Source: Parcubacteria group bacterium (GTDB taxonomy: Bacteria > Patescibacteriota > Minisyncoccia > Moranbacterales > UBA2206). From it: DNA of 64,000 nucleotides. The stretch's first letter is position 1; every line of letters begins with the position of its first letter. Below, piece by piece: positions 1 through 64,000 of the stretch. Both the position numbers and the translations under genes were made by a program. The DNA is taken from the NCBI GenBank assembly GCA_041664225.1, contig JBAYLE010000002.1, positions 3,541 to 67,540 on the forward strand, written 5' to 3'. The notes beneath the pieces are model-generated. The model did no database searches. It saw only the letters and a program-made list of their open reading frames with translations, and was not told the origin of the DNA.

Positions 1-259
1 TATTGGAGATGGTGCGAGATTTTCATTTGATAATATGATCATCACTTCTACGCACAGTCTGAAAGATTTTAAAAAAATTACAGCGAAACCGGTTTGGATT
101 GGAAAAAATGTATGGGTAACAAGCCGTTGCATCATTATGCCAGGCGTAAAAATAGGAGATAACTCCGTAATCAGCGCTGGTAGCATTGTTAGAGACGACA
201 TTCCGGCCAATTGCATTGCCGCAGGCAACCCGGCCAAGGTGGTCAAATATCTGGAATAA
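1..259 (+). CDS. C-terminal fragment of a hexapeptide-repeat (left-handed beta-helix) sugar O-acetyltransferase; the 5' end lies outside the window
   Basis: The open frame runs from the window edge. The translation ...WIGKNVWVTSRCIIMPGVKIGDNSVISAGSIV...AAGNPAKVV shows the [LIV]-G hexapeptide periodicity and the AGNPA(K/R) tail typical of Mac/LacA-type acetyltransferases. Confidence 0.6.
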   Translation, partial: IGDGARFSFDNMIITSTHSLKDFKKITAKPVWIGKNVWVTSRCIIMPGVKIGDNSVISAGSIVRDDIPANCIAAGNPAKVVKYLE

Positions 260-260
260 A

Positions 261-1130
261 ATGAAAATATCTAAAAGAATAATTTTTTATATCAAGATAA
301 CGCCTTTTAAAAAAATACCAAAGGAGGTGTTTTTTCGTTTTTTTCCCAACTTTGCCTGGAAGATTAACAAGTGGCAACTAAAAAAAATGATTCGCGAATT
401 GCAGAAAAAAAACAAGGAGTTCATCCTGGAAATAAGATTTGGGGGACTGGGCGACCATTTGATCTTCTCAGCTTTTCCAGAAATTTTTGCTAAAAAATTT
501 AATATTAAATTTTATTTGTCATCCCGCTCTGTTTTTGGTCATGAGGAAACAAGAAATATCGTATGGAGAGATAATCCGTATGTTAAATTTATCGATGCGC
601 CTGGAAAAGAATTGAGTTGCCCTAAAATAGATAAATACAAGAATTATAACGATGCTTTCGCAGACATTTTCGAGTTAGGAGAAGAAGAACAAAAGGTAAA
701 AATTTATTACAAGCCCAAAAAAATGGATGTAAACGAGGAAGATATTCTCTGTGATTTAACGTTTGGTCGAGCCGGAGGACATAATGGATACAAAGAAAAA
801 ATTTTTGAGGATAATGTAATAAAATATTTACGGAATAATTTTAGTGATAAAACTTTTATCTTATTGATGCCAGATGCTGAATATGCCGATAAATCATTGG
901 CGAATGCTGTTATGCGGAGCGGATTAAAATATAAAATTCAAACAGTAAAAAACATCCATCACTTAGCTGATTTTTTGTATTCCTACCCAACACGGATACT
1001 TTTGTATAGTGGTGCAGCAAGTCTGGCTGTAGCAATAAATTGTAAGGCAACTGTTCTTTGCAACAAACTTTCAAATCCTTATTTTCAATACGGCATTCAT
1101 AATTACGTGCGACTGGTAAAAAAAGATTAG
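261..1130 (+). CDS. Hypothetical protein, possibly a glycosyltransferase family 9 (heptosyltransferase-like) member
   Basis: The ORF-track frame is 186-1130, and the first ATG after the acetyltransferase stop is at 261 (MKISKRII...). The motif ILEIRFGGLGDHLIFSAFPE resembles the GT9 N-terminal (I/L)R-x3-LGD-x-(I/L)-x3-P signature. This is weak, unverified similarity. Confidence 0.45.
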   Translation: MKISKRIIFYIKITPFKKIPKEVFFRFFPNFAWKINKWQLKKMIRELQKKNKEFILEIRFGGLGDHLIFSAFPEIFAKKFNIKFYLSSRSVFGHEETRNIVWRDNPYVKFIDAPGKELSCPKIDKYKNYNDAFADIFELGEEEQKVKIYYKPKKMDVNEEDILCDLTFGRAGGHNGYKEKIFEDNVIKYLRNNFSDKTFILLMPDAEYADKSLANAVMRSGLKYKIQTVKNIHHLADFLYSYPTRILLYSGAASLAVAINCKATVLCNKLSNPYFQYGIHNYVRLVKKD

Positions 1131-1134
1131 ATAT

Positions 1135-2091
1135 ATGCCTGAAAAAGAATACAAAAACGCAATTTGTTCCCTATGCCGAAAAGAAGGCATCGAACTTTTT
1201 ATCGCTAAAGATAAAGTTCACAAAAAACCAGGGGTATTCCACGTCTTTCATTGTCAAAACTGTCAAGTCGATTTCATTGAATGCCCAGAAGATCTGACTG
1301 ACTATTACGATAACAATTATTTTTCTGACCTAATCAATGAAAAAAGTTTATTGTTCCGCATAAAATCGCATGTTATAGCTAATTTTTATGCGCCATCAGG
1401 ATTCATCAAGAAAAAAATATACGGTTTTCTCCTGGGCTTTATTGCCGCCTTACCCCAAGAAAAAGGGCGAATTTTGGATGTTGGTTGTGGCCCAGGTGAT
1501 ATCTTGTATTTGCTAAAAAAAGTAGGATTTGATGTGTATGGGCTGGATATTAGCCAATATGCGGTTGATGCAGCCCACAAAAACGGTCTAGAAAATGTTG
1601 CTTTAGGCATGGAAGACAAATTGGCCGAGTATTCCGATGAATTTTTTGATTGCATCCGCGGTTCACATGTTATTGAACATATGCCGGATCCAATCAAATT
1701 TCTAAATTTATGCCGGCGAAAATTAAAGAATGGTGGTTCGCTTATTCTTGCTACTCCAAATATCAACTCCTTTAATCGGGTTATTTTCGGCGAACACACT
1801 AAATGTTACCGCGACATCCCAAGACACATTATTTTGTTTTCAAACAAAGGGATTACTAAAATTTTGAAAAAAGCTGGGTTTGGGGATGCTAGGATAACTT
1901 ATAGAAATATGTTTAGTGATTTTTATGAGGGATTGTTTTGTTTTTTGGATGACAAATTTAAGATTTTAAATACGACTTTAGGAAAAAAGCTTTATAGAAA
2001 TATTTTTATCAATTTTATCTTTTTACCAATCGACTTTTTCGCTATAATGATTGGAGGTGGAGAAACAATGACGGTTAACATTAGAAAATAA
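1135..2091 (+). CDS. Class I SAM-dependent methyltransferase with an N-terminal zinc-ribbon (CxxC...CxxC)
   Basis: The N-terminus CSLC...CQNCQ forms a Cys4 ribbon. ILDVGCGPGDIL is SAM-binding motif I. A downstream acidic motif and ...CIRGSHVIEHM match the Methyltransf_11/12 pattern. Confidence 0.75.
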   Translation: MPEKEYKNAICSLCRKEGIELFIAKDKVHKKPGVFHVFHCQNCQVDFIECPEDLTDYYDNNYFSDLINEKSLLFRIKSHVIANFYAPSGFIKKKIYGFLLGFIAALPQEKGRILDVGCGPGDILYLLKKVGFDVYGLDISQYAVDAAHKNGLENVALGMEDKLAEYSDEFFDCIRGSHVIEHMPDPIKFLNLCRRKLKNGGSLILATPNINSFNRVIFGEHTKCYRDIPRHIILFSNKGITKILKKAGFGDARITYRNMFSDFYEGLFCFLDDKFKILNTTLGKKLYRNIFINFIFLPIDFFAIMIGGGETMTVNIRK

Positions 2092-2127
2092 TCCATCCTA
2101 ATAATATCAATAAAAAAAGCTACTTCC

Positions 2128-4344
2128 ATGACGTATATTTATAAAAAATTATCACAGATTATTTCCATTATAGAAAAAAATATTTTTGTGATTACTTTGG
2201 TTTTAATTTCAATGGTTACCTATAACCATTTTTTGCTTAATTTTAATAATTTGTTATTTGACGATTTTATATTTCGCTTCAATGAATCGCTAAAAGAACT
2301 CCCTCTCTATCCCCAGAGCTGGCTATCTAACACCAATATGGGTGTTATACACGGCCAACCCTTTCTTTATCCTCTACATTTATTTTGGGGAATTTTATCC
2401 AGATTAGGAATTGGATGGAATATAATTGAAAGAATCTTTTTTTTCTGGCCGCTTATAATAATAGCTCCTCTTGCATCGTTTTTATTATTCAAAAAGCTTT
2501 TAAAATCCAATTTGGGCGCGGCTATTGGAAGTATTTTATTTACCTACAATTCTTACTTTATGGTAGCGCTTAACTATGGGTTCTTTTTTATTATTATTTC
2601 GCAAATCCTGGCTCCTCTTTTTTTGCTCTTGCTTTTTAAAACCCTAGAAAACAAAAGGTTTGATTATTCCGTGATTACTGGAATAATAGGATTTCTGATA
2701 ACCTCTTACGATTTCAGGACGTTCTATATTGTTGGTTGTATAGCATTATTATACGTAATTTTTTCTTTGTTTATCGACAAGGAAAGCAAGCTCTCAATCA
2801 AAAATATTTTTCTTTTTTTCATGCCCTTCATAATCGTTTTATTATTAAACAGTTTTTGGCTCATTAAATTTGTAAATGGCAGTTCTGATTACGCCTCTAT
2901 TTTAGACAGAGGTTTTCAGACAGTTTGGTCTCATAATTTAATCAACTCTTTATCTTTACACCATCCATATTATGGCGCGGGTGAAACTCTACATGGAGGC
3001 ACCTTTGATTCTTTGGAAAATGTCAGATTTTACTTTTGGATCATACCTATAGCGGCCCTTCTAGGAATTATTTTAAATAAAAGAAATGCAAAAATTCTCA
3101 TCATTGGGGTGATGACACTCATTTTTATTTTAATAGCTAAACAACATGCCCCACCCTTTACTGGTCTGTATGAATGGCTATATTACAACATCCCCGGATT
3201 TAATGCTTTTCGCGAAGCAGGTAAATTTTATTTTGCCATAGCTATGGGGTATTCAATTTTGGTTGGCTCGTTTATCAAGTGGATTTGGGAAAACTGGACA
3301 AAAATCACGAGTAAAAAGATTTATTCAAAATATTTAATAATATCAGCAATTACCATTATTCTGTTGCTAAATACTATTCATTTATACCAAGGAAAGGATC
3401 CGATTTTTACCAATCCCAAAGAAATACCTCCCGATTATCAGATATTTAAAGATTTCTTTCTAAAACAGCCTGATTATTCTGGTGTCCTTTGGATTCCTAA
3501 CGCCTCAAAACAATGGGCAGCTACATATACTAATAATCATCCTTCATTGGGGCTAGAAAGTATGACATTAGATTGGGGCTGGAAAGATTTTGTTTCGCAT
3601 AATTATAAAAATGGTAACTATCCTTATGGCGATGAAATCACAGCACCTCTCAAGCAATCATACGCTAACACATTACTGGACGTTTCTTCTGTGAAATATA
3701 TCGCAATTCAGTTGAATGACGGACCAAATCTGACAGAGTCTTTTATTGATTTAGCACGAATGTATGGCGAACGCAATTTTTTCATTAGCGAATTAGATGA
3801 TCTTCAGTATTTAAAGAAAATTGACATTGGGACGAAAGACCTTGTTGTTTATGAAAACAAAAATTTTAAGCCGCTTTTGTATACCACAAACGAAAAAGAG
3901 ACTATCTATGACAGTATTCGTTTTCAACCAGTAAACTATAAATTCATTGATTCTACGGAATACAATATTTCTATTGAAAATATATCTCGCCCTATATATT
4001 TAAATTTTGCCCAAACTTATCATCCCGAATGGAAAATTAGAGCAGGGGACTTCATCTGGATAAAGACTCTAATGGGCGAAAAATATTTTTTACCAGACGA
4101 AAATCACTATAAGAATACGGCTAATTTGAATTCTTTTTATATCGATCCCAAAGAAACTTGCCAGTCAAGCGACTCTTGCCATCAAAATCCCGACGGCAGT
4201 TTTAATATTGAGTTGACCCTCTATTTCAAGCCCCAATCATATTTCTATCTTGGCTTGATTATTTCAGGCCTAATCCTCGCCGGACTCTTGGGCTATCTGG
4301 GATGGGACTTTGCGAAGCGTCACAGAAATAATAATCTTAAATAA
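2128..4344 (+). CDS. Large polytopic membrane protein (738 aa); putative GT-C-type glycosyltransferase or glycan polymerase
   Basis: The N-terminal 430 aa carry about 10 or more hydrophobic helices. A DD motif (LLFDDFIF) sits after the first TM. A C-terminal soluble domain of about 300 aa ends in a terminal TM anchor. This is the architecture of GT-C/YfhO-like enzymes. Confidence 0.55.
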   Translation: MTYIYKKLSQIISIIEKNIFVITLVLISMVTYNHFLLNFNNLLFDDFIFRFNESLKELPLYPQSWLSNTNMGVIHGQPFLYPLHLFWGILSRLGIGWNIIERIFFFWPLIIIAPLASFLLFKKLLKSNLGAAIGSILFTYNSYFMVALNYGFFFIIISQILAPLFLLLLFKTLENKRFDYSVITGIIGFLITSYDFRTFYIVGCIALLYVIFSLFIDKESKLSIKNIFLFFMPFIIVLLLNSFWLIKFVNGSSDYASILDRGFQTVWSHNLINSLSLHHPYYGAGETLHGGTFDSLENVRFYFWIIPIAALLGIILNKRNAKILIIGVMTLIFILIAKQHAPPFTGLYEWLYYNIPGFNAFREAGKFYFAIAMGYSILVGSFIKWIWENWTKITSKKIYSKYLIISAITIILLLNTIHLYQGKDPIFTNPKEIPPDYQIFKDFFLKQPDYSGVLWIPNASKQWAATYTNNHPSLGLESMTLDWGWKDFVSHNYKNGNYPYGDEITAPLKQSYANTLLDVSSVKYIAIQLNDGPNLTESFIDLARMYGERNFFISELDDLQYLKKIDIGTKDLVVYENKNFKPLLYTTNEKETIYDSIRFQPVNYKFIDSTEYNISIENISRPIYLNFAQTYHPEWKIRAGDFIWIKTLMGEKYFLPDENHYKNTANLNSFYIDPKETCQSSDSCHQNPDGSFNIELTLYFKPQSYFYLGLIISGLILAGLLGYLGWDFAKRHRNNNLK

Positions 4345-4438
4345 AAGTATTTTGGTTATTCATAGCAGCAAGGGAGTTTAATTGTAACAAAATGTTACAA
4401 TTGGAGTGCTAAAATGTTACAATAAAATTAAAGAAACT

Positions 4439-6055
4439 ATGGAAAAATATCTGAAAAAATATTATCGCCTTTTTTTTCTGGCTGTCGCCGTTCTGCTTTT
4501 GTATCCGACTTTGCAAAGGGGATATATTTTTCTTCTTGACTGGATGGTGGAACCGAATATTGCCTTTTCCGATATCAATCTTCTTTCTGATTCCATCGGG
4601 TGGATAACTTACAAATTTCTGGCTATTGTTTTTTCATTCGCCGTTTTTCAAAAAATTCTTCTCTTCGCCATTGTATATTTTTTGGGTCTGGCGGGTTTTC
4701 GGCTGGCAAAACGAACTAGGAATATCTATGCCCAATATTTCGCGGGACTCTTTTTCATTTTTAACCCGTTCATCTACGCACGATTAGTGGAGCAGATCAA
4801 TGTCATCGTTGGCAGCGTTTTGTTTTTATGGTTTTTGGTATATTTTCTGGAATATCTGGAAGAAGATGTTTTAAAAAAACTTGTCTGGTCTGCTATTTTA
4901 GCAGCGCTGGCTATTTCCTTTTTCCCGCATTGCGCTTTTTTAGTTGCTGCAACTTTTCTTGTCCTAGTTATCTCTAATTTTATCAGCAAAAAAGATTGGA
5001 AATTAATTTTTAAAACAGCCTTGATATTCGGGGCAATAGTTATATCTTTAAACAGTAATTGGCTTTTTTCTTTTTCCCAAAACCGAGGAGATTTGGCTGT
5101 GGTGGAAAATTTTTCCCAAGCTGATTGGAAATCATTCGAAACAAGCTCTATCGGAGGCGATTCGGTTTACACGACAGTCCTAGCCCTGCAGGGGTATTGG
5201 GGAGAATATCAAGATCGATTTGTTTCCATTAGGGAAAACCCGCTTTGGAGCCCCGCTTTTCTCTTGATTTTTGCCCTGTCAGTCTTCGGCGCAATCAAAT
5301 TGTGGAAAAAAGATCCTCATGCGAAACCGCTGATATTCCTGTTTTTTATCGCTTATATTCTGGCTATCGGCATATCGTCGCCGATTACTAAGCCTCTTTC
5401 CGTCTTTCTTTATAATTATCTGCCTTTTTATACCGGTTTACGTGAGCCGCAAAAATGGGTGATTGTTTTAGTTTTCGTCTATGCATATTTGGGCGGTTGG
5501 GGCATCAAATATCTCTTAGAAACTAAAAAATTTAAGGATTATCGCACAGAAATAGGAATCTTCTGCGCAATTCTCCCGATTATTTTTTCTTTTTCAGCCA
5601 TCCAGGGCATGCGCGAGCATTTCACGCCGCAAGAGTTTCCCGTAGAGTGGCAAGGGGCCAAAAATTTTCTCAAGGAAAATCCGACTGATGGTAAAATTTT
5701 GTTTTTACCCTGGCATTCGTATATGGAATTTAGTTTTGCCGGCAAAAATATTATAAACCCAGCACAGTCTTTTTTTGGGAAAAATATTATTGTGGGCAAC
5801 AACACCGAATTTGGGCCGGTCTATTCACACTATTCTGATCCGCGAACCCTGGCCATTGAAAAATATATGCCCAGAAAAAATAATCCTTCGGAAAAAATAA
5901 ACTATGCTGATTTTATTTCTGATATGGAAAAATTCAAAATTCAAAAAATAATTTTGGCCAAAGACGAAGATTGGCAAAAATATGCCTGGCTTGATACTAT
6001 ACAAACAACCAAGGTTTTGGAAAATAATAAGCTAAAAATATACGACCTCCAATGA
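4439..6055 (+). CDS. Polytopic membrane protein (hypothetical); probably glycosylation-related
   Basis: The ORF-track frame is 4406-6055 from a GTG. The ATG at 4439 (MEKYLKKYY...) is the more likely start. It has more than 10 predicted TM helices and its stop overlaps the next gene (ATGA). Confidence 0.55.
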   Translation: MEKYLKKYYRLFFLAVAVLLLYPTLQRGYIFLLDWMVEPNIAFSDINLLSDSIGWITYKFLAIVFSFAVFQKILLFAIVYFLGLAGFRLAKRTRNIYAQYFAGLFFIFNPFIYARLVEQINVIVGSVLFLWFLVYFLEYLEEDVLKKLVWSAILAALAISFFPHCAFLVAATFLVLVISNFISKKDWKLIFKTALIFGAIVISLNSNWLFSFSQNRGDLAVVENFSQADWKSFETSSIGGDSVYTTVLALQGYWGEYQDRFVSIRENPLWSPAFLLIFALSVFGAIKLWKKDPHAKPLIFLFFIAYILAIGISSPITKPLSVFLYNYLPFYTGLREPQKWVIVLVFVYAYLGGWGIKYLLETKKFKDYRTEIGIFCAILPIIFSFSAIQGMREHFTPQEFPVEWQGAKNFLKENPTDGKILFLPWHSYMEFSFAGKNIINPAQSFFGKNIIVGNNTEFGPVYSHYSDPRTLAIEKYMPRKNNPSEKINYADFISDMEKFKIQKIILAKDEDWQKYAWLDTIQTTKVLENNKLKIYDLQ

Positions 6056-6465
6056 AAGAAATCAATCTTGAAATTAAACTGCCTGCTTTTTGGGACACAT
6101 ACCTAGCCGGAAAGATAGCTAGAATCATTGTTTCGCTTGCCTGGCTATTTTTCACTGCCTACATCGGGACTGAACATCTTTTCACATTTATAGAAATGCT
6201 CGTTTTGGCGTATCTTGGCCTTTCTATAATCTGGAGACTTTCCAGCCGCGTCTCCGCCGTCATTGCTTTATTATTTCTTATTGCTGAGCCATTTTTACTC
6301 TATTTTAAAAATGACGCGCTGGCGGAGACTTTCGCCGTATATGCCTTCTATTTTCTAGTTATAACCGTCTTCCAAGAGGTTTTATGGCTTAAACATGAGC
6401 AAAAAACCTTGCCCGAACGCCCTGTGGATAACTCACCTGGACACCCCAAAAGAAAGATTGTATAA
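6052..6465 (+). CDS. Small integral membrane protein (137 aa), translationally coupled to the upstream gene
   Basis: ATGA overlap with 4439-6055. Four hydrophobic segments are visible. Confidence 0.45.
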   Translation: MKEINLEIKLPAFWDTYLAGKIARIIVSLAWLFFTAYIGTEHLFTFIEMLVLAYLGLSIIWRLSSRVSAVIALLFLIAEPFLLYFKNDALAETFAVYAFYFLVITVFQEVLWLKHEQKTLPERPVDNSPGHPKRKIV

Positions 6466-6547
6466 TAAAGATAATATTAACAAAATGTTTGGTCGATTGC
6501 ATTTTGCAACTAGCTAGTTGAGTTTAATTTGTCAAAAACAAAAAATA

Positions 6548-6907
6548 ATGAAAAGAATTCTAACATTATCCCTCTTGTTTGCTGTAAGCATCGCTATGGT
6601 CGCAGGTGTGGCTCTGGCCAATTATGGCGACAAAAACAGCCTTTCCGGTTATGTAAAAGAAAAGGGAACCTTAGCCGGCATTAAGGGTGCTAAAGTCAAA
6701 ATCTATACTCAGGGCGGCACCAAAAAGGGTTCTGACACGACCAATATAAAAGGAAAGTATTCGATCAAGAAATTGACCGAGAAGAAATATGTAGTTCGAG
6801 TGACAGCAAGCGGATGGCATGATCCGAAGAATGTCCAGAAGAACAAGATTTCCAGCACCGTCAAAGTGGATGGAAGCAAAAATAGAAACTTCTATTTTGT
6901 AAAATAA
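6548..6907 (+). CDS. Small secreted protein with a carboxypeptidase-regulatory-like / Ig-like beta-sandwich signature
   Basis: Start chosen at MKRILTLSLLFAVSIAMVAGVALA (signal peptide), and the ORF-track 6518 start is an upstream extension. GYVKEKGTLAGIKGAKVKIYTQGGTK...KYSIKKL...KYVVRVTASGW matches a CarboxypepD_reg-like fold. A rho-independent terminator follows. Confidence 0.5.
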   Translation: MKRILTLSLLFAVSIAMVAGVALANYGDKNSLSGYVKEKGTLAGIKGAKVKIYTQGGTKKGSDTTNIKGKYSIKKLTEKKYVVRVTASGWHDPKNVQKNKISSTVKVDGSKNRNFYFVK

Positions 6908-6926
6908 TTTTCTTATCCAATCCTTA

Positions 6927-6955
6927 CAAAAAACGTCCGCGCGGACGTTTTTTGA
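6927..6955 (+). terminator. Rho-independent terminator
   Basis: AAAAAACGTCCGC/GCGGACGTTTTTT is a perfect 9-bp GC-rich hairpin followed by a T-run. Confidence 0.8.
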
Positions 6956-6992
6956 TATTGACCAAAAAAATAAAAAGGGTCATAATAAGAAC

Positions 6993-7802
6993 ATGAACAA
7001 AAACAATAAACTGATCAAGCAAAAAGCCATAGTGTTTTCGATAATCATAATCTTGGTCGCGGGAGGATATTTTTTATATCAATATTATCAAAAAAAGACA
7101 GCGGCTGAATTTGCGGTTGAGGAAAAAATATCCGAGTTTGAGAATAAGATTCCATTGCAATGCGAAAATGGAGAATGGACTGAATTTCCGGATTACGCGC
7201 AAGCTGGAAACTTTCCAGAATTCAAAGGCAACGCAACCCTAAAAATGAAAGATGCCGAAAATTTTACTGACGCAGATGGCGCAGACTTCTTTACTACAGA
7301 TGAAAATTATTCGCTGGCTTTTTTCGCCGACAAAGCCGTCCGCATCGAGGGCTTGAATATCAGCTCAAGCAGCAAAAAAGAGATTTATGTCAAGCGGATC
7401 AAGTGCGTAGGTAAAGAAGCAGATCCGGAAATCCAATCACAAAGGCAAAACCTGATGAAATATTTGAGCGCCAACATCAACTCGCTGGCTCTCGAAAAAA
7501 GCGCCGTTGATGCGTGGCAAATCAATACTTTCTATTTTGTGAATGACAATGATATTTATGTGGAATATGAATCGCTGGGCTCTGTCGGCGGCGACGAACC
7601 CTATGACGGCCGTCTTTGGCTGATCCGGGCAACCAAACTGGAACGGACAATACCTGCCATCGAAACATTGGCCTATATACGAGAAGACGCGAAAGATCCA
7701 AGCAAAAACATCTTGAAACAGGGGACTGACTTATATAAAGACGCCACTGGCATGGCCGTTTATGAGCTTAATGACGATGCCACCAGATGGGTTATGCAAT
7801 AA
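6993..7802 (+). CDS. Secreted / membrane-anchored hypothetical protein (269 aa)
   Basis: It has an N-terminal signal-anchor (IVFSIIIILVAGGYFLY) and no recognised catalytic motif. Confidence 0.5.
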   Translation: MNKNNKLIKQKAIVFSIIIILVAGGYFLYQYYQKKTAAEFAVEEKISEFENKIPLQCENGEWTEFPDYAQAGNFPEFKGNATLKMKDAENFTDADGADFFTTDENYSLAFFADKAVRIEGLNISSSSKKEIYVKRIKCVGKEADPEIQSQRQNLMKYLSANINSLALEKSAVDAWQINTFYFVNDNDIYVEYESLGSVGGDEPYDGRLWLIRATKLERTIPAIETLAYIREDAKDPSKNILKQGTDLYKDATGMAVYELNDDATRWVMQ

Positions 7803-7819
7803 TAAATAAAAAAACACAT

Positions 7820-9652
7820 ATGCCTAATAAAACTGTCAAAGTTTCCATAAAACCGCTGAAGATATTCTTCATATTTTTGATCGCTGTTGTTGCTTCGGGA
7901 ATTGTTTATTTTACGAAATCAAATTTGAAAAAATCTTCTACGACCATCCGCAATGAGAACAAGATTGCGCAGGAACAGGAAATCGTCATGCCGTTAGAAA
8001 CCGGCGTGGCTGATTCTGGCCTTGAAAACACTTCTACTGTTGTTTCCGGACTGAACGCAAAGGTAATTTTCGACAGCTTTGAAGAAATTGACGGCAACAG
8101 CAGCCTAAAAGCAACTTTTCTGGAAAATCCATCTGCTTCAATAAAAATAAGCGACTATTTCAACAACATCGAGCCGGAAAAGTTCTATCGCTTGAGTTTT
8201 TTAGCAAAAACTTCCGCTAACAAAGAAATCGGTGTGTCTCTGCTGGGGGATGGCGATACCCAGAATTTGGGACAGCTAAAAATGCCGGGCAACAAAGGAG
8301 TGCGGTATTATGAGTTCAATTTTCAAGCGCAAAACAGCGCCCAAGATCTGGCACTGACATCCGGCGACAACACGCGAGCCGACATCTGGCTGGATGACTT
8401 TATGCTGGAATCATTGGATGTGAACTCCCCGGAAGAATTGCAAAATTTGAAACCGACGATTTTTGGCGATACCTCCTGGAAAAATACCGACCAATCACAA
8501 ACCGAAGATGAAAAGAATTCAGAAGATCTTTTGTCCAGAGCGGGAAACAAAATTGGACAAATTTTCCAACCATCCCAACCGCTTATTTCCGGTGCTGCCT
8601 TCAAAATTCAAAAAGTGGGAACTGGCGGAAAGGGAAACTATCAAATCCAATTGCGCGAATATGACCAAAATCTGGGAATAATTTCAGACAAAATACTAGC
8701 CTCGCGAAATATTTACGATGATTATCCACCCTCGATTGCTGATGAAATAAAAGAGAAGGAGCAAAACATTCGTGAAAATTTCGCAAAAAATGAGGATGAC
8801 ATCCGAAAAGGCAGAATTTCTGACGATTCAGCATCCGATCAGTACCCATCGAGTTTTACTCAAGAACAAATTGACGGTGCCAAGGCCCAAAAACGCCAAG
8901 AAAAAATGGAAATTGCCATTGAGGACATGAAAGAATCCTATAACCAGCCCTATGAATTGGAGATCCCGATTGCGGCTAAAATAGACACCAACAAAAAATA
9001 TTGGATCGGCATCGATACGGCTGGTGTTAAAGTTGACAAGAACAATTACATTAAAATTTTTTATAACAGCAAGCTTACTAGCGCGGAGGCTGAATCAAGC
9101 TTTATCAGCGACAAGGCAAGTACTTGGCAAGAATTTTACACATTGTGGTTTAAAACTTTTTATCCCGTGCACGCCCAAACACAAGGAGAGATTATTCTCA
9201 GCGGTGCCTCAATCTCAGATTTTGGCAATGGGAAACTTTTATATCGTTATCAATTTAATGACCAGGATTATGAATCCATTTCCGGGTTTCCCGACCGGAG
9301 AATTTATGACATGTATTCAGGGAATTTTGACAGCTCTGATACTTATGGAAACTATAGATTTTCCAAAGATAATGATTACGCGATATATAAGTTTAATACA
9401 CTGTACCCATCCGAAAAAATAATCATTCGAGAAGGATCTTTCCACCAGGGTCTCGCCATTGAATTTTCAACCGATGGCGAAAATTGGGAAGAGGTATATT
9501 CGGAAAATCCAGCGGAAAATAACCAAAAAATTAACCCGATTGCAATCTATCTTGAAAGTAAGAGCTCCTCATTTTATTTAAAAATAAGGCCGGCTGGAAA
9601 TAATTGTATTTTATTAGATCTTTCGCTAGAGGCAGAATTGGCCTCAAATTAA
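7820..9652 (+). CDS. Large secreted protein (about 610 aa) with a probable carbohydrate-binding (CBM/galactose-binding-like) beta-sandwich region
   Basis: Start at MPNKTVKV with an N-terminal TM anchor. The ORF-track start is 7787. The segment ...KATFLENPSASIKISDYF...YRLSFLAKTSANKEIGVSLLGDGDTQNLGQ...DIWLDDFMLE resembles CBM_4_9-type folds. The C-terminal half is Y/F/D/N-rich. Confidence 0.5.
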   Translation: MPNKTVKVSIKPLKIFFIFLIAVVASGIVYFTKSNLKKSSTTIRNENKIAQEQEIVMPLETGVADSGLENTSTVVSGLNAKVIFDSFEEIDGNSSLKATFLENPSASIKISDYFNNIEPEKFYRLSFLAKTSANKEIGVSLLGDGDTQNLGQLKMPGNKGVRYYEFNFQAQNSAQDLALTSGDNTRADIWLDDFMLESLDVNSPEELQNLKPTIFGDTSWKNTDQSQTEDEKNSEDLLSRAGNKIGQIFQPSQPLISGAAFKIQKVGTGGKGNYQIQLREYDQNLGIISDKILASRNIYDDYPPSIADEIKEKEQNIRENFAKNEDDIRKGRISDDSASDQYPSSFTQEQIDGAKAQKRQEKMEIAIEDMKESYNQPYELEIPIAAKIDTNKKYWIGIDTAGVKVDKNNYIKIFYNSKLTSAEAESSFISDKASTWQEFYTLWFKTFYPVHAQTQGEIILSGASISDFGNGKLLYRYQFNDQDYESISGFPDRRIYDMYSGNFDSSDTYGNYRFSKDNDYAIYKFNTLYPSEKIIIREGSFHQGLAIEFSTDGENWEEVYSENPAENNQKINPIAIYLESKSSSFYLKIRPAGNNCILLDLSLEAELASN

Positions 9653-9737
9653 GGAAATTTAGCCAGAATTAAATCTTTGACTATTTCGGCTAAATTTTAT
9701 AAAATAATAGGGTAATATCTTGAAGAATAATTTTCAC

Positions 9738-9869
9738 CCTGTTAAATAATCCGCCACAGCGGATTAAGATTTGAGAGAAAACAGGTGAATTTGCAGGGTT
9801 AATACTAACTATTAAAAAATAGGTTTGTTTCTACAAAAAAATAGAATCAAATCTTATTTAACAGGGTAA
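9738..9869 (+). promoter_or_regulatory. Structured 5' leader (nested long-range helices) immediately upstream of the GT2 start codon; riboswitch/attenuator-like
   Basis: CCCTGTTAAATAA (9738-9750) pairs perfectly with TTATTTAACAGGG (9855-9867), ending 2 nt before the ATG. Inside it, AAGATTTGA (9767-9775) pairs with TCAAATCTT (9847-9855). There are local hairpins TAATCCGC-CACA-GCGGATTA and CTATT-AAAA-AATAG. Confidence 0.45.
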
Positions 9870-10805
9870 ATGGAAAATAAGCCTTATCTTTCAATTGTGG
9901 TGCCAATTTATAACGAAGAGGGGAATGTCCGGGAATTGCACCGCCAAATCAAAGAAGCCTGCCAAAAAATCGGTAAGCCCTTCGAGATTGTTTTTGTGGA
10001 TGACGGCTCAAAAGACGCAACCGTCAAAAATTGCGAGGGTTTGAGCCCGCTTAAACTTATCAAATTCCGCAAAAATTTCGGACAGACAGCCGCTTTTGAC
10101 GCCGGCTTTAAAAACGCTACTGGCGAATTGATTGTCACTATGGACGGTGATCTGCAAAACGATCCGGCAGACATCCCTCTGCTTTTGGCCGAAATGCAGA
10201 AAGGTTTTGACATTGTCGCCGGTTGGCGCTGGAAAAGAAAAGACTCTTTCAACAAAAAATTCTTTTCCCGCACCGCTAATCTTTTGCGCAAATTTTTTAT
10301 CGCGGATACGATTCATGATTCCGGTTGCAGTTTGAAGGTTTTTAAAAGCGAATGTTTCGTCGATGTCGATCTTTTCGGCGAGATGCATCGCTTCATCCCA
10401 GCCATTTTGGAGTTACAGGGCTACAAAGTCGGCGAAGTAAAGGTCAGCCATCACCCCAGGATCCATGGCAAGACCAAATATAATTGGAAAAGATCCATTA
10501 AGGGCTTGGTGGACATGATTTCTATCTGGTTCTGGCGAAAATACGCCAACCGCCCGCTTCATCTTTTTGGGGGAACCGGTATTATCTTTTCATTATTAGG
10601 CGTAATCATTTTAGTCTGGATGATCATTGAAAAAATATTGGGCGCTTCCATCGCGGAAAAAATTTGGCCGTTGATCGGGGTGTTTTTGGTCCTGGTCGGC
10701 ATCCAGCTTTTTGTTTTTGGACTGCTCGCGGACATTATGATCAAAAATTATTACAAAAACAGGCATTCGATGAACTATTCAATCAAAGAAATTACAGAAT
10801 CGTAA
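9870..10805 (+). CDS. GT2-family polyprenyl-phosphate glycosyltransferase (dolichyl/undecaprenyl-phosphate mannose/glucose synthase-like, ArnC/GtrB type)
   Basis: LSIVVPIYNEEGNV...VFVDDGSKD...TMDGDLQNDP are GT-A DxD motifs. The C-terminal two TM helices are typical of DPM1/GtrB-like enzymes. Confidence 0.85.
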   Translation: MENKPYLSIVVPIYNEEGNVRELHRQIKEACQKIGKPFEIVFVDDGSKDATVKNCEGLSPLKLIKFRKNFGQTAAFDAGFKNATGELIVTMDGDLQNDPADIPLLLAEMQKGFDIVAGWRWKRKDSFNKKFFSRTANLLRKFFIADTIHDSGCSLKVFKSECFVDVDLFGEMHRFIPAILELQGYKVGEVKVSHHPRIHGKTKYNWKRSIKGLVDMISIWFWRKYANRPLHLFGGTGIIFSLLGVIILVWMIIEKILGASIAEKIWPLIGVFLVLVGIQLFVFGLLADIMIKNYYKNRHSMNYSIKEITES

Positions 10806-10975
10806 TAATAGGAGTTTATCCCGCATCCAATTCCAACAAAGTTTAGATGTTATGATTAACTTTGCTTGTGAAGTCGCCTGCGGCTAAGTTGTATCTAAAA
10901 ATTTAATTATAACAGCGAATTGGTGCGGGATGCTCATTTTTATTTCCACTCGCACAGCTCGCGGATAAAAATGGC

Positions 10976-12343
10976 ATGAAAATAGGAGTTATTGGGATTG
11001 GGTTTGTTGGCTTGCCTCTGGCAGCCGCTTTTGCCGATATGGGCAATACGATTTATTGTCTCGACACCGACGCAAAAAAAATAGAGGGGCTGAAAAACGG
11101 TATTATGCCTATCAACGAGCCTGGCCTGGAACCCTTGGTGAAAAAGGGCATGGAACATAAGTTGCTTCATTTCACAACTGATTATGACGAAACACTAGCG
11201 AATAGCGAGATTATTTTTATCGCTGTCGGCACGCCTCCGGGAGATGACGGCAGCGCGGATTTGAGCTACGTTAAGGCCGTCGCCAAAGAGATCGGCAGTC
11301 GCATGACAAAACCGCTGATTATCGCGGACAAATCAACGGTGCCGGTGGGAACCGCTGAAGTAGTCAAGGGAATTATCCAGGAAGAACTCACCAAACGAAA
11401 TCTCAATCTGGAATTTCATGTTGTCAGCAATCCGGAATTTATGGCCGAAGGCCGAGCTATGAAAGATATGCTGGAGCCCAGTCGAATCGTTGTCGGCACC
11501 GACAATGAAGAAGTGGCGGAAAAACTGCATAAATTATATAAACCCTTTATGATGCGCGAAGACCGGTTCCATAGCATGGGCGTACGCGACGCGGAACTGA
11601 CCAAATATACCGGCAATACCAATCTGGCGATGAAAATTTCTTTTATCAATACGATTGCCGGAATTTGCGACTTGATCGGCTCGGATGTGGAAAAAGTCGC
11701 CGAAGGAATCGGCAGTGACCCGCGCATCGGCACGAGCTTCTTGCATCCCAGTTGCGGATACGGCGGCAGTTGTTTTCCAAAAGATGTGAAGGCGCTGGTA
11801 GCTTTCGCCAAGAAAGTCGGTTTGCCTGCGCCCTATGTTCAACTTCTGAACGCTATCGAAGAGGTCAATAATTTTCAAAAAACCATTATTCCGAGAAAAA
11901 TTATCGCCAAATTTGGCAACGACTTATCTGGTATGAAATTTGCTCTCTGGGGTTTGGCTTTCAAAGCCAACACGAACGACATGCGCGAATCAGCCAGCAT
12001 CAAGATCGTCAACGAACTCACCAAAAGGGGTGCAACTGTTTTGGCTTATGATCCTTTGGCCGTTTCTGAATCACGAGAAGTTTATCTTAAAGACAATGAC
12101 AAAATAATTTATGAGGAACACGATAAATACAAAATTTTGGAAGGCTGCGGCGCGCTAATCATCGGCACTGAGACCAAAGAATACCGCGCGATTGATATTG
12201 AAAGAGCCAAATCAATACTTAAAAATCCGATTATCTTTGATGGCCGAAATCTTTTTGATATTGAAATGTTAAAAAGCGCCGGTTTTGAATATTACGGCAT
12301 CGGCAGGGGAGACAAGATCGAATATCAGAAAATTGAACTTTAA
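10976..12343 (+). CDS. ugd: UDP-glucose 6-dehydrogenase (UDP-glucose/GDP-mannose dehydrogenase family)
   Basis: MKIGVIGIGFVGLPLAAAF is an NAD Rossmann motif. The catalytic region GYGGSCFPKDV with Cys, and the overall 455-aa length, fit the family. Confidence 0.9.
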   Translation: MKIGVIGIGFVGLPLAAAFADMGNTIYCLDTDAKKIEGLKNGIMPINEPGLEPLVKKGMEHKLLHFTTDYDETLANSEIIFIAVGTPPGDDGSADLSYVKAVAKEIGSRMTKPLIIADKSTVPVGTAEVVKGIIQEELTKRNLNLEFHVVSNPEFMAEGRAMKDMLEPSRIVVGTDNEEVAEKLHKLYKPFMMREDRFHSMGVRDAELTKYTGNTNLAMKISFINTIAGICDLIGSDVEKVAEGIGSDPRIGTSFLHPSCGYGGSCFPKDVKALVAFAKKVGLPAPYVQLLNAIEEVNNFQKTIIPRKIIAKFGNDLSGMKFALWGLAFKANTNDMRESASIKIVNELTKRGATVLAYDPLAVSESREVYLKDNDKIIYEEHDKYKILEGCGALIIGTETKEYRAIDIERAKSILKNPIIFDGRNLFDIEMLKSAGFEYYGIGRGDKIEYQKIEL

Positions 12344-12353
12344 AAATGGCTGA

Positions 12354-12381
12354 AGAGAGCGGTTTTATCCGCTCTTTTTTC
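12354..12381 (+). terminator. Rho-independent terminator after ugd
   Basis: AGAGCGG-TTTTAT-CCGCTCT hairpin followed by TTTTTTC. Confidence 0.75.
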
Positions 12382-12416
12382 TTTTCATCCAGACAAAATT
12401 TTGCTATAATCAATCT

Positions 12417-13589
12417 ATGAAAGTCTTATTTCTCAATTATGAATACCCGCCAATCGGCTCGGGCGCGGCAAACGCGACTTTTTGTATTTTACACGAGTAT
12501 GCCCAAATACCCGAATTAGAAGTTGACTTAATCACATCTTCAGCTTCAGGAGAATACGTTCAGGAGGAACTTGGCAAAAACATCAAAATCCATCGTCTGC
12601 CAGTGGGCAAAAACGCGGATAATTTGCATTTGCAGACCAGAAAAAATTTGATTCTTTACTCGATAAAGTCATATTTTTTCGCCCGAAAATTGATCAAAAA
12701 AGCTAAGCAAAGCGGACAAGCGTATGAATTGACCCATTCTTTTTTCACAGTACCTTGTGGCTTCGTTTCTATGCTTTTAAAATTTGAATTTGGACTTCCG
12801 TATATTGTATCCCTCCGCGGTTCAGATGTGCCGGGCTACAGTGACCGCTTTGTTTTTATTTATAAATTTATCACGCCGATAATAAAACTTGTCTGGAAAA
12901 AATCTTCTTTTGTTATTGCAAACAGCCAGGGATTGAAAGATTTGGCACTAGAATCAAGAACAAAAAAGGAAATTGGTATAATTTTCAATGGCGTGGAAAT
13001 AGATCGATTTAAACCGGATGAAAATTTGAGAAATAAAGAAAAGTTTATTATCACCGTTGGCGCGTCACGCATCACTCATCGGAAGGGCTTCAACTATCTG
13101 ATTGAAGCGATTGCGATGTTATCGCCAAAATATCCAAATATCTATGCAAAAATAATGGGCGAGGGAAATGCCAAAGAAGAACTGGAGCAACTAGTGAAAA
13201 AACTTAAACTCGATGAAAAAATAGAATTTTTGGGCCGCATACCGCGTGAAAATCTCGCTCCATTTTACCAGGAAGCTGATCTTTTTGTTTTGCCCTCTCT
13301 CAACGAAGGCATGAGCAACGCCATGCTGGAAGCGTTATCTTCTGGCCTACCTTTGCTTTCGACAAACACCGGCGGCGCGGATGAATTGCTGAAAGATGGC
13401 TCTAATGGATTTATTATAAAAATGAAAGATGCCTCAGATATCGCCGAAAAAATTGAAAAAATAATCGCCAACAAAAATTTACAGGATTCCATGGGAAAAG
13501 CCAGCAGAGAATTAGCGGAAACTATGAGCTGGCAAAAAGTAGCGCAGCAATATTTCGATTTATATAAACAAACAATCAATCATGCATAA
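12417..13589 (+). CDS. GT4-family (GT-B) glycosyltransferase
   Basis: It carries the C-terminal EADLFVLPSLNEGMSNAMLEALSSGLPLLSTNTGG...GFII motif (E-x7-E) characteristic of Glycos_transf_1. It is preceded by an extended -10 (TGcTATAAT). Confidence 0.85.
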   Translation: MKVLFLNYEYPPIGSGAANATFCILHEYAQIPELEVDLITSSASGEYVQEELGKNIKIHRLPVGKNADNLHLQTRKNLILYSIKSYFFARKLIKKAKQSGQAYELTHSFFTVPCGFVSMLLKFEFGLPYIVSLRGSDVPGYSDRFVFIYKFITPIIKLVWKKSSFVIANSQGLKDLALESRTKKEIGIIFNGVEIDRFKPDENLRNKEKFIITVGASRITHRKGFNYLIEAIAMLSPKYPNIYAKIMGEGNAKEELEQLVKKLKLDEKIEFLGRIPRENLAPFYQEADLFVLPSLNEGMSNAMLEALSSGLPLLSTNTGGADELLKDGSNGFIIKMKDASDIAEKIEKIIANKNLQDSMGKASRELAETMSWQKVAQQYFDLYKQTINHA

Positions 13590-14508
13590 GTATTTGAAAT
13601 TTTTTCTGAAACTGGCCGTCAGCCTCGGCTTTGTTGCTTGGATAATTCTCAAGACCGACTGGGCCCAAGTTTTGCAATATCTGAGTGAAATTGATCTCTG
13701 GAAGCTGGTAGTGTATGTTCTGCTTATTGTTTTTGGAATTGCTATTTCGGCTCATAAATGGAGACTGCTGGCTAATTTCAAAAATATCTCCAGACATAGT
13801 TTTCGGGATTTTTACCAATTTTATCTTACGGGCACTTTTATTAATAATTTTATGCCCTCATTCATCGGCGGTGACACATTTCGTGCTTATCAAATCGGCC
13901 ACGCTGAAAAAAAATATATAGAGTCTGCTTCATCAGTCGTCGCTGACCGTATCACTGGCTTTGTCGCCATGACAATTTTGGCTTTGCTTTTCGGCCTTCT
14001 AAACCTTCAGCAAACACTCGACAATAAATTGCTTTTGCTTATTTATTCGATTCTGCTGCTTTCTTTTCTTTTGGATATCCTAATCGCCAAAACCAGAGAC
14101 TGGCGGTTGTGGAAAAAATTTCTAGCGCTTCTTCCACAAAAAATTGCGCGCTTCATAACAGAACTGCAGGACTATAGCCGGGACTCCGGAATTCTCACCA
14201 AAACTATTTTTTGGGGCATGATTTTTCAATTTGTCGGCGTGGCACTGGCTAATCTAGTGCTTTTTTGGGCGCTGGATATTCAAATTAGTCTTTTAAATTA
14301 TTTTTCCGTTATCTTTTTAATCAGTCTCATTTCTTCCATCCCGATCAGTATTAATAATATCGGCCTTAAGGAGTGGGCTTATGTCACTTTTTTTGGGATT
14401 TATGGGCTTGAAAGCTCAGCTTTGGTGACAATCGCCATCTTGAGCCGATTTATTCAGATGGTTATCAGTTTTTTGGCACTACCAGCCTATCTGAAAACAA
14501 AAAAATGA
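13582..14508 (+). CDS. Flippase-like membrane protein (lysylphosphatidylglycerol-synthase TM region / UPF0104 family)
   Basis: It has 8 TM helices. The first-helix motif ...WRLLANFKNI and the overall pattern match the LPG_synthase_TM family, which often partners with GT2/GT-C enzymes. It overlaps its neighbours on both sides. Confidence 0.65.
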   Translation: MHKYLKFFLKLAVSLGFVAWIILKTDWAQVLQYLSEIDLWKLVVYVLLIVFGIAISAHKWRLLANFKNISRHSFRDFYQFYLTGTFINNFMPSFIGGDTFRAYQIGHAEKKYIESASSVVADRITGFVAMTILALLFGLLNLQQTLDNKLLLLIYSILLLSFLLDILIAKTRDWRLWKKFLALLPQKIARFITELQDYSRDSGILTKTIFWGMIFQFVGVALANLVLFWALDIQISLLNYFSVIFLISLISSIPISINNIGLKEWAYVTFFGIYGLESSALVTIAILSRFIQMVISFLALPAYLKTKK

Positions 14509-16142
14509 ATTTATTTGGAATAATCCGTGAAAAAAAGAAAGTTTTTGTTCTGCTCCTGGCAATCATCGCGCTGGGAATTTTTTTGCGGACCTATCACTAC
14601 AGCGACTTGCTACGTTTCGGCAAAGATCAGGCGCGTGACGCATCCATCGTTCACAACATTATTGAAAAAAAAGAGCCCTTGCCGCTTCTGGGGCCAAAAG
14701 CTGGCGGCACTGATTTTCAAATGGGTCCCGTTTTTTATTATTTCCAGTACGCGTCCGCTTCAATTTTTGGCGCCACACCGGACAAAATGGCTTATCCAGA
14801 TTTGTTATTTTCCATCCTGACAATACCTCTATTGTTTCTGTTTTTGCGGAAATATCTAAACACTAATATCTCGCTTGCACTCACGGCCTTGTTTGCCGTC
14901 TCTTTTTTCGCCGTACAAAACGGACGCTTTGCCTGGAACCCAAATTCCTTGCCGTTTTTTTCCCTGCTTTTCTTGTATGCTTTTTTGCAGCTAGCTGAAA
15001 CCGCGAAAAACAAAAAATTATGGTGGTCTCTTATTTTGGGTTTTGCTCTGGGTATCGGCGCGCAACTGCATACGCTCTTTATTTTGATCGCCTCAGTTAT
15101 TTTTATTCTTTTTTGCGCCTACCTGATCCGCAAAAAAAATTTGAAAATAAAATGGGCTGTTTTAGTGATCGCCGTTGCGCTTTTGTTCAATATTCCTCAA
15201 ATTATTTCTGAAATCCAAACAAAAGGCTCCAATACAAAAGCTTTTTTCCAGGGCATCACTCAAAAAACAACCTTCAAGCATCCTTTTCCAAAAAACATCA
15301 TGTATGACGGCGCCTGGCATCTCCAGGCTAACACCTTATTTGTCGCTCCGATAGGCGACGATACTAGTCTGCATATTACAAGTCTAGCGGATTCTTTTAA
15401 GGACAACGAGAAGGGAATTGCGGGAATAACAAAATATTTGCCGGATTTACTGCGAATTGTTTTTGGTATCGCTTTAACTTTGGGCGGATATTTTTTACTT
15501 GGATTCTATCTAAAAAAAGAAAAGGATGTCTCAAAAAAAATGTTTTTGCAATTATTATCCTTGTATATCGCAGCTGCTTTTTTTGTTATGATCCCGCTTT
15601 CTTTTGTGCTTGAGCTCCGCTATTTTTTAATCGTTCAGTTTGTTCCGTTTTTGCTGCTGGGGCTACTGATAAAATTTTTCCGCGAAAAATACGGTCAAAC
15701 GGGGCTGCGTCTTTCATTAATAGTGATCTTGTTATTATGCGGATTGAATATTTATAAAGTCGCCAGCGAATTCAATTCTTTTTTAAACAGAGACGGCGAC
15801 GTCGGCATTGCCATCTGGAGCGAAGAAAAATTTGCTGGAGAATTTATCCTGGCGCATACGCAACCCGAGCAAGATGTGCACATGGTTTTTGAACCAGCCG
15901 AAGCGGATAAGTTCATCCGACCACTAGCCTATTTTGATGAAAATATTGACGCGCCTCTGGAACACAATGACGATACACCATTAGAAGACAGCAATGTCGC
16001 TTATTTTTCCCTTATTTTGGATGGACGGAAGGGGAAGGATACATTTAAACGCAACCTAAAAAAATCAGATTTATATATTATTTCGGATTCTGCCACCTAT
16101 GGACGATTGGCTATATACAAACTTGAATTGAAAGAAAAGTAA
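14505..16142 (+). CDS. GT-C glycosyltransferase of the ArnT/PMT (PMT_2) family
   Basis: The N-terminus RTYHYSDLLRFGKDQARDASIV sits in the first periplasmic loop after TM1. This is the position of the DE(x)RY-type catalytic motif in ArnT/PMT enzymes. It has about 11 TM helices plus a C-terminal soluble domain. Confidence 0.7.
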   Translation: MNLFGIIREKKKVFVLLLAIIALGIFLRTYHYSDLLRFGKDQARDASIVHNIIEKKEPLPLLGPKAGGTDFQMGPVFYYFQYASASIFGATPDKMAYPDLLFSILTIPLLFLFLRKYLNTNISLALTALFAVSFFAVQNGRFAWNPNSLPFFSLLFLYAFLQLAETAKNKKLWWSLILGFALGIGAQLHTLFILIASVIFILFCAYLIRKKNLKIKWAVLVIAVALLFNIPQIISEIQTKGSNTKAFFQGITQKTTFKHPFPKNIMYDGAWHLQANTLFVAPIGDDTSLHITSLADSFKDNEKGIAGITKYLPDLLRIVFGIALTLGGYFLLGFYLKKEKDVSKKMFLQLLSLYIAAAFFVMIPLSFVLELRYFLIVQFVPFLLLGLLIKFFREKYGQTGLRLSLIVILLLCGLNIYKVASEFNSFLNRDGDVGIAIWSEEKFAGEFILAHTQPEQDVHMVFEPAEADKFIRPLAYFDENIDAPLEHNDDTPLEDSNVAYFSLILDGRKGKDTFKRNLKKSDLYIISDSATYGRLAIYKLELKEK

Positions 16143-16150
16143 AAAATACT

Positions 16151-17560
16151 TTAGTAATTGATATTTTGGCTGTTACTGACAGAAAAGATTGGCGGTTTTT
16201 TTACGCCTTCAATTTCCATTTGGTCAAAATTGACATCCTGGGAATATTTGACCGAAATTCCTTTCTCGGCTGTGGCTGTGAGATTGGAAATATTTACGTT
16301 TGATATTAAGCTCGATTCTAGCCCCTCCAACTCTACAGCATACTTTGTTTTCCCGACCGAAATGCCGTCAAAATAAAAATTCTTAAATACCGGAGCTTTC
16401 CCGCCCTCTGAGTTCAGGGTAGAGGCTGGATAAGTTAGATCAAGCTTTAGGGCGGTATTTGTCACATCGCCCATCGTGATATTTTTTGCCCAAACATTTT
16501 CCACAAAACCTCCCCGATTTTTGACTGATTTGGCGCGTATGCCCTGATCAACGCCGTTGAGCCTTAAATTTTCCAAAAGAACATTACGTACCCCGCCCGA
16601 CATCTCACTGCCGATTGCGATAGCGCTGTGTCCGCCTTCAATAGCACAATTACGAATAACGATATTTTCCGATGGTCGATTAACTCGCCAGCCATCTTCA
16701 TTTAGGCCAGATTTGATGGAAATGGTATCATCACTGGACAATAGGCGGGAATTTTCAACCAAAATATTCTTGGAAGAATCAATCACTACGCCGTCGGAAT
16801 TGAAACCCAGCGTATCCACATCAAGATTACGCAAGACCACGTTTTCCGAATATATCAGATGGATCGTCCAGCGCGGGCTATTAGTTATGGAATATCCTTC
16901 CAGCCGGACATTTTTGCAGTTTACAAATTGGACAAATGATGGACGCAAAGCGTCTTCGGAAGTTCCAAAAATCCTTTTTTCAACCGGCAGATTATCTTTT
17001 ACCATTTTGTTCAACTTTTCCAACGCCGGTTTTTCTCCTTTTTTCCAAGTCTGCCAAAGTTGCCCCTGACCATTTAATTTGCCCCGTCCGGTAATAGCGA
17101 CATTTTCTGCGCCATTCGCGTAGATAAATGGGGAGTAATTGTACAATTCGATGCCTTCAATCCGCGTAAAGACTGCCGGCAAATAATCTTTGGGATTAGC
17201 GCTGAAAATTATCTCTGCGTCCTTGTCTAAATCCAAATCGATATTGCTCGCGAGATGGATTGCGCCAGTCAGCCATTTGCCGGCGGGAATAACAACCTTA
17301 CCGCCGCCCTTTTGAACGCAATCCTGGATGGATTTTTTGATTGCTTCAGTATTGGAAGTTATGCCATCGGAAATAGCTCCGTAGTCAGAGATATTGCAAA
17401 CATTAGGAGGAAAATCGAAATTTTGCATCTCACTCAAAACAAAAGGGATTGCTTTGCCAGCCAGCTGATTTTTTTTAGATTTGTGTAAAAGAAAAATGGC
17501 CGCCGAAATAAAGATCAGCAACAACAAAACTGCAACTAAATACTTGGCTATTTTCCCCAT
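16151..17560 (-). CDS. Membrane-anchored glycoside hydrolase family 28 (polygalacturonase-like, right-handed beta-helix)
   Basis: It has an N-terminal signal anchor. The GH28 signature blocks are present: GFNSDG (NTD-like), SSDDTISIKSG (DD), GGHSAIAIGSE (GHG) and GIRAKSV (RIK). Confidence 0.8.
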   Translation of the reverse strand: MGKIAKYLVAVLLLLIFISAAIFLLHKSKKNQLAGKAIPFVLSEMQNFDFPPNVCNISDYGAISDGITSNTEAIKKSIQDCVQKGGGKVVIPAGKWLTGAIHLASNIDLDLDKDAEIIFSANPKDYLPAVFTRIEGIELYNYSPFIYANGAENVAITGRGKLNGQGQLWQTWKKGEKPALEKLNKMVKDNLPVEKRIFGTSEDALRPSFVQFVNCKNVRLEGYSITNSPRWTIHLIYSENVVLRNLDVDTLGFNSDGVVIDSSKNILVENSRLLSSDDTISIKSGLNEDGWRVNRPSENIVIRNCAIEGGHSAIAIGSEMSGGVRNVLLENLRLNGVDQGIRAKSVKNRGGFVENVWAKNITMGDVTNTALKLDLTYPASTLNSEGGKAPVFKNFYFDGISVGKTKYAVELEGLESSLISNVNISNLTATAEKGISVKYSQDVNFDQMEIEGVKKPPIFSVSNSQNINY

Positions 17561-17613
17561 ATTTTAACTTATTATAGCTTTTTTTAGAGGATCAGAGAAG
17601 CGCCTATCTTTTA

Positions 17614-17642
17614 TTGCAAAAAGAGCTAAATTCGAGTATAAT
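17614..17642 (+). promoter_or_regulatory. Near-consensus sigma70-type promoter for the GT-C paralog operon
   Basis: TTGCAA (17614-17619), a 17-nt spacer, then TATAAT (17637-17642). The first ATG is at 17683. Confidence 0.55.
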
Positions 17643-17682
17643 AAAAGGCATTGGAATCCAAAAAATCACACTAATTATCGCC

Positions 17683-19791
17683 ATGATTTTACTAAAAAAT
17701 TGCCGCTTTCTTAATAATTTTTACCAAAAAATTGCCAAACGCAAAAATCTGTTGGTTGAATCTCTGCTTTGTTTTGCGCTTTTGATTTACTTTATTTTTG
17801 GATTTCACCATCTATCCAATTTTATTTCGGCCGATGAGCATTTTTGGCTGCCAAATTCTGGGACCGAGCGCATTGAGGATTATTGGACCGCCATCAAAAA
17901 AGGTGATTGGAAAGACACTCGCATCAACGACAAGCCCGGCATCACTCTGGCGTACACCTCGGGCATAGCCATGCTATTTGATGATGCTAAAGGCCAAATC
18001 ATAGACAGCGACGGAAACTTCAAGCGATATGATCCGGCTCGGACAAAAACGATAAATTTTTTGTATCGGTTACCAATTCTTCTCATCAGCGGCTTCTTCT
18101 CTTTTTTCTTTTTTTGGATCATCCGACGCATAACCGGGAACGAGTGGATCGCCTTATTTTCCGCCACCGGCATCCTGCTTTCACCTATTCTTTTAGGAAT
18201 TTCCCAGATCGTCAATCCTGATTCTCTCTTTTGGATTTTCGGATCAGCCTCGTTTTTTTCTTTTTATGCATTTTTGCAGACGCAAGAAAAAAAGTTTATT
18301 CTTCTTGCTTCTGTTTTTTTTGGTTTGGCAATGGCCAGTAAATATGTCAGCATAATTTTTATTCCCTTCTTTCTTTTCGCTATCTTCGCCTATTATTTTT
18401 TCGAATTTGAAAAATGGCAAAGCACTCCGCAAGAACTTAAAAAAATCGCCATCCGCATTGGCTTGGCGTATTTCGCTATCATTTTATCGGGCTTTTTGAT
18501 TTTTGCCCTTATGATGCCAGCTTCCTTCGTAGAACCGAAGATTTTTTATCTCGGAACGATTGGCTTCCCCGGCATGGAAATGATTTTTTGGCTGGCCATG
18601 GCTATAAACGCCCTTGTTCTTCTGGATGCGTGGATATTCAAAAGCCGCGGCCTTCATTTTTCGCTCAAAAAATTACAACCGCTGCAAAAAATCGCGCCGA
18701 AACTACTTTATTTAATCCTGCTTGGAACGTTCTTTTTTGTGCTGGTCAATTGGCTAACGCGCAACAGCTTTATTGATTTGTCCGACATATCTTTTGATAT
18801 GAAGCGCAAAGACGCATTCAGCGAGCTCGCATTTTACAAGCGCTATTTCATGGAATTTGTGCCTTTGGTTTTTTCCCTGACCCCGATCGCTCTTTGCACG
18901 CTTTTGTTTGGATGGATAAAAGCATTCTTTGCCAAAGGAAAAACCAACACTTTCGTTTTTACATTATCCGTGTTTTTTCTGATTTTTTATGCGGCTGTCA
19001 TCGAACAAGGACTCTTGGTCACAGTGCGTTATAGCATCATTCTTTTTCCACTAGCGCTGGTGCTTGGAGCAACCGCGCTAAATGATTTTTTTTCCGCCAA
19101 ATCACAAGAAGAAAATAAGAAAGCCTTTGTGGTTTTTATTTTTGCCTTTATCGGCATTACTGTTCTCTTCGCTTCGTCTACGATCCAGCAGAGTTATTTC
19201 ACCGGTGCCCTGAAAACTGTTTACCTTGACCGCGTTTATCAAAATTGGTATTTCATCCCGCTTTTCCTTTTGCTTGTGGGAGGATTGGCAAGGGCGGCTT
19301 ACGCTTATCTGCCATGGCAAAAAATTTTCCAAATTCCCAAAATTGGGATTTTTATCATATTGATCGCCCTAAATTCACTGAGTATTTTTCTGATATCTCC
19401 ATTTTATTTCAGCTACACTAATGACCTTTTACCAAAAAATTATATTATCAGCGGCGCTTGGGGCTATGGGGGATATGAAGCCGCCGAATATCTGAATGAT
19501 CTGCCGAATGCCCGGAATCTGACAATCTGGACCGATGTTTACGGAGTGTGTGAATTTTTTTCCGGTAAATGCATCCACAAATCCAAGATAAACACCAGCA
19601 AATACACGATTGATTATTATTTTCGGTCTTTGCAGGCGACTATTCCGCTGAATTTTCCGCATCCGATGGAAAAACATTCTATCTGGTCAATCTATATCGA
19701 TGACAGACCAGAAAGTTTTGTGAAATTATACAAAGCTAAACCGTTAAATTCATCGTCAACCGACGATAATAGTGATGGCACTTCTCAATGA
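17683..19791 (+). CDS. GT-C/PMT_2-family membrane glycosyltransferase, paralog 1 of a tandem array
   Basis: The ORF-track start at 17614 is a TTG inside the promoter, and the ATG at 17683 is the likely start. Blocks shared with the next two genes are SADEHFW, RINDKPGITLAY, LSPILLGISQI.NPDSLFW, SKYVSIIFIPFF, WGYGGYEAAEYLN and G.C.FF.GKC. Confidence 0.7.
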   Translation: MILLKNCRFLNNFYQKIAKRKNLLVESLLCFALLIYFIFGFHHLSNFISADEHFWLPNSGTERIEDYWTAIKKGDWKDTRINDKPGITLAYTSGIAMLFDDAKGQIIDSDGNFKRYDPARTKTINFLYRLPILLISGFFSFFFFWIIRRITGNEWIALFSATGILLSPILLGISQIVNPDSLFWIFGSASFFSFYAFLQTQEKKFILLASVFFGLAMASKYVSIIFIPFFLFAIFAYYFFEFEKWQSTPQELKKIAIRIGLAYFAIILSGFLIFALMMPASFVEPKIFYLGTIGFPGMEMIFWLAMAINALVLLDAWIFKSRGLHFSLKKLQPLQKIAPKLLYLILLGTFFFVLVNWLTRNSFIDLSDISFDMKRKDAFSELAFYKRYFMEFVPLVFSLTPIALCTLLFGWIKAFFAKGKTNTFVFTLSVFFLIFYAAVIEQGLLVTVRYSIILFPLALVLGATALNDFFSAKSQEENKKAFVVFIFAFIGITVLFASSTIQQSYFTGALKTVYLDRVYQNWYFIPLFLLLVGGLARAAYAYLPWQKIFQIPKIGIFIILIALNSLSIFLISPFYFSYTNDLLPKNYIISGAWGYGGYEAAEYLNDLPNARNLTIWTDVYGVCEFFSGKCIHKSKINTSKYTIDYYFRSLQATIPLNFPHPMEKHSIWSIYIDDRPESFVKLYKAKPLNSSSTDDNSDGTSQ

Positions 19792-21679
19792 CAATTTAAA
19801 ATCTCCCGAAGATTTTTTCAAGCGGAATAAATTTTGGGCGCTGCTGCTTTTGCCGCTGGCGATATATTTCTATTTTGGATTGCAACACCTCGCCCAATTC
19901 GAAACTGCCGACGAACACTATTGGATCTATAGCAACACCAATAATAATAATTACTGGGACAACAATAACGGGCGGATCGAACAATATTGGAGCGCGCTCG
20001 CTTCCGGCAACTGGAAAAAAACCCGCATCAATGACAAACCCGGCATAACTTTGGCGTATGTTTCCGGTATCGGTTCGTGGCTAAAGACAAATCTGGAGAA
20101 GGGGATTGTTTCTGGGGCCATCGCTCCGATGTCGAAAATCGACAAAGCGGAAAGGATAAATTTTTATTTTCGTTTTCCACTCTTGATTTTTAATGGACTT
20201 TTTTCGCTGGTTCTTTTCTTTTTAGTTAAAAAGCTGACAAAAAATGATTGGATCGCGCTTATAACCGCGACACTGATTTTGCTCTCTCCCATACTTCTGG
20301 GAATTTCGCAAATTATCAACCCGGATTCCTTATTGTGGGTATTCAGCTTCGCCGCAATTTTGACTTATCTTATCCATCTCAAAGAAAATAGCCTGCGATA
20401 TGCCTTATGGGCATCCCTGTTCTTGGGGTTATCTCTTCTCTCTAAATATTCTTCCATAATTTTATTTCCATTTTTCTTCGCCGTCATGCTGGCCTACCTC
20501 ATTGAAAATTTTAAATCTTGGGGCAAACAAACGATTGCTCGAAAAATTCGCCGCTACGCGTTCACATATTTTTTAATTATTGCCGGAGCCTTGTTTATTT
20601 ATGCTGTTTTGCTTCCCGATAATCTGGTAGAATTCCGCCATTTTATGAAGGGCAGTCTTGGCTTTAAGGGTATGCAGACTTTTTTTCTGGCATTGATTGG
20701 ATGTAATCTGCTTATTTTGCTCGACGCCCATTTTTTTCAGAGCAAGACCATGCGATGGGTCGCAAATACAATATCGCCCCTGGAAAAATACTTTAAGCTG
20801 GCTATTTTTACGATTTTGCCCATCCTTTTTATTGTTATTATTTTCAACACGCTTATCGAAAAAGACCAGCTCGGACTTTTCATAACGCCTTTTGACGCAT
20901 CTCTCAAGTCCATTTTTTCCCAGCTGCCTGACTGGAAAATCATTCTCAAGCAATTTTTGCCATTGATATTCTCTCTTTCGCCGATGGTCGTTTTATTTTT
21001 ACTGTATGCCTGGATCAGAAACTGGCGTAAAAGTGACGAATTCCAATGGATCATATTTGTCTTTTCATTTTTCATCCTTGTGCTCGTTGCTGCCTCTATG
21101 CAACAAAAAATAATGCTCATCGTGCGCTATAGTATCATGTTGTATCCTCTAGTTTTCACTATGGCGGCTATCGGGATTTATCAATTTTTTATGTTAGATA
21201 AAAAAAGCAATGCCTTTAAAACGGTTATTTTCACCGGGATAATTTTAATCAGTATCATAAGTCTTTGGCAAATCAAACCATTTTATTTTAACTACACCAG
21301 CAGATTGTTGCCCCAACAATATCTCACAACAGACGCCTGGGGCTACGGCGGATATGAGGCGGCTGAGTATTTGAATAGTTTGCCCGACGCCCAAAATATG
21401 CGTATTTGGTCTGATTACAACGGGGTTTGCCTTTTTTTCAACGGAAAATGCGAAGCAAATAATTTAACCATGAAAAACATCCGTAAAAAATCAGAATCAG
21501 CGCCGCGCTTCGATTATTTCGTTTCCGACCGCCGGGGCAGCATTTTGAGCCATAATTTATGGGAAAGCCTGCCCGAACAATATGGCAGCCAATTGATCCA
21601 AGAATCAAATATTGGCGGGCGGGCGGGAAATTTTATTCGAATTTATAAGAATAATTTAATCCAATCAAATGGAAACTAA
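19775..21679 (+). CDS. GT-C/PMT_2-family membrane glycosyltransferase, paralog 2
   Basis: Its start overlaps the end of paralog 1. The same conserved blocks are present (TADEHYW, RINDKPGITLAYVSGI, WGYGGYEAAEYLNSLPDAQN). Confidence 0.7.
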   Translation: MALLNDNLKSPEDFFKRNKFWALLLLPLAIYFYFGLQHLAQFETADEHYWIYSNTNNNNYWDNNNGRIEQYWSALASGNWKKTRINDKPGITLAYVSGIGSWLKTNLEKGIVSGAIAPMSKIDKAERINFYFRFPLLIFNGLFSLVLFFLVKKLTKNDWIALITATLILLSPILLGISQIINPDSLLWVFSFAAILTYLIHLKENSLRYALWASLFLGLSLLSKYSSIILFPFFFAVMLAYLIENFKSWGKQTIARKIRRYAFTYFLIIAGALFIYAVLLPDNLVEFRHFMKGSLGFKGMQTFFLALIGCNLLILLDAHFFQSKTMRWVANTISPLEKYFKLAIFTILPILFIVIIFNTLIEKDQLGLFITPFDASLKSIFSQLPDWKIILKQFLPLIFSLSPMVVLFLLYAWIRNWRKSDEFQWIIFVFSFFILVLVAASMQQKIMLIVRYSIMLYPLVFTMAAIGIYQFFMLDKKSNAFKTVIFTGIILISIISLWQIKPFYFNYTSRLLPQQYLTTDAWGYGGYEAAEYLNSLPDAQNMRIWSDYNGVCLFFNGKCEANNLTMKNIRKKSESAPRFDYFVSDRRGSILSHNLWESLPEQYGSQLIQESNIGGRAGNFIRIYKNNLIQSNGN

Positions 21680-23585
21680 AACAGAAGAAGCTAAAATGAA
21701 AGAAACCGAGCCGAAAGAAACCGAAAAGAAAAGGGCTGAAATAAAAAAAGACAAATCCTCTTGGTTTTTAGCCTTGCTTATCATCCCGCTAGTGCTTTAT
21801 TTCAATTTCGGTTTGCGGCATCTGACGCAATTTGAAACAGCGGATGAGCATTTGTGGATATCAGATTTATACACTGGACGGATTCAGAGCTATTGGAACG
21901 CCATGGCTTCCGAAAATTGGAAAGGCACCCGCATCAATGATAAACCCGGTATAACCTTAGCGTATGTTGCCGGCATCGGAACCTGGTTTGAAAACAATGT
22001 CCAGGACAAAATCGTCAAAAAAGCCAATTTGACCATAACCTATAATCCTGAGAAAACAACTGAAACCTTCTACATCTACCGCAAGCCCCAGGTCGTTTTC
22101 ACAGGCTTGATGGGAATTTTCTTCTGCTTAGCTTTATGGCGTCTAACTCGAAAAGTCTGGTTGGCCTTGGCCGGGGCCTCTCTGGTTTTGCTTTCTCCGA
22201 TCCTTATCGGCATCTCGCAAATCATTAACCCAGACGCAATGTTGTGGATCTTTTCTTCCGCCAGCCTGCTTTCTTTTTTCGTATTTTTGAAAGAAACAAG
22301 ATTTATTGATGCCTTTTTGGCCGCTTTTTTCCTCGGGTTATCACTTCTTTCAAAATACGTGGCACTCATATTTTTTCCATTTTTTCTAGTCATGCTTTTG
22401 GCCTATTTGCTGTTTTATTACACCGAATTGATCGAGCAGAAAACTTTGCTACGCAAAACAATTGAAATCACCTTGGGTTATATATTTATTATCGCCGGCA
22501 GCATCGGGCTGTTCGCGCTTGGCATGCCGGCAGCCATCGTCAATACCAGTATTATTTACAAATCGATTTTTGAATTCGGCGGCATGCAAAATATCCTTCT
22601 GATCTGTGCTGGAGTAAATCTCGTTCTTTTTTTGGACGCAGCGCTTTTGAAATCTTTTATCGCGAAATTTTTACTCAAATACCTCCAATTTCTAAAAATT
22701 GTCCTGCCAAAAATTTTGTATTTAGCTATGCTTGTTTTAGCCGCGGCCACTATCGCTAATTGGTCATTTATGAATAATTTTCTGCATACCCCAATTCTTG
22801 AGGTCGGCGGAGGTAAGCGGCCGATCATCCTCACTTTTCCTTTCTATCAGCAAATGGTTCTACAGGCTAAACCGTTGTTTTTTTCCATCACACCGATCGC
22901 TTTGTTTCTAATATTTTTTCTCTGGGCAAAATCAATCTTCCGCCGGAGCAGTTTTGATTATATTGTTTTTATCCTTTCACTTTTCTTTCTAGTCTTCTTT
23001 TACACGGTCACTCAGCAAGCCCTTTTGGTAAATGTCCGCTATTCCGTTGTTCTTTATCCTTTTGCGTTAACCTTGGCGGCCATCGGTTTTTATGAGATAA
23101 TTAAGAACCTCAAGCATTATTATTCACTAGCCTTGTTTTTGCTCCTGCTCGGCGCTAGCTATCTCAGTGTTTCCAAAATACAACCGTTCTACTTCAACTA
23201 CTCGAATGATTTACTGCCAAAGAATTCCATAATTACGACTGCCTGGGGCTATGGCGGATACGAGGCGATTAATTATATAAAGTCTCAAGGTGACCCCAAA
23301 AATATGAAGATTTGGGCAAACTATTATGGGGCCTGTCCGTTTTTTGCCGGTAAATGCGCCGTTGAGGGTTCAACCAAGTGGATGAAAGAGAGTGAAATTT
23401 TGAATATTGATTATGTAATTCTCAGCCAAGACGGACTTAGCAAAAACAAAAAAGGACTGCAGGCTATCAATGAGATATTTCCAACTGACAACCCGGTTTG
23501 GGAACTAGTTATCGACGGCCGACCGGACAATTTTGTCAAAGTATATAAAAATCCTTTAAAACAAACTACTTATGAAAACAATTGA
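21669..23585 (+). CDS. GT-C/PMT_2-family membrane glycosyltransferase, paralog 3 (K/E-rich N-terminal tail)
   Basis: It overlaps paralog 2 by 11 nt. Blocks TADEHLW, RINDKPGITLAYVAGIGTW and WGYGGYEAINYI are present. Confidence 0.7.
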   Translation: METKTEEAKMKETEPKETEKKRAEIKKDKSSWFLALLIIPLVLYFNFGLRHLTQFETADEHLWISDLYTGRIQSYWNAMASENWKGTRINDKPGITLAYVAGIGTWFENNVQDKIVKKANLTITYNPEKTTETFYIYRKPQVVFTGLMGIFFCLALWRLTRKVWLALAGASLVLLSPILIGISQIINPDAMLWIFSSASLLSFFVFLKETRFIDAFLAAFFLGLSLLSKYVALIFFPFFLVMLLAYLLFYYTELIEQKTLLRKTIEITLGYIFIIAGSIGLFALGMPAAIVNTSIIYKSIFEFGGMQNILLICAGVNLVLFLDAALLKSFIAKFLLKYLQFLKIVLPKILYLAMLVLAAATIANWSFMNNFLHTPILEVGGGKRPIILTFPFYQQMVLQAKPLFFSITPIALFLIFFLWAKSIFRRSSFDYIVFILSLFFLVFFYTVTQQALLVNVRYSVVLYPFALTLAAIGFYEIIKNLKHYYSLALFLLLLGASYLSVSKIQPFYFNYSNDLLPKNSIITTAWGYGGYEAINYIKSQGDPKNMKIWANYYGACPFFAGKCAVEGSTKWMKESEILNIDYVILSQDGLSKNKKGLQAINEIFPTDNPVWELVIDGRPDNFVKVYKNPLKQTTYENN

Positions 23586-25122
23586 TCTGCAAAAATTTTT
23601 AAATTGGTCCAAATCAAAAAACGTGGTTATCGTGATTCTGCTCATCATTGTTTTCTTGGGCGGCATTTTGCGCCTTTATCACCTGGGCGCCAATCCATTG
23701 GTAGCCGATGAATTTTTGGATATGAACTCGTCTTATGGTTATTTTAAAACTCATATCTGGCAAGCCTGGGATTTCAACATGGATGCTCCAAGTAATATCG
23801 ATGTTTATGCCGCCAGAGACGAACGGGCTTGGCCGTATAAATGGCAGGTGGCTCAGCTTTTTCGATTTTTTCCATCCACGGAAGCCGCCGCCCGCAGCTT
23901 GAGCGTCATCTGGGGGCTAATTTCTGTTTTTGCCGTGTATTGGGCGGCAAAATCTTTTACCAAAAAGAAATCCATCGGCCTCTTGGGCGCTTTTTTATTC
24001 GCGGTGAGCGCTACTGCCATTGCTTTTGACCGAAAACTGCGCATGTATGCGATGTTTTATCCCATGTTTCTCTTGATGTCTCTTTTTCTTTTCCAGTTTT
24101 TAGAAGCCGATTATCACGGCAAAATCAGACTGGTTAAGTTTTTTTATGATAAGTTCAAAATAAACGTTCTTTTCCTAGTCCCATTCTTGGTCACAGCGCT
24201 TATTGGCATTTCCATCCAGCTTTTAAGCGTAAATATTCTGCCGGTTTTTCTAGTATATATTTTGATTCAAGCCATAATTTCAGCGCGCCGGAAAGATTAC
24301 GTCAACAAATATTCAATAATCCTGGGTCTTTCAATTATCGCGGCAATCGCCGCTTTCATCACTGTTCCCCAGATAATTGTTTATTATTCCGGCGTTCTTA
24401 AATTTTTCATAAACAACCATGGCTATCTCACGGACATATTAAGAGACTACAGCAATTATCCGCTGGCGATTATTCTTTTGATCTCGGGAATTTATTTTTT
24501 GAGACAGCAAAAGTTATCCAGAGAATCATGGTGGCTTTCTCTTTCATTTTTTGTGCCGCTTTTAATGGCCGCCTTTATGTGGCAAAGGACGCAGGGCATC
24601 CAATATGTTTTTTTCTTGCAATCTTTTCTGATAATTTTAATCGCAACCGGTATTTATTTTTGGGCCCTATATTTGCGAAATCGCTTGGTTAAATTTCCTC
24701 AAAAAGCCTTCTATACAGTGATTATTTTGGCTTTGCTAATCCTGCCTGATTATGGTTATTTTTTCCGCAACGACACCACTTATCAGCGGGGCAATAACCA
24801 GATTGCTGATTATCGCAAAGTTTTTAAATACGTGAAGAAAAATCTGAAACCGGGCGATGTTCTTCTAACTAGAAATTTTAGAAATTATTATTTCAGCGGG
24901 GCAAAAGTCAAAGTTTTTGATTTTGGGGGAGAGAGAGCCACGCATGATTTATCCGTTGCTGACATCCAGCAAATACAAAATCAAAATCCGCACGGCTGGG
25001 TAGTGCTTTTTGACAATGACGAAGATTTTATAAATAAAGAAGCAATAAATTATATCAAACAAAACTTCACCCAGGTTGATAATTCCCAAGTCAGGGGAGC
25101 AAGCGACGCTTATACTTGGTAA
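23572..25122 (+). CDS. GT-C/PMT-like membrane glycosyltransferase (shorter, divergent fourth member)
   Basis: It overlaps paralog 3 by 14 nt. LYHLGANPLVADEFLDMNSSYGYF is a DE motif after TM1. It has more than 10 TM helices. Confidence 0.6.
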   Translation: MKTIDLQKFLNWSKSKNVVIVILLIIVFLGGILRLYHLGANPLVADEFLDMNSSYGYFKTHIWQAWDFNMDAPSNIDVYAARDERAWPYKWQVAQLFRFFPSTEAAARSLSVIWGLISVFAVYWAAKSFTKKKSIGLLGAFLFAVSATAIAFDRKLRMYAMFYPMFLLMSLFLFQFLEADYHGKIRLVKFFYDKFKINVLFLVPFLVTALIGISIQLLSVNILPVFLVYILIQAIISARRKDYVNKYSIILGLSIIAAIAAFITVPQIIVYYSGVLKFFINNHGYLTDILRDYSNYPLAIILLISGIYFLRQQKLSRESWWLSLSFFVPLLMAAFMWQRTQGIQYVFFLQSFLIILIATGIYFWALYLRNRLVKFPQKAFYTVIILALLILPDYGYFFRNDTTYQRGNNQIADYRKVFKYVKKNLKPGDVLLTRNFRNYYFSGAKVKVFDFGGERATHDLSVADIQQIQNQNPHGWVVLFDNDEDFINKEAINYIKQNFTQVDNSQVRGASDAYTW

Positions 25123-25140
25123 AAACAATATTATTTTAAA

Positions 25141-25166
25141 AAGGCCTGGTTACACCAGGTCTTTCT
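25141..25166. terminator. Bidirectional terminator between convergent genes
   Basis: CCTGGT-TAC-ACCAGG hairpin flanked by an A-run and a T-rich run. It overlaps the stop codon of the flippase gene. Confidence 0.6.
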
Positions 25167-26628
25167 TTTCTTTCATTCTAACAATGCTGCGGATGATATC
25201 AAGGTCGCTTTCCTTAATTTCTTTTAAAAGATAAAGAACGCAGAAATAAACCAGGATCAGAAGAGTACTCCAAGCGAAAAAGATTAGATTTTGTGAAGTT
25301 AGGTACAAAGACAAAATATAGATAAAAGATCCGGCTAGGGCCATTTTGAGAAGACTTATAGCGTTTAAAATGCCCTCAAAATAGCGATGGCTGTACGCAA
25401 CTGCAATCAACATCACAACTAAGGAAGTGATGGATGTAGCAATAGCTGAGCCCACGATGCCATATTTTTTAATTAAGATATAATTCAGAATTGCGTTCAA
25501 GAACATGCCCCCGCAAGCAATCCACATCGGAACTCTGTTTTTGCCAGCGCCATTGAGCGCAAAGCTCAAGATATAAAAAACGGTGAGGCATCCAATACCA
25601 AACGTCAAGATTTGCAAGGGGAGTGTAGCCTCCAGATATTTTGCGCCATAAATAAACTTGATCACGGAAGCCGAATAAGTGTTTAACAAAATTACAATCG
25701 GCACCAAAAACATAATCATGATGCGCAGTGACTGCGTTATGATGTTGCGAGTCTTCTCCTGATTATTTTGCGCGGTTGATTCAGAAACTGAAGGCAAGAG
25801 TATTATGGTCAAAGCATAGAAAAGGAAGTAGGGTATTTGTCCAATTAAAAAAGCACTATTATAAATTCCAGCCAAGTAGTCGCTGTGAGTAATGGCTTTC
25901 ACAAAATACATATCCAATGAAATTAAGACCTGGTAAAAAATCATGAAAAGTGTGACCGGCCAGGCGTATTTCAACATCTTGCGCCAATCGAAATGCAGTT
26001 TTTTCTGGATTTTGGGAAATTTTTTGGAAATCCAAAAGATATCCGCTGCCCAAGCCGTCAGAAAAACAAGAGTAGGTGCGAAAATATAAACCGAGATTGA
26101 CCCGTTTAATCCAAACATCCTTACTAAACTGACTATCAAAACTACACGAAAAAGAGAACGCAAAATTTTCAGCCCGGATTGTAAATTGAATTGGTGGATG
26201 CCGGACAGATAATAAAAGAAATATGAATCCAGCGCCCAAGCCGGTAAAATAAGCGTTGAAAGGCGAAAAAGGGGAGTCAGTGTCGGATCGCCTAGCATTT
26301 GTGAAATCAGGGGGGTAACTAAATAAAAAATCAAAGAGATTGCGCCAATAACAATCAGCTGCAAAATCAAGCCGGTTCTCTTGATGACGGGCACCATCTC
26401 CGGACGGGTAATATGTATTTCGCTTAAATATTTACCCATAGAAATAGGAATCCCGCTCCCTATGAGTGTGATGACCATAATGGTAAAAGACACGATCAGG
26501 CCATAACGCCCATAATCAGAGGGAGTCAAAAGCCTCCCGGCCACCGAATGAACGACGTAGCCAGAAAGATTGAATAAAACTTCAGCGATGACCAACCAAA
26601 CGAATGATTTAGCTAAATTTTTGGACAT
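25150..26628 (-). CDS. MOP-superfamily (Wzx-like) oligosaccharide/polysaccharide flippase
   Basis: It is 492 aa with 12-14 TM helices. The N-terminal LAKSFVWLVIAEVLFNLSGYVVHSVAGRLLTPSDYGRYG matches the Polysacc_synt family start. Confidence 0.8.
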   Translation of the reverse strand: MSKNLAKSFVWLVIAEVLFNLSGYVVHSVAGRLLTPSDYGRYGLIVSFTIMVITLIGSGIPISMGKYLSEIHITRPEMVPVIKRTGLILQLIVIGAISLIFYLVTPLISQMLGDPTLTPLFRLSTLILPAWALDSYFFYYLSGIHQFNLQSGLKILRSLFRVVLIVSLVRMFGLNGSISVYIFAPTLVFLTAWAADIFWISKKFPKIQKKLHFDWRKMLKYAWPVTLFMIFYQVLISLDMYFVKAITHSDYLAGIYNSAFLIGQIPYFLFYALTIILLPSVSESTAQNNQEKTRNIITQSLRIMIMFLVPIVILLNTYSASVIKFIYGAKYLEATLPLQILTFGIGCLTVFYILSFALNGAGKNRVPMWIACGGMFLNAILNYILIKKYGIVGSAIATSITSLVVMLIAVAYSHRYFEGILNAISLLKMALAGSFIYILSLYLTSQNLIFFAWSTLLILVYFCVLYLLKEIKESDLDIIRSIVRMKEKKDLV

Positions 26629-26704
26629 ATTTGGCTTATTTAAGCTATTATATTAAATCACAGAAGAAATTACCTTGACAAATTTTTTATTTCGATTATA
26701 TTGA

Positions 26705-27040
26705 TTTCAGGCCTTTGGTCTTGGATCGAGCGAGGTTTCCCACCTACGATGGATCCGCTCGACGTAATTTCGTTCTTTCAGTAAATAGGGATTCGTATCT
26801 CGGTTCACTCGCAGATGTTTGTTGAGTTTAGCGGCACCGTTGCGGTTTAATAACCAAGATACGATTATATAAGCCAGGGAGAATGGTAAAAGTTTTGATT
26901 CAGATTAGGCCTTTGAGCAATCTCGGTTCAAGTCGTTGCACAGGACAGGCAGTAACGTCCGGATACTCGACGAGCAACCGGTAGCCCAACATTTTGGATC
27001 ACAAAGGTCAAAACTTAAAGCCATCTCTCCCGGGCTTTTT
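26705..27040. ncRNA. Candidate structured non-coding RNA or foreign remnant: a GC-rich island of about 340 nt (50% GC or more) in a 420-nt gap lacking ORFs of 60 aa or more
   Basis: GGCCTTTG (26710-26717) pairs with CAAAGGTC (27002-27009), closing the element. Internal hairpins include TCGAGCG...CGCTCGA (26725-26760) and GGAC-N10-GTCC (26944-26961). A plus-strand TTGACA-16-TATATT (26675-26702) lies upstream and a weak AAGCC...GGCTT+T7 at 27017-27047 lies downstream. No RNase P, tmRNA or SRP hallmark sequences were recognised. Confidence 0.3.
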
Positions 27041-27047
27041 TTATTTT

Positions 27048-27419
27048 CTAATGAACGGGAATAATTTTATAAATTTCTTTTTTATCTGTTCCGCTAGCCA
27101 CATCAATCATGATTTTTCCACTAGCATTAACTTCTTGGTTGTTTAAATTTATATCAGTCACGTCGCCTTTTTGAATCGTGAGATCTCCTTCCTTGAGTTT
27201 TGTTTTACCGGCAGTGAAAACTGTCCAATGAAAAGAATCGCTATTGCTGTGATTTTCAATCGAAAAAGACAAGTCTGAATTTTTCGGATTCTCAAAAGAC
27301 AGCGCCCACCAATTTTTGTCCAAGTCTAAATCGGCTTGTTTTTTTTCTGTCCAGGATAGATAAACCGCGCTGACCAAGATCAGCAGTATTGTGACAATAA
27401 TTATTTTTCGATTGTTCAT
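27048..27419 (-). CDS. Small secreted hypothetical protein (123 aa)
   Basis: It has a signal anchor (IIIVTILLILVSAVYLSW) and lies 6 nt downstream of the large membrane protein gene on the same strand. Confidence 0.5.
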   Translation of the reverse strand: MNNRKIIIVTILLILVSAVYLSWTEKKQADLDLDKNWWALSFENPKNSDLSFSIENHSNSDSFHWTVFTAGKTKLKEGDLTIQKGDVTDINLNNQEVNASGKIMIDVASGTDKKEIYKIIPVH

Positions 27420-27425
27420 ATTTTT

Positions 27426-29408
27426 TTATTCAGATTGCGAACGATAAAAATTCCTTATCTCGCCATTATTATACACTTGCCAGAAATTATTATCTTTTTC
27501 AAATTGAGGCGCATCAGTTTTGTTAATCATCGCAAAGTTTATCCCGAGATCTTGGTAGCATTTCTGGCTGTCCGGACTGGACGGCGTAGAAATCATCCAG
27601 AGTGTGCAGGATTCTTTTTTATCTATGCCGTTGGCATAGCGGTCAAAATTAGCTCGGTAAAATGGAAAATTATAATCGCGCATAAAAAACAATTTAACCC
27701 ACGCATCCGCAGTCATAAAAACGTGGTCCTTGACGATCTGATCGCTTCCATCTGTTTTTTGCGCCAAATATCGCGAAGCGGCGAATGTCTGTACGGTTTT
27801 TTGCGCGTCAGCATTTTTAATTTGATTTTGTTTATTATCATAAAAACCCTGGGCCACCGCATAAGAAAAAATAAGCACCATCACGACCAAAAGCATTTTG
27901 GAGCTCAAAAACAATTGACTCGCGCCTTCTGGAGATTTAGCTTTGCTCTTCGCTATTCCGATGATTTCGATAATCGCCAAAGAAGCCAGGATGGAAAATG
28001 GGAAGCTGCCATAATTGCCGATCCGCGATGAGGGAACGTCGATTTTTATCCATTGCGGATAAAGGGAAATCAGCAAGATAACAAGAATCCAGGAAATCAT
28101 GAATATGGCTTGATAGCCAGAATCATTTTCGTCTTTACGCTTATATAAAAGGAGTAGGGCCAGTCCGGCGCCGACTAGCCCCAAAACTTCCCGCGGTTCG
28201 CCGATCGTAAATTTAAATTGGGAAAATATGAGCCCCTCATGGCCAGCCTTGGATGGCCCTCCAATTACGGTGTTCACCGCCGTATTTTTCAGATATGACG
28301 GCGTATAAACTCCCAAAACAAAAACCAGCGCGAAAATTAAAAATATGATGACCGGCCAGGAAAAAAATAACTTTGCCCATTGCCCAAGCATAGAGCGAGC
28401 TTGGCGAAAATTGAAAATTAAAAGCAACACGACAGAGAGCGCCAAAATGAAAATTAAAATAAATCCAGTCAAATGATGAGTATAAAAAAGACCCATGGTT
28501 GAAAAAAATGCCGCCATCGCGTGCGCCCGATTTTTCTCGGTCAGCGCCCGATAGAAGAAATAGAAAGAAACCGGAAGCAGGAGATTGCCCAAGATGTTAC
28601 CAATAACACCGCCAGCTACATATTTGGCTTCTGGTGGGGAAATGGCAAATAATGGACCAATGAAGAAAAGCGCCAGAATCGCGATATTTTTGGCCTGCGA
28701 GTGGTTCTTAAAAAAGCGCAAAGCTAAAATAAAAATTGCTAAAATACTAGCTAGATTAATTAAGAAAAGAGTTACAACAGGAAAGTATGAAATAAAATCC
28801 AACCCGCTCAAGATGGCAACGGCAGAAAAAATCAGATGTTCACCAATAATAAAATCGCTAATATTTTGCAATGGTCCGATCTGATACACTCCGTTTATCT
28901 GCTGAATATCCCGCTGAGCGTATTCCGGGATATGCCCCGAAACAGCAATCTCTTTGGCCCAATACATATGATGCCCAAGATCAGTGGCTTGCGGCAAAAT
29001 ATTATCCGCAAGATAGGCAACTTTTATAAAAATGGTTAAGAAAAGAATCGCGATTATCAGCGCTGTTTGTTTTTTGGAAAAATTAAACAACTTGTTGGTT
29101 TCCGCTTCGGCCTCAAAATCGCTTTGTCTTTTGACTAATTTATAAATCGCGAAGCAAATTACTGCGAACACCAAAATTGCAGCCAAAAGGGAAGCGCGCG
29201 TTATTGATATATCCAAGCGATTTAGGATCATCATCAGAAAATCAACGGAGATAATACTGAAAACAACCGCTATCACCAGTTTTTCAATGCCGGAAAATAT
29301 CTTTTTTTTGCCAAAAATTGCCAATAGCAAAAAATAGCCAGGCAGAAATAATACCAAGACCAACGAAACATAAAAAAGTATTTGATTTCCTAAAAAATTA
29401 AGCATCAA
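27426..29408 (-). CDS. Large polytopic membrane protein (660 aa), putative GT-C-like glycosyltransferase/polymerase
   Basis: It has about 13 TM helices and a C-terminal soluble domain. It overlaps the start of the downstream GT4 gene. Confidence 0.55.
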   Translation of the reverse strand: MMLNFLGNQILFYVSLVLVLFLPGYFLLLAIFGKKKIFSGIEKLVIAVVFSIISVDFLMMILNRLDISITRASLLAAILVFAVICFAIYKLVKRQSDFEAEAETNKLFNFSKKQTALIIAILFLTIFIKVAYLADNILPQATDLGHHMYWAKEIAVSGHIPEYAQRDIQQINGVYQIGPLQNISDFIIGEHLIFSAVAILSGLDFISYFPVVTLFLINLASILAIFILALRFFKNHSQAKNIAILALFFIGPLFAISPPEAKYVAGGVIGNILGNLLLPVSFYFFYRALTEKNRAHAMAAFFSTMGLFYTHHLTGFILIFILALSVVLLLIFNFRQARSMLGQWAKLFFSWPVIIFLIFALVFVLGVYTPSYLKNTAVNTVIGGPSKAGHEGLIFSQFKFTIGEPREVLGLVGAGLALLLLYKRKDENDSGYQAIFMISWILVILLISLYPQWIKIDVPSSRIGNYGSFPFSILASLAIIEIIGIAKSKAKSPEGASQLFLSSKMLLVVMVLIFSYAVAQGFYDNKQNQIKNADAQKTVQTFAASRYLAQKTDGSDQIVKDHVFMTADAWVKLFFMRDYNFPFYRANFDRYANGIDKKESCTLWMISTPSSPDSQKCYQDLGINFAMINKTDAPQFEKDNNFWQVYNNGEIRNFYRSQSE

Positions 29409-30513
29409 TTATTTTTTTAATTTCTTCTAAATATCGCAAAGCAATTTTGTCCCAAGTAAAATTATCTAGGACATATTGTCTCGCTTTTTGGCCAAACTCT
29501 GCCCGGAAATTGTCCTGGGTCAAAACTTCTTTAATTTTTGAAATCCAAGCCTCCGCGTTTTCATGTTCTACTGAAAATCCATTCTTTCCATCAATAATTG
29601 CATCTTTTAGCCCTTCAATATCTGAAGCCAAAACTACTCTTCCACAGGCCGCTCCTTCAATGGCGGTAATGCCAAAGCCCTCCATATAGCCGACAACTTT
29701 TACATTAGGTGAGATAAAAAGATCCGCACAATTGAGAAGAACCAACTTGCTTTTTTCATCAATGTCAGTAATCAGCCTGGCTCGATTTTCCAGGTCCAAT
29801 TCTCGGATGGCTTTCTCGCAAGCCGGGTATGTGTCTTTATTGCCAGCCGCCTTCGTTGAAACTCTGCCGCCCACCGCTACAAAAAAATAATCTTCCGGCA
29901 ACTTAGGCAAAACATTGCGCAAAAACCATTCGACTCCTTTATGCGGAACAAACCGCGCGATCCGTAAAATAACTTTTTTGCCAGCAATATCGATTCCCAG
30001 AACTTTAGTCATATCCTCGCGCAAACAAGAAATCGCCAACTCTTCCGGAATAATGCCGTTGGGAATAAAAACACAATGGTCACGACTGATTCCGATTTTT
30101 TCCGCCTCCTCAATAGTATGATTTCCAACCATAAACAGCTTGTCAATTTTTTTCATGGACGGAACATTCACGTATCTGTAAATTTTGGAAAGAATTCCAG
30201 TATTATGGACAAAAGTTATATCCAGACCATGCACGGTGCTAAAAAATTTTTTTCGCGGATAAATTATTTTCAAAACCGCTCCGATAGGGGACAGAACTCC
30301 GCTTCCCAAAAGGCACACGTCATACGACAGCATTAAAAAAAGAGACCGTAAAAACGTGACTGGCAAAAAAATTGGCAGCCATTTCTTTCCTTTTGTGTTG
30401 GCAATGATTTTGACCTCCGCGTGCTTTTTCAAGCCCCCCGACAAGTAATAGTTTTGTCTTTCCAGCCCGCCGAATGTCGGCGGAAAAGTATGAGAAATGT
30501 ATAAAATCTTCAT
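29398..30513 (-). CDS. GT4-family (GT-B) glycosyltransferase
   Basis: MKILYISHTFPPTFGGLERQ is a typical GT4 N-terminus. The C-terminal EGFGITAIEGAACGRVVLASDIEGL motif is present. Confidence 0.85.
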   Translation of the reverse strand: MKILYISHTFPPTFGGLERQNYYLSGGLKKHAEVKIIANTKGKKWLPIFLPVTFLRSLFLMLSYDVCLLGSGVLSPIGAVLKIIYPRKKFFSTVHGLDITFVHNTGILSKIYRYVNVPSMKKIDKLFMVGNHTIEEAEKIGISRDHCVFIPNGIIPEELAISCLREDMTKVLGIDIAGKKVILRIARFVPHKGVEWFLRNVLPKLPEDYFFVAVGGRVSTKAAGNKDTYPACEKAIRELDLENRARLITDIDEKSKLVLLNCADLFISPNVKVVGYMEGFGITAIEGAACGRVVLASDIEGLKDAIIDGKNGFSVEHENAEAWISKIKEVLTQDNFRAEFGQKARQYVLDNFTWDKIALRYLEEIKKIIDA

Positions 30514-30594
30514 AGGCCAAGTATACCTTAAATCGAACTATTTTTCAATACAAAAAGCCCCAGAATAAACCAGCGCTTTTTATCAAAAACATGC

Positions 30595-31575
30595 CTATTT
30601 TTTATACCTATCCTTCTTCCACTGATACATAAATTCCTCAGTGAGTTGTCGCGAGGATTTGACCATATCGGCAATAAGAGCAAAAACCACAAACTGCAAA
30701 CCAACCAGAAACAAAGCCACGCCGAAAATCAAGTAATTGCGATAAGGCGTGATTTTAAAATCTGGAAAATAATTATAGAGAAAAATAGCAAAGGAGATGA
30801 GCGATAAAAATATCAGAAACAGGCCCGGTACTCCAAAAAATTTCATCGGCCTAACATCGCGCACAGCTTTCAAAATAATTTTAGTTGAATTACTGACAAA
30901 TTTCCAGATAGATTTGGTCATTTTGGCTTCTCGGTCAGCATAGTAGGTGACCTCCACCGGAACCCATGCCAGTTTCAAGTTTTTGCCGATCGCGTCAATG
31001 ATCGTTTCTTGAGTATAGGTAAAATGAGTATTGGTAAGATTAAAACGAAGCATGGCTTCACGGCTATGCGCCCTAAAGCCACAGGTCAAATCATCCGTTT
31101 TGTAATTTAGAAAAAAGCCAATCAATCTCGCCGCGAACTTGTTTAAATTTTTCTTTATCCAAGGAATATCCTTCGCCTCAACACCGCCAAAACGATTAGC
31201 AATGACCATGTCTGATTTGCCATCCAAAATTGGCTCCAGAAGCTTGGGAATATCATATGGATTGAATTGTAAATCAGCATCAATATTTACCATCAAATCG
31301 GCTCCGTTTTCCAAGGCGCTTTCCACGTTTCTTTTGAAAGAATAGGCCAGGCGCCTATTGGGCTTGTAGGAAATGACGATATCCACACCGGCCTCGCGAG
31401 CATTTTGAACGGAATTATCCACAGATCCATCATCAACAATCTGAATAAGTTTTTCCGTTATAACAGAGCCTTTTTGCGAATAAAACGAATCATTAAAACT
31501 TTCTCTGATGGTTTTAATGGTTTTTCCGATATGCGCTTCTTCATTATATACTGGAATATTTACAATAAGTTTCAT
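30595..31575 (-). CDS. GT2-family polyprenyl-phosphate glycosyltransferase (DPM1/GtrB-like), second copy
   Basis: MKLIVNIPVYNEE...VDDGSVDNS...NIDADLQFNP are GT-A motifs, with two C-terminal TM helices. Confidence 0.85.
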   Translation of the reverse strand: MKLIVNIPVYNEEAHIGKTIKTIRESFNDSFYSQKGSVITEKLIQIVDDGSVDNSVQNAREAGVDIVISYKPNRRLAYSFKRNVESALENGADLMVNIDADLQFNPYDIPKLLEPILDGKSDMVIANRFGGVEAKDIPWIKKNLNKFAARLIGFFLNYKTDDLTCGFRAHSREAMLRFNLTNTHFTYTQETIIDAIGKNLKLAWVPVEVTYYADREAKMTKSIWKFVSNSTKIILKAVRDVRPMKFFGVPGLFLIFLSLISFAIFLYNYFPDFKITPYRNYLIFGVALFLVGLQFVVFALIADMVKSSRQLTEEFMYQWKKDRYKK

Positions 31576-31581
31576 GTTTTA

Positions 31582-31812
31582 TCATTTCTTTTTAATAATT
31601 AGGCCTGGGTCAGTACAATTAAAATCACACGTAGCATTTTTCGTACCCTGTTCAACAAGATTCTTAGCGCATTCATTCAACCTTTCCTGACATTTAGCCT
31701 TGCTTTCATCGAAATAATTACGATTAATTTCATAGCCAAAATAGTTCAACACAAAAAGCGCAACAACCACGAAACCAACAATCCAAATTATACCCTTGAT
31801 AATACTGAACAT
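31582..31812 (-). CDS. Small membrane-anchored Cys-rich protein (76 aa)
   Basis: It has an N-terminal TM helix and C-terminal C-x7-C...C-x3-C. It lies 6 nt upstream of GT2 on the same strand. Confidence 0.4.
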   Translation of the reverse strand: MFSIIKGIIWIVGFVVVALFVLNYFGYEINRNYFDESKAKCQERLNECAKNLVEQGTKNATCDFNCTDPGLIIKKK

Positions 31813-31857
31813 TTTTTATTTTGTTAATTTTTATCTTTTGTTTAAGCCTTTCTTAAA

Positions 31858-31892
31858 AAAACTAAGGGGTATAATACCATAAAAGCATTATA
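31858..31892 (-). terminator. Terminator-like hairpin downstream of the nucleotide-sugar dehydrogenase gene
   Basis: Minus strand: AAGGGTATAAT-gcttttatggt-ATTATACCCCTT followed by AGTTTTTTT. Confidence 0.5.
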
Positions 31893-31932
31893 CCCTTATT
31901 CAAATTTTCCGACAAGTTTCATTTTTCCCAAA

Positions 31933-33387
31933 TTAGCGGCCAATTCCAGCATAAACTATTCCGGCTGCGCGGATAGCTTTTTTATCCAAACAATTTCGAC
32001 CATCGATAATCACTTTAATGCCGTTTTTTACGAAATCTTCTACTGGAATATTTTTGAATACTTTGTGATCGGTTACAACAACCAGCGCCTCTGATCTTGA
32101 AAGAATCTCATCTAAATCTTTGGCAGTTGAAATTGACGGCATTGTTGCAATGTATGGATCAAATGCCATCAAGTCAGCGTCCATTTTTTTAATTTTATCA
32201 ATGATGCGGATCGCGGGACTTTCACGCAAATCCCCGACATCGGCTTTATAGGAAATTCCCAGAACGCCAACCTTTGTACCTTTAACCGCTTTTTCAACTT
32301 CATTCAGCTTGTTCTGTAGCATTTCCACTGTGTAGTCTGCCATTCCATCATTGATATGTCTGGCCGCAGAAAGAAACTTGTGCTCAAAACCATTCTCTTT
32401 GGCTTTTTCGATCATGTAATATGGATCGACTGGAATGCAATGTCCGCCGACGCCACAACCTGGTCGGTGAGGCATGAAAGCATACGGTTTTGAAGCTGCT
32501 CCCTTGATCACGTTGGTAATGTCAATTCCGAAGCGAGCATACGACATCGCCATTTCGTTTACAAAAGCGATATTGATGTCTCGGAAAGAATTCTCCAAAA
32601 TTTTCACCGCCTCCGCCTCTCGGATATTTTCCATCGGCACTATTTCGCCAGTGACAATTGTTTTATAAAATTCCAAAGATCGTCTCAGGCCTTCTTCATC
32701 CATCGAGCCAAGAACGCGGGGGAGATTGGAAACATTCCAACCCTTATATTCATCCCCGGGATTGATACGTTCCGGACAGTGAGAAATAAAAACATCTTTT
32801 CCAACAACATATCCAGCTTTTTCAAAAATCGGTGCCACAACATCTTCACTCACACCCGGGTTAACGGTTGATTCCAAAACAACCAGCACATCTTTTTTCA
32901 TGTTTTCAGCGATGGTCTTGCACGCGTTTATCACCGGATCCAAAATAGGATAATGTTTTTCGTTTACTGGCGTCGGTACGCAGATGATAAAAATGTCCAT
33001 CATCTTCATCAGACGCGGATCACTGAAGGTGTTTATCTTGACCCTTGGAAGCAATTCTTCCAGAAGTTCTTCACGAAGAAAGTTAACTTTTTGATCGATG
33101 AGTTTGAGTTTTTCCAAATCCGTATCAAAACCATAAACTTCATAGCCCTTACTAGCTGTCACTGCCGCCAGGGGATAACCAACATAGCCCATACCGACAA
33201 CACAAACGACCGGCTTCGCGGAAGTCGATTTGGTGTCGCCAGAAGATTTGATCACACTATTTTCCCGGAGCAATTGGTCCAGCTTAGCGTTGATTTCTTC
33301 TATTTCATTTTTCTCAATATTTGTTGACATAAGGCGTAAGTTTTTACATTCTACTATGTGTCGGATAGGGTAGTCAAATGTTTCCAA
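31933..33387 (-). CDS. Nucleotide-sugar dehydrogenase (UDP-N-acetyl-D-mannosamine/glucosamine dehydrogenase-like, WecC/WbpA type)
   Basis: VVCVVGMGYVGYPLA is a Rossmann motif. The catalytic Cys region GCGVGGHCIPVDP is present. The first ATG gives a 60-aa N-terminal extension, and an alternative start lies at the internal Met near 33327. Confidence 0.85.
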   Translation of the reverse strand: METFDYPIRHIVECKNLRLMSTNIEKNEIEEINAKLDQLLRENSVIKSSGDTKSTSAKPVVCVVGMGYVGYPLAAVTASKGYEVYGFDTDLEKLKLIDQKVNFLREELLEELLPRVKINTFSDPRLMKMMDIFIICVPTPVNEKHYPILDPVINACKTIAENMKKDVLVVLESTVNPGVSEDVVAPIFEKAGYVVGKDVFISHCPERINPGDEYKGWNVSNLPRVLGSMDEEGLRRSLEFYKTIVTGEIVPMENIREAEAVKILENSFRDINIAFVNEMAMSYARFGIDITNVIKGAASKPYAFMPHRPGCGVGGHCIPVDPYYMIEKAKENGFEHKFLSAARHINDGMADYTVEMLQNKLNEVEKAVKGTKVGVLGISYKADVGDLRESPAIRIIDKIKKMDADLMAFDPYIATMPSISTAKDLDEILSRSEALVVVTDHKVFKNIPVEDFVKNGIKVIIDGRNCLDKKAIRAAGIVYAGIGR

Positions 33388-33552
33388 ATGTTGCCATTTC
33401 TACCGAACAACATACCTTAGCAGGGATGTTAAATTTTGTCAAGAGTAAAGGCATATTTAGGCAGGTATTTTTTATAATTCAAATTTCTTGAAGTTTTTGA
33501 TTATGATCTAGGGCTTTATACAAGCCACTTCTACCAAGCCAAGGCCGAGCCA

Positions 33553-33581
33553 TTGACAAAACGCTAATTTAGGCATATAAT
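33553..33581 (+). promoter_or_regulatory. Consensus sigma70-type promoter driving the GC-rich oxidoreductase gene
   Basis: TTGACA (33553-33558), a 17-nt spacer, then TATAAT (33576-33581). A strong SD (GAGGAGGA) lies 6 nt before the ATG at 33675. Confidence 0.6.
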
Positions 33582-33674
33582 GAATGGTTCTGAATAAGGA
33601 AAGGTATTTGTCAACAAAATAACGAAACATTAAACCCAGCCGTATAGCTGGACATATCAGATGAGGAGGATCAC

Positions 33675-34784
33675 ATGAAGAAAGGAAAGATTTTACTTGT
33701 AGGAGCAGGAGGACAGATGGGCGGTTATTATATGAACGCTCTGCTCAATGACTTGGGAATACCCCCATGTCAGATCGTCGCAGTCGATATCGACCCCGAC
33801 AAGATCGCGAAGTTTCGGGAGAAATATCCGGATGTCACGATCATAAGCAACCTGGACGAAGAAGTTGATATCCACGAAGGATTTCTGGCGGTAAAGCCGG
33901 CATCAGGCATCAAGACGGCCATCGTCACGACCTACACGCCGTCGCATCACCTCGTGATCGTAGACCTTATCAAGCGGGGAGTGGAGAACATCTTCACGGA
34001 AAAACCGCTTGCGCTCGACAGCGACAAGGTGGCCTACATCAGGGCCAACATGAAGCCCAACACGAAAATTTACACCGCCTTCTTGATCAATTTTTCCGGC
34101 GGGGTAAAGTTCGTCGAGGATTTCATGATAAAGGAAGAGCTTTATCTTTCAGAGGCTTTTGTCAACTGGGGCAAAGACAGGACAGGTGACAATCGTCCGA
34201 CTCCTGGCGATCTCGAAGACGAGAGCGTGCACGGCATCGGGGTTGTGCATATTCTGTCAAGGATCAATCAAACCGTGAAAAACATCAGGATCATGGCAAA
34301 CCTCTCATATCTGGACTATGTCGATCCGATCGTTCAGGCCAAGGCTCATGGGATGGACGAATCTTTCCCGCTGCCGGCGGATGTGAACTCCAGTTCCTTC
34401 ATATCGGAAACGATTGAAACGAACAGGGGCACGATCTTAGCTGGGACGAGAAGTTCATACGTCAATATCCAGCAGGTGAGACAAATGAATCTCATTCTGA
34501 GCGGCATCGCATCAGGAAAGCCTGAGTATTTGATCGAGATCAACTTCGACACCAAAGAGGGCGATGTCCTTCTGGTGAAAAAGACCGGCGCGAAAGAAAT
34601 CGCAATACACGCTTTCGCTGGCAACAAGAAGATAACCGAGGAAACGCATGCATTCCTGAAAGTCGTTGCCGGGCAGGCACAGGATCCGCGGCTAACCGAC
34701 TTTGCTGCCGCTGAAACCGCTGTCGTGGTTTCTGACGCAGTAAAGAAAAGTCACCGCACAAACACAATGGTGACAGTCGTATAA
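33675..34784 (+). CDS. Gfo/Idh/MocA-family NAD(P)-dependent oxidoreductase (probable sugar / nucleotide-sugar dehydrogenase); compositionally foreign
   Basis: ILLVGAGGQMGGYY is a Rossmann motif, and the EKP hallmark (IFTEKPLAL) is present. The gene is about 52% GC versus about 36% in the flanks. Confidence 0.6.
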   Translation: MKKGKILLVGAGGQMGGYYMNALLNDLGIPPCQIVAVDIDPDKIAKFREKYPDVTIISNLDEEVDIHEGFLAVKPASGIKTAIVTTYTPSHHLVIVDLIKRGVENIFTEKPLALDSDKVAYIRANMKPNTKIYTAFLINFSGGVKFVEDFMIKEELYLSEAFVNWGKDRTGDNRPTPGDLEDESVHGIGVVHILSRINQTVKNIRIMANLSYLDYVDPIVQAKAHGMDESFPLPADVNSSSFISETIETNRGTILAGTRSSYVNIQQVRQMNLILSGIASGKPEYLIEINFDTKEGDVLLVKKTGAKEIAIHAFAGNKKITEETHAFLKVVAGQAQDPRLTDFAAAETAVVVSDAVKKSHRTNTMVTVV

Positions 34785-34798
34785 GTACGCTGTTATCG

Positions 34799-34850
34799 AA
34801 GGGATGGTTAGCTCAAGCTAGTTCTATGAGCGCCATCCCTTTTTTTATTT
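34799..34850 (+). terminator. Terminator of the GC-rich gene
   Basis: AGGGATGG...CCATCCCT, an 8-bp stem with a long loop, followed by TTTTTTTATTTTT. Confidence 0.55.
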
Positions 34851-34902
34851 TTATAAATTTGATATAATACAAATATAATGAACGTGCTAAAAACATTACG
34901 AA

Positions 34903-35643
34903 ATGGATAAAAATGAAAAAACTCGCTGGGAAACCAGAGGAATCATTAAAGGAAGAGTTCCTATGGCATACACCGAACAAGAAATTCCCGGAAAAATTTT
35001 GTATAGTGACGCGGAATCAGAAAATGTTAGTAGAAAGTCTTGTGATATGTTGAGTTGGATTAATCAAAGTATGTCTCCCGGTAAAAAATTACTGGATATT
35101 GGCTCCGGACCCGGTCACCTCGAGTATTGGAATATGAAAATAAATAAGCCGCCTTTTGATATTACTATCTATGATCAATCATCATACTTTTTAAACATTG
35201 CTCAAGAAAAAATTCCTAATCTAAAAGCAGTCAAGGCAGATTTACCACATCTTCCTTTTCCTGATAATCAATTTGATGGAGTTATTTGCATCGATATACT
35301 TGAACATATATATCCTGAAACCGCCCTTCAAACAGTATACGAATCATTCAGAATTTTAAAACCCGGAGGCTGGATATTTATTTCTATACCCAACAGGCAT
35401 ACTTGGACACGCGTCTACTTTAATGTTATAAGACATGTTTGGCTCGCCTCAAGAAAAGAGATAAGAGCATTATTGGAAACGGCTGGGTTTGACGAAAAAA
35501 CAATACACATAAAAACCAGGGGATTTCCAGGTGCAAATACCTATCACGAACTGACCCGGAAAGTAGCCGGAAAGGCAAGTGATTTTTATTTACCCTGTGG
35601 CGGATCCGTCATCCTCGCAAACGCACAAAAACCAACTAATTAA
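34903..35643 (+). CDS. Class I SAM-dependent methyltransferase
   Basis: LLDIGSGPGHL is motif I. FDGVICIDILEHI and ILKPGGWIFIS are motifs II and III. Confidence 0.75.
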   Translation: MDKNEKTRWETRGIIKGRVPMAYTEQEIPGKILYSDAESENVSRKSCDMLSWINQSMSPGKKLLDIGSGPGHLEYWNMKINKPPFDITIYDQSSYFLNIAQEKIPNLKAVKADLPHLPFPDNQFDGVICIDILEHIYPETALQTVYESFRILKPGGWIFISIPNRHTWTRVYFNVIRHVWLASRKEIRALLETAGFDEKTIHIKTRGFPGANTYHELTRKVAGKASDFYLPCGGSVILANAQKPTN

Positions 35644-35668
35644 ATTTAATTATATAATATAGAAAAAC

Positions 35669-36559
35669 ATGAAGAAAATTAATGCTCTAATTACGGGGGG
35701 AAGCGGATTCATTGGAAGTCATCTAACAGATACTCTTACGAAGTCCGGTTTTAATGTCACAATTTTTGATATTAAGAAACCTACCCAAAAAAATAATGCT
35801 AGAGTTAAATTTGTCCGTGGTGACATAACAAATAAAAATGCACTGATAAAGGCCCTTAAAAACCAGGATTATGTTTTTCATCTGGCGGCTCTTATGGGGA
35901 CCAGTGAGTTGCTTCAGTGTTCAGATAGAGCGGTGCACATAAACATTGAAGGCACTGTGAATGTACTTGAAGCATGCAAAAAACAAAGTGTTAAGGCTAT
36001 TATCTTATCGAAACCGCATGCATGGTTAAATACTTACACCATAACGAAGCAAGCCGCCGAAAAATTTGCTTGGATGTATAAAAATGAGTTTGGCATACAA
36101 GTAGCAATTGTAAAATTTTTTAATGTTTACGGGCCCAACGAGCCGGCCGGGAAGCGAGCTCCATACCGCAAGGCTGTACCTACTTTTATTTTAAATGGTT
36201 TAGCTGGAAAGAATATTGAAATTTATGGTGATGGAAAACAAACTGCTGATTTTGTCTATGTGACTGACGCTGTTCGAGCGCTTGCAATGGTTGCAAAAAA
36301 TTGGAATAAATGTGAAGGAAAAACACTCGAGGCTGGAAGTGGAATTAAAACTTCCGTAAACAACCTTGCCTCCATCATCCGTAAGCTTACTGGAAACAAA
36401 TCAGAAATAATTCATGTGCCAATGAGACCAGGAGAAATTTCTGGGACACACGTCTTAGCAAAATCTGGTCTTTTGAAAAAGATCACTGGTTGGAAATGCG
36501 AAGTTAGTTTTGAAGATGGATTAAAACAGACCATAGATTGGTACAAAAAGACTATTTAA
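35669..36559 (+). CDS. NAD-dependent epimerase/dehydratase (extended SDR; UDP-sugar 4-epimerase-like)
   Basis: ALITGGSGFIGSHL is the GxxGxxG motif. The catalytic YxxxK is in YTITKQAAEK. Confidence 0.85.
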   Translation: MKKINALITGGSGFIGSHLTDTLTKSGFNVTIFDIKKPTQKNNARVKFVRGDITNKNALIKALKNQDYVFHLAALMGTSELLQCSDRAVHINIEGTVNVLEACKKQSVKAIILSKPHAWLNTYTITKQAAEKFAWMYKNEFGIQVAIVKFFNVYGPNEPAGKRAPYRKAVPTFILNGLAGKNIEIYGDGKQTADFVYVTDAVRALAMVAKNWNKCEGKTLEAGSGIKTSVNNLASIIRKLTGNKSEIIHVPMRPGEISGTHVLAKSGLLKKITGWKCEVSFEDGLKQTIDWYKKTI

Positions 36560-36569
36560 ATTTAAAAAT

Positions 36570-37139
36570 TTGAATAAGAAAAAACCGTGGTCGACATTAT
36601 CATCTAAAATTATTCATAAAAATGAACGTTTTTATGTTTCCCATGAAAAATTTGCGCTACCCGGAGGGAAAACTGGAGACTATTATTTTTTCAATACTGT
36701 GCAAGGCACCAACAAATCCGTCCTAGTGATACCGATCATCAAGGATGAAATTTTGTTGATAAAACAATACCGCTATCTGACAAAAAATTGGTCACTGGAA
36801 ATTCCCGGCGGAGGCGTAAAAAAAGATTCGACATTTCTAAAAACCGCTCAAAAAGAATTGTGTGAAGAGGTTGGGTATAAAGCAAAAAAATTCCGCCTTA
36901 TCGGACGCTTCGACCCATACACGAGCAAATCAAAAGAAATTTGCTCGGTTTATTTGGCAACAGATTTATCTTTTGTCGGCCAGAAGCTAGATGACGAGGA
37001 ACACGGCTCAGAAGTCGTCAGAATAAAAATCAAGAAACTGTATCAGCTTGTTGATAAGGGAGAAATTACCTCCGGTCCGATTCTGGCCGCCTTAGCCTTG
37101 GCTAACAAAAAATTGTTGCAAGATTCAATTTTAAAATAG
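36570..37139 (+). CDS. NUDIX hydrolase (ADP-ribose / nucleotide-sugar pyrophosphatase-like)
   Basis: The Nudix box is GGGVKKDSTFLKTAQKELCEEVGY (G-x5-E-x7-REUxEExGU pattern). Confidence 0.8.
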   Translation: MNKKKPWSTLSSKIIHKNERFYVSHEKFALPGGKTGDYYFFNTVQGTNKSVLVIPIIKDEILLIKQYRYLTKNWSLEIPGGGVKKDSTFLKTAQKELCEEVGYKAKKFRLIGRFDPYTSKSKEICSVYLATDLSFVGQKLDDEEHGSEVVRIKIKKLYQLVDKGEITSGPILAALALANKKLLQDSILK

Positions 37140-37151
37140 TATACCTGTTCT

Positions 37152-38060
37152 ATGTGGATTTTGTATTCCTTAATTGGAGCGTTTTCACAGGCGCTAGGAG
37201 CAGCTTTCAAAAAGAAAGCTCTGCAAACACCTGGGATGAACAACGTCATTGGTTTCATATCGTTTGCATTTGCCGGAATAATATTTTGGCTGCTATATTT
37301 TTCGAACACTGAAACTTTTTGGATAGAAAATTTAAGCCATCGCTTTTGGGGGGCCATGTTTTGGTATGCCGGACTTAATATCATAGCTGCTTGGTTTTTG
37401 TATCGCGCCCTTGATTTGGCGGAATTCAACCATCTGATGCCGTTTATGACGCTAACCTCACTGACGCTTATTATCCCGCCCATATTTATTTTGGGCGAAG
37501 TACCGTCACTGGTAAGCATTCTCGGAATAATCCTTATCGTTTCTGGGGTGCTGTATATTAATTACAATCCGAGTAAGGTTGGCCAGCCAACGCAATCAGA
37601 CGATCAACGCAAAGCGAACCGCAAGGGCGTGTTGTATTTTTTGGTAACCGCCATTTGTTATACTATTACACCGACCGCTGCAAAAATAACCGTGCAAGAA
37701 AGTTCCGCGATGTTTGCCTCTGCAATTGTGCACCTTCTGGTTGGGCTTGGTTTTTTGGGAATGATTATTGCATTGCGTGAATTGCCAAGATTATCTGCGG
37801 TACTCCGACGGCCTACATATAGAAAACTGTTTCTGGCAATACTCGTGACGGGAATAATAATAGTTTTTGAAAATGGAAGTATTAATACCGCGCTAAGCAC
37901 CACATCAGTTGCTTATGTCTTCGCAATCAAACGACTGATGCCGTTCTTCGCTTTTTTGATCGGCTTGTTCTATTTTAAAGAGAAAACAGATCTCAAAAAG
38001 AAGATTTTGGCCACCGCGCTGATGGTCGCTGGAGCGGTTATCGTAACTTTATTCGGGTGA
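37152..38060 (+). CDS. EamA/DMT-family transporter (10 TM helices)
   Basis: It shows the two EamA repeats and the hydrophobic profile. Other members of this family transport sugar-nucleotide or lipid-linked-sugar substrates. Confidence 0.75.
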   Translation: MWILYSLIGAFSQALGAAFKKKALQTPGMNNVIGFISFAFAGIIFWLLYFSNTETFWIENLSHRFWGAMFWYAGLNIIAAWFLYRALDLAEFNHLMPFMTLTSLTLIIPPIFILGEVPSLVSILGIILIVSGVLYINYNPSKVGQPTQSDDQRKANRKGVLYFLVTAICYTITPTAAKITVQESSAMFASAIVHLLVGLGFLGMIIALRELPRLSAVLRRPTYRKLFLAILVTGIIIVFENGSINTALSTTSVAYVFAIKRLMPFFAFLIGLFYFKEKTDLKKKILATALMVAGAVIVTLFG

Positions 38061-38320
38061 GACCTTGCCAGACATGCCCTTAGAAAAAACTTATTTTATT
38101 GCAAATCCTTTAAAGATTTCAGGGGCTTTAAATAAGCCTTTTTTTATTTAACCGCTGGGTCTTGACAAACTAGTTTTTTTATGCAACAATAGACGGTTGC
38201 ACATTAACAATCTTTGCCTAGCGTTTAAAACGCTTGAAGTTATATAAAAAAAGGGCATCACGCTGATATATAGCGTAGTAATGATAATTATATCCAAGTA
38301 ATTCAAAGGAGGGATATACC

Positions 38321-38776
38321 GTGAAAAAGATTTATTTACTAGTAGTGTCAATGCTATTGGGGGGCTTATTAGGAGGGTTTATATTTGGAGTTTCAGAGAG
38401 CATATTGAACCACGTCTTTCATGTCAACGAGATATTTGCATCCATTATTAGTTTAATAGCCATTGCAGTAATCGTAATGTTGTTGTTAAAAAAATATGGA
38501 TATGAATATATTGAAGAAAAAACGATTGACATGTCTGTTATGAATGTAATCAATCAGTTTCCCCTAGAATCTACTCGCAAAGAGTTAATTCAAGGGATTA
38601 ACAGGATTGATCAAAAAGAGCTGAAAAGCTACGATGGCTCAGAGTCAGGACTTGCTTTGAGTAATTCGCTCAACATCCTTAAGCAAGTGCTCCAAAATGA
38701 AAAGACGCCTACTTCAGATGTTCTCGCTATAAAAAGCTTCATCGAGACGCTCGAAAAGTCATGTGACTTAATCTGA
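38321..38776 (+). CDS. Membrane-anchored hypothetical protein (151 aa), GTG start
   Basis: A strong SD (AAGGAGG) lies 7 nt upstream of the GTG. There are two N-terminal TM helices and a soluble C-terminus. A terminator follows. Confidence 0.5.
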   Translation: MKKIYLLVVSMLLGGLLGGFIFGVSESILNHVFHVNEIFASIISLIAIAVIVMLLLKKYGYEYIEEKTIDMSVMNVINQFPLESTRKELIQGINRIDQKELKSYDGSESGLALSNSLNILKQVLQNEKTPTSDVLAIKSFIETLEKSCDLI

Positions 38777-38786
38777 AAAAGGACCC

Positions 38787-38830
38787 ACCCGCGGCGGAGA
38801 GGTTTTCTCTCTTCCGCGGTTTTTATTTTG
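38787..38830 (+). terminator. Rho-independent terminator
   Basis: CCGCGGCGGAGAGG-tttt-CTCTCTTCCGCGG followed by TTTTTATTTTG. Confidence 0.75.
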
Positions 38831-38855
38831 TTTCAAAATAAAGTATAATTAAATC

Positions 38856-40040
38856 ATGAAAATTGGAATCAACGCGTCGTTTGCCAGAAAGCCGGCAAGT
38901 GGCACCGGGCAGGTAACGATTAATTTTTTAAAAAAATTAATCGAGTTAGAAAGTCAAAAGTCAAAAGTCAAAAGTGACCTTGAGTTTATTTTGTATTTGG
39001 AAGAAGATCTGCCAAGAGATTTCAAATTGCCGAAAAATTTCACGAAACATATTTTCTTGCCGCCCTGGAAACGCGATGATTTGCTGCGGAAAATTTGGTG
39101 GGAAAAATATTTACTGCCAAGAAAAATCCGAAAGGATAATCTGGATGTCTTTTTCAGTTTGTATCAGTCGGCAACCATTTTGCCTAATAAACTGAAGCAT
39201 ATTATGCTAGTCCATGATATTATCCCTAAATTATTCCCAGAATATCTTAACAATTCTCGCAAGAAAAAATATTGGAGTTTGGTTGAGGAAGCTATCCGAA
39301 AAGCGGACGGGATCATTGCCAATTCTCGGCGCACCGAAAAAGATCTAATCCGACATCTAGGCATCAACCCGGCAAAAATTACCGTAAATTATTTGGACGT
39401 TGATGAAATATACAAGAAAAAAGTTTCGTCTGAGAAAAACAAAAAGGTTTTAAAAAAATATAAATTAAAGCCGGGATACATTTACAACGGCGGAGGATTG
39501 GAAGTTAGAAAAAATGCGGAGGGAGTTATTCGCGCGTATAAATATTTATTAGATAGAAATAAAATTTTGCATTCTATCCATGAAATGCCGCAACTTATAA
39601 TCTCTGGGAGATTGCTGCCGCAGCTCGCACCCCTTGTCGTTGACGTGGAAAAATTAATCAAAGAATTAAACCTCACCAAACACGTCAGAATTCTGGGGTT
39701 TGTGCCACAGGAAAATTTACCGGCTATTTATGCCAACGCTCTGATGTTTATTTATCCATCGCGCTATGAGGGCTTCGGCATCCCGCCTTTGGAAGCCATG
39801 AATCAAGGCACGCCCGTAATTATTGCCAAAACCTCATCTTTGCCAGAGGTGGGTAGTGATTCCGTGCTGTATTGCAACCCCGAAGATCACAAAGACATTG
39901 CTATGGTCATGAAAAATGTAATGCTTAATAAAAATCTGCGTGCTACACTTTCCGAAAGAGGTAAGGAGAGAGCTAAGATTTTTTCTTGGAAAAAGTTTAC
40001 GGAAAAGTTTTTGAATATCATCAATGAACGAAATTTTTAA
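38856..40040 (+). CDS. GT4-family glycosyltransferase
   Basis: The C-terminal YANALMFIYPSRYEGFGIPPLEAMNQGTPVI motif is present. It contains an in-frame (AAAAGTC)x3 repeat encoding SQKSKVKS. Confidence 0.85.
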   Translation: MKIGINASFARKPASGTGQVTINFLKKLIELESQKSKVKSDLEFILYLEEDLPRDFKLPKNFTKHIFLPPWKRDDLLRKIWWEKYLLPRKIRKDNLDVFFSLYQSATILPNKLKHIMLVHDIIPKLFPEYLNNSRKKKYWSLVEEAIRKADGIIANSRRTEKDLIRHLGINPAKITVNYLDVDEIYKKKVSSEKNKKVLKKYKLKPGYIYNGGGLEVRKNAEGVIRAYKYLLDRNKILHSIHEMPQLIISGRLLPQLAPLVVDVEKLIKELNLTKHVRILGFVPQENLPAIYANALMFIYPSRYEGFGIPPLEAMNQGTPVIIAKTSSLPEVGSDSVLYCNPEDHKDIAMVMKNVMLNKNLRATLSERGKERAKIFSWKKFTEKFLNIINERNF

Positions 40041-41607
40041 CCAGTTTAATAAACCCCGTTTTTATTTGCTCTTCGCCAACATTCTTTTGGTTTTCTTTTT
40101 GATTTTGCTTTCAAATCTGGGGATTTTGCCGATTAAAAAATCTGGAGATTTTATTTTTTTTGCACTTGTCTATTTAGCTTTTGCGCTTTATCGTCCGGGT
40201 TGGAGTTTTTTGTTTCTCATTGGAACCATCGCGCTGGAAAACATTAGTTTGGCGCCTCAGGAGATTGGAATTTCGGTCCGGCCATATCAATTCATCGGGG
40301 GACTGACTATTTTGGCCGTACTGATTAAGTTGGCCGTTGGCAGACTGGGTTTCAGGCTTCCAAAATTCAACCGCTTTGATTTATTATTTCTGATTTTTGC
40401 CTTGGCAGGTTTTATCAGCACGATTGGAGCACTGGACAAGGGTGCCGCCCTGAAACAATCCATTATTGCATCATCCTTTATAGTCTTATATTTTTTGGCC
40501 AGGATATTTATCCAAGAGATCGCCGATCTCAAAAGAATCACGCCCTTTTTTTTGAGTTCTTCCATAATCGTCGTATTTTATGGCCTCTGGCAGAATTTTA
40601 GATTTATCCAAGGCTCCAACCCATTCGAAGTTATGCCCGGCCGGCCGAACGCCACTTTCACGGAGCCGGATTGGCTCGGAATTTTTTTGGTGATATTATT
40701 GGCAATCTTTTATACCCTTATCTATGACCTGAGAAGTTTTAAAAATATCGACGACCGCGAGATCAAAATTAAAAATTATAAACTGATTTATCTGCACGCA
40801 TGCCTAGTTTTGATTTTTTCCTTGATCATTATTAGTGTCTCTCGTTCCGCTTGGCTGGGCGCGTTTATTGTGACTTTTGCTTATTTATTTATTATCTGGA
40901 CGAATTTGAAAATTCATCCCAAAGAATGGCAATGGAGATTCGCTTTTTGGAACAAAGTTGGGATCCTAAGTTCTTTGCTTGCCGCCATTGCGTTGGTTTA
41001 TATTTTTCACCTGACAAATTTTCAATTATTCAACCGCGCCCAAAGCACTGCGTCAGGACTCCAGAAAATTACAATTTCTTGTACGCAAAACATAAATCTC
41101 CCTGAAAAAATAAGCAATGTTTCTGAATTAGTCCCGTATGGATGCCGACACATCAATTTGGAAGAAATAGAAACGGAAAAAGGAAAAGGCAATTTTGTCG
41201 GCGAAATTTTCCGTGATGATCCTAACATCAATATCCGTGGACGAATTTACCAAAGGTCTTGGGAACAAATCAAAACGCATCTGATCTTAGGAATCGGATG
41301 GGGCAACATTGGAAAAATTTTAGGAATTGACGAAGCCGGAAACAGTCTGAATTCCAGCAACATTTTTTTGGAAGTTTGGCTGGGCACGGGCTTGCTGGGG
41401 ATAATTACATTTGCCTTGATTTGGATTTGGACTATAATCAAATCAATCAGGCTGTTCGTTTTTGAAAATAATTCCGGGGGAAAGCTCTTGGGATTGTTTT
41501 TGTTTTTAGGAAGCATTGCGCTTCTGGTTCCCAATCTATTCAACGCGGGAATATTTCTAGGCGCAATGTGGTTGTTCTTTGGTTTTATGAATATCGGAAA
41601 AAAATAA
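40024..41607 (+). CDS. O-antigen ligase / O-antigen polymerase-like (Wzy_C domain) membrane protein
   Basis: It has about 12 TM helices. ...IISVSRSAWLGAFIV sits in the large periplasmic loop region characteristic of Wzy_C/WaaL proteins. Confidence 0.65.
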   Translation: MNEIFNQFNKPRFYLLFANILLVFFLILLSNLGILPIKKSGDFIFFALVYLAFALYRPGWSFLFLIGTIALENISLAPQEIGISVRPYQFIGGLTILAVLIKLAVGRLGFRLPKFNRFDLLFLIFALAGFISTIGALDKGAALKQSIIASSFIVLYFLARIFIQEIADLKRITPFFLSSSIIVVFYGLWQNFRFIQGSNPFEVMPGRPNATFTEPDWLGIFLVILLAIFYTLIYDLRSFKNIDDREIKIKNYKLIYLHACLVLIFSLIIISVSRSAWLGAFIVTFAYLFIIWTNLKIHPKEWQWRFAFWNKVGILSSLLAAIALVYIFHLTNFQLFNRAQSTASGLQKITISCTQNINLPEKISNVSELVPYGCRHINLEEIETEKGKGNFVGEIFRDDPNINIRGRIYQRSWEQIKTHLILGIGWGNIGKILGIDEAGNSLNSSNIFLEVWLGTGLLGIITFALIWIWTIIKSIRLFVFENNSGGKLLGLFLFLGSIALLVPNLFNAGIFLGAMWLFFGFMNIGKK

Positions 41608-41626
41608 AGAAAAAGGAGAGAAAGAC

Positions 41627-41872
41627 ATGTCATGTCAAGGAGAAAAACACAAAAGTTGTCTTATCTGCGCATTAGGTAAAGGCATAACCGGATCGGAAGC
41701 AGCTTCTCTAATCGAACAAGAAATCGGACCAGCTCTCGCAAAAAAAGCGGGCGTGACAGAAGAAACTGGACGCGCGTCTTTCTTCAGCTCATTGAAGTCA
41801 AGCGGATCCACGCTTCAACACAACCTGAGTAAGATTGAGGGACTGGTTTGCTTTATCCCTCCCCACTGGTAA
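41627..41872 (+). CDS. Small Cys-containing hypothetical protein (81 aa) with its own RBS and terminator
   Basis: An SD (AAAAGGAGAG) precedes it. The sequence is MSCQGEKHKSCLIC... (C3, C11, C14, C74) with a Ser/Thr-rich C-terminal half. Its GC content is higher than its neighbours. Confidence 0.5.
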   Translation: MSCQGEKHKSCLICALGKGITGSEAASLIEQEIGPALAKKAGVTEETGRASFFSSLKSSGSTLQHNLSKIEGLVCFIPPHW

Positions 41873-41909
41873 AAAATAACCAGGAAGGGAAGCGTGATAC
41901 ATTTCTCAA

Positions 41910-41940
41910 GCGGGAGCCTTCGGACTCCCTCTTTTTTTAT
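41910..41940 (+). terminator. Rho-independent terminator (UUCG-type loop)
   Basis: GGGAG-CCTTCGGA-CTCCC followed by TCTTTTTTTATT. Confidence 0.7.
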
Positions 41941-41964
41941 TCTTTTTTATGCTATTATAGATTT

Positions 41965-43149
41965 ATGAAAATCGGCATTGATATCAGAAATATAGGCAAA
42001 CATAGAACTGGCGATGAAGTGGTCTTTTTTAATTTAACTAAAAGCTTAGCTGACCTGGATCGCCAGAATAATTATTTTTTATGCACCGATATAACCGACC
42101 CGATCGTATTAGCTGATATAGCAGACCGATTAGGACTTCAAGACAAGCCTAATTTTGAAATTGTTTCCTTAAAAACCAAAAATAGATACACTTGGAATTT
42201 CTGGGCGCTGCCGCGTTATCTCCGCCAAAATCCAGTAGACATTTACCTGACTCAATATATCACGCCTTTTTTTGTGCCGAAGAAAATCAAAATTGCCACC
42301 GTTGTGCATGATGTGTCATTCAAGGTTTACCGTAAATTTATAAGATTCTCTGATTTATTTTTTTTGGATATTTTGATCCCGCTATCTTTCAAACGAGCTG
42401 ACAAAATCATCGGGGTTTCAAAATTCACTGCTGACGAAATCATCAAGTACTACAAAACAGCTCCCGAAAAAGTCAGTTGGATCCATAACGCAGTCGGTGA
42501 CAATTTCAAAGAAGCTGTATCTCCACAAGAAATTGATGCAGTTAGAAAAAAATATAATTTACCGGAAAAATTTATTTTGTATATCGGCACACTGCAACCG
42601 CGAAAAAATCTACCCGCACTGATTACGGCCTATTCCACCCTTGCCGAAGATACCCGCGCTAAAATCAAGCTGGTATTGGCAGGCGGCAAGGGGCATAATT
42701 ATGATCCCGGGATCGAAAAGTCCATCGCAGAATACTCTTTAGAAAAGGATGTATTTTTGCCGGGATTTATTGACGAAAAGGACAAGCCGGCGATTTTTAT
42801 GGCTTGTCATGTCTTCTGTAATCCCTCTTTTTATGAGGGTTTTGGTATAACCATTCTAGAGGCCATGACACTGGGAATTCCTGTTTTAGCCTCAATGATT
42901 CCGCCCCATCAAGAAGTTGCCGAAAATAGCGTTTCATATTTTAATCCGGAAGATACGGAGGAATTAACAAGATTGCTCGCCTCTGTCATCGCCGATGAAA
43001 ATTTGCGAAATGAACTGGCACACAAAGAGTTGATTCAGACCAAAAAATTTTCTTGGGAAACGACCTCGCAAAAATTGCTTGAGCTGTTCAACAATTTGAA
43101 TAATCCCGAAAAAAAACGAGCATTTTTTGGCCATAATCAGAGCGATTGA
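41965..43149 (+). CDS. GT4-family glycosyltransferase
   Basis: The likely start is MKIGIDIRNIGKH, and the ORF-track start at 41848 is an upstream extension through the terminator. The C-terminal EGFGITILEAMTLGIPVLAS motif is present. Confidence 0.85.
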   Translation: MKIGIDIRNIGKHRTGDEVVFFNLTKSLADLDRQNNYFLCTDITDPIVLADIADRLGLQDKPNFEIVSLKTKNRYTWNFWALPRYLRQNPVDIYLTQYITPFFVPKKIKIATVVHDVSFKVYRKFIRFSDLFFLDILIPLSFKRADKIIGVSKFTADEIIKYYKTAPEKVSWIHNAVGDNFKEAVSPQEIDAVRKKYNLPEKFILYIGTLQPRKNLPALITAYSTLAEDTRAKIKLVLAGGKGHNYDPGIEKSIAEYSLEKDVFLPGFIDEKDKPAIFMACHVFCNPSFYEGFGITILEAMTLGIPVLASMIPPHQEVAENSVSYFNPEDTEELTRLLASVIADENLRNELAHKELIQTKKFSWETTSQKLLELFNNLNNPEKKRAFFGHNQSD

Positions 43150-43240
43150 CAATCGGCATAAATAGGATAAAATATATACTATGTTGTTGAAATAGGAAAT
43201 TTTCACAATTTTTAACTCATTAATTACGATCAAAAAGAAC

Positions 43241-44455
43241 ATGGCTTATTTAAGAAGTAACGCAAACCCCGCTCAAAACAGTCAAACGACTGGCAAGACT
43301 AAATCAAAATTTTATACAAAAAAGTGGTTTAAAATAATATTAGTTGTTGTTATTTTATTTGTTTTGGTGGGCGGGACTTTCGCCTGGAAAGCGGGTAATA
43401 TTCTGAGCAAAATTTCCAATGGCAGCCTGATAAACAGCTTGGCGCATTCTTTGCCGGGCACAAATGACCAATTGAAGGGCGAGGCAGATGGTCGGATAAA
43501 TATTTTGCTCTTGGGCATGCGTGGAGCAAATTTACCGGGCGGAGGAACTTTGGCTGATACGATAATGGTAGCCAGCATCGCGCCCAAGGAAAATAAAATT
43601 GCTATGATTTCAATTCCGCGCGACCTTTATGTCACTACTCCGGGCACGGAAAGCAAAAACAAGATAAACGCAGTACACGCCTACGGCGAACAGAAGGGCG
43701 CCGGGCAAGGAATCGGGGATATGAAGACCATTGTCGATCAAGTTATCGGACTGCCGATTCATTACGCGGTCAGTATTGACTTCGCCGGCTTCAAACAATT
43801 GGTAGACGCGATTGGCGGAGTTGACATAACTCTCGCTGGCCCCTTTAATGAATCTGTCCAATTTAATGAACCTCATGTTTGCGACTCATTCTTTACCCAG
43901 CCGACCGGGAAATTTGAATATAAATATCACAGTTATTCAACCAGCCGCAAAATTGTTGCCCAATATCCCTTATGCACGGCACCAGCCAACGCTTTGGAAT
44001 GTGGCGGAAATTTTAACTTGCCAGCTGGGAAACAAACGCTCAGTGGCGAGCAAGCCTTGTGTTACGCCAGATCAAGGGCCACCTCCAGTGATTTTGAACG
44101 CGCCAAGAGACAACAGCAAATCATCCAATTGGTCAAAGCGAAGCTTTTAAGCGCCGGGACACTGACTGATTTTGGAAAGTTGAATGGGATTTTAAATAGT
44201 CTTGGTAATAATGTCAGAACCGACATGCAGCCTTGGGAAATGAAAAAACTTTACGATTTATACATAAGCATGCAAGACCCGCAAACCTACCAAAGAGTGC
44301 TGGAAAATTCCGAGGAGGGCTTGCTCTATACCCCCGTAGAAACTAAAGAAACCGGGTATATTTTGCTTCCGCGCGGGGACAATTACGACCAGATTCATAA
44401 CGTCGCACAGAACATCTTTACTATTGCGCCTCAGTCAGATATAGCTCCAAAATAA
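43241..44455 (+). CDS. LytR-CpsA-Psr (LCP) family cell-wall glycopolymer phosphotransferase
   Basis: It has an N-terminal TM helix. The LCP core is INILLLGMRGANLPGGGTLADTIMVASI...ISIPRDLYV. Confidence 0.85.
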   Translation: MAYLRSNANPAQNSQTTGKTKSKFYTKKWFKIILVVVILFVLVGGTFAWKAGNILSKISNGSLINSLAHSLPGTNDQLKGEADGRINILLLGMRGANLPGGGTLADTIMVASIAPKENKIAMISIPRDLYVTTPGTESKNKINAVHAYGEQKGAGQGIGDMKTIVDQVIGLPIHYAVSIDFAGFKQLVDAIGGVDITLAGPFNESVQFNEPHVCDSFFTQPTGKFEYKYHSYSTSRKIVAQYPLCTAPANALECGGNFNLPAGKQTLSGEQALCYARSRATSSDFERAKRQQQIIQLVKAKLLSAGTLTDFGKLNGILNSLGNNVRTDMQPWEMKKLYDLYISMQDPQTYQRVLENSEEGLLYTPVETKETGYILLPRGDNYDQIHNVAQNIFTIAPQSDIAPK

Positions 44456-44485
44456 TTACGCTACCAGACCTCGGACTTTAAAAAA

Positions 44486-44518
44486 TGCGGCATGATCTTT
44501 CGATGGTCATGCCGCATA
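44486..44518 (+). terminator. Perfect 11-bp inverted repeat hairpin between LCP and GT2 genes (terminator/attenuator-like)
   Basis: ATGCGGCATGA-tctttcgatgg-TCATGCCGCAT followed by a weak U-tract (ATTATTAAAA). Confidence 0.4.
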
Positions 44519-44529
44519 TTATTAAAACA

Positions 44530-45339
44530 ATGGAACTTTCAATAATCATTACGAGTTATAAAAATCCAGAGTTGCTTCAAGTCTGCATCGACTCAATCAA
44601 AAAAAATTACGCCAGTGATGACTGCGAAATAATTGTAGCCGACAGCGCGACCGAGGAAAAAACCGAAATAATGATGCGGGAGGATTATCCGGGAATAAAA
44701 TTCATTGCCTCAAGAAAAAATATTGGTTTCAGCGGCACGGTTAATAATGGATTTGCGGTTGCGCGGGGGAGATATCTGCTAATTTTGAACGGCGATATAA
44801 TTGTTAAAAAAGATGCGATCAAAAAACTTCTGGATTATATCAGCAATCATCCCGATGTTGGAATTGTCAGTCCGCAGCTTCTAAATTTTAATGAGACATT
44901 CCAACCATCAACATTTCGTTTTTATACGCCGCTCACGATTGTTTTTCGCCGGACTTTCCTTGGAAAATTTTCTTTTGCCAAGAAGCATCTGGATAGGTTC
45001 TTGATGAAAGACTTTGATCATAAAAGCATCCGTAATGTTGATTGGGTGATGGGTTCATCGCTTATGACAAGCCGGCAGGCCGTTGAAAAGGTTGGCGTGA
45101 TGGACCACCAATTCAAGTTATACTTTGAGGATACCGATTGGTGCCGCAGATTTTGGGAAAAAGGATATAGGGTGGTATACTTTCCGGAGGCGCAAATGTA
45201 CCATTATCATGGCCGGGGATCGGCCAGCGGAAGCGTTTTCCGAGCCTTGATCTCGAATAAGCTGACTTGGATGCATATCGCCAGCGCGATAAAATATTTT
45301 ATAAAATACGCCGGCAAACCCTTGCCTGAACATAATTAA
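44530..45339 (+). CDS. GT2-family (GT-A) glycosyltransferase
   Basis: Start at MELSIIITSYKNPELL. ...IVADSATEE...NGDIIV is a DxD motif. The ORF-track 44485 start runs through the hairpin. Confidence 0.8.
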   Translation: MELSIIITSYKNPELLQVCIDSIKKNYASDDCEIIVADSATEEKTEIMMREDYPGIKFIASRKNIGFSGTVNNGFAVARGRYLLILNGDIIVKKDAIKKLLDYISNHPDVGIVSPQLLNFNETFQPSTFRFYTPLTIVFRRTFLGKFSFAKKHLDRFLMKDFDHKSIRNVDWVMGSSLMTSRQAVEKVGVMDHQFKLYFEDTDWCRRFWEKGYRVVYFPEAQMYHYHGRGSASGSVFRALISNKLTWMHIASAIKYFIKYAGKPLPEHN

Positions 45340-45357
45340 TTCAACTACGCTTATCTT

Positions 45358-46635
45358 ATGGAAGAAACCAATATCCCAGCAAGTGAAATCAATTTGGATA
45401 AGAACAAAAGATTATTCCACCGATATCTAGCTTTTTTTGCTGTTGCTTTTTTAGTCATTGGCAGTTTTTGGCTCGGCTACGCAAGAGGCAAACAGGCGGA
45501 GCGTTTAGCTGACAAAAGTGTCCCACTCACACAATCAATTGTTGAAAACAAAAACCCGACCGATAGCCAAATCGTAGATTTTTCTTTGTTTTGGAAAGTT
45601 TGGGACTTACTGAAAGAAAAATACGTGAACAATAAAACCTTAGACGCGCAAAAAATGTTGTATGGCGCGATTGATGGCATGCTTAAATCGACAGACGATC
45701 CATACACAACATTTTTTGATCCAAAAGCCACCACCTCCTTCTCTCAGGACTTAGAAGGCAGTTTTGACGGCATCGGCGCCGAGTTGGGCATCAAGGATAG
45801 CATCCTCACCATCATTGCTCCATTAGAAGATTCTCCAGCCGCCAAATCAGGCTTGCGCGCTGGCGACAAAATAATCAAAATTGACGGAAAATCTTCTGCT
45901 GATGTGACCATTGACGGCGCTGTCGATCTCATCCGCGGCAAAAAGGGAACGACTGTTGTTTTGACTGTTCTGCATTCCGACGACCAGGAGACTAAAGATA
46001 TCACGGTTACGCGCGATACTATCACGGTCAAGAGCGTGAAATTAGAATTTAAGGACAACAATATTGCTCACTTGAAAATAACTAAATTCGGCGACACAAC
46101 TGATAAAGAATTCGACACGGCGATGAATCAAATAATCGCCAATGGTTCACGAGGAATTATTTTGGATTTACGCAATGATCCGGGCGGTTATCTGGACAAA
46201 GCGGTGGATGTCGCCAGCCGTATGATTCCTAAGGGCAAGGCTGTTGTGCTAGAAGAAGATAATACTGGAAAACGGGAAACATTGAATACCTTGGGCGGAG
46301 ACAAATTATCCGGCATTCCGACTGTCGTACTCATTAATGAAGGCAGTGCCAGTGCGTCAGAAATTTTGGCTGGAGCGCTCCGCGATAACCGCGCTGTCCA
46401 ACTCATCGGCAAAAAATCTTTCGGCAAGGGATCCGTGCAGGAACTTATCAATCTTCCGCAAGACACCAGCGTTAAAATTACCGTTGCCAAATGGCTCACG
46501 CCCAACGGAGACTATATTATGGAAAAAGGCATCAATCCTGACATTGAGGTTGAGCTGACTTTGGACGACTATGACAACAACCGCGACCCGCAACTGGACA
46601 AGGCGATGGAAGTGATGCAAGAGATAATTAAATAA
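45358..46635 (+). CDS. ctpA: Carboxyl-terminal processing protease (S41 family, PDZ domain)
   Basis: The PDZ region is GLRAGDKIIKIDG. The S41 catalytic region is LINEGSASASEILAGAL...KGSVQ. Confidence 0.9.
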   Translation: MEETNIPASEINLDKNKRLFHRYLAFFAVAFLVIGSFWLGYARGKQAERLADKSVPLTQSIVENKNPTDSQIVDFSLFWKVWDLLKEKYVNNKTLDAQKMLYGAIDGMLKSTDDPYTTFFDPKATTSFSQDLEGSFDGIGAELGIKDSILTIIAPLEDSPAAKSGLRAGDKIIKIDGKSSADVTIDGAVDLIRGKKGTTVVLTVLHSDDQETKDITVTRDTITVKSVKLEFKDNNIAHLKITKFGDTTDKEFDTAMNQIIANGSRGIILDLRNDPGGYLDKAVDVASRMIPKGKAVVLEEDNTGKRETLNTLGGDKLSGIPTVVLINEGSASASEILAGALRDNRAVQLIGKKSFGKGSVQELINLPQDTSVKITVAKWLTPNGDYIMEKGINPDIEVELTLDDYDNNRDPQLDKAMEVMQEIIK

Positions 46636-46645
46636 TCTGCAAAAT

Positions 46646-46674
46646 TTGTCATTTCTGTTTTCTTTTATTATAAT
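46646..46674 (+). promoter_or_regulatory. Near-consensus promoter for rplI
   Basis: TTGTCA, a 17-nt spacer, then TATAAT, 7 nt before the ATG region. Confidence 0.5.
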
Positions 46675-46680
46675 AGAGTT

Positions 46681-47124
46681 ATGAGAGTAATTTTACTTCA
46701 AGATGTAAATAATATCGGCAAGCAGGGAGACATCAAGGACGTATCTGACGGATACGCCAGGAATTTTTTGTTGCCCAAAAAATTGGCTGAAATTGCCACA
46801 CCTGAAACCATGAGAAAAGCTGAAATCATGAAGGCTAAGCAGGCTGAAGTTCAGCAAGCTGATTTGCAAAAAATTCAAGCCCTGGCCGAATCTCTGCAGG
46901 GACGCGAGGTTGTCATCCAAGCCAAAGAAAAAGACGGAAAACTTTTTGGATCAATCAATGCCAAGGCCATCGCCAAGGAAATGAAAAAAGATAATTTGGA
47001 TATTAATGACAAATCCATTATTCTTCCGGAACCCATCAAGGAAATAGGCGAGTACGAAGTAAAAATAAGCCTGGATCACGGCATTGAAGCTTCGCTTCTG
47101 GTTATTGTGGAAAGCGCCAGTTGA
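46681..47124 (+). CDS. rplI: 50S ribosomal protein L9
   Basis: MRVILLQDVNNIGKQGDIKDVSDGYARNFLLPKKLA is the canonical L9 N-domain. Confidence 0.9.
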   Translation: MRVILLQDVNNIGKQGDIKDVSDGYARNFLLPKKLAEIATPETMRKAEIMKAKQAEVQQADLQKIQALAESLQGREVVIQAKEKDGKLFGSINAKAIAKEMKKDNLDINDKSIILPEPIKEIGEYEVKISLDHGIEASLLVIVESAS

Positions 47125-47213
47125 TAACATTTTGAAAGTAGTGTAAAATTAAAAAAACAAAAGTCGCAGGGGAGGCGGCTTTTTCTCTTGAAAATAATTT
47201 TATTTTTTAAAAT

Positions 47214-48854
47214 ATGAAAAACAGAAAGTACATTTTTGTCGTTGGGGGAGTAATGAGCGGAGTCGGCAAGGGAATAACCACTTCATCAATCGGAGCGATT
47301 CTCAAAGCGCGCGGATTTAATGTCACTGCTTTGAAAATAGATCCGTATATCAACGTTGATGCCGGCACCATGAACCCCACGGAACATGGAGAAACTTTCG
47401 TGCTCGACTCGGGACTCGAAACTGATCAAGATATGGGGAATTACGAAAGATTTATGAATCTGACGCTTCCTCCCGAAAACTATATGACGACCGGAAGCGT
47501 CTATGAAACCGTAATCCACCGCGAAAGAAATCTGGAATACAACGGCAAATGCGTAGAGGTTGTGCCCCATATTCCGCTGGAGGTAATCCATCGCATCAAA
47601 AAAGCCTCCGAAAAAGCCAAGTCCGACATAACTATCATCGAAATTGGGGGAACAGTAGGCGAATATCAAAATATCCTTTTTCTGGAAGCCGCTCGTATGA
47701 TGAAAATAAAACATCCGGAAGACATCCTTTTTGTCATGGTCAGTTACTTGCCAATTCCTTCCAAGGTGGGCGAAATGAAAACCAAGCCGACCCAATACGC
47801 CGTGCGGACTCTGAATGGAGCCGGCATCCAGCCGGATGTGATCATTGCCAGGAGCGAAACTTTCTTGGATCAAAAGCGTAAGGAAAAAATTGCAATTTCC
47901 TGTAATGTTCCGGAGCGCTATGTAATTTCCGCTCCAGACATCGAAAGTATTTATGAAGTGCCGGTCAACTTTGAGCGCGATGACTTAAGCCGGTTGATTT
48001 TGAAAAAACTAGGATTAAAATACAAAAAAACCGACCTTAAAAACTGGTTTGATCTGGTTGAAAACATCAAGCATCCGGAAGGAAAAATAAAAATCGGCAT
48101 TGTCGGCAAATATTTCGGCACTGGAGATTTTGTTCTTTCTGATGCCTACATCAGCGTGATTGAGGCCATCAAACACGCCGCTTTCAAAAACAAGGTCAAA
48201 CCTCAGATTGACTGGATCAACAGTGAACTATTCGAAAAGGAACCGGAAAAACTGGAGGATCTAAAACAGTATAATGGCGTAGTTATCCCGGGCGGGTTTG
48301 GCTCCAGAGGAGTTGAAGGCAAAATAAAAGCTATTCAATTTTTACGCGAGAATAAAATTCCATATCTTGGCCTTTGTTACGGCATGCAGCTGGCGGTTAT
48401 CGAATTTGCGCGCAATGTGCTCGGGCTGAAAGATGCCAATACGACCGAAATTGACCGCGATACCAAAAATCCCGTCATCGACATCATGCCAGAGCAGAAG
48501 AAAAATTTGGAAGATAAAAATTTCGGCGCCACGATGCGCCTGGGGGCGTATCCAGCCAATGTTTCCAAAGGAACCCTAGCATACAAAGCCTATGGCAAAA
48601 CAAAAATTTCCGAACGGCACCGACACAGATGGGAAGTGAATCCTGAATATATTGATCGCCTCAAAAAAGCCGGTTTAGTTTTTTCCGCCAAGTCGCCCAA
48701 CAGCAAGCTGATGGAAATCGCGGAATTGCCGACTTCCGCGCACCCATTCTTTTTGGGTTCGCAGTTTCATCCGGAACTAAAATCCAAACCGCTCGATCCG
48801 CATCCGCTTTTTGTAGAATTCATCAAAGTAAGCGCTAAAAATACAAAGAAATAA
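47214..48854 (+). CDS. pyrG: CTP synthase
   Basis: KYIFVVGGVMSGVGKGI...DPYINVDAGTMNP is present. The C-terminal glutamine amidotransferase region GLCYGMQ carries the catalytic Cys. Confidence 0.95.
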   Translation: MKNRKYIFVVGGVMSGVGKGITTSSIGAILKARGFNVTALKIDPYINVDAGTMNPTEHGETFVLDSGLETDQDMGNYERFMNLTLPPENYMTTGSVYETVIHRERNLEYNGKCVEVVPHIPLEVIHRIKKASEKAKSDITIIEIGGTVGEYQNILFLEAARMMKIKHPEDILFVMVSYLPIPSKVGEMKTKPTQYAVRTLNGAGIQPDVIIARSETFLDQKRKEKIAISCNVPERYVISAPDIESIYEVPVNFERDDLSRLILKKLGLKYKKTDLKNWFDLVENIKHPEGKIKIGIVGKYFGTGDFVLSDAYISVIEAIKHAAFKNKVKPQIDWINSELFEKEPEKLEDLKQYNGVVIPGGFGSRGVEGKIKAIQFLRENKIPYLGLCYGMQLAVIEFARNVLGLKDANTTEIDRDTKNPVIDIMPEQKKNLEDKNFGATMRLGAYPANVSKGTLAYKAYGKTKISERHRHRWEVNPEYIDRLKKAGLVFSAKSPNSKLMEIAELPTSAHPFFLGSQFHPELKSKPLDPHPLFVEFIKVSAKNTKK

Positions 48855-48869
48855 TTCAAAACAAAACTT

Positions 48870-48892
48870 AAAAAGCCCATAAGGGCTTTTTA
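48870..48892. terminator. Bidirectional terminator between pyrG and rpmA
   Basis: AAAAGCCC-ATAA-GGGCTTTTT. Confidence 0.8.
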
Positions 48893-48914
48893 AGTTTATA
48901 GAAAACGGATCAAT

Positions 48915-49199
48915 TTATCTCTTAATCTCTTCCACTGAAACAAAACTCCTTTCTTGCAGTTTTCCGGTGAATAATCTAACCTTTTTGGCCACAAATTTTA
49001 CCAAGCCTTTTTTGAGCGCGAAAAGTGTATCATCTTCGCCTCTGCGGACGTTCTTCCCGACGCGGAATTTTGTGCCTCTTTGACGAACAATGATTTGGCC
49101 TGATTCGGCCCTCTGACCGCCAAAAATCTTTACGCCTAGTCTTTTAGAAATAGAATCCCTGCCTAGTTGGGTAGATCCGCCTGCTTTACGATGTGCCAT
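48915..49199 (-). CDS. rpmA: 50S ribosomal protein L27
   Basis: [29 protein letters not shown] matches the L27 N-terminus. No rplU is adjacent. Confidence 0.9.
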
Positions 49200-49307
49200 A
49201 TGTTTAAATGAGAAATTAAAAGCGCGTACCGCGCAAAATAACTTCTGAATTTACTTGTTTATTGCCTATAATGCATTATAAGCTTATTGTGATATAATGT
49301 CAATAAG

Positions 49308-49724
49308 ATGGAAAACAAGATAAAGGATTTTCTGAAGGCGAATGAGCCTAAAATCGCCCTATTTATCGGTTTCGTTTTAGTCGCCGGCATTTCTTTTGAA
49401 TTTGGGCTTATTCAAGGGAAAAAACAGCAGAATAAACCGCTTATTATTGAAAAGTCAATTCTGGGCCAAAATGTAGAATCACAGGTACCATCAGCAAGCC
49501 CCTCTCAAGCTCAAAATTTGGCCACAGAAGCAAAAATAACCCCTGACAGCACAAATACCCCGCCTCAATCTTGCACATTTGTGGGCAGTAAAAACTCCAA
49601 CAAATATCATCTGCCGACCTGTCATTTTGCCAAACTCATCAAACCTGAAAATCTCGTCTGTTTCAAATCGGCTGAAGACGCCCAGAGCAGGGGATACCAG
49701 CCAGACAAAAACTGTGTAAAATAA
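49308..49724 (+). CDS. Membrane-anchored protein with a C-terminal Ada-type zinc-binding-like domain
   Basis: It has an N-terminal TM helix. The C-terminus C-x12-YHLPTCHFAKLIKPENLVCFKSAEDAQSRGYQPDKNC matches the Ada_Zn_binding pattern (YHxxxC...N...F.S..EA...GYxPC..C). Confidence 0.5.
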   Translation: MENKIKDFLKANEPKIALFIGFVLVAGISFEFGLIQGKKQQNKPLIIEKSILGQNVESQVPSASPSQAQNLATEAKITPDSTNTPPQSCTFVGSKNSNKYHLPTCHFAKLIKPENLVCFKSAEDAQSRGYQPDKNCVK

Positions 49725-49739
49725 TTATTTTTAATACTT

Positions 49740-50435
49740 ATGCAAAATAAAAAAACCGTTATCATCTCCCTCGGGGGATCACTCATCGTACCGGACGAAA
49801 TCGATTGGAAGTTCGTCAAGGATTTCAAAAAGCTGATCGAAAAATACATCAAGAAAAAATGTAAATTTATTATCATTACCGGCGGAGGCAAGATCTGCCG
49901 AAAATACCAGGACGCCGCCTCAAAGATAACCCAGCTTACCGATGACGACCGCGACTGGTTGGGAATTCATACCACTCGACTGAACGCCCATTTCATCAGA
50001 ACGGTTTTTCGAAAATACGCCCATCCCCGCATAAACAAAAATCCGAACGACCTAGAAGACTTTTATAATTTCAAAGAATCTATCCTGGTTGCCGCCGGTT
50101 GGAAGCCCGGCTTTTCAACCGATTATGACGCAATACTTTTAGCCAAATATTTAGGCTTTACGACTGTCGTGAATTTTTCCAACATCGATTATGTTTATGA
50201 TAAAGATCCAAATAAATTTAAAAATGTTAAAAAAATAGAAAATATTTCCTGGAAAGACTACCGCAAGATGGTGGGGGATAAATGGGATCCGGGCATGAAC
50301 GCGCCCTTCGATCCAATCGCGTCCAAACTAGCGCAAGAAGAAAATATTGAAGTCGCCATTATGAACGGGATAAATTTGGAGAATCTGGAAAATTATCTGG
50401 AAGGCAGAAAATTCAAAGGCACGATTATCAAATAA
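49740..50435 (+). CDS. pyrH: Amino-acid-kinase-family protein, probable archaeal/CPR-type UMP kinase
   Basis: TVIISLGGSLIVPDE is the AAK fold N-motif. ...IIITGGG... is present. The length of 231 aa fits short UMP kinases. Confidence 0.65.
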   Translation: MQNKKTVIISLGGSLIVPDEIDWKFVKDFKKLIEKYIKKKCKFIIITGGGKICRKYQDAASKITQLTDDDRDWLGIHTTRLNAHFIRTVFRKYAHPRINKNPNDLEDFYNFKESILVAAGWKPGFSTDYDAILLAKYLGFTTVVNFSNIDYVYDKDPNKFKNVKKIENISWKDYRKMVGDKWDPGMNAPFDPIASKLAQEENIEVAIMNGINLENLENYLEGRKFKGTIIK

Positions 50436-50466
50436 CTTCTCTCGCGAATAATAAAAAGGCTCGGTT

Positions 50467-51528
50467 TTATTCCGAGCCTTGTGCCATTAGCGGTATTTTG
50501 ATGACAAACTGGGAGTGTCCATCCCATGTATATTCGTGCCAAACGTCTCCTCCGAGATTTTGGATCAGTTTTCTTATAAGGAAAAGACCCATGCCGCTTC
50601 CTTTCCCCGAGGTATAGCCTTGTTCAAATATCCTTTTTACAGTTTCTTCGGGAACAGGTGTCCCGCTGGTGTAAAAAATAATACGTACGTCGTTTTCATG
50701 TTTTTCTCGTCCAACTGCTATCGTGAAATTTTCCCCGCCATATCGCAAGCTATTTTCTGTAAAGTTACTTATAGCTGAAGAAATGACTGAAATTAAAACA
50801 TCGCTTGCCTCAATCTCAATTTCATCTTGAGGTATGCCACCTTGATCATTGTCTATACTGATGTTTTTTTCGATTAAATCATCGATGGATTCATCAAGAA
50901 CCGACTCAACCAAGTCAGCTAAATCAACAGTGATTGTTTTACTTGGCTTATCCCCAACTAAAACGCATCTCTTGACGATCTTTTCTACGCCCAAGATTTT
51001 CTTTTTGAGTTTTTGGAAGGCCAGTTCTGGGTTGGTATATCCCTTACCTTTTTTTGATGACAAGAGCCTGACAGTTAAACTCATGGCCATCGTTTTGTTT
51101 ATGAGGTCATGTTTTAACATTTTTGTAACTGCTATGTTGTGATTTTCAGCAATCTTTTGCGCGGTGACATCTCTTGAAACTCCGAAGATACCAATAACTT
51201 TCCCATTTTCATCTTGAATCAAATTTCTTGTGACAGATTTCCAATGCCTATTGCCATCAGCACGAGTTAACTCTTCAACTTCATCCTGAATAGGTACTCC
51301 AGTTTCAACGAGAACACTTTCGGATTCCCAAATCCGCTGGGCTTCATCATGGGGTAAAAAATCGAAATCAGTCTTCCCGACCATAGCTTCCGTGGTTGTG
51401 TTTGAGTTTTTGGCCTTTGCTTCGTTGACCCATAAAAAACGGCCAAATAAATCTTTGAGATACGCCGAATCAGGCAGGTATCTCATTGCAACAAAAAGCC
51501 ACGAATTAAGCTCTTTCTGCGTGATCAT
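50467..51528 (-). CDS. PAS-domain sensor histidine kinase (no adjacent response regulator)
   Basis: The start follows a strong SD (AAAGGAGGT). The ORF-track TTG start at 51594 lies in the promoter. The H-box is KHDLINKTMAMSL. The C-terminal HATPase_c region is GSGMGLFLIRKLIQNLGGDV. Confidence 0.75.
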   Translation of the reverse strand: MITQKELNSWLFVAMRYLPDSAYLKDLFGRFLWVNEAKAKNSNTTTEAMVGKTDFDFLPHDEAQRIWESESVLVETGVPIQDEVEELTRADGNRHWKSVTRNLIQDENGKVIGIFGVSRDVTAQKIAENHNIAVTKMLKHDLINKTMAMSLTVRLLSSKKGKGYTNPELAFQKLKKKILGVEKIVKRCVLVGDKPSKTITVDLADLVESVLDESIDDLIEKNISIDNDQGGIPQDEIEIEASDVLISVISSAISNFTENSLRYGGENFTIAVGREKHENDVRIIFYTSGTPVPEETVKRIFEQGYTSGKGSGMGLFLIRKLIQNLGGDVWHEYTWDGHSQFVIKIPLMAQGSE

Positions 51529-51610
51529 GATACCTCCTTTGATTCGGATTTTTTCAGTTTCGTTGTTTGTAAATGAGCTGCATTTATCTCTCAATCATAA
51601 CTGACCATAA

Positions 51611-51639
51611 ACTATACCAGTATTTTTTATTTTTGTAAA
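51611..51639 (-). promoter_or_regulatory. Consensus-like sigma70 promoter of the histidine-kinase gene
   Basis: Minus strand: TTTACA, a 17-nt spacer, then TATAGT. Confidence 0.55.
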
Positions 51640-51738
51640 CCCCCACACCGAAAAGCAACGTGAAAGCACTCTCTAGCCACTAAATTAATTTCAGAAGCCC
51701 AGGACTACTTTTGTACATAGGATATTTGGTGTGGGGGT
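51639..51738. other. Long-range perfect 11-bp inverted repeat (ACCCCCACACC / GGTGTGGGGGT) enclosing 78 nt; candidate small structured RNA or regulatory element
   Basis: The arms are at 51639-51649 and 51728-51738. It contains an internal GTG-AAAG-CAC hairpin and abuts the -35 of the HK promoter. Confidence 0.35.
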
Positions 51739-51770
51739 AAAGGGGTCCGCTAATACTACAAGCAGAGTAT

Positions 51771-51800
51771 CAAAAAAAAGCCCCTTGAGGCTTGTTTCTT
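51771..51800. terminator. Weak bidirectional terminator after the DUF2062-like gene
   Basis: A8-AAGCC-ccttga-GGCTT-gTTTCTTATTTTTTT. Confidence 0.45.
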
Positions 51801-52257
51801 ATTTTTTTCCGGAAAACTCAATTTTGTGATGCGTGAGCAAATATAACAATAAGATATAAGTTCCGGCGGCGATTGTACCCGCCACAATTATAAATCCAAC
51901 AACCAGCGGCAAGGCTACATCCAACAAAATAGCTTTGCTCAAAAAAAATTTAAATCCTAAATGATAAGTACGATCAAAGTCAGCAATTAAAGTATTTCCG
52001 TTGGTGCCGAATATAAAACCGCCAACCGCCGCAGAAAATGGCAACAGAGCAAGAGTGGCCCACATATTTGCAGCTAAAACTCCGGCTGTAGCAGCTAATC
52101 TATTCAAGCAGAACAAGGAAGCCAGCACCAGCGTTGTCAGTAAGCCTTCTCCAGGCACGATACCCAAAAAAACACCTAGTGCCGCCCCTCCGGCAATTTT
52201 GTGCGGAGTATCGTTCATCAGGAAAAACTGGCGAAAGAAAATTTTGATCTTTTCCAT
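51799..52257 (-). CDS. DUF2062-family small membrane protein
   Basis: The Gly/Ala-rich TM hairpins AGGAALGVFLGIVPGEGLLTTLVLASLF are typical of DUF2062. Confidence 0.55.
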   Translation of the reverse strand: MEKIKIFFRQFFLMNDTPHKIAGGAALGVFLGIVPGEGLLTTLVLASLFCLNRLAATAGVLAANMWATLALLPFSAAVGGFIFGTNGNTLIADFDRTYHLGFKFFLSKAILLDVALPLVVGFIIVAGTIAAGTYILLLYLLTHHKIEFSGKK

Positions 52258-53399
52258 TATTTTTTCTTGACTATAAGACTTTTGGTTTCTTTGTCGACTA
52301 CTTTGGCCTTTTCGGCATCTTTCCGTGCTTGAAGTGGCAAGACACCCAAAATATTTCTGAGAGCGATGCCATCAACTTTTAAAACATCCTCCCATTTGTC
52401 CAACGGCTCTAGGATCGAACGTAGTTTTTCTTCGTCGTATTTATATGTCTTGCGTAACGACCTTGCAATCACGCCTTGTTCACCGAAAACCCGTTCCACG
52501 CCCTCCTGATCCATATATTGCAAGATTGATTCCTGCAGTTTCGCCAATCGATCCTTGGTGATTGACACGGCTGATTTCAGTTCGATATATTCCATGATTG
52601 CTTGATTGACTTCTTCCGTATCAATTTTCCGCAAATCCTTAAATTTATGTTTCCACATCGGGCACAAATTCTGATAGCCGCACCAATCGCAAAGAGGCGA
52701 CATGGCCGGTTCAAATTTTCCCGACTCAATCAGTTTGATCGTATCCAAAAACAGTTGCTCGCTTTTTTGCAGCTGCTCCAAAGTTCTGGTCGAAGACAGT
52801 TTCACTCCATGCTTGAGATAATACAAACTAACTTTTATCTTATCCAGATTCTCAATTTCTTTCGGATAACGGGAAAGAAAGGCTTTAAGATAAACCGAAA
52901 GCTGAAGATCGTTGTCCACTTTTTCCTGAGTCGGCATCTTTTTCGTCGTCTTGTAATCGATAATTTCATAGCCATCTTCCGTTTTATCAATGCGATCAAT
53001 GATGCCAGAAACAATATGTTTCTCCTCTGTGCCACCAATTTCAATCTGAAAGCGGGACTCCAAATCGATGATATTGAAATCTTGCGGACGATTTTTTTGG
53101 TAATAATTCTGGATAATCCTGATGCCTTGCGAAAAAGCGGCCCGTTCTTCATCCGGTCCGTCAAAGACGGCCGGATTCCAGGAATTTCCAAAATGCTCCA
53201 TTGCCTGATCCAAGGTGGGGGAGAGAATGCCTGGCGTGTGGATAAATTTCATGGTTTCGTGGATCGTCGAACCAAAAACCGCCTCCTTGGATTTGGGAGT
53301 CTTGATTCTGTCGATTTCCTGGAATTTATATTTCAACGGACAGCTTTGGTAGGTGTCCATCGAAGAATATGAGATACGCATACAGTTATTATACAGCAA
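52257..53399 (-). CDS. PD-(D/E)XK superfamily nuclease (Cas4/RecB-like, probable Fe-S)
   Basis: The N-terminal ISYSSMDTYQSCPLKYKF fits the family. The core is IIDYKT. The C-terminal Cys cluster is CDWCGYQNLC. Confidence 0.65.
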   Translation of the reverse strand: MLYNNCMRISYSSMDTYQSCPLKYKFQEIDRIKTPKSKEAVFGSTIHETMKFIHTPGILSPTLDQAMEHFGNSWNPAVFDGPDEERAAFSQGIRIIQNYYQKNRPQDFNIIDLESRFQIEIGGTEEKHIVSGIIDRIDKTEDGYEIIDYKTTKKMPTQEKVDNDLQLSVYLKAFLSRYPKEIENLDKIKVSLYYLKHGVKLSSTRTLEQLQKSEQLFLDTIKLIESGKFEPAMSPLCDWCGYQNLCPMWKHKFKDLRKIDTEEVNQAIMEYIELKSAVSITKDRLAKLQESILQYMDQEGVERVFGEQGVIARSLRKTYKYDEEKLRSILEPLDKWEDVLKVDGIALRNILGVLPLQARKDAEKAKVVDKETKSLIVKKK

Positions 53400-53464
53400 T
53401 TTGACAGGATATAAAAACTTGCTATAATCGCATTACATACTAATTTGGTAGGCTTTAATTATTT

Positions 53465-53851
53465 ATGAAGTTTTCTACTAAAGCTGAATACGGGTTGAAG
53501 GCTATAGTCAACTTGGCTGGCGTTTTTCCTATGCAAAAAAATTTGAAATCCATCGCCAAAGAAGAAGGGATTTCATTAAAATACCTGGAACAAATGATCG
53601 CTAATTTGAGAAGACATGGTCTAGTCACAAGCTCAAAAGGAAAAAGCGGGGGATATACGCTATCGAAAAATCCAAAAAATATACGCGTAAGTGAAATAAT
53701 CGAAGTTTTGGAGGGCTCCATCGCGCCCATGAAGTGTTTCGACAAAATATGCGCGCTCAAAAAAAAGTGCCCATCAAGTATTGTTTGGGATAAGGTTGGT
53801 ATACAAATAAAAAAAACATTGTATGATATAAAATTAAGCGAATTAATTTAA
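53465..53851 (+). CDS. iscR: Rrf2-family transcriptional regulator (IscR-like)
   Basis: The wHTH is AEYGLKAIVNLA...SIAKEEGISLKYLEQMIANLRRHGLV. There are three Cys (C-x7-C-x5-C) for the cluster. It lies upstream of iscS and iscU. Confidence 0.85.
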   Translation: MKFSTKAEYGLKAIVNLAGVFPMQKNLKSIAKEEGISLKYLEQMIANLRRHGLVTSSKGKSGGYTLSKNPKNIRVSEIIEVLEGSIAPMKCFDKICALKKKCPSSIVWDKVGIQIKKTLYDIKLSELI

Positions 53852-53857
53852 AAAGTC

Positions 53858-55132
53858 ATGGCAAAAAATAAAAAAATATATTTGGATCATGCCGCGACCA
53901 CTCCGGTTGACCAGGCAGTTTTGAAAGAAATGCTCCCATATTTTTCCGAAAAATATGGCAATGCGATGTCTGTGCATTCTTTCGGCCAAGAAGCACTAAA
54001 AGCGGTAGACACAGCTCGAACTCAAGTCGCTCAATTTTTTGGCGCAAAGCCAAGTGAAATAATTTTTACCAGCGGAGCCACTGAATCAAACAATTTATCC
54101 ATTAATGGTGTTTTAAAATCATATTATTCAAAATTTCACCCTGTTAAATCCGCTAAGGACGGTGTGAAGCAATTTAATGGGGTAAAAATAAAACCACATA
54201 TTATCACTACCGCGTTTGAACATCATTGTGTTTTGGACGCGTGTAGGGCTTCAGAAAGAGATGGCTTGGCCGAAGTTACTTTTTTAAAACCAGACAGGGA
54301 CGGTTTGATAAGCGTGAAAGAAGTTGAAAAATCAATTAAATCAAATACGATCTTGATTTCCATCATGTACGTGAACAATGAAATTGGAACCATACAACCC
54401 ATTGAAAAGATAGGCAAGATGATCAAAAAGAAAAATGCTGAGCGCAATGATTTTTCTTCTTTCCCTATCATATTTCACACTGATGCGACACAGGCTATTA
54501 ATTATTTCGATTGCAATATTGGCAAATTAAATGTCGACCTGTTATCGATGTCAGCGCATAAGATATATGGACCCAAAGGAATCGGCGTCCTTTTCATAAA
54601 AAATGGCACACCGATAAAAAAAATCCAGGACGGGGGAGATCAGGAATATAAAATGAGAGCCGGTACACATAACGTCCCCGGCATCGTCGGATTGGGTAAA
54701 GCAATAGAGGAAGTCAAAAGTCAAAAGTCAAAAGTCGAAAACATTGTCTCGCTTCGCGACTATTTAATTAAAAGAGTTTTAAAAGAAATTCCCAAAACTA
54801 TTCTAAACGGATCAAAACACAAACGTTCTCCGAATAACGCTAACTTTAGTTTCGCGGACGTGGAGGGGGAGGGCTTGCTGCTTTCTCTGGATATGGAAGG
54901 AATAGCCTGTTCAACCGGATCAGCTTGCTCTTCGGGCGCCCTTTCACCGTCGCACGTTTTGCTCGCAATCGGCCTAAAACCTGAACAGGCGCATGGATCG
55001 CTCCGAATCACCCTCGGTAAGCATACGACCAAACAAGAGATTGACGTGGCTATAAGCAAGATAAAATCAGTGGTTGAAAGACTCCGAAAAATTTCTGGTA
55101 ATGTCCTCAAAGATTTTTATACTAAAAAATAA
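53858..55132 (+). CDS. iscS: Cysteine desulfurase (IscS/NifS class)
   Basis: The PLP-Lys region is SMSAHKIYGPKGIG. The catalytic Cys loop is STGSACSSG. It contains an in-frame (AAAAGTC)n repeat at 54711-54736. Confidence 0.95.
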   Translation: MAKNKKIYLDHAATTPVDQAVLKEMLPYFSEKYGNAMSVHSFGQEALKAVDTARTQVAQFFGAKPSEIIFTSGATESNNLSINGVLKSYYSKFHPVKSAKDGVKQFNGVKIKPHIITTAFEHHCVLDACRASERDGLAEVTFLKPDRDGLISVKEVEKSIKSNTILISIMYVNNEIGTIQPIEKIGKMIKKKNAERNDFSSFPIIFHTDATQAINYFDCNIGKLNVDLLSMSAHKIYGPKGIGVLFIKNGTPIKKIQDGGDQEYKMRAGTHNVPGIVGLGKAIEEVKSQKSKVENIVSLRDYLIKRVLKEIPKTILNGSKHKRSPNNANFSFADVEGEGLLLSLDMEGIACSTGSACSSGALSPSHVLLAIGLKPEQAHGSLRITLGKHTTKQEIDVAISKIKSVVERLRKISGNVLKDFYTKK

Positions 55133-55144
55133 GCTCAAACTATT

Positions 55145-55537
55145 ATGCAATACTCAAAAAAAGTAATTGAACATTTCACGCGCCCGCATAATCAAGGCGT
55201 CATAAAAAATCCTTCCGGTACCGGAATAGTTGGCAATCCGGTCTGTGGTGATCTGATGAAAATATACATCAAAGTGAATAAAAATAAACAGGGGGAAGAG
55301 TTTATCAAGGATATAAAATTTGAAACATTGGGATGCGCCTCCGCAATTGCCACTTCTTCCATGATCACCGAGCTGGCTAAAGGTAATAGCCTGAAGGAAG
55401 CGATGAAAATTACCCGCAATGATGTGGCTGATGCGCTAGAAGGATTGCCGGCAATCAAGATACATTGTTCGAATTTGGCGGATGACGGATTGCACGAAGC
55501 AATCAAGGATTATTTCAATAAGCAGAAGAAAAAATAA
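55145..55537 (+). CDS. iscU: Fe-S cluster assembly scaffold IscU/NifU
   Basis: The three conserved Cys are in GNPVCGD, LGCASA and IHCSNLA. Confidence 0.9.
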   Translation: MQYSKKVIEHFTRPHNQGVIKNPSGTGIVGNPVCGDLMKIYIKVNKNKQGEEFIKDIKFETLGCASAIATSSMITELAKGNSLKEAMKITRNDVADALEGLPAIKIHCSNLADDGLHEAIKDYFNKQKKK

Positions 55538-55542
55538 TTTCA

Positions 55543-56102
55543 TGGCATATAGAAATACACCTATTTTGAATTTTCCAATTGGAAATTTTAAAAAAATTTC
55601 TCTAGATTTCAGGCGGCCCAGCGTGTATGACGAAAAATTTTGGGGCACACATTTGGGCGTGGATATAGATATCCCAGCAGATACGAAAGTTTTTTCTATC
55701 GGCCGAGGAGTGGTTGTTTATTCCAAGCTTCACGCCGGTGAATTTTCCCCCAACGGTAAAATCAACCAAAGAAATTGGGGCGGTATAATAGTCATCGCGC
55801 ATAAAAATCCAAACACTAAAAAAGTTTTTTATTCCCTGTATGGCCACCTGGGCAAACGCTATCTCAAAAAAGGGGATATGGTTGAAATGGGCGACCTGAT
55901 CGGATCTGTCGGCAGGGCGATGAGCGAGTCAAATGGAATCTGGGAAAATGAACATTTACATTTTGCAATTTATTTGGGAATATTCAAGGGACAGGTGCTG
56001 CCAGGCTATTACCGAGAAGATGAGCAACGAACCCGACTGGAGGATTGGGAAGAACCAATAACTTTTATAAATAACTATTCGATTAAGAAAGCGATCACTT
56101 AA
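55543..56102 (+). CDS. M23-family (LytM-like) metallopeptidase
   Basis: Start at MAYRNTPIL. The ORF-track 55482 start overlaps iscU. The M23 motifs are HLGVDIDIPADTKV and ...NEHLHFAI. Confidence 0.8.
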
Positions 56103-56128
56103 AAACCGCTAGGGAATAGCGGTTTTAA
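56100..56128 (+). terminator. Rho-independent terminator
   Basis: AAAACCGCTA-gggaa-TAGCGGTTTT, a perfect 10-bp stem. Confidence 0.8.
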
Positions 56129-56315
56129 AGATATTGAGAGTGTCGCACAATGTATCTTATGCGACACTGTATGTTATTATAACTTGCGAACTTGGCTTCC
56201 TTACGGGATACATGCATGTGTGTCCAACCCTATCCGATATTGCTAAAGATATAGGTATACAACAAGCCCAAAGCAAATTTATGTTCAGTTTTATTTTTTA
56301 TAACAAACTGTTTTT

Positions 56316-57662
56316 TTATTTGTAAATAATCATCTGATCAATCTTGGTTCCACTATCCGCGCCGAGTTTTCCAACCAGAGACCGCGAAGTACCTAGATAA
56401 AGATTTGACCCAAAATATGGATCATGGACTATATAGTCCTTCTTGTCCTTATTGTGAATGACCACATAGTGCCCTCCCCTACCGTTGGTTTTTTTGATAT
56501 ACACAATCACCAGGTGATCCTTAGAAATTTCTGAATCTATGGTTTTCCAATTAATGTTTCCGTGATTGATCGAGGAAATCAACTCAATATCTGGAGGTGA
56601 CCAATCATTGGGCCATTTTATAAGATCATAGTAATATATTTTTTGTTTCGCCATTTTTCCGGGATCGATACTGGCGCCATAATATTTAAAGGTCATCGAG
56701 ACAGATGTCAGCGCGCATCCATAATCTTCGATCGTAGAACTGGAATTTCCGATTCTTTTGCTGCCCCATCGCGGATCCTTTTGCGAAAAATACCAACTCG
56801 TGGAAGCCAGATGGTCCGTCGGTTTTGGATAACTGCTGACGCTCGCATCGACATCCGCCAAATTTCCCGCGGAACTAAAATTAAAAAGCTCTGTTTTCTG
56901 CTGTTCAACCCTAGCCAGAAGTTGCTGATATTTTTGTTCTTCACCCTGAGTTTGAGAAAGCAGGGTTTGTTTTTGTATCTCAGTGGCTTGCAAGCTGTAG
57001 CTTTTGCTTTGCAGGTCTTTTTTTAATTGTTCACTCGCTTGTTTTTTCTTCTGAATATCATCGTATTCGTTTTGCAAGTCAATCTTGGCCTGTCTGATCG
57101 TATTTAAAACTTCACTTACACGGCTGCTTGACTGCTCTATATAGTCTGCTTTATTGAAGATTTCGGAAAAATCTTTATTGATCAAAACGATATTCAACAC
57201 TCCTGCTTGGTAATCTTCGTAGTATGACTGAAGAAGGCCAGTTAAGATCAACTGCTGATATTTTACCAGATCTTCTTTGTAATTTATTTCTTGTTGCAGA
57301 TCCTCTATTTGCTGGTTTAGCTGATCAGCCTGAGATTGAGTCTGTTGTAATTGTGTTTTGTTACGCGTTTGTTCCGCGTCAATAAGCGCCATCTGATCTT
57401 TTAGCGTGTGCTGTTGCTTGTTTTTTATATCAATCAAGTCCTGGTATGCCTTGGCCTTTTTTTCCAAAATTTCACATTTGTCCTTGTCATCTCCCGTCAA
57501 TTGGTCACAATCATCACTATCCGCCCTGCTTCTGGTAAAATTAAAAAGCAGCAAACAAAAAATCGCCGCCGCTAAAAAAAGAAACTTAAAACGACCTAAA
57601 TTTGCTTTGGTTTTTATTTCAAATCTATTCACAGCTATATTATAGCACAAAAAACACCGCAT
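56316..57662 (-). CDS. Secreted coiled-coil protein with a C-terminal papain-like (Peptidase_C39_2/CHAP-like) cysteine peptidase domain
   Basis: It has a signal anchor and about 250 aa of Q/E/K/L heptad-rich sequence. The C-terminus FSQKDPRWGSKRIG...DYGCALTSVSM...HYVVIH...HDPY has Cys and His consistent with a C39-like peptidoglycan hydrolase. Confidence 0.6.
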   Translation of the reverse strand: MRCFLCYNIAVNRFEIKTKANLGRFKFLFLAAAIFCLLLFNFTRSRADSDDCDQLTGDDKDKCEILEKKAKAYQDLIDIKNKQQHTLKDQMALIDAEQTRNKTQLQQTQSQADQLNQQIEDLQQEINYKEDLVKYQQLILTGLLQSYYEDYQAGVLNIVLINKDFSEIFNKADYIEQSSSRVSEVLNTIRQAKIDLQNEYDDIQKKKQASEQLKKDLQSKSYSLQATEIQKQTLLSQTQGEEQKYQQLLARVEQQKTELFNFSSAGNLADVDASVSSYPKPTDHLASTSWYFSQKDPRWGSKRIGNSSSTIEDYGCALTSVSMTFKYYGASIDPGKMAKQKIYYYDLIKWPNDWSPPDIELISSINHGNINWKTIDSEISKDHLVIVYIKKTNGRGGHYVVIHNKDKKDYIVHDPYFGSNLYLGTSRSLVGKLGADSGTKIDQMIIYK

Positions 57663-57692
57663 TAAAACCGGCCTCGAGATCTAAAAAAGAAT

Positions 57693-59177
57693 TTATAGCT
57701 TATTTAGGGCCATTTTCACTCTTTCAAGACTTTCGTATTTCCCTAAGACCCACGCCACTTCAAAGGGTGGGGGTGATTTTTGTTCCCCTGTGAGCGCTAC
57801 GCGCAACGGCCACAATAAATCACCGCGCCGATCTCCCGCAACTTCTAAAAGATTTTTTTCTAAGTTTTCTTTGGTCCAATCCGCATCTACCATATTTTCC
57901 AAAACCTGAACAGATTTTTCCAAATTATTTTTCAAATCTTCATCACTCATTTTTTTCCAGCGCAATAATTCTTTGTCGTAATTTACATCCTGGAAAAAGA
58001 ATTTGCTACTGTCCCCTACCCCGAAAAAGTTCGCGAGTCTTTCCTGCTCAATAGCCAAAACTTTTTTTATATATTCCTCCGTTTTTTTGTCATCGCTTGC
58101 GTTTTTAAAAAAATCTTTTTGCTCCAAAAATTCTTTGGCTTTTTCATAAAGTTCATCCACGGACAATTTTTTAATATATTGCGCGTTCAGCCAGTCCAGT
58201 TTTTTGAGATCAAAAATGGCCCCAGCTTTGTGAACATGCGCGAGATCAAATTTTTTAACCAACTCTTCCGTGGAAAAAATTTCCTGAGTGCTCCCTTCTC
58301 CAGGATTCCAACCTAAGAGCGCGACAAAATTTATAATGGCCTCTTTCAAATATCCTTTTTGAATATAATCTTCCACACTGACATCCCCCTGTCTTTTGGA
58401 AAGCTTGGTCTTGTCCGGATTTAAGAGCAGCGGCAAATGAGCAAACTCCGGCACTTCCCAGCCAAAACCTTGATATAGTTGGATGTATTTCGGTGTGCTG
58501 GAAATATATTCCTCACCGCGGAGCACGTGGTTAATTTGCATCAGATGATCATCGACCACGTTAGCAAAATTATACGTCGGATAACCATCCGACTTCATCA
58601 GAATCTGATCATCTAAAAGATCGTTTTTTATTTTTACTTTTCCACGTACCATGTCATCATATTCCGTAAATCCTTCTGTGCTTATTTTTTGGCGGATGAC
58701 AAATTTTTCTCCGGCTTCTATCCTGGTTTTGATTTCATCCGCTGCTAATTTGAGACAACTCCGATTATACATCGGCGCTTGCTTTTTCTCCGCCTGTCCG
58801 GCCCGCATTTTTTCTAGGCACTCTGGCGTGCAAAAACAATAATAAGCCTGGCCCTTTTCAATAAGCTCTTCCGCATATTTTTTGTAAATATCCAGCCGTT
58901 CGGATTGAATATACGGCCCATATTCGCCTTTTTGAGTAACTTTTCCACTTTCGATGTAAACGCCTTCGGAATATTCAAGACCGGCCCAATTCATTATTTG
59001 GACCAATTTTTCCAAGGCGTCCTGCACATATCTTTTTTGATCCGTGTCTTCAACGCGCAAAATAAAGGTTCCTTGATGCTTTTTGGCAAAAAGAAATGTA
59101 TACAACGCCGTCCGAAAATTTCCGACATGCATATAGCCCGTCGGCGATGGCGCAAATCTGACACGAATTTTATTCAT
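57693..59177 (-). CDS. gltX: Glutamate--tRNA ligase
   Basis: Start at MNKIRVRFAPSPTGYMHVGN, which contains the HIGH motif. KLSKRQ is the KMSKS-type motif. The ORF-track start is 10 codons upstream. Confidence 0.95.
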   Translation of the reverse strand: MNKIRVRFAPSPTGYMHVGNFRTALYTFLFAKKHQGTFILRVEDTDQKRYVQDALEKLVQIMNWAGLEYSEGVYIESGKVTQKGEYGPYIQSERLDIYKKYAEELIEKGQAYYCFCTPECLEKMRAGQAEKKQAPMYNRSCLKLAADEIKTRIEAGEKFVIRQKISTEGFTEYDDMVRGKVKIKNDLLDDQILMKSDGYPTYNFANVVDDHLMQINHVLRGEEYISSTPKYIQLYQGFGWEVPEFAHLPLLLNPDKTKLSKRQGDVSVEDYIQKGYLKEAIINFVALLGWNPGEGSTQEIFSTEELVKKFDLAHVHKAGAIFDLKKLDWLNAQYIKKLSVDELYEKAKEFLEQKDFFKNASDDKKTEEYIKKVLAIEQERLANFFGVGDSSKFFFQDVNYDKELLRWKKMSDEDLKNNLEKSVQVLENMVDADWTKENLEKNLLEVAGDRRGDLLWPLRVALTGEQKSPPPFEVAWVLGKYESLERVKMALNKL

Positions 59178-59272
59178 AAATTTATTCTTTGTCCTTGCTG
59201 AAAACAACGGCTAGCGAAGCAATCACAAATATCAATATAACTATACCGATTATAATAACCATATTGGGCATA

Positions 59273-59683
59273 TTATTTCTCGTCTGTTTCCTTTTCTTCC
59301 TTTTCTTTTCTTATCAATTTCCAGTGAACCAAAAGTATCGGCAAGGCAATGATGACCATCGTCAGCGCGTCGATGATTTTGTTCTGCCGGGCTGGATTGA
59401 TGCATTTGTCCCCTGACTGGTTTTCTTTCCAGTTTTCATAGTCCTTGAGCAATGCGTCAATTTGAGTTTTTTGAACTTCTGTTGCGCCCTCCTTTGAAAT
59501 AACAGATGCTACGGGTGGCGGATTATTGCATTCATAGTAGCTCTTTTTTTCCGCTTCTGGGAATATTGCATATTTTAGCCCGGTATTGAGCAGTGTCCCG
59601 GTCCCAATCGCCACAAACAGCAAACTCACTGCCGCGATGAGATAGAGATAGATAGTTTTGATTAACTTCGCTTTGGTTGTCAT
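59273..59683 (-). CDS. Small membrane-anchored hypothetical protein (136 aa)
   Basis: It has an N-terminal TM helix and a C-terminal TM helix. The C-terminal tail is K/E-rich. Confidence 0.5.
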   Translation of the reverse strand: MTTKAKLIKTIYLYLIAAVSLLFVAIGTGTLLNTGLKYAIFPEAEKKSYYECNNPPPVASVISKEGATEVQKTQIDALLKDYENWKENQSGDKCINPARQNKIIDALTMVIIALPILLVHWKLIRKEKEEKETDEK

Positions 59684-59705
59684 AGTTTTTTGTTAATTAT
59701 TTATT

Positions 59706-60437
59706 TCAGCCAGAGGCTGATCCGCCTTTGGCGGAAAAAATTATTTTTATTGGAAAAATTATTACAGCATTAAAAATTTTCTTTATTCTGTATCTGGGTT
59801 CTTGCAGCAGCCGAAAAAGCCATTCAAGTCCGATTTGGCGCATCCGTCTGGGTGCTCTTTTCACCTTCCCCGTGAGATAATCAAAACTACCGCCCACACC
59901 TATCGCTAGCTTAATTTTAGCACTTTCCTGGCTTTTCAGCGAGTGCAAAAATTTCTCCTGAAAAGGTGCGCCGAAAGAGCAAAGGATGATTGAATAATCT
60001 ATAATCGGCAATTTATAACCGGTGATGTTACTACTCAAATTCGCGCCACTAACTTGCAGTTTTGGATATTTTTTCAAAATTGCTTCGCGCGTTTCTTCCC
60101 AGGTGCTCAATCCCCCACCATTGGCAACGAGAAAAATTTTGATATTATCTTTTTCCGCGATTTTCAAAATATCTTCCGTTAGATCTACTCCGACAATTCT
60201 GGTTTTTAATTTTTGGCCATATCTCCAAAAAGCAAACTTTATTCCCACTCCATCAGCCACATTTAGATCACAGCTATTTAATATTTTTTTAAACTCCTCG
60301 TCTTTTTGCGCTTTTAAAATAAACTCTGGATTGACCGTGGCGATCTGATGGATCTTTTCTTCACGCAAAAACTCGTTCACTTTTTCAAGTACTTCGGTTT
60401 TTGTTAAATTATCAACTCTAATCCCCAAAATATTCAT
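59706..60437 (-). CDS. WecB/TagA/CpsF-family (GT26) glycosyltransferase
   Basis: MNILGIRVDNLTKTEVLEKV...VNPEFI... matches the GT26 WecG/TagA pattern. The length is 243 aa. Confidence 0.85.
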   Translation of the reverse strand: MNILGIRVDNLTKTEVLEKVNEFLREEKIHQIATVNPEFILKAQKDEEFKKILNSCDLNVADGVGIKFAFWRYGQKLKTRIVGVDLTEDILKIAEKDNIKIFLVANGGGLSTWEETREAILKKYPKLQVSGANLSSNITGYKLPIIDYSIILCSFGAPFQEKFLHSLKSQESAKIKLAIGVGGSFDYLTGKVKRAPRRMRQIGLEWLFRLLQEPRYRIKKIFNAVIIFPIKIIFSAKGGSASG

Positions 60438-60468
60438 TTACCAAAAACTAAAAACTACAAACCAAAAA

Positions 60469-61011
60469 CTATTTGAGCGGACAACTTTGGATAATTGTAT
60501 ATTCCATGCCATCGCCTTCAAATTCACTAGCCATAATATCCACACTCTCCGCTGTGATTGTCAGTGGAAAATTTTTATTAATTATTGGCAATTCAGCCAG
60601 TGCCTGCCATTTATGTTGTCTGATTTTTCCTAGCGTTATATGCGGACGAAAAGATTTCTTGCTGGTGGAAAAAATATCCAGAGCTTTCTCTATTTTTTCC
60701 CGTAAATTTTTCAATTCTTCATTGGCATTGCCCGCAAGCCAAATCATGCGCGGTTCTGCCTCGGACGGCCCCAGGCAGATTTTTTCAAATTCCAGGTCAA
60801 AAATTTCGGTATTTACAACAGCCTCACAGACGTTTGCGCAAATTTCTGGGATAAAGTCATCCACTACATGGCCCAAAAATTCTAGTGTTATGTGCAAATT
60901 TGGCTCTTTTACCCATTTTACAGGCAAATCCTGCCACTCCTCAGTGGCTCGACAAAGGCTTTTTTTGGTTTTTGCGAGCAAATTTATACTGATGAATATT
61001 TTACGCTTCAT
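60469..61011 (-). CDS. ligT: RNA 2',3'-cyclic phosphodiesterase / 2'-5' RNA ligase (2H phosphoesterase, LigT/ThpR)
   Basis: There are two H-x-T-x motifs, LHITLEFLG and RPHITLGKI. Confidence 0.8.
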   Translation of the reverse strand: MKRKIFISINLLAKTKKSLCRATEEWQDLPVKWVKEPNLHITLEFLGHVVDDFIPEICANVCEAVVNTEIFDLEFEKICLGPSEAEPRMIWLAGNANEELKNLREKIEKALDIFSTSKKSFRPHITLGKIRQHKWQALAELPIINKNFPLTITAESVDIMASEFEGDGMEYTIIQSCPLK

Positions 61012-61094
61012 ACTCTCAGATTAGCCGAAAATGGTCTTTTTAGCAAGATAATATCGACTTTTATTTTTACCTTGAAAAATGCTATCCTTATGCC

Positions 61095-63095
61095 ATGGAA
61101 CCAGCTCAAAAAAATATAACGGATGTTGTGCCAATGACGCGCATACCCTTGACAAAAAATCAGTCTTTTTCTTATTTATGCGATCAAAAGTTGACTGCGG
61201 GAACGTTGGTCAGTATCCCGCTGTTTCGTAGGAACGTATTGGGAATCGTGACCGGCAATCGCCCTGATTTTGAAAGACTCGGAAATATTGAATTAAAGAA
61301 GATAGAAAAAATTATAGAGGAATCATTCTTGACAGAGTGTCAACTAAAACTTGCCTCATTTATTTCGGACTACTATTTATCCCCTCTTGGAATTGTTTTA
61401 AAGTCTTTTCTTCCAAAACGGGTGAAGATTCGTAACCCAAAACCTGAAACCCAAAACCTGAAACACAATGACATCAAACTAACCAAAGGACAACAAAAGG
61501 CAGTCGATGAAATTACTAAAAACCAAAAACTAAAAACTAAAAACTATCTTTTGTTTGGTCCCGCCTCTTCCGGAAAAACAGAAGTCTATATCCACTCGAT
61601 TTTAAAATTAAAAAAAAGGAATCCAGCCGCACAGTTTTTGGTCTTGTTGCCGGAACTGACTCTGACGCCCCAAGCGCTTGAAAGATATGGAGAATATTTC
61701 AAATCGGAAGAAATTGCCGTTTTGCATAGCAAAATTTCCAAGGGCCAATTTTATTCCAATTGGCAGAAAATAAAGTCTGGCAAAGCCAAAATTATCATCG
61801 GTTCCCGCATGGCTGTTTTTGCGCCATTTAAAAATTTAGCCTTGATCGCAGTGGACGAAGAACAGGACATATCTTTCAAACAATGGGAAATGAACCCGCG
61901 CTATGATGTACGCACCACGGCAGAAAAATTAGCCCAGATACATGAGGCCTTAATTGTTTTTGGTTCAGCGACACCCAGAATTGAATCTTTTTATAAAGCC
62001 CAAAAGAAAGAATACCGGCTGCTTGAATTGCCGCCTTTGAGATTAGCTGGCCTGGAATTGTTGGACTCCAATATTGAATTGATAGATATGAAAAAAGAAC
62101 GCTGGATCAAAAATTATTCATCCATCAGCAAAAAATTGCAATCCGAAATCGCTTACGCGCTGAAAAATAAGCTACAAAGCATCTTGCTTATTAATCGCCA
62201 AGGCATGAGCACTTTTTCAATCTGCGCAGAGTGCAAAACAGTTCTGCGCTGCCCAAAATGCGAACGCGCGCTGATTTATGACAATTCAGGAGTATATAAA
62301 TGCGTCCATTGCGCCTACAAAACATCTATTACGCCTGAGTGTTCTAAATGCAAGGGGCTGTCTTTTGCCAACATCGGTTTAGGAACCCAAAAAGTTGAGC
62401 GCGAAATCAAAAACCTATTCCCTAGCGCCAAAGTTGCCAGGGCAGATAGCCAAAGCATGAAAGCTCATGATGCCCAAGATGTTTTATATAAAAATTTTAA
62501 GCAAGGATCGATAGATATTTTGGTCGGAACCCAGATGATTTCAAAGGGCTGGGATTTGCCAAATATGGCCCTGATTGGTATTATTGATGGAGACGCAATG
62601 CTCTCAATGCCTGATTTTTCAACCGAGGAAAGGGCTTATCAAAATATAATTCAGGCCGCCGGACGCGTGAGCAGGCTTGGAGCAAAATTTCCAGGCCGAG
62701 TTTTTCTTCAAACATTTAATCCGGAACAAAAGATTTTTAAAACTATCGCTGATAAAGATTTTTCAGTTTTCTGCGAAAAAGAAATTAAAGAAAGAAAGAG
62801 CCTTGATCTTCCGCCTTTTGGAAAATTAATCAAACTGATTTTTCAGGATTTCGATCCTCAAAAGGCTGGTTTAGAAACAAATCGCGTCTTCGATATCCTA
62901 GAAGAAAAAGCCGACAAAAATGTAAAAGTATTTGAACCGCAAAACGCCTTCCTGTCTAATATTCGTGGGCGTTTCAGAAAGCAAATTATTATTAAAATCA
63001 AAAAAGGGCCGGAGATACCGGAAAAGATAAGAAAAATCTTACTTTCCTTGTCTCGCGGCTGGATAATAGACATCGATCCAATTTCAATTATATAA
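61095..63095 (+). CDS. priA: Primosomal protein N' (PriA helicase)
   Basis: The Walker A is LLFGPASSGKTEVY. VDEEQD is the DEAD-like motif. The zinc ribbon is CAECKTVLRCPKCERAL...CVHC. Confidence 0.9.
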   Translation: MEPAQKNITDVVPMTRIPLTKNQSFSYLCDQKLTAGTLVSIPLFRRNVLGIVTGNRPDFERLGNIELKKIEKIIEESFLTECQLKLASFISDYYLSPLGIVLKSFLPKRVKIRNPKPETQNLKHNDIKLTKGQQKAVDEITKNQKLKTKNYLLFGPASSGKTEVYIHSILKLKKRNPAAQFLVLLPELTLTPQALERYGEYFKSEEIAVLHSKISKGQFYSNWQKIKSGKAKIIIGSRMAVFAPFKNLALIAVDEEQDISFKQWEMNPRYDVRTTAEKLAQIHEALIVFGSATPRIESFYKAQKKEYRLLELPPLRLAGLELLDSNIELIDMKKERWIKNYSSISKKLQSEIAYALKNKLQSILLINRQGMSTFSICAECKTVLRCPKCERALIYDNSGVYKCVHCAYKTSITPECSKCKGLSFANIGLGTQKVEREIKNLFPSAKVARADSQSMKAHDAQDVLYKNFKQGSIDILVGTQMISKGWDLPNMALIGIIDGDAMLSMPDFSTEERAYQNIIQAAGRVSRLGAKFPGRVFLQTFNPEQKIFKTIADKDFSVFCEKEIKERKSLDLPPFGKLIKLIFQDFDPQKAGLETNRVFDILEEKADKNVKVFEPQNAFLSNIRGRFRKQIIIKIKKGPEIPEKIRKILLSLSRGWIIDIDPISII

Positions 63096-63097
63096 AA

Positions 63098-63559
63098 ATG
63101 GCCCAATTGCAAATCATTACTTATCCAAATCCCATTCTTCAGAAAAAAACCACGAAGATAAAGGATGCCAAAAGTCCGGAAATAAAGGAACTTATTTTGG
63201 ATATGCTCGAAACCTTGGAACAAAACAGCGGGGTCGGCCTAGCGGCTCCTCAGGTCGGAAAATCATTGAAGCTGTGTGTCATTAAGCTTGCTGGCCGGAC
63301 GCACATACTCATCAACCCGGAAATCAAGTCGAAATCTTGGCGCAAAACCATCGAAGAAGAAGGCTGTCTTTCCTTTCCAGGTCAATTCATTCCCGTAAAA
63401 AGATCATCTACGGTTAAAGTTAAGGCTGAAAACAGAGCTGGAAAAGCAGTAACCCTTTCCGCTGAAGGCTTATTTTCAAGGGCGTTACAACACGAAATAG
63501 ACCATTTAAACGGCATCCTTTTCATAGACAGAAAAGCGAAAAAAGCAAGAAAAAAATAA
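63098..63559 (+). CDS. def: Peptide deformylase
   Basis: The motifs are GVGLAAPQVG, EGCLSFPG and HEIDHLNG. Confidence 0.95.
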   Translation: MAQLQIITYPNPILQKKTTKIKDAKSPEIKELILDMLETLEQNSGVGLAAPQVGKSLKLCVIKLAGRTHILINPEIKSKSWRKTIEEEGCLSFPGQFIPVKRSSTVKVKAENRAGKAVTLSAEGLFSRALQHEIDHLNGILFIDRKAKKARKK

Positions 63560-63616
63560 AGAACTTTTTAGACGCTTTTCAAACAACCCATAATTAGCGA
63601 GTAACACAACTAAAAA

Positions 63617-64000
63617 TGAAAACAAATAAAAGCGCAATCAAACTCAGGACTATTTTTATGGGAACATCTTCTTTCGCTGAAAATATCCTGTCCGCGCTTC
63701 TTACTAGCCAATATAACATCATTTCTGTATATACTCAGCCAGATAAAAAGGTCGGCCGCACCCAAGAATTGCAAAAGAGTGCGGTAAAATTGACTGCGGA
63801 AAAAAACAACATTCCTGTTTATGGTCCTGCAAGAATCGACGAATCGGTTTTTCAGGAATTGAAAAATCAGAAGCCCGATCTGATCGTCGTGGCCGCTTAC
63901 GGCAGAATATTGCCAGAAAATGTCTTGGCTCTTCCCGGGTTTGGGGCACTGAATGTGCATGCCTCCTTGCTGCCCAAATACCGCGGGCCATCCCCTATCC
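63617..64000 (+). CDS. fmt: Methionyl-tRNA formyltransferase, N-terminal part (continues beyond the window)
   Basis: MKTNKSAIKLRTIFMGTSSFA...NVHASLLPKYRGPSPI is present. There is no stop before the window end. def-fmt are in operon order. Confidence 0.85.

Follow-up and report, generated by a model that had tools for sequence, protein, structure and literature searches.

A gene cluster for surface sugar polymers with eight GT-C-fold proteins in a Moranbacteria-lineage Patescibacterium

Introduction

GpgS (GT4) and GpgF (UPF0104), an experimentally studied analogue of one gene pair described here, make GlcNAc-phosphatidylglycerol (PMC12713373), and fusions between GT-B enzymes and PplT proteins are already known (bioRxiv 10.1101/2022.03.11.483950). 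MmpA of the Corynebacterineae has no demonstrated transferase activity and no recognised catalytic function, and has been proposed to act as a membrane anchor or scaffold (PMC8698533). We analysed a stretch of 64,000 nucleotides (hereafter referred to as the window) from a Parcubacteria group bacterium, of which positions 1-45339 constitute a large surface-sugar-polymer gene cluster of a Moranbacteria-lineage Patescibacterium. The locus is of an ordinary kind; its notable feature is density, with eight membrane GT-C sugar-transferases in 45 kb and two donor-type GT2 enzymes beside them, as stated in the original prediction of an envelope glycosylation locus.

Results

The locus and its relatives

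The relatives were almost all Patescibacteria, mostly Candidatus Moranbacteria, in agreement with the predicted origin in an ultra-small-genome lineage. Comparison with related genomes, proposed at the outset as a check, identified modules of the locus in 77 related loci. Sampling was centred on a single gene family in phylogenetically related genomes, so the locus adjacency counts given below are not independent. Chance is an implausible explanation for the locus, because its tandem paralogues match each other with E values of 1e-94 to 1e-135 and its modules recur in these 77 loci.

Eight GT-C-fold proteins

The GT-C genes and one small neighbour are as follows:

2128..4344, + strand: GT-C-fold protein g2128, AftD/STT3/YfhO-like class (AF2 and Foldseek)
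4406..6055, + strand (ATG 4439): GT-C-fold protein g4406, MmpA/AftD-N-like, paralogue of g2128 (hhalign)
14505..16142, + strand: GT-C g14505, ArnT/PMT_2 type (PMT_2 48.6 bits, PMT 35.2 bits)
17614-19791, + strand (ATG 17683): T1, first of three tandem overlapping GT-C paralogues (PMT_2/PMT above cut-off, as for T2 and T3)
19772-21679, + strand: T2
21669-23585, + strand: T3
23572..25122, + strand: GT-C g23572, divergent PMT_2 type, final gene of the tandem operon (PMT_2, hhalign)
27426..29408, - strand: GT-C-fold protein g27426, DUF6541 and DUF1616 (Pfam 58.8 and 36.7 bits)
27048..27419, - strand: 123-aa single-TM extracytoplasmic protein, partner of the DUF6541 GT-C (neighbourhood)

All eight large membrane proteins have the GT-C fold, on the basis of Pfam PMT/PMT_2 matches, AF2 models compared by Foldseek, a profile-profile network among the families (E values of 3e-36, 6e-11, 5.6e-7 and 1.6e-6) and, in all eight, an acidic motif that follows the relevant first helix. 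They contain 7-15 TM segments each (Kyte-Doolittle scan). The predicted number of GT-C-like proteins was thus recovered: five by PMT/PMT_2 matches, two by AF2 model and one by profile homology. Among the five, g14505 and T1-T3 lie above the Pfam PMT_2 and/or PMT cut-offs, and g23572 falls 0.3 bit below (PMT_2 25.8 vs 26.1); the g23572 family nevertheless aligned with that of g14505 (probability 97.1%, E 6e-11, hhalign), and the protein has an ADEF motif after TM1.

Profile searches yielded no Pfam or NCBIfam match for g2128, the family of which is rare (only 18 homologues in 5.8e9 proteins). Its AF2 model (pLDDT 82.2, pTM 0.85) matched AftD (6w98, E 5e-8, TMq 0.51) and also STT3, PglB, AglB, DPY19 and AftA. 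A large, beta-rich extracytoplasmic domain precedes the last TM helix of the protein, and D46, after TM1, is nearly invariant in relatives. The g4406 family, with 1529 cluster representatives at E<=1e-3, proved homologous to that of g2128 over its full length in profile comparison (99.9%, E 3e-36, hhalign). Its members match GT-C_AftD, DUF6541, GtrII and PMT_2, and across 43 of them D45, in the first outside loop, is invariant. The best named match of g4406 was NCBIfam MmpA, the family of trehalose-lipid delivery (88 bits, E 4.5e-25, under the cut-off of 210). Both g2128 and g4406 fall in the YfhO/AftD-like class, and a distant homologue carries PF09586 (YfhO). The original prediction had listed YfhO as a non-glycosyltransferase family, but YfhO is itself a GT-C enzyme, so the YfhO/AftD/MmpA-like assignment of these two proteins does not refute the GT-C reading, with the caveat on MmpA activity given above.

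The g27426 model (pLDDT 81.7, pTM 0.86) matched STT3 (E 7e-7), ArnT (5f15, E 1.7e-5), AftD and Pmt4, and its invariant residues are T142-D143-x-G-H-H, D185, E190 and H191. It has 629 homologues, and all of the taxon-bearing source names among them were Patescibacteria, Parcubacteria or Moranbacteria. The adjoining 123-aa protein, for which Pfam searches gave no significant family, is an obligate neighbour of the DUF6541 gene (14/14 related loci).

The four tandem GT-C genes, T1-T3 and g23572, are linked by overlaps of 11-20 nt and followed by a hairpin with a T-run (25140-25164). T1-T3, named 'glycosyltransferase family 39 protein' by NCBI, are 38-41% identical in pairwise comparisons, and each ends in a Cys-containing soluble domain. 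Invariant in this family are D47-E48 (ADEH), AWGYGGYEA, C553 and C560. Among the GT-Cs, the PMT domain matches (32-35 bits vs the 22.7 cut-off) were partial, reaching from about position 64 to 235 of the 245-position profile, and did not exceed the PMT_2/ArnT-type matches in quality; PMT_4TMC and MIR domains were not found in the T1-T3 family. T1-T3 showed 1:1:1 orthology in four genomes (L004-L007), with diagonal scores of 600-820 bits vs off-diagonal scores of 274-385, except for T3 of L007 (357 bits), the ORF of which is cut by the locus end. Given this pattern, T1-T3 are old, separately conserved paralogues that, rather than being products of recent amplification, probably differ in acceptor or linkage specificity. 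In a pattern-biased scan, nearly all occurrences of the family were in Patescibacteria, and calling such a locus a hallmark of episymbiotic bacteria was an overstatement.

Donor synthesis and sugar nucleotides

The predicted donor-synthase genes and the sugar-nucleotide genes are:

9870..10805, + strand: GT2pp-A, polyprenyl-phosphate glycosyltransferase, ArnC/GtrB/PgfS type (Glycos_transf_2 111.9 bits)
10976..12343, + strand: UGDH-A, UDP-glucose 6-dehydrogenase-like (three UDPG_MGDP_dh domains)
30595..31575, - strand: GT2pp-B, polyprenyl-phosphate glycosyltransferase, AglJ/PpgS type (Glycos_transf_2 62.1 bits)
31933..33387, - strand: UGDH-B, UDP-N-acetylhexosamine-type 6-dehydrogenase (NDP-sugar dehydrogenase subfamily 387 > 189.8 cut-off)
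33675..38060, + strand: sugar-nucleotide tailoring/transport operon of GFO/IDH/MocA, methyltransferase, SDR epimerase/dehydratase, NUDIX hydrolase and EamA/DMT transporter genes (Pfam)

Both GT2 enzymes had been predicted to be polyprenyl-phosphate-sugar synthases, and their architecture agrees: each has a DXD motif (DGD in GT2pp-A, DAD in GT2pp-B) and two C-terminal TM helices. Full-length alignments were obtained for GT2pp-A with ArnC (167 bits) and PgfS (157 bits), and for GT2pp-B with AglJ (100.7 bits; PpgS 63 bits), UGDH-A scored 440 bits with TuaD (NDP-sugar dehydrogenase subfamily 427.6 > 189.8 cut-off), and UGDH-B was closest to UDP-ManNAc dehydrogenase (290 and 247 bits) and TviB (224 bits). 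Against NCBIfam equivalog cut-offs, the two GT2pp enzymes, the two dehydrogenases and the GH28 enzyme described below all fell well short, so the sugars named here are candidates. Of the 20 related loci with GT2pp-A, 10 have UGDH-A next to it, and GT2pp-B adjoins UGDH-B in the window and in L016 and L036.

The tailoring operon is preceded by a 12/12 sigma-70 consensus (33553-33581). Its SDR protein, with GxxGxxG and Y123xxxK127 motifs, is the sole SDR and of ambiguous specificity, and no clear UDP-GlcA 4-epimerase was identified. Profile searches detected no GtrA or ArnE/F homologue as a polyprenyl-P-sugar flippase. Mannosylation had been predicted, but no mannose-activation gene is present in the window; uronic acids are indicated instead, by the UDP-sugar 6-dehydrogenases coupled to the two GT2 enzymes (one of UDP-Glc and one of UDP-HexNAc type) and by the galacturonidase-like GH28 enzyme linked to the GT-Cs.

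A GT4-flippase-like pair and a GH28 enzyme

Three further genes adjoin the GT-C array:

12417..13589, + strand: GT4a, GT-B glycosyltransferase (Glycos_transf_1 146 bits)
13582..14508, + strand: MprF-flippase-like membrane protein, LPG_synthase_TM / UPF0104 / PplT (PF03706 121.5 bits)
16151..17560, - strand: GH28 glycoside hydrolase, secreted or anchored, alpha-D-galacturonidase-like (Glyco_hydro_28 100.5 bits)

The GT4a and PplT-like genes overlap by 8 nt, and the latter (TIGR00374 flippase-like, 74.3 > 43.2 cut-off) is translationally coupled to g14505 by a 4-nt overlap. Across 24 related loci, the PplT-like gene lies beside GT4a in 19 and beside a GT-C in 19, and the two partners are fused into a single ORF of 693-698 aa, beside GT-Cs, in seven related loci. 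The GH28 protein, with an N-terminal TM or signal helix, matched the BT4155 alpha-D-galacturonidase model over its full length (384 bits, under the cut-off of 800) and has variant catalytic motifs (NSD253-255, DD276-277, GH310-311 and RAK342-344). Wherever GH28 occurs among the related loci (14 of 14), a GT-C is its direct neighbour.

Export, wall-polymer module and remaining genes

The remaining features are:

25150..26628, - strand: Wzx/MOP-family flippase, about 13 TM segments (Polysacc_synt 74.8, Polysacc_synt_3 58, MurJ 43.4 bits)
29398..30513, - strand: GT4b glycosyltransferase, overlapping the DUF6541 gene by 11 nt (Glycos_transf_1 90.7 bits)
38856..45339, + strand: wall-polymer module of GT4c, Wzy_C polymerase/ligase-like protein, GT4d, LCP glycopolymer-peptidoglycan ligase and GT2 (44485) (Pfam)
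59706..60437, - strand: GT26 glycosyltransferase, WecG/TagA/TarA type (Glyco_tran_WecG 118 bits)
186..1130, + strand: 314-aa soluble protein, opening the + strand operon and separated by 4 nt from the methyltransferase gene downstream
1135..2091, + strand: SAM-dependent methyltransferase with one C-terminal TM helix, residues 290-308 (Methyltransf_23 83.5 bits)
6052..6465, + strand: 4-TM protein of 137 aa, coupled translationally to g4406 (4-nt overlap)
6518..9652, + strand: three secreted/membrane-anchored proteins of 129 aa (CarboxypepD_reg-like), 269 aa and 621 aa (Pfam)

The Wzx, Wzy_C, LCP and TagA-like matches were all above domain cut-offs (LCP domain model 99.5 > 62.3; GT26 wecG_tagA_cpsF superfamily 107 > 69), LCP also scored 121 bits with TagU and the GT26 118 bits with TarA, and the order GT4c-WzyC-GT4d(-LCP) is kept in L008, L017, L065 and L068. 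No initiating phosphoglycosyltransferase of the WecA/WbaP type was found within the window. The 314-aa protein gave no Pfam or NCBIfam match and the 137-aa protein no GtrA or other Pfam match, even at E<5; the latter is present in the GT2pp-A neighbourhood of L016, L023 and L069 and, from its context, is a candidate small lipid-linked-sugar flippase. The three secreted proteins each have an N-terminal TM or signal helix, are not Ser/Thr-rich (10-15.5%) and occur in the same order beside GT2pp-A in L023; the 621-aa protein has weak discoidin/DUF642-like C-terminal matches.

The predicted inventory was confirmed in part. Present as listed are four GT4 genes and one GT2, both methyltransferases, both NDP-sugar dehydrogenases, GFO/IDH/MocA, the SDR epimerase, the LCP ligase and Wzy_C. 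The only GT26 lies outside the 1-45339 interval to which it had been assigned, and profile searches detected no acetyltransferase in any ORF of that interval. The three predicted flippase-type transporters correspond to the Wzx/MOP flippase, the PplT-like protein and a generic EamA/DMT transporter that gave no ArnE/F match. The GH28 enzyme, the NUDIX hydrolase, the three secreted proteins, the 4-TM mini-protein and the 123-aa DUF6541 partner had not been listed.

Discussion

Beyond fold and family, our interpretation draws on gene context. We consider it reasonably probable that the locus encodes a composite, two-compartment cell-envelope glycan factory, with extracytoplasmic assembly of a lipid- or wall-anchored glycan. 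On the cytoplasmic face, the GT4, GT2 and TagA-like GT26 enzymes (the last encoded elsewhere in the window) would assemble lipid-linked units, to be exported by Wzx, polymerised or ligated by the Wzy_C protein and joined to peptidoglycan by the LCP enzyme. The two ArnC/GtrB/AglJ-type GT2 enzymes would load polyprenyl phosphate with single sugars. Each has a UDP-sugar 6-dehydrogenase as its genetic partner, and a hexuronic acid from UDP-Glc and a HexNAc-uronic acid are the likely sugars. Once flipped, these donors would be used outside the membrane by the eight GT-C transferases. Within the best-conserved module (GT2pp-A, UGDH-A, GT4a, the flippase-like protein and the GT-C array), GT4a may glycosylate a membrane lipid as a glycolipid primer, which its MprF-type partner would move outward for extension or decoration by the translationally coupled g14505, T1-T3 and g23572. 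The secreted, co-located GH28 enzyme would then trim or remodel the product.

A pure decoration scheme, in which the GT-Cs build no polymer on a glycolipid and each adds single side-chain sugars to a wall teichoic- or lipoteichoic-acid-like polymer of the Wzx/Wzy/LCP route, following the CsbB-GtcA-YfhO, GacI-GacL or GtrABC logic eight times over, is possible but doubtful. It accommodates the three-component architecture (GT2 with two C-terminal TM helices plus GT-C), the YfhO/AftD-like class of g2128 and g4406 with YfhO itself in a distant homologue, the mini-protein coupled to g4406, and the presence of LCP and Wzx in the same locus. However, eight decorating enzymes would be unusually many for two donors, the mini-protein has no detectable GtrA similarity and, to our knowledge, GT4-PplT fusions beside GT-Cs are no part of known decoration systems. 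This scheme overlaps the composite factory, and sequence does not separate the two.

Protein O-glycosylation, one of the options first suggested, is unlikely. It would be modelled on actinobacterial Pmt or Streptococcus mutans PgfS/PgfM, with PMT/PMT_2 GT-Cs using polyprenyl-P-sugar to glycosylate Ser/Thr residues in proteins that are secreted or belong to pili or the S-layer, and Wzy_C possibly acting as a PglL-type O-oligosaccharyltransferase; Wzy_C domains also occur in PglL/PilO enzymes. The above-cut-off PMT matches, the D-E motif in loop 1, the GT39 family name, the full-length PgfS alignment and the three locus-encoded secreted proteins are consistent with such a role, but those PMT matches are partial and no better than the ArnT-type ones, PMT_4TMC and MIR domains were not found, the window has no mannose-activation gene, the secreted proteins are not rich in Ser/Thr, and the lipid-flippase-like, Wzx, LCP and GH28 partners fit polymer or lipid acceptors. 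It is distinctly improbable that some of the GT-C-fold proteins, above all g2128 and g4406, serve as non-transferase scaffolds or lipid-delivery factors like MmpA, and that GH28 is an unrelated pectin-degrading nutrient enzyme. Plant pectins are the substrates of the characterised GH28 enzymes. The use of external sugar polymers is often ascribed to CPR bacteria (PMC4736985), but the constant position of GH28 directly beside a GT-C is hard to explain for a feeding enzyme. For g4406, MmpA is the best named match, yet its score is far under the cut-off, and the first-outside-loop Asp, invariant in g4406 and nearly so in g2128, fits the expectation for catalytic GT-Cs.

The main GT-C family already bears the name GT39 in public annotation. 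The locus is a source of testable leads on the surface chemistry of an uncultured CPR bacterium, and the new leads to which it points are the GT4 and MprF-type flippase-like pair, the GH28 enzyme beside GT-Cs and uronic acids in place of mannose. GT4a differs from the Gpg system in having no GpgS equivalog match, and the deacetylase of Gpg/Hex systems is absent here. The proposed order, from GT4a to the GT-Cs, resembles the PimA to PimE/Mpt/Emb logic of mycobacterial lipomannan.

Gene content and organization of the locus

The interval 1-45339 contained about 36 tightly packed genes, as determined from a six-frame ORF list and Pfam and NCBIfam scans, with overlaps of 4-20 nt common between neighbouring genes. 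The genes (hereafter designated g, followed by the start coordinate) were organized into four transcription blocks:

186-16142, +, block 1
16151-17560, -, block 2, consisting of a single gene (GH28 hydrolase)
17614-25122, +, block 3, including the tandem GT-C genes
33387-25150, -, then 33675-45339 and onward, +, block 4

A site matching the sigma-70 consensus at 12 of 12 positions was located at 33553-33581, and the tandem GT-C operon ended in a hairpin with a T-run (25140-25164). Scanning for tRNAs and Rfam families gave no match in the window.

Family scans recovered the four GT4 genes (12417, 29398, 38856 and 41848), the single GT2 gene (44485), the two NDP-sugar dehydrogenases, the SDR epimerase/dehydratase, the GFO/IDH/MocA protein, the two methyltransferases and the Wzy_C and LCP proteins of the original prediction. 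The GT26 enzyme was also real, but its gene (59706-60437, -) lay outside the interval to which it had been assigned. Two of the three proposed flippase-type transporters, a Wzx/MOP protein and an MprF-flippase-like protein (PF03706/TIGR00374), were retained, whereas the third was a generic EamA transporter. The acetyltransferase had to be withdrawn, as family scans detected none in 1-45339; a 180-aa ORF considered for this role (60469-61011) corresponded instead to a LigT 2'-5' RNA ligase-type phosphoesterase. The previous inventory lacked the GH28 hydrolase, a NUDIX hydrolase, three secreted proteins, a 137-aa protein with four TM helices coupled to g4406, and a 123-aa single-TM protein adjoining g27426, the gene for a DUF6541 protein.

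The first gene of the operon (186-1130, +) encodes a 314-aa protein with no family match, the segment RFGGLGDHLIFSAFPE of which may resemble a motif located at the N-terminus of heptosyltransferase-like GT-B enzymes (GT9 type). GC content was 0.32-0.35 over positions 1-4000, in which g2128 lies, versus about 0.40 in the remainder of the window, and this low-GC stretch could represent a margin of the locus that evolves fast or was acquired more recently. A 419-bp gap with no listed ORF (26629-27047) separates the gene for the 123-aa protein from the wzx start (both -); it contains a promoter-like site on the + strand (11/12 match, 26675-26702), with no obvious gene downstream. A 76-aa ORF (31582-31812, -), called by gene finders on identical contigs, lies between the genes for the second polyprenyl-phosphate-type GT2 and the second UDP-sugar dehydrogenase.

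Several features elsewhere in the window were also recorded. A 448-aa protein (56316-57662, -) has an unusual architecture, with a long coiled-coil-like region (weak Golgin match) and a C-terminal Peptidase_C39-like domain. A gene for a PD-(D/E)XK nuclease with a Cas4-like match and a weak, sub-threshold DUF7376 match (52257-53399, -) is directly followed downstream by a DUF2062 membrane protein gene (51799-52257, -). In the ORF list, the NifU-like gene (55145-55537) shares 56 nt with the downstream M23 peptidase ORF (55482-56102), the true start codon of which probably lies further downstream than 55482.

Eight membrane proteins with a GT-C fold

At the level of the fold, the eight GT-C membrane proteins of the original prediction all had the features of the superfamily (a polytopic layout, for which 8-13 or more TM helices are expected, a profile or fold match, and a conserved acidic residue), with 7-15 hydrophobic segments in each. 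Four of them, g14505 and the tandem paralogues T1, T2 and T3 (g17614, g19772 and g21669; hereafter referred to as the T-family), scored above the Pfam PMT_2 and/or PMT cut-offs. The g23572 protein fell 0.3 bit short of the PMT_2 cut-off (25.8 vs 26.1), and its profile, built from 32 relatives, matched the g14505 family with a probability of 97.1% (hhalign, E 6e-11). Pfam matches for g27426 were limited to DUF6541 and DUF1616, and its AlphaFold model (pLDDT 81.7, pTM 0.86; 32-sequence alignment) gave STT3 subunits (E ~1e-6), ArnT 5f15 (E 1.7e-5), AftD and Pmt4 as its best PDB matches with Foldseek. The g2128 protein, listed by NCBI as a hypothetical protein from a ‘Parcubacteria group bacterium’ MAG, had no family match and only 18 homologues among 5.8 billion proteins; its model (pLDDT 82.2, pTM 0.85) was closest to AftD 6w98 (E 5e-8, TMq 0.51), followed by STT3, PglB, AglB, DPY19 and AftA. 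Both AF2 models were helical bundles. The g4406 protein was a full-length profile homologue of g2128 (hhalign 99.9%, E 3e-36), and the two have a YfhO/AftD-like layout, with a large outside domain preceding the final helix. The g4406 family comprised 1,529 cluster representatives, with sporadic matches of its members to GT-C_AftD, DUF6541, GtrII and PMT_2, and a cluster look-up of ten g4406 relatives returned Candidatus Gracilibacteria as the sole organism name. Single-sequence phmmer searches of the PDB with four of the GT-Cs yielded nothing usable, and PDB profile searches with the g4406-family and T-family alignments found no solved relative, leaving the comparison of predicted structures as the one productive route.

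Acidic residues were invariant in the T-family (D47-E48), the g4406 family (D45) and the g27426 family (D143, D185 and E190), and D46 was conserved in at least 90% of the g2128 family sequences; after the first relevant helix, g23572 has ADEF and g14505 has GKDQARD. These residues were assigned to the first extracytoplasmic loop on the basis of the K/R-rich N-termini. From the Pfam, hhalign and AF2/Foldseek matches and the conserved acidic residues, we assign all eight proteins to the GT-C fold and infer their catalytic activity. Genes for polyprenyl-phosphate-sugar-synthase-type GT2 enzymes accompanied the GT-C genes both in the window (two genes) and in related loci.

All the enzyme classes represented here were already known, and the T-family is publicly annotated as ‘glycosyltransferase family 39 protein’ or ‘ArnT-like’. 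The assignment of a GT-C fold is new for three families that lack a functional Pfam model:

g2128, a rare family of 18 members
g4406, an MmpA/AftD-related family comprising about 1,500 clusters
g27426, the DUF6541/DUF1616 proteins

The C-terminal domain of the T-family is distinct, containing cysteines and an AWGYGGYEA motif. With respect to T2 and T3, T1 (17614-19791) contains some 85 inserted residues (~505-590), which follow the last helix common to the three paralogues, precede the soluble C-terminal domain and are predicted to include two further TM helices. Profile-to-profile comparison aligned the soluble C-terminal domain of g23572 (23572-25122) with that of the DUF6541 protein (27426-29408) (84.5%, E 7e-6, 154 columns), suggesting that these otherwise distant GT-Cs may have a common outside domain.

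Conservation and modular structure

Three independent metagenome samples yielded contigs encoding the exact T3 protein. Positions 11669-33585 of the window were 100% identical, with no indels, to contigs of three public samples (SRR18595301, JGI 3300037810 and SRR6484324) over 17-22 kb; several data sets contain this one strain, and no strain or phase-variable differences were detected among these three contigs over the lengths compared. A genome-collection scan based on two family-specific peptide patterns, the results of which concern presence and say nothing of absence elsewhere, yielded 87 relatives in 77 loci (three-paralogue alignment), most of them labelled Patescibacteria, Candidatus Moranbacteria or Moraniibacteriota. 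A sizeable minority of the loci (L019, L036, L038-L044, L049, L052-L054, L057, L059, L061, L067, L070, L077, L079 and L080) were labelled as MAGs of ‘uncultured Bdellovibrionales’ and had the same Moranbacteria-type modules; these look like taxonomic label errors in co-assembly records.

Mapping of the window proteins onto all ORFs of the related loci identified three conserved modules:

M1: polyprenyl-phosphate-type GT2 (GT2pp-A, g9870), UDP-sugar dehydrogenase (UGDH-A, 10976-12343), GT4a (12417-13589), flippase-like protein (13582-14508), followed by one or more GT-Cs and Wzx
M2: T-family GT-C, 123-aa protein, DUF6541 GT-C, GT4b (29398-30513), GT2pp-B at g30595 (and UGDH-B, 31933-33387)
M3: GT4c, Wzy_C, GT4d and LCP

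Related loci (≤22 kb) contained up to six GT-C copies. The order T1-T3 was kept in four related genomes, with bit scores of 600-820 on the diagonal versus 274-385 off the diagonal; the L007 T3 scored 357 on the diagonal, its ORF being cut by the locus end. On these scores, the triplication of the T-family is old, with each copy separately maintained. Recent tandem amplification was rejected, given the 38-41% identity between the paralogues and their orthology in different genomes. The original prediction had left a choice between a conserved locus and a variable island, and the comparison with related genomes supported a conserved, modular locus with variable paralogue number over a strain-specific island, with the low-GC first 4 kb and its rare g2128 gene as a possible exception. 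The module structure, the fusion of GT4 and flippase domains beside GT-C arrays, and the linkage to GH28 are new observations.

Predicted lipid-linked donors and sugar supply

The assignment of g9870 and g30595 as polyprenyl-phosphate-type GT2 enzymes was borne out by a DXD motif and paired C-terminal TM helices in both (DGD92-94, helices 235-253 and 268-286 for g9870; DAD99-101, helices 248-266 and 283-301 for g30595). The g9870 protein aligned end-to-end with ArnC (167 bits, cut-off 529) and PgfS (157, cut-off 500), and g30595 aligned end-to-end with AglJ (101 bits, cut-off 325), with a match to PpgS of 63 (cut-off 370). Neither reached an equivalog-level NCBIfam score to a characterised polyprenyl-phosphate GT2, and the sugar is therefore not fixed by family. 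Each synthase has its own genetically linked UDP-sugar 6-dehydrogenase, namely the TuaD-like UGDH-A, of the UDP-Glc type, and UGDH-B, which is nearest to UDP-ManNAc dehydrogenase and TviB. Within the window, no scanned ORF was identified as a mannose-activation gene. The two polyprenyl-phosphate donors thus probably carry uronic acids, and this signal from the sugar genes, which points to uronic acid rather than mannose, is counted as new. The 137-aa protein g6052 fits a GtrA-type flippase in size, topology and coupling to g4406 only, with no GtrA match even at E<5, and the EamA protein g37152 had no sequence support as an ArnE/F-type flippase.

A GT4-flippase pair and a GH28 hydrolase

The GT4a gene overlaps the flippase-like gene by 8 nt, and the latter overlaps g14505 by 4 nt. 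The flippase-like protein scored 121.5 bits for PF03706 and above the cut-off for TIGR00374. The two genes were adjacent in 19 related loci and fused, encoding a single protein of 693-698 aa, in seven, among them L026 (11826-13907). A GT4 enzyme paired with a UPF0104 protein constitutes the experimentally characterised GpgS/GpgF system, in which GlcNAc-phosphatidylglycerol is made and probably flipped (PMC12713373), and fusions of GT-B domains with this flippase domain have already been catalogued (bioRxiv 10.1101/2022.03.11.483950). Given the gene overlaps, the fusions and these precedents, the analogy suggests that module M1 may start from a glycolipid moved to the outer leaflet, where it would be accessible to the coupled GT-Cs.

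The GH28 domain scored 100.5 bits (cut-off 22.9), and the protein, which has an N-terminal TM or signal helix, matched the alpha-D-galacturonidase BT4155 model over its full length (384 bits, below the cut-off). Its NSD, SDD, GHS and RAK motifs were read, by eye rather than by structural alignment, as variants of NTD, DD, GHG and RIK. The gene immediately adjoined a GT-C gene in 14 of the 14 related loci containing it. Polysaccharide biosynthesis loci often include a hydrolase specific for their own product and, together with the family match and the adjacency to GT-C genes, this hints weakly at a polymer containing galacturonic acid.

Proposed wall-polymer route

Polysacc_synt (Wzx, 74.8 bits), Wzy_C (59.8) and LytR_cpsA_psr (118.3) were all above their cut-offs, as was the LCP domain model (99.5 vs 62.3). 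Module M3, together with Wzx, LCP and the TagA-like GT26, is consistent with a conventional pathway in which a lipid-linked polymer is ligated to peptidoglycan, as in the Wzx/Wzy assembly of wall polysaccharides or teichoic acids with LCP ligation (TagA/TarA, TagU/LytR), which likewise involves GT4/GT2 enzymes. Unlike these systems, the window has no chain-length regulator or ABC exporter, its GT26 gene is 14 kb outside the locus, and no initiating phosphoglycosyltransferase (WecA/MraY-like or WbaP-like) was detected among the ORFs scanned; this last enzyme may be encoded elsewhere in the genome.

Interpretation and alternatives

We have high confidence, as far as sequence comparison allows, that this is an envelope glycan locus using polyprenyl-phosphate-sugar-dependent GT-Cs. 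Its description as a composite, two-compartment envelope glycan factory is favoured with moderate confidence. The conventional part, the Wzx/Wzy_C/LCP route, would generate a wall-linked polymer, and the unusual part would consist of assembly or decoration outside the membrane by the eight GT-Cs, with the two polyprenyl-phosphate-sugars as donors. Module M1 would most likely build upon a flipped glycolipid, generating a lipoglycan comparable to mycobacterial LM/LAM, although the specific glycolipid-primed lipoglycan model is put forward tentatively. The surface of CPR/Patescibacteria is used for attachment to and exchange with other cells; the locus provides a concrete, conserved parts list for its chemistry, with two lipid-linked sugar donors, eight transferases facing outwards, a synthase-flippase pair for a glycolipid (fused in some relatives) and a linked galacturonidase-like hydrolase.

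One rival, which overlaps with the favoured two-compartment reading and which we consider somewhat doubtful, is a system limited to decorating a wall or lipoteichoic-type polymer with side chains. In the three-component systems CsbB/GtcA/YfhO (teichoic acids), GtrA/GtrB/GtrC (O-antigen) and GacI/GacK/GacL, as here, a GT2 with two C-terminal TM helices is combined with a GT-C, the GT2 making a polyprenyl-phosphate-monosaccharide and the GT-C transferring the sugar outside the membrane; by contrast, this locus has eight GT-Cs for two synthases, and no detectable GtrA-family flippase. Protein O-glycosylation appears unlikely: the PMT (GT39) match is above the cut-off but partial (profile positions ~64-235 of 245), with a D-E motif in loop 1, whereas the T-family has its own Cys-containing C-terminal domain, Pfam gave no match to PMT_4TMC or MIR domains, and no mannose supply gene was detected in the window ORFs scanned. 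The composition of the secreted proteins encoded by the locus, checked for potential acceptors, was not Ser/Thr-rich.

There is a small chance that g2128 and g4406 are non-catalytic, MmpA-like proteins and that GH28 is unrelated to the pathway. Residues 25-492 of g4406 align to the model of MmpA (NCgl2761/Rv0226c, Corynebacterineae), a protein that has no known transferase activity and is, like g4406, related to the N-terminal GT-C module of AftD (PMC8698533). However, g4406 was rejected as a member of this family (NF053599, 88.2 bits vs a cut-off of 210), and the organism and gene context differ, with neither TmaT nor MtrP as a partner and without a mycolate pathway; the aspartates of both families are conserved, and GH28 consistently neighbours a GT-C gene. 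We consider it similarly improbable that a scavenged lipid is converted, by the fused or coupled GT4-flippase, into a glycolipid carrying an outside-built, galacturonan-like polyuronide, with trimming by GH28. The lipoglycan would be built wholly outside the membrane by at least five dedicated GT-Cs fed by polyprenyl-phosphate-uronic acids. To our knowledge, Moranbacteria-type CPR bacteria cannot synthesise their own lipids. If this scheme were correct, a LAM-style pathway would have been invented independently, and would define the surface that meets hosts.

Comparison with known systems

CPR genome papers (PMC4736985, PMC6031116) mention in passing a possible pathway of the PIM type, as well as multiple dolichyl-/polyprenyl-phosphate glycosyltransferases; only such remarks, and no dedicated study of a GT-C or mannosyltransferase in Patescibacteria/Moranbacteria, were found in the literature.

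The ArnC/ArnE-F/ArnT pathway (L-Ara4N on lipid A) resembles the locus in the supply of a uronic-acid-derived donor by a UDP-glucose dehydrogenase, in its ArnC-like GT2 and in its PMT_2/ArnT-type GT-Cs. The Rhizobium RgtE/RgtA-D system, in which GalA is added to LPS, offers a similar parallel; a GalA donor is suggested only indirectly here, by GH28. Membership of the Arn pathway was rejected, as the locus encodes no ArnA, ArnB or ArnD, and no aminotransferase, formyltransferase or deformylase. The ArnT score of g14505 was far below the cut-off (19.7 vs 567), as was the ArnC score of the GT2. We know of no CPR bacteria with lipid A.

The pairing of a GT4 with a UPF0104/LPG_synthase_TM protein is also encountered in GpgS-GpgD-GpgF (Pseudomonas aeruginosa), HexSDF (Clostridioides difficile) and MprF, which combines a synthase with a flippase. 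No deacetylase (GpgD/HexD) was found by family scans of the locus. The GlcN_PG_synth model was weakly matched by other GT4s (34-41 vs a cut-off of 480) and was not among the GT4a matches listed (25 of 43); on these matches, GT4a is not a GpgS equivalog. Unlike in these systems, for which no such arrangement has been described, the GT4/flippase pair is embedded here in a GT-C array.

A comparable density of GT-Cs is found in mycobacterial LM/LAM and arabinogalactan synthesis (PimA/PimB GT4s; Ppm1 or PpgS GT2s; PimE, Mpt, Emb, Aft and Rv3779 GT-Cs), in which a glycolipid primer made by cytoplasmic GT4s is flipped and then lengthened by many polyprenyl-phosphate-sugar-dependent GT-Cs, as proposed here. 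AftD as the best structural match of g2128 and the match of GT2pp-B to PpgS add to the likeness. However, none of the proteins here is orthologous in sequence to a Pim, Mpt, Emb or Aft enzyme, the partner resembling a flippase belongs to the MprF type, and uronic acids are the probable sugars; moreover, the envelope of the organism is that of a Gram-positive-type CPR bacterium, rather than a mycomembrane. If the lipoglycan reading is correct, the locus would constitute a second, independent case of the mycobacterial strategy of building extramembrane glycans with many GT-Cs.

What the first reader, a model, noticed from the sequence alone, without database searches (positions are those of the whole stretch)
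9738..9869. Nested long-range helices forming a 130-nt structured leader that sequesters the start region of the polyprenyl-phosphate GT2 gene
Two perfectly complementary long-range pairs are unlikely by chance in 130 nt. One is a 13-bp pair (9738-9750 with 9855-9867, ending 2 nt before the ATG). The other is a 9-bp pair (9767-9775 with 9847-9855). Two local hairpins are also present, and one competes for the same bases as the outer helix. This is the architecture of a riboswitch, thermosensor or attenuator that occludes the ribosome-binding region. I could not match it to a known riboswitch class from memory.
Basis: seen in the sequence. Interest (0 to 1): 0.55.

Follow-up and report, generated by a model that had tools for sequence, protein, structure and literature searches.

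The report
Dispersed palindromic repeat in gene leader
The folded "leader" in front of the glycosyltransferase gene is real, but it is one copy of a previously undescribed small repeat that is scattered through the genomes of ultra-small (Patescibacteria) bacteria, usually right next to start codons and sometimes inside genes, not a sensor dedicated to this gene.

Summary
The helices exist (perfect 14-bp pair 9736-9749/9854-9867, 10-bp pair 9765-9774/9847-9856, hairpin 9747-9766) and exceed chance. They are not a riboswitch of the GT2 gene. The two closest orthologous loci keep the same promoter and start codon but lack a 135-nt block (9735-9869). That block is therefore a lineage-specific insertion.

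The same arms, at similar spacing, occur in at least 120 metagenome contigs. These copies share a three-way-junction layout. P2 and P3 keep pairing through compensatory changes. The ends are asymmetric (TTCA...TAAA).

In the main subfamily an ORF starts exactly 3 nt after the element in 31 of 73 copies. The downstream genes are unrelated to each other: ribosomal proteins, tRNA synthetases, pilins, PGK.

A second, short copy sits in frame inside the window's cysteine desulfurase gene (54137-54184). The closest orthologs lack it.

No Rfam family matches, no paper describes it, and no transposase was found nearby.

Best reading: a new MITE/RPE-like structured repeat family of Patescibacteria, co-transcribed in the GT2 5'UTR, where it raises the cost of opening the start region.

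Still open: the start-codon adjacency and a sense-strand-only purine motif hint at an RNA-level role, such as translation control or transcript processing.

The parts
9677..9705 (+). Sigma-70-like promoter of the GT2 gene (-35 TTGACT 9677-9682, 17-nt spacer, -10 TAAAAT 9700-9705). The predicted transcription start is near 9712, upstream of the element.
   Evidence: Consensus scan, 10 of 12 matches. Both hexamers and the spacing are conserved in orthologous loci L085 and L083.
9735..9869 (+). Inserted element, 135 nt (5'-CACCCTG...CAGGGTAA-3'). It is absent from the closest orthologous loci and lies between the ancestral ~25-nt leader and the ATG.
   Evidence: Alignment of the window with L085 and L083 shows one clean 135-nt gap. 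Covariance model R1 scores 106 bits, E 1.7e-20, on 9731-9872.
9733..9749 (+). P1 5' arm (TTCACCCTGTTAAATAA). TTCACCC resembles the 3' end of 16S rRNA (anti-SD-like).
   Evidence: Flank and arm consensus of 67 copies: aaaaaaTTCACCCTGTTAAATAa. The rRNA resemblance is my own knowledge and was not tested.
9854..9870 (+). P1 3' arm (TTATTTAACAGGGTAAA). It ends on the A of the GT2 start codon.
   Evidence: Consensus TTATTTAACAGGGTAAAt.
9747..9766 (+). P2 hairpin (TAATCCGC CACA GCGGATTA). Its sequence varies but it is always a hairpin in homologous copies.
   Evidence: All 6 modelled P2 pairs show changes on both sides across 44 copies.
9765..9774 (+). P3 5' strand (TAAGATTTGA).
   Evidence: 7 of 9 P3 pairs show compensatory changes.
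9847..9856 (+). P3 3' strand (TCAAATCTTA).
9781..9800 (+). Internal purine motifs ACAGGTGAAT (9781-9790) and GCAGGGTT (9793-9800). They are complementary to the P1 5' arm (TTCACCCTG) and could be an alternative pairing partner.
   Evidence: In 74 subfamily-A copies, GGTG occurs in 20 and AGGG in 21 on the sense strand. The complements CACC and CCCT occur in 2 each. See also I5.
9820..9849 (+). Conserved AATAAG(G)TTG motif followed by the P4 hairpin (TTCTA 9829-9833 / TAGAA 9842-9846). 9821-9827 can pair with 9848-9854, in competition with P3.
   Evidence: MFE structure. Motif and hairpin are visible in alignment A1.
9870..10805 (+). GT2 glycosyltransferase gene, the host gene whose 5'UTR carries the element.
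   Evidence: Pfam PF00535, E 4e-32. The same ATG is used in orthologs.
54133..54188 (+). Second, short copy of the family, in frame inside the cysteine desulfurase gene (53858-55132). The inserted 48 nt (54137-54184) encode HPVKSAKDGVKQFNGV.
   Evidence: R1 hit of 33.8 bits, E 1.3e-4, better on the + strand. The insertion is seen relative to solved desulfurases and relative to the closest orthologs.

Best explanation
The 135-nt block 9735-9869 is one copy of a dispersed, non-coding, palindromic repeat family of Patescibacteria. The window comes from a Moranbacteria/Parcubacteria genome.

Architecture of a copy:
- a strongly conserved closing helix P1 (ACCCUGUUAAAUAA / UUAUUUAACAGGGU, extended by TTCA/TAAA with a conserved C.A mismatch);
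- a hairpin P2 of free sequence;
- a second arm P3 that carries a variable, A-rich interior and a small hairpin P4.

Together these form a three-way junction.

Shown:
- The copy entered this lineage between the ancestral short leader and the ATG of the GT2 gene, at a T-run/A-run junction and without an obvious target duplication.
- A second, short copy entered the cysteine desulfurase gene in frame.

Inferred:
- The family spreads, or has spread, as a MITE/RPE-like mobile element. The enzyme that moves it was not found.
- The promoter lies upstream, so the element is transcribed as part of the GT2 5'UTR. There it folds, puts the start codon at the foot of a 17-bp helix, and raises the energy needed to open the initiation region by about 6 kcal/mol. 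The most likely consequence for GT2 is constitutive damping of translation, or near-neutrality if the compact fold simply bridges the upstream leader to the AUG.
- It is not ligand- or temperature-dependent switching specific to this gene.
For: Insertion:
- Orthologous loci L083 (89% aa identity) and L085 (83%, same upstream gene) keep the promoter, the AGGGTAATAT leader and the ATG, but lack 135 nt.
- 17 species-level relatives have unrelated upstream regions.

Family:
My own estimate of the chance expectation is a few.
- Covariance model R1 finds further copies on the same contigs, 2 copies in the 64-kb window, and 2 in the 21-kb locus L207.
- Host taxa where named: Moranbacteria, Paceibacterota, Parcubacteria.

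Structure:
- 96.7% of cells are paired against 86.7% in shuffles. There are 129 compensatory cells against 32 expected. 0 of 500 shuffles reach the observed values.
- P1 variants CCCYATGGAAT/ATTCCAYRGGG and CCCCG/CGGGG keep pairing.

Not gene-specific:
- 47 downstream proteins hit 65 different Pfam families. GT2 appears only in the window.

Presence/absence at three sites:
- GT2 leader.
- Cysteine desulfurase.
- The promoter-ATG gap of L207:3369-3477, compared with the window and L209.

Other:
- Short, nested and tandem units occur.
- The Logan contig L002 breaks inside the conserved 3' part of the element, as expected for a repeat.
- No Rfam family matches.
- Opening energy is 8.0 kcal/mol with the element and 1.8 without.
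Against: - No autonomous element with the same termini was found. No transposase or recombinase recurs near copies or occurs in the window.
- There is no consistent target-site duplication. Flanks are subfamily-specific and pair with each other.
- Copies on one contig can differ completely in P2 and the interior while keeping perfect stems. That looks more like selection for structure than neutral decay of selfish DNA.
- 31 of 73 subfamily-A copies end exactly 3 nt before an ORF start, and 49 of 73 end within 11 nt, always in the same orientation.
- A purine motif occurs on the sense strand only.
- At one set of orthologous loci the element is more conserved than the flanking coding DNA.

These last points suggest an RNA-level function that a purely selfish element would not need.
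Confidence: 0.65

Rival explanations
1. The family is a portable RNA module with a host function, and mobility is only how it spreads. It is placed directly before start codons in genomes that mostly lack Shine-Dalgarno sequences. It could work in one of two ways. (a) It is a processing or punctuation site, where an endoribonuclease cuts at the foot of P1 and leaves a leaderless or near-leaderless, 5'-protected cistron. (b) It is a translational switch, in which the anti-SD-like arm UUCACCC pairs either with the start-proximal GGGUAAA or with the internal GGGUGAA decoy.
For: - Fixed position and orientation relative to ORF starts: +3 in 31 of 73 copies.
- Copies lie inside ribosomal-protein operons and before IF-2, SerRS, PilB and pilins, so they must be compatible with expression of essential genes.
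- The sense-strand-only internal motif is complementary to the 5' arm, and it pairs the C that is mismatched in P1.
- Stems are kept perfect while loops and the interior diverge, including between orthologous copies.
- Most genes in the window lack an SD, and many have a TATAAT box 6-12 nt before the ATG, which suggests leaderless initiation is common.
Against: - There is no expression or cleavage data.
- The closest relatives do without the element at the same genes.
- G.U (15) and A.C (9) mismatches in helices do not differ significantly. Non-Watson-Crick pairs are only about 4%, which is more typical of DNA palindromes than of RNA helices.
- The in-frame coding copy in the window has a decayed P2.
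- P1 plus P3 are far more stable than the alternative pairing, so a two-state switch is not obvious.
Confidence: 0.25
2. One reading: a riboswitch, thermosensor or attenuator that controls this GT2 gene by occluding its ribosome-binding region in response to a signal such as a sugar nucleotide or a polyprenyl phosphate.
For: - The start region is paired.
- Competing helices exist.
- Some unpaired motifs (GGUGA, AAUAAGUUG) recur in relatives of the element.
Against: - Absent from orthologous GT2 leaders.
- Homologs precede unrelated genes.
- No Rfam hit even at E up to 10.
- No terminator-like site on the + strand.
- P1 is a perfect 14-bp helix whose opening cost stays at 8-11 kcal/mol from 37 down to 15 C, unlike the weak helices of RNA thermometers.
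Confidence: 0.03
3. A DNA-level recombination site that folds in single-stranded DNA. It would be like an integron attC site or a dif/Xer-type site, used by a site-specific recombinase.
For: - The size range of the units (about 48-150 nt) matches attC sites.
- GTTAAAT and ATTTAAC fit the attC core consensus GTTRRRY / RYYYAAC. TGTTAAAT equals the end of the XerD arm of E. coli dif (my own knowledge).
- Helices are almost free of wobble pairs.
- GC-rich hairpins in short units carry GAA/GAAG loops. My own knowledge is that such loops form stable DNA mini-hairpins.
Against: - The order of the two core-like heptamers is the reverse of attC: GTTAAAT lies in the 5' arm and ATTTAAC in the 3' arm.
- Neighbouring genes are syntenic housekeeping genes, not cassettes.
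- There is no integrase or recombinase in the window, and none recurs near copies.
- In-frame coding copies and start-codon polarity are not attC properties.
Confidence: 0.05

Closest known systems
Rickettsia palindromic elements (RPE)
   Same: - Small (about 100-150 bp) palindromic repeats with no coding capacity.
- Found both between genes and inserted in frame into unrelated protein-coding genes without destroying them (review PMC10969869).
- Here a 48-nt unit adds 16 residues to a loop of cysteine desulfurase.
- No associated transposase is known or found.
   Different: - Different phylum and, as far as I can tell, unrelated sequence.
- This family has a three-way-junction layout with a highly conserved closing helix.
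- Its main subfamily sits just upstream of start codons rather than inside ORFs.
Bacterial MITEs co-transcribed with genes (Neisseria Correia/NEMIS elements, enterobacterial ERIC/IRU, pneumococcal BOX/RUP)
   Same: - 50-300-bp non-autonomous repeats with terminal inverted repeats and many dispersed copies.
- Insertion polymorphism between relatives.
- They are transcribed into mRNAs, where they fold into long hairpins that change mRNA stability, processing or translation (my own knowledge; reviews PMC10969869 and PMC2229807 appear).
   Different: - No TA or other regular target duplication is seen here.
- No parental IS with matching ends was found.
- Internal hairpins covary instead of being near-identical copies.
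- The fixed 3-nt distance to the start codon has no counterpart known to me.
REP / REPIN elements mobilised by RAYT transposases
   Same: - Two conserved inverted arms separated by a less conserved spacer.
- Intergenic location, often inside operons.
- Hairpin formation in single strands.
   Different: - No GTAG/CGTC tag at the ends (family features as titled in PMC3733652).
- The arms are not themselves short palindromes.
- No Y1 transposase was found in the window or near copies.
Structure-bridged (split) ribosome-binding sites, e.g. phage T4 genes 38 and 25
   Same: A stable fold between the upstream initiation signal and the AUG can bring them together. Several copies have a canonical SD (AAGGAGG, AAGAGG) immediately 5' of the element and the ATG 3-5 nt 3' of it. 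Once P1 forms, SD and AUG are then at normal spacing. This is a 'works like' comparison from my own knowledge.
   Different: - The T4 hairpins are short, gene-specific and not mobile.
- The GT2 copy has no SD at its 5' border.
Integron attC sites
   Same: - Similar length range.
- Imperfect inverted repeats with a variable central structure.
- Conserved heptamers that fit GTTRRRY / RYYYAAC.
- An ORF often starts just after the site.
   Different: - The heptamer order is reversed.
- There are no cassette arrays.
- There is no integrase.
- Copies occur inside conserved operons and in frame inside genes.

Membership tests
Riboswitch (any class) | Conserved in the leaders of orthologous genes | tested here: not met
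   L083 and L085 (89% and 83% aa identity) lack the whole 135-nt block. 17 species-level relatives have unrelated upstream DNA.
Riboswitch (any class) | Associated with a functionally coherent set of genes | tested here: not met
   47 downstream proteins hit 65 Pfam families (ribosomal proteins, aaRS, pilins, PGK, SSB and others). GT2 appears only once.
Riboswitch (any class) | Match to a curated covariance model | tested here: not met
   Rfam 15 cmscan on 9300-10300 at E up to 10 gives only chance-level hits. No family covers elements in 20 other loci.
Riboswitch (any class) | Conserved unpaired nucleotides forming a ligand pocket; ligand-dependent structure change | not testable with these tools
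   Partly conserved unpaired motifs exist (GGUGA, AAUAAGUUG). Ligand binding needs in-line probing.
RNA thermometer (ROSE, fourU type) | Start region held by a weak, mismatch-containing helix that melts in the physiological range | tested here: not met
   P1 is 14 perfect bp. The opening energy of -15..+12 is 11.0, 9.5 and 8.0 kcal/mol at 15, 25 and 37 C.
Transcription attenuator | Intrinsic terminator (GC stem plus U run) with a competing antiterminator in the leader | tested here: not met
   No terminator-like site on the + strand between 9400 and 10100.
MITE | Short (<500 bp), non-coding, with terminal inverted repeats | tested here: met
   135 nt with arms of 14 perfect bp, or 17 with one mismatch.
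MITE | Multiple dispersed copies | tested here: met
   At least 120 contigs. Extra copies lie on the same contigs. There are 2 copies in the window.
MITE | Filled and empty orthologous sites | tested here: met
   GT2 leader, cysteine desulfurase, and L207:3369-3477 against the window and L209.
MITE | Target-site duplication of fixed length | tested here: inconclusive
   At the GT2 and desulfurase sites the element lies at TTT(T)^AA(A) with no duplication. One diverged copy is flanked by a duplicated TTGAC. Flanks are subfamily-specific.
MITE | Parental autonomous IS with the same termini | tested here: not met
   No arms flank a transposase gene in about 1.1 Mb of held loci. The IS630-like DDE_3 gene next to the L203 copy has different inverted repeats. 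Whole genomes were not searched.
Rickettsia palindromic elements | In-frame insertion into protein-coding genes with the reading frame kept | tested here: met
   48 nt (16 aa) at 54137-54184. Orthologs P0122-P0124 and P0132 lack it. This is a functional analogy only.
Rickettsia palindromic elements | Sequence homology to RPE-1..10 | not tested
The different phylum makes homology unlikely.
REP/REPIN | GTAG or CGTC tag and a RAYT (Y1 transposase) in the genome | tested here: not met
   The ends read CACCCTG.../...CAGGGTA. No Y1_Tnp was found in window ORFs or among recurrent neighbours. The rest of the genome was not seen.
Integron attC | R'' RYYYAAC at the 5' end and R' GTTRRRY at the 3' end of the top strand | tested here: not met
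   GTTAAAT lies in the 5' arm and ATTTAAC in the 3' arm on either strand.
Integron attC | Cassette array next to an intI integrase | tested here: not met
   The flanking genes are syntenic in relatives without the element. There is no integrase in the window.

The most novel reading that the evidence does not exclude
The family is a mobile RNA 'punctuation / initiation cassette' of Patescibacteria. It would be a self-folding three-way junction that inserts exactly at the 5' edge of start codons. Its conserved closing helix and asymmetric ends would be recognised by a ribonuclease or by the ribosome. Internal or promoter-distal cistrons in these SD-poor, leaderless-prone genomes would then be processed into 5'-protected, leaderless or near-leaderless mRNAs. 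Alternatively, they would be switched through the anti-SD-like arm UUCACCC and its internal decoy GGGUGAA. That would resemble tRNA punctuation in mitochondria, but it would be carried by a transposable element.
Probability: 0.2. Interest if true: 0.8.

Novelty: new variant of a known kind. Interest (0 to 1): 0.55.

Why it matters
Patescibacteria have tiny, streamlined genomes and are usually described as poor in mobile DNA and in known regulatory RNAs. Three things would matter here.

- **A resource.** A widespread structured repeat that sits at start codons of essential genes and inside proteins has not been described as far as I could find. It is a new marker for strain-level variation in these uncultured bacteria.
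- **A warning for annotation.** The element looks like a riboswitch, breaks short-read assemblies, and adds peptide insertions of the form xPVK...FNRV to proteins.
- **A possible window on translation.** It may show how translation starts, or how operon transcripts are processed, in organisms that mostly lack Shine-Dalgarno sequences.

For the GT2 gene itself, the practical message is that its long folded leader is a recent insertion and not an ancestral control element.

Tried and rejected
1. Rfam cmscan of the region at E up to 10, and of 20 other loci at gathering thresholds. Nothing covers the element.
2. Search for other copies in the window by sequence. Only a 16-nt match at 54134 turned up. 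The covariance model later showed it to be a short copy.
3. Orthologous leaders from 17 GTDB species representatives. There is no conservation and no shared upstream gene.
4. Viral contigs scanned with the arm pattern. No hits.
5. Literature search for the arm sequences. Only primers and a Picrophilus plasmid sequence came up, which are irrelevant. A search for MITE/REP together with Patescibacteria or CPR found no description.
6. attC and dif readings. Rejected because the order of the core-like heptamers is reversed and there is no recombinase (see the membership test).
7. Strand test by wobble pairs. G.U 15 against A.C 9, which is inconclusive.
8. Search for a parental IS.
   - Orphan arms gave only longer (~290 nt) non-coding copies.
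   - Clustering of 537 neighbouring ORFs gave pilus, ribosomal and IF-2 genes, and no transposase.
   - The DDE_3 transposase beside the L203 copy has unrelated ends.
9. Small leader-peptide ORFs after the internal SD-like motif. They are not conserved between copies (inspection output).
10. Internal promoter reading of the element. No consistent -35/-10 pair could be placed in the conserved parts (inspection).

Full report
**1. The observation**

- A perfect 14-bp inverted repeat, 9736-9749/9854-9867. It extends to 17 nt with one C.A mismatch (9733-9749/9854-9870) and so reaches the A of the ATG.
- A perfect 10-bp repeat, 9765-9774/9847-9856.
- An 8-bp hairpin, 9747-9754/9759-9766, that shares bases with both long-range helices.

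Several measures put this above chance.
- As RNA, 9730-9885 folds to -39.7 kcal/mol (z = -5.3; 0 of 200 shuffles fold as well).
- The longest inverted repeat in 1000 shuffles of the spacer is 12 nt, against 14 observed.
- It is the only long-range perfect repeat of 14 nt or more in the 64-kb window.

**2. Context and organism**

- The window is a cell-envelope glycan locus. It holds GT2, UDP-glucose dehydrogenase, GT4, PMT_2 paralogs, a flippase, an O-antigen ligase and LytR.
- The organism is a Moranbacteria/Parcubacteria (Patescibacteria) bacterium.
- A promoter-like site lies upstream of the helices: TTGACT, 17 nt, TAAAAT, at 9677-9705.
- Both hexamers and the spacing are conserved in the two closest orthologous loci. 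The region is therefore very probably part of the GT2 5'UTR.

**3. Orthologous leaders**

- Seventeen species-level relatives from GTDB (59-79% protein identity) have unrelated upstream sequences and different upstream genes.
- Two much closer loci from a JGI metagenome are decisive: L083 (89% identity) and L085 (83%, with the same upstream gene as the window).
- Both align with the window through the promoter, the AGGGTAATAT leader and the ATG. Both lack exactly 135 nt, window positions 9735-9869.
- The folded region is therefore a lineage-specific insertion between an ancestral ~25-nt leader and the start codon.

**4. A large family**

My own estimate of the chance expectation is a few. The hits share far more than the pattern that was searched for.
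- The ends are asymmetric: aaaaaaTTCACCCTGTTAAATAA ... TTATTTAACAGGGTAAAT.
- A hairpin (P2) follows the 5' arm directly. Its sequence differs from copy to copy.
- A second helix (P3, AAGATTTGA/TCAAATCTT and variants) is present.
- The P3 interior is A-rich and ends in AATAAGTTG plus a small hairpin (P4).

A covariance model built from 39 copies (R1) gave these results.
- The window copy scores 106 bits.
- On 44 strong matches, 96.7% of cells are paired against 86.7% in shuffles. There are 129 compensatory cells against 32 expected. All 6 P2 pairs and 7 of 9 P3 pairs changed on both sides. This alignment was fitted to the model.
- P1 was fixed by the search pattern. However, copies found only by the model show paired P1 variants: CCCYATGGAAT/ATTCCAYRGGG and CCCCG/CGGGG.
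- Short units of about 50-75 nt (P1 plus two hairpins), nested and tandem units, and ~290-nt versions also occur.
- Extra copies lie on the same contigs. My rough reading is about one copy per 30 kb.

Named hosts are Moranbacteria and Paceibacterota/Parcubacteria. No Rfam family covers any copy. I found no description in the literature.

**5. Where copies sit**

In the subfamily of the window copy (flanks TTCA...TAAA; 73 of 121 pattern hits):
- An ORF starts exactly 3 nt after CAGGG (GGGTAAATG) in 31 copies, and within 11 nt in 49. The orientation is always the same.
- The 47 downstream proteins are unrelated to each other. They include ribosomal proteins L2, S19, L11 and S17, SerRS, Tyr/TrpRS, PGK, SSB, NDK, adenylate kinase and pilins. 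Only the window has GT2.
- Genes that recur near copies are pilus ATPases, IF-2, ribosomal proteins and sigma factors. No transposase recurs.
- In several copies a canonical SD or a -10 box lies directly at the 5' border.

**6. A second copy inside a gene**

- R1 finds a short copy at 54133-54188 (33.8 bits, E 1.3e-4) inside the cysteine desulfurase gene (53858-55132).
- Compared with solved desulfurases and with the closest orthologs (P0122-P0124 and P0132, 74-77% identity), the window protein carries 16 extra residues, HPVKSAKDGVKQFNGV. They are encoded by 54137-54184.
- P-V-K and F-N-G-V are the translated P1 arms.
- More distant orthologs (L207, L208) carry intact short units at the same site. 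Others carry a different insert there.
- The syntenic closest relative, L209, has the empty site AAGTTT|AAG.
- A third filled/empty pair is L207:3369-3477. This diverged copy lies between a -10 box and the ATG, and it is absent at the syntenic site of the window and of L209.
- In-frame coding insertion of a palindromic repeat is the hallmark of Rickettsia palindromic elements (PMC10969869).

**7. What it most likely is and does**

Shown:
- The GT2 leader structure is a copy of a dispersed, structurally constrained repeat family.
- Copies show insertion polymorphism at orthologous sites.

Inferred:
- The family is, or was, mobile in the manner of a MITE/RPE. The mechanism is unknown.
  - The two clean sites look like insertion of 5'-CACCCTG...CAGGGTA(A)-3' at a T-run/A-run junction without duplication.
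  - One diverged copy is flanked by a duplicated TTGAC.
- No parental element was found. An IS630-like gene beside one copy has unrelated ends.
- For GT2, the element lengthens the 5'UTR from about 25 to about 158 nt.
- It also raises the computed cost of opening -15..+12 around the ATG from 1.8 to 8.0 kcal/mol at 37 C.
- The likely effect is constitutive damping of initiation, or near-neutrality if the compact junction simply bridges leader and AUG. It is not signal-dependent control.

**8. What remains unexplained**

Several features go beyond a plain selfish repeat.
- The fixed distance and polarity to start codons.
- Tolerance in front of essential genes.
- A purine motif (GGTGA/AGGGT) found almost only on the sense strand. 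It is complementary to the 5' arm, and it pairs the C that is mismatched in P1.
- Copies on one contig that differ completely in P2 yet keep perfect stems.
- Orthologous loci L136/L167/L189.
  - By my count, all 12 differences between L167 and L189 within the element fall in loops or the interior, or are compensated.
  - The element is roughly 5% diverged between L136 and L167, against roughly 25% for the adjacent coding DNA. These are my counts from the alignment.
- Most genes in the window have no SD, and many have a TATAAT box 6-12 nt before the ATG. Initiation in this organism may therefore be largely leaderless or SD-independent.

A family-level RNA function (a processing site or a translational module) is therefore a serious rival, at about 0.25. 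Against it:
- Wobble pairs give no strand signal (G.U 15 against A.C 9), and helices are about 96% Watson-Crick.
- The closest relatives do without the element.
- The coding copy in the window is decaying.

**9. Verdict**

There is a real, conserved, start-occluding fold in a transcribed leader, but it is not a riboswitch, thermosensor or attenuator of this gene.
- It is best filed as a new, structurally distinctive family of MITE/RPE-like repeats in Patescibacteria.

Noticed in passing
window 54133-54188 (gene 53858-55132): A short copy of the same repeat family is inserted in frame in the cysteine desulfurase gene. It adds 16 residues (HPVKSAKDGVKQFNGV) in a loop, and its P2 stem is partly decayed. 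The closest orthologs lack it.
   Followed up: yes
orthologs of window 53858-55132: P0129, P0133, P0136, P0138, P0212: At the same loop position other Moranbacteria desulfurases carry a different insert (PTNYE..VRITK type, one with RRDSRRDSR). This suggests a second palindromic element family, or a hot spot for insertions.
   Followed up: partly
window, upstream of many genes, e.g. 12417, 16151(-), 25150(-), 35669, 38856, and the small ORF starting at 49309: Most genes lack a Shine-Dalgarno sequence. Only 33675 and 38321 have a clear GGAGG. Many genes have a TATAAT-like box 6-12 nt before the ATG, as expected for leaderless or very short-leader mRNAs.
   Followed up: partly
window 9655-9697: Imperfect hairpin AAATTTAGCCAGAAT / ATTTCGGCTAAATTT just after the stop of ORF 7787-9652. 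It overlaps the -35 box of the GT2 promoter and may be the terminator of the upstream gene.
   Followed up: no
window 38137-38152 / 38239-38254 and 51639-51652 / 51725-51738: Two further long-range inverted repeats in intergenic regions: 16 nt at 94% complementarity with 86 nt between the arms, and 14 nt at 93% with 72 nt between. Neither matched model R1. No tRNA is predicted anywhere in the window.
   Followed up: no
window 48864-48897 and 6927-6954: Perfect 15-bp and 14-bp hairpins flanked by A and T runs. They look like bidirectional terminators after the CTP synthase gene and before ORF 6993.
   Followed up: no
L203:1-1250: An IS630-like insertion sequence (DDE_3 plus HTH transposase, 360 aa) with its own ~26-bp inverted repeats (TATAG..GTCACATAAATAATTTCA). 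It lies about 300 nt from a GC-rich copy of the repeat. The ends differ, so it is not the parental element.
   Followed up: partly
L192:265-398 and 664-793: Two copies of another subfamily flank the secE gene on a 1.3-kb contig. One lies on each side of a 67-aa essential gene.
   Followed up: partly
L136:665-676 and the aligned positions of L167 and L189: The coding region about 100 nt upstream of the element contains ATTTTCAC(C/T)CTG, nearly identical to the element's 5' end. This may be chance or the trace of an older copy.
   Followed up: no
L002:1-29 (Logan contig of SRR18595301): An independent assembly of the same genome breaks 26 nt before the GT2 ATG, inside the conserved 3' part of the element. 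This is typical of repeat-induced contig ends.
   Followed up: partly
window 17614-23585: Three tandem paralogous PMT_2 (GT39/GT83-like) membrane glycosyltransferase genes. A fourth lies at 14505-16142 in the same glycan locus.
   Followed up: no

Follow-up and report, generated by a model that had tools for sequence, protein, structure and literature searches.

A conserved array of four predicted GT-C glycosyltransferase genes in a Parcubacteria group bacterium

The array and its genomic neighbourhood

The stretch of DNA that was analysed, hereafter the window, comprises 64,000 nucleotides from a Parcubacteria group bacterium (GCA_041664225.1 JBAYLE010000002.1:3541-67540) and harbors four consecutive genes, P1 to P4, whose products are multi-pass membrane proteins with a GT-C fold (Table 1). 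The four genes form one tight co-directional unit, in which the successive open reading frames overlap by 20 nt (P1/P2; 17 nt when counted from the ATG at 19775), 11 nt (P2/P3) and 14 nt (P3/P4), respectively. This is in line with a preliminary description of the locus, which had given the first three products as 703, 635 and 638 aa; the open reading frames were confirmed, the first number including the stop codon. On an identical, independently assembled contig the gene callers chose the ATG codons at 17683 and 19775 as the starts of P1 and P2. The overlapping genes are devoid of Shine-Dalgarno sequences, an arrangement that could result in the coupled and roughly equimolar synthesis of the four GT-Cs.

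Table 1. Features of the array and of the flanking genes, with positions counted from the first nucleotide of the window.
Feature	Position	Strand	Remarks
GT2a, ArnC/GtrB/PgfS-like polyprenyl-phosphate sugar synthase	9870..10805	+	Pfam Glycos_transf_2; two C-terminal TM helices
UDP-glucose 6-dehydrogenase (UGDH)	10976..12343	+	TuaD-like
GT4a, cytoplasmic GT-B glycosyltransferase	12417..13589	+	conserved neighbour
LPGS, LPG_synthase_TM/TIGR00374 flippase-like membrane protein	13582..14508	+	
GTC5, fifth GT-C	14505..16142	+	545 aa; PMT_2 type (1.4e-12), third subfamily
GH28, alpha-D-galacturonidase-like hydrolase	16151..17560	-	N-terminal membrane anchor
Promoter candidate TTGCAA-17-TATAAT	17614..17642	+	sigma-70-like; 40 nt upstream of P1 ATG; 10/12 consensus match
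P1	17614 (TTG)/17683 (ATG)..19791	+	long form; 702 aa (703 codons including stop)
P2	19772 (GTG)/19775 (ATG)..21679	+	short form; 635 aa from GTG, 634 aa from ATG
P3	21669..23585	+	second short form; 638 aa; Pfam PMT and PMT_2
P4	23572..25122	+	516 aa; GT-C of a different subfamily
Hairpin	25140..25164	.	11-bp stem with 5 G-C pairs; T-rich tails on both strands
Wzx/MurJ-type polysaccharide flippase	25150..26628	-	
s123 (123 aa) and DUF6541 multi-pass membrane protein (660 aa)	27048..29408	-	conserved pair
GT4b, GT2b, UDP-ManNAc-dehydrogenase-like enzyme	29398..33387	-	

A promoter-like element is present in front of the array, as the preliminary description had noted. It is the sole TTGCAA-17-TATAAT site in the window (0.14 expected) and would be consistent with a promoter. 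Similar elements (TTGnnn-17-TAnnnT) were found in front of the P1 orthologs in the closest relatives (loci L001, L005, L006, L007, L011, L036, L042 and L070), and a match of at least 10/12 precedes 7/29 of the P1-clade genes and 9/105 of the other family members; conservation within the P1 clade is strong only among the closest relatives. Across the whole region, however, promoter-like sites are no denser than in shuffled sequences (37 vs 34.6), and this AT-rich region yields many consensus matches at chance level, of which the present match is one; this counts against reading it as the operon promoter. At the other end, the array unit is closed by a hairpin placed where the P4 and Wzx genes converge, which is likely a bidirectional terminator.

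The array is part of a conserved envelope-glycan (surface sugar-polymer) cluster of ~35-45 kb, in which Wzy_C (Wzy-like), LCP and further GT4/GT2 genes are located at 38.8-45.3 kb. Kept beside arrays are the genes GT2a-UGDH-GT4a-LPGS upstream and Wzx-s123-DUF6541-GT4b-GT2b downstream. GT2a, a GtrB/ArnC-type GT2 with C-terminal TM helices encoded beside the GT-Cs, yielded full-length NCBIfam matches to ArnC (5.4e-49) and PgfS (5e-46), both under the equivalog cut-offs, and is a candidate maker of the lipid-linked donor; a gene of this type lies within ~10 kb in 19/79 loci, many of the loci being truncated. GT2b resembles AglJ/PpgS and represents a second polyprenyl-phosphate sugar synthase. No GtrA was seen among the scanned genes; instead, LPGS directly precedes the array in loci L001, L002, L007, L011, L042 and L059, and is a putative flippase for lipid-linked sugar that is not of the GtrA type. 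Relatives of GTC5 occur in 28/79 loci, and GH28, which matched the BT4155-type model at 7.5e-115, below its cut-off, adjoins arrays in 18/79.

Sequence relationships and fold of the array proteins

The alignment confirmed that P1-P3 are true paralogs with a mutual identity of 38-39% and shared conserved blocks, and that P4 is more divergent (~22% identical to P1-P3). The blocks ADEH[FYL]W, RINDKPGITLAY, WGYGGYEA and G.C.FF.GKC named in the preliminary description were found in all three paralogs. In contrast, LSPILLGISQI.NPD is present in P1 and P2 but not in P3, where LSPILIGISQIINPD stands instead, and SKY.S/AIIF.PFF holds only as the approximate match SKY..(I/L)I..PFF, not in its exact form. 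P1 is distinguished by two extra hydrophobic segments (~67 aa) in front of the C-terminal domain.

The paralogs had further been proposed to diverge in their periplasmic C-terminal domains. Identity along the pairwise alignments is indeed non-uniform, but the divergence is not confined to this domain: its last ~75 residues are divergent (17-31% identity), whereas its first ~60 residues (PFYFNY...WGYGGYEA...GxCxFFxGKC) belong to the best-conserved stretches (56-65% pairwise identity), and the TM/loop regions 101-140 and 341-400 are as divergent as the C-terminal tail. Only 13 positions, scattered and conservative, are conserved inside each paralog clade yet different between clades. No specificity-determining domain stands out by clade-wise conservation among the paralogs, a result that counts against their being non-redundant.

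Across 78 family members including P1-P3, 37 alignment columns are invariant, among them D47/E48 just after TM1, K89-P90-G91, N183-P184-D185, K225-Y226 and R452-Y453; likewise, all 50 sequences aligned for the P4 family share D46 and E47. Given their placement directly after TM1 in the models, D47 and E48 are predicted to face outward in the first extracytoplasmic loop, where both families display the conserved acidic residues by which GT-Cs are recognised. All three paralogs look catalytically intact, since the invariant catalytic-type residues are kept in each of them.

With the Pfam models PMT_2 (PF13231; gathering threshold 26.1 bits) and PMT (PF02366; 22.7 bits), to which only ~110-170 residues of the core align, P1, P2 and P3 scored 38.6, 43.8 and 27.9 bits and 32.4, 33.7 and 35.3 bits, respectively. 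P4 reached 25.8 bits with PMT_2, just below the cut-off, and 8/24 of its relatives match this model at E<=0.01. NCBI labels P2 and P4 as 'glycosyltransferase family 39 protein', and the NCBIfam scan yielded an equivalog for none of the four array proteins. They match neither the curated model of ArnT (GT83), the lipid A aminoarabinose transferase, nor the arabinosyltransferase family domains (Emb-type, GT53), and the Pfam search revealed no MIR domain and no STT3 match in them.

In the AF2 models (pLDDT 92.8 for P2 and 89.6 for P4) the membrane domain is multi-pass and adopts the GT-C fold. The Asp-Glu pair, which the preliminary description had proposed to locate by comparison with PMT/ArnT structures, is placed right after TM1. 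The best fold matches are AglB, STT3B and Pmt4, with Pmt1-Pmt2 and EmbA-EmbB also among the matches, and identity to the Pmt and ArnT structures is 10-13%. As a search of all PDB sequences with the family profile and with a single protein retrieved no relevant solved relative, any assignment of a sugar or linkage would be conjecture.

For the C-terminal domain of ~130 residues, a search with P2 residues 480-635 gave no Pfam match at E<=10. Among 1.84 billion cluster representatives the domain occurs in only 358, each time within the same architecture. P1-P3 belong to a small subfamily that combines a GT39/PMT_2-like membrane core with a C-terminal domain of its own and that is nearly confined to Moraniibacteriota/Parcubacteria MAGs, and P4 belongs to a second GT-C subfamily. 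Single-sequence profiles of other large membrane proteins of the window (GTC5, DUF6541, and proteins of 738 and 549 aa) were compared with the family profile; the resulting probabilities of 0.5-13% were uninformative.

Age and variability of the array

The NJ tree places P1 in a clade of 30, together with 29 sequences of other loci, and P3 with six such sequences, each paralog having its own orthologs in other genomes. In related loci the long form sits first in the array, and a short form follows within 900 nt in 20/28 cases. The arrangement long/short/short recurs in five related MAGs in the same gene order: the trio together with P4 in L001, the trio in L004-L007, with the P3 orthologs third in order in L001, L004, L005 and L006. 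Two or more family members are present in 50/79 loci and a single one in 29/79, many of the latter contigs being truncated. These data show that the duplications are older than the divergence of many Moraniibacteriota species, and that the array is ancient and conserved. A literature search on glycosyltransferases (GT-C, GT39, mannosyltransferase, ArnT) of Moranbacteria, Parcubacteria, Patescibacteria and the candidate phyla radiation returned nothing on this array.

An origin of the array by faulty assembly, or by collapse or expansion of a duplicate, is virtually inconceivable, and this reading draws on nothing more than the generic risk of metagenome assemblies. The independent Logan assembly of SRR6484324 reproduces window positions 9844-28584 with 0 mismatches (100% over 18.7 kb), the gene order is shared with the five other MAGs, and the longest repeat between the paralogs at the DNA level comprises 111 nt at 65-77%.

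The preliminary description had interpreted the array as a toolkit for variable surface glycosylation, possibly phase-variable or rapidly evolving. That it represents such a recent system, varying within a population, is extremely unlikely, and this reading is already largely refuted. It is true that species differ in how many GT-C genes the cluster contains and in the order and orientation of these genes, and that in the comparison of the window with L001, the nearest relative with DNA, the amino-acid change in P1 and P3 (dN 0.35 and 0.29) is 2-3 times that in P2 (0.14), Wzx (0.08) and DUF6541 (0.10). However, LPGS and GT4b of this cluster equal P1 and P3 in their rate of evolution, and interspecies variation in the GT-C complement is usual for surface-glycan loci. 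The comparison of dN/dS by domain that had been suggested is limited by saturation of the synonymous sites (pS 0.6-0.95), which leaves dN and a rough ratio usable; this ratio is ~0.1 where computable. Moreover, the array region contains no simple-sequence repeats, with only three trivial tandem-repeat rows, no DNA repeats of recombination grade and no invertible segments; its inverted repeats do not exceed chance level, being short (18-30 nt) and imperfect (71-89% complementary). The ~39% identity of the paralogs, their separate orthologs across many genomes, duplications that predate many species and the identical independent assembly likewise argue against this reading.

Comparison with known systems and proposed function

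Moranbacteria and other Parcubacteria are small-genome bacteria that presumably live attached to other cells. To our knowledge, almost nothing is known experimentally about their cell surfaces. The array is real, tidy and of an ordinary kind, and does not reveal a new mechanism. It indicates that a small-genome, uncultured Moranbacteria-like organism keeps at least five GT-Cs in one envelope-glycan cluster, with a core conserved across the lineage and a species-variable GT-C complement, and it provides concrete targets for work on surface glycans: one operon, the partners that probably make its donor, and a C-terminal domain specific to the subfamily.

GT39 protein O-mannosyltransferases transfer mannose from polyprenyl-phosphate-mannose to Ser/Thr residues, and their eukaryotic members contain MIR domains. 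With the PMT_2/PMT families, which comprise these dolichyl/polyprenyl-phosphate-mannose-dependent enzymes and ArnT-like bacterial relatives, the array proteins have in common the GT-C fold, the Asp-Glu pair after TM1 and a (D/E)KP(G/P) motif in loop 1; unlike them, they lack a MIR domain and carry the C-terminal domain for which Pfam holds no model. Rhizobium RgtE together with RgtA/B/C/D is another system based on lipid-linked monosaccharides. By analogy, and given the genes for UDP-glucose dehydrogenase and the GH28 galacturonidase-like protein, a uronic-acid donor as in the Rgt system is conceivable, although a lipid A pathway is not implied for this organism.

The combination of a GT-A synthase with GT-C transferases working outside the membrane is an established scheme, exemplified by GtrB/PgtC2 and PgfS/PgfM1 (PMC12041528). 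The pgf operon likewise contains two GT-C genes (PMC5856776, PMC12041528), and PgfM1, PgfM2 and PgtC2 are YfhO-type GT-Cs (PMC12041528). The locus shares with such three-component systems (ArnC-ArnT, S. pyogenes GtrB/PgtC2, S. mutans PgfS-PgfM1-PgfE-PgfM2) the clustering of an ArnC/PgfS-like GT2, a flippase candidate and GT-Cs. It differs in that the GT-Cs are PMT_2-type and not YfhO-type, in that the flippase candidate is LPG_synthase_TM/TIGR00374 and not GtrA, and in the number of GT-C genes, which is four to five here and one or two there.

The array, which begins with the promoter candidate at 17614 and ends with the hairpin at 25140, is in our view probably a conserved operon of four genes for polyprenyl-phosphate-sugar-dependent GT-C glycosyltransferases. 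In such a pathway the cytoplasmic enzymes of the cluster would make the nucleotide sugars, including UDP-glucuronic acid by the UDP-glucose dehydrogenase; the ArnC/GtrB-like GT2 would place a monosaccharide on polyprenyl phosphate; the LPG_synthase_TM protein would carry the lipid-linked sugar to the outer leaflet; and each GT-C, by means of its loop-1 Asp-Glu pair, would attach the sugar at a position of its own on an extracytoplasmic acceptor. The most likely candidate for this acceptor is the glycopolymer of the wall or surface that the surrounding Wzx/Wzy-like/LCP/GT4 genes produce, the alternative being surface proteins. That P1-P3 are non-redundant we infer solely from their long co-retention.

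As a tentative alternative, the array proteins might be protein O-glycosyltransferases comparable to PMT/GT39 or PgfM1, with Ser/Thr-rich parts of surface or membrane proteins as their acceptors instead of a glycopolymer. PMT_2 and PMT are their best Pfam families, and the top fold matches AglB, STT3B and Pmt4 modify proteins; the matches to oligosaccharyltransferases (AglB/STT3/PglB) are not discriminating, however, and a Pfam STT3 match is lacking, as is the MIR domain. A lead, and no more, is the WGYGG(Y)E motif, which is invariant and lies ~20 residues beyond the last TM helix: oligosaccharyltransferases have WWDYG in this location, but the motif here is not WWDYG. Moreover, polysaccharide genes (Wzx, Wzy_C, LCP, GT4s, GH28) dominate the neighbourhood, and no conserved candidate substrate protein adjoining the arrays was found.

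Instead of being independent enzymes that each serve a separate acceptor site, the long P1 and the short P2 and P3 could also make up a single, obligately hetero-oligomeric GT-C enzyme, with a stoichiometry set by translational coupling. Long-then-short is a recurrent unit across the phylum (20/28), the genes overlap without Shine-Dalgarno sequences, and solved GT-C paralogs form pairs, as seen with Pmt1-Pmt2 and EmbA-EmbB among the fold matches. Nevertheless, we regard this as unlikely: 29/79 loci contain one family member only, though many of these contigs are truncated, and every paralog retains the full invariant catalytic-type set, so that none looks like a degenerate partner. The mycobacterial embCAB operon encodes three tandem paralogous GT-C arabinosyltransferases. 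In common with embCAB (structures 7bvf and 7bvh among the fold matches), the array comprises three tandem, co-directional, anciently diverged GT-C paralogs that were co-retained; the Emb proteins act outside the membrane with lipid-phosphate monosaccharides as donors, and they pair as EmbA-EmbB. A further, quite improbable reading is that the translationally coupled long and short paralogs form a heteromeric machine on the outer face of the membrane, which builds or extends a uronic-acid-containing surface polymer from polyprenyl-phosphate monosaccharides directly and binds the acceptor by the subfamily-specific WGYGGYE/Cys-pair C-terminal domain. If true, mycobacterial arabinan synthesis would have an independent counterpart in a reduced-genome Parcubacteria-group (candidate phyla radiation) bacterium.

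Layout and family membership of the GT-C array

The six-frame ORF list confirms the four co-directional, overlapping genes of the preliminary description, namely the GT-C paralogs P1, P2 and P3 and the gene P4 of another subfamily. P1 and P2 overlap by 20 nt (17 nt from the ATG), P2 and P3 by 11 nt, and P3 and P4 by 14 nt, and for P1 and P2 the listed ATG codons are the starts that gene callers assigned on an independent contig of the same sequence. Pairwise identity is 38-39% among P1-P3, and about 22% between these and P4. The motifs quoted in the preliminary description were found in the paralog alignment with a single deviation, LSPILIGISQIINPD in P3.

Features of the GT-C array and the surrounding region
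Feature	Position	Strand	Details
P1	17614-19791 (TTG start); ATG 17683	+	702 aa from ATG
P2	19772-21679 (GTG start); ATG 19775	+	635 aa (634 from ATG)
P3	21669-23585	+	638 aa
P4	23572-25122	+	516 aa
Promoter-like TTGCAA-17-TATAAT	17614-17642		40 nt before P1 ATG, in short divergent gap after minus-strand GH28 gene
Strong hairpin with T-rich tails	25140-25164		3′ of P4
Fifth GT-C gene, PMT_2-type	14505-16142		upstream
Asn-rich insertion in P2 loop 1	19925-19975		residues ~52-67
Conserved gene pair	27048-29408	-	123-aa protein and 660-aa DUF6541/DUF1616 membrane protein
Second glycan module	38856-45339	+
738-aa multi-pass membrane protein	2128-4344	+	big C-terminal soluble part
549-aa multi-pass membrane protein	4406-6055	+	big C-terminal soluble part
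621-aa protein	7787-9652	+	N-terminal hydrophobic segment

P1, P2 and P3 exceed the Pfam gathering scores for PMT_2 and PMT; P4 reaches a PMT_2 score of 25.8, just under the cut-off of 26.1, and no NCBIfam equivalog was obtained for any of the four. No solved relative was detected by sequence, family profile search included. The AlphaFold model of P2 (mean pLDDT 92.8), for which 78 family sequences served as input, retrieved exclusively GT-C enzymes (STT3/AglB/PglB, DPY19, ArnT) from the PDB with Foldseek at E<=1e-3. The tested features of the GT-C fold and of the Pfam PMT_2/PMT families were present; assignment as ArnT, as an STT3-type oligosaccharyltransferase or as an Emb-type arabinosyltransferase was rejected, each on its own tested features.

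The alignment of 78 family members has 37 invariant columns, among them D47/E48 right after TM1, K89-P90-G91, N183-P184-D185, K225-Y226, R452-Y453, W523-G524-x-G526 and the Cys pair C553/C560. Since P1, P2 and P3 all retain them, no degenerate copy seems to be among the three. Just past the Asp-Glu motif, loop 1 of P2 carries the Asn-rich insertion SNTNNNNYWDNNNG, which neither P1 nor P3 nor the family consensus contains and where model confidence is reduced (pLDDT about 80-84).

Public annotation already names these proteins GT39 family, and the NCBI entry 'glycosyltransferase family 39 protein [Parcubacteria group bacterium]' is 100% identical to P2. The literature searched holds no description of the array, which in organisation is alike to embCAB and to the pgf operon.

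Age and divergence of the paralogs

The Logan assembly of SRR6484324 reproduces window positions 9844-28584 with zero mismatches. A scan of GTDB species genomes yielded 78 loci, many of them entitled Candidatus Moraniibacteriota, Moranbacteria or Parcubacteria/Patescibacteria group; the remainder comprises untyped 'bacterium' MAGs, about 20 'uncultured Bdellovibrionales' MAGs, one Micavibrio and one Elulimicrobium. Several of the loci with Bdellovibrionales or Micavibrio titles (L038-L041, L044, L046, L048-L052 and others) also contain GT2/UDP-glucose dehydrogenase/GT4/flippase-like neighbours, with a GT2 70-75% identical to the upstream GT2 of the window; either these MAGs carry a wrong title or the cluster has a wider distribution.

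At least two family members, detected by the family HMM on locus ORFs, occur in 50 of 79 non-redundant loci. The long/short/short trio is likewise found in L001, L004, L005, L006 and L007, the 516-aa P4 type additionally in L001 and L006, and a short form lies within 900 nt after a long form in 20 of 28 cases. In the NJ tree, P1 clusters with 29 sequences of other loci and P3 with 6, so that the duplications predate these species. At the DNA level, similarity between paralogs is restricted to at most 111 nt at 65-77%. In the comparison of the window with L001, synonymous sites have reached saturation; dN amounts to 0.35 for P1, 0.29 for P3, 0.18 for P4 and 0.14 for P2 (other cluster genes: Wzx 0.08, DUF6541 0.10, flippase-like protein 0.27, downstream GT4 0.34), and dN/dS is about 0.1 where computable. 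Moreover, neither simple-sequence repeats nor meaningful inverted repeats were found in the array DNA.

The suggestion of a phase-variable system is therefore not sustained, and the low dN/dS together with the age of the duplications speaks against rapid evolution. Judged from its conserved orthologs, the lack of repeats and dN/dS, the array is ancient, evolves under purifying selection and does not phase-vary; it constitutes a well-conserved, lineage-restricted GT-C operon. The GT-C genes of the cluster do vary between species in number, order and orientation, and a single locus contains up to six GT-C-like ORFs.

Divergence among P1-P3 (mean pairwise identity, P2 residue numbering) is unevenly distributed. 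Loop 1 (residues 61-100; 67%), residues 161-200 (63%) and the start of the C-terminal domain (501-560; 62-63%) are conserved, as opposed to residues 101-140 (23-28%), 341-400 (20-23%) and the C-terminal tail (561-620; 17-24%). Only 13 columns, scattered and conservative, are conserved within each paralog clade yet differ between clades. The proposal that C-terminal divergence changes acceptor specificity is consequently borne out only in part.

The C-terminal domain, for which no Pfam model was found, is specific to the P1-P3 subfamily: it matches 358 of 1.84 billion cluster representatives and no more, nearly all of them C-terminally in proteins of about 600-770 aa. Many shorter matches, which resemble fragments, likewise end with it, and in a few proteins of 916-1138 aa it is internal. 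Before this domain P1 contains an insertion of ~67 residues that adds two hydrophobic segments, as long forms from other genomes typically do.

Transcription and translation of the unit

The promoter motif proposed in front of the array is present in the sequence. Taken alone, the match is weak evidence, because promoter-like sites are no commoner in the region than in shuffles (37 versus 34.6). TTGnnn-17-TAnnnT does occur upstream of P1 orthologs in the closest relatives (L001, L005, L006, L007, L011, L036, L042, L070), and is kept even when the upstream gene is co-directional. When the entire P1 clade is considered, a match of at least 10/12 is reached by 7 of 29 genes, compared with 9 of 105 other family members.

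No Shine-Dalgarno-like sequence was found within 20 nt upstream of the array gene starts (17560-25122), nor of the starts at 13582 and 14505. Together with the overlaps, this would fit translational coupling. Given this absence, initiation at all these starts must use other means, such as coupling or A-rich leaders.

The surrounding glycan cluster and candidate function

The operon is located within a large envelope-glycan region. Upstream lie a GT2 with two C-terminal TM helices and full-length matches to ArnC (5e-49) and PgfS (5e-46), a TuaD-like UDP-glucose dehydrogenase, a GT4 and an LPG_synthase_TM/TIGR00374 flippase-like protein, besides the fifth GT-C gene and, on the minus strand, a membrane-anchored GH28 closest to alpha-D-galacturonidase. 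Downstream follow Wzx, a 123-aa protein, a DUF6541 membrane protein, a GT4, an AglJ/PpgS-like second GT2 resembling polyprenyl-phosphate-sugar synthases and a UDP-ManNAc-dehydrogenase-like enzyme. Related genomes share the order GT2a-UGDH-GT4a-LPGS-[GT-C genes]-Wzx-s123-DUF6541-GT4b-GT2b; the 123-aa/DUF6541 pair stands beside GT-C arrays in 15 of 79 loci.

In streptococcal systems, of which the pgf operon is one (PMC5856776), the sugar-P-undecaprenol made by a GT-A synthase is used by GT-C enzymes outside the membrane (PMC12041528). By analogy with these and with ArnC/ArnT, the GT2 would attach a monosaccharide to polyprenyl phosphate at the inner face, the flippase-like protein would carry the product across the membrane, and every GT-C would move the sugar onto its own distinct position of an extracytoplasmic acceptor. 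Given the dehydrogenase and GH28, a uronic acid donor is conceivable, as in the Rhizobium Rgt system. Such a mechanism is not surprising, but the operon offers a useful way into the surface glycans of Moranbacteria.

We favour a wall or surface polymer as the acceptor because the neighbours are of the polysaccharide type. The same neighbours weigh against surface proteins, a possible acceptor in view of the PMT-like family and the fold matches to AglB/STT3. Alternatively, long and short form may possibly build a heteromeric enzyme, for which Pmt1-Pmt2 and EmbA-EmbB provide precedents among the fold matches.

In one group of related genomes a ~240-aa gene separates long and short GT-C (L010 9231-9947, L013 9143-9916, L032 8612-9340, also L043 and L056). 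It is YdjC-like by Pfam in both loci scanned (L010 1.9e-25, L032 3.9e-23); none was found among the window genes scanned. It recalls the NaxD/ArnD-type deacetylase step, which modifies lipid-linked amino sugars ahead of GT-C transfer.

The second glycan module encodes a GT4, a Wzy_C/O-antigen-ligase-like protein, another GT4, a LytR-CpsA-Psr (LCP) ligase and a GT2, and suggests that this organism makes a Wzx/Wzy-type polymer attached to its wall. The 738-aa and 549-aa proteins, at the region's edge, had no Pfam family at E<=0.001 and are possibly additional GT-C-like enzymes; the latter faintly matches the AftD GT-C domain (E 0.014). The 621-aa protein shows weak carbohydrate-binding-module hints (F5/8 type C, DUF642; E about 0.007-0.009) and may be secreted, either to bind glycans or as a substrate.
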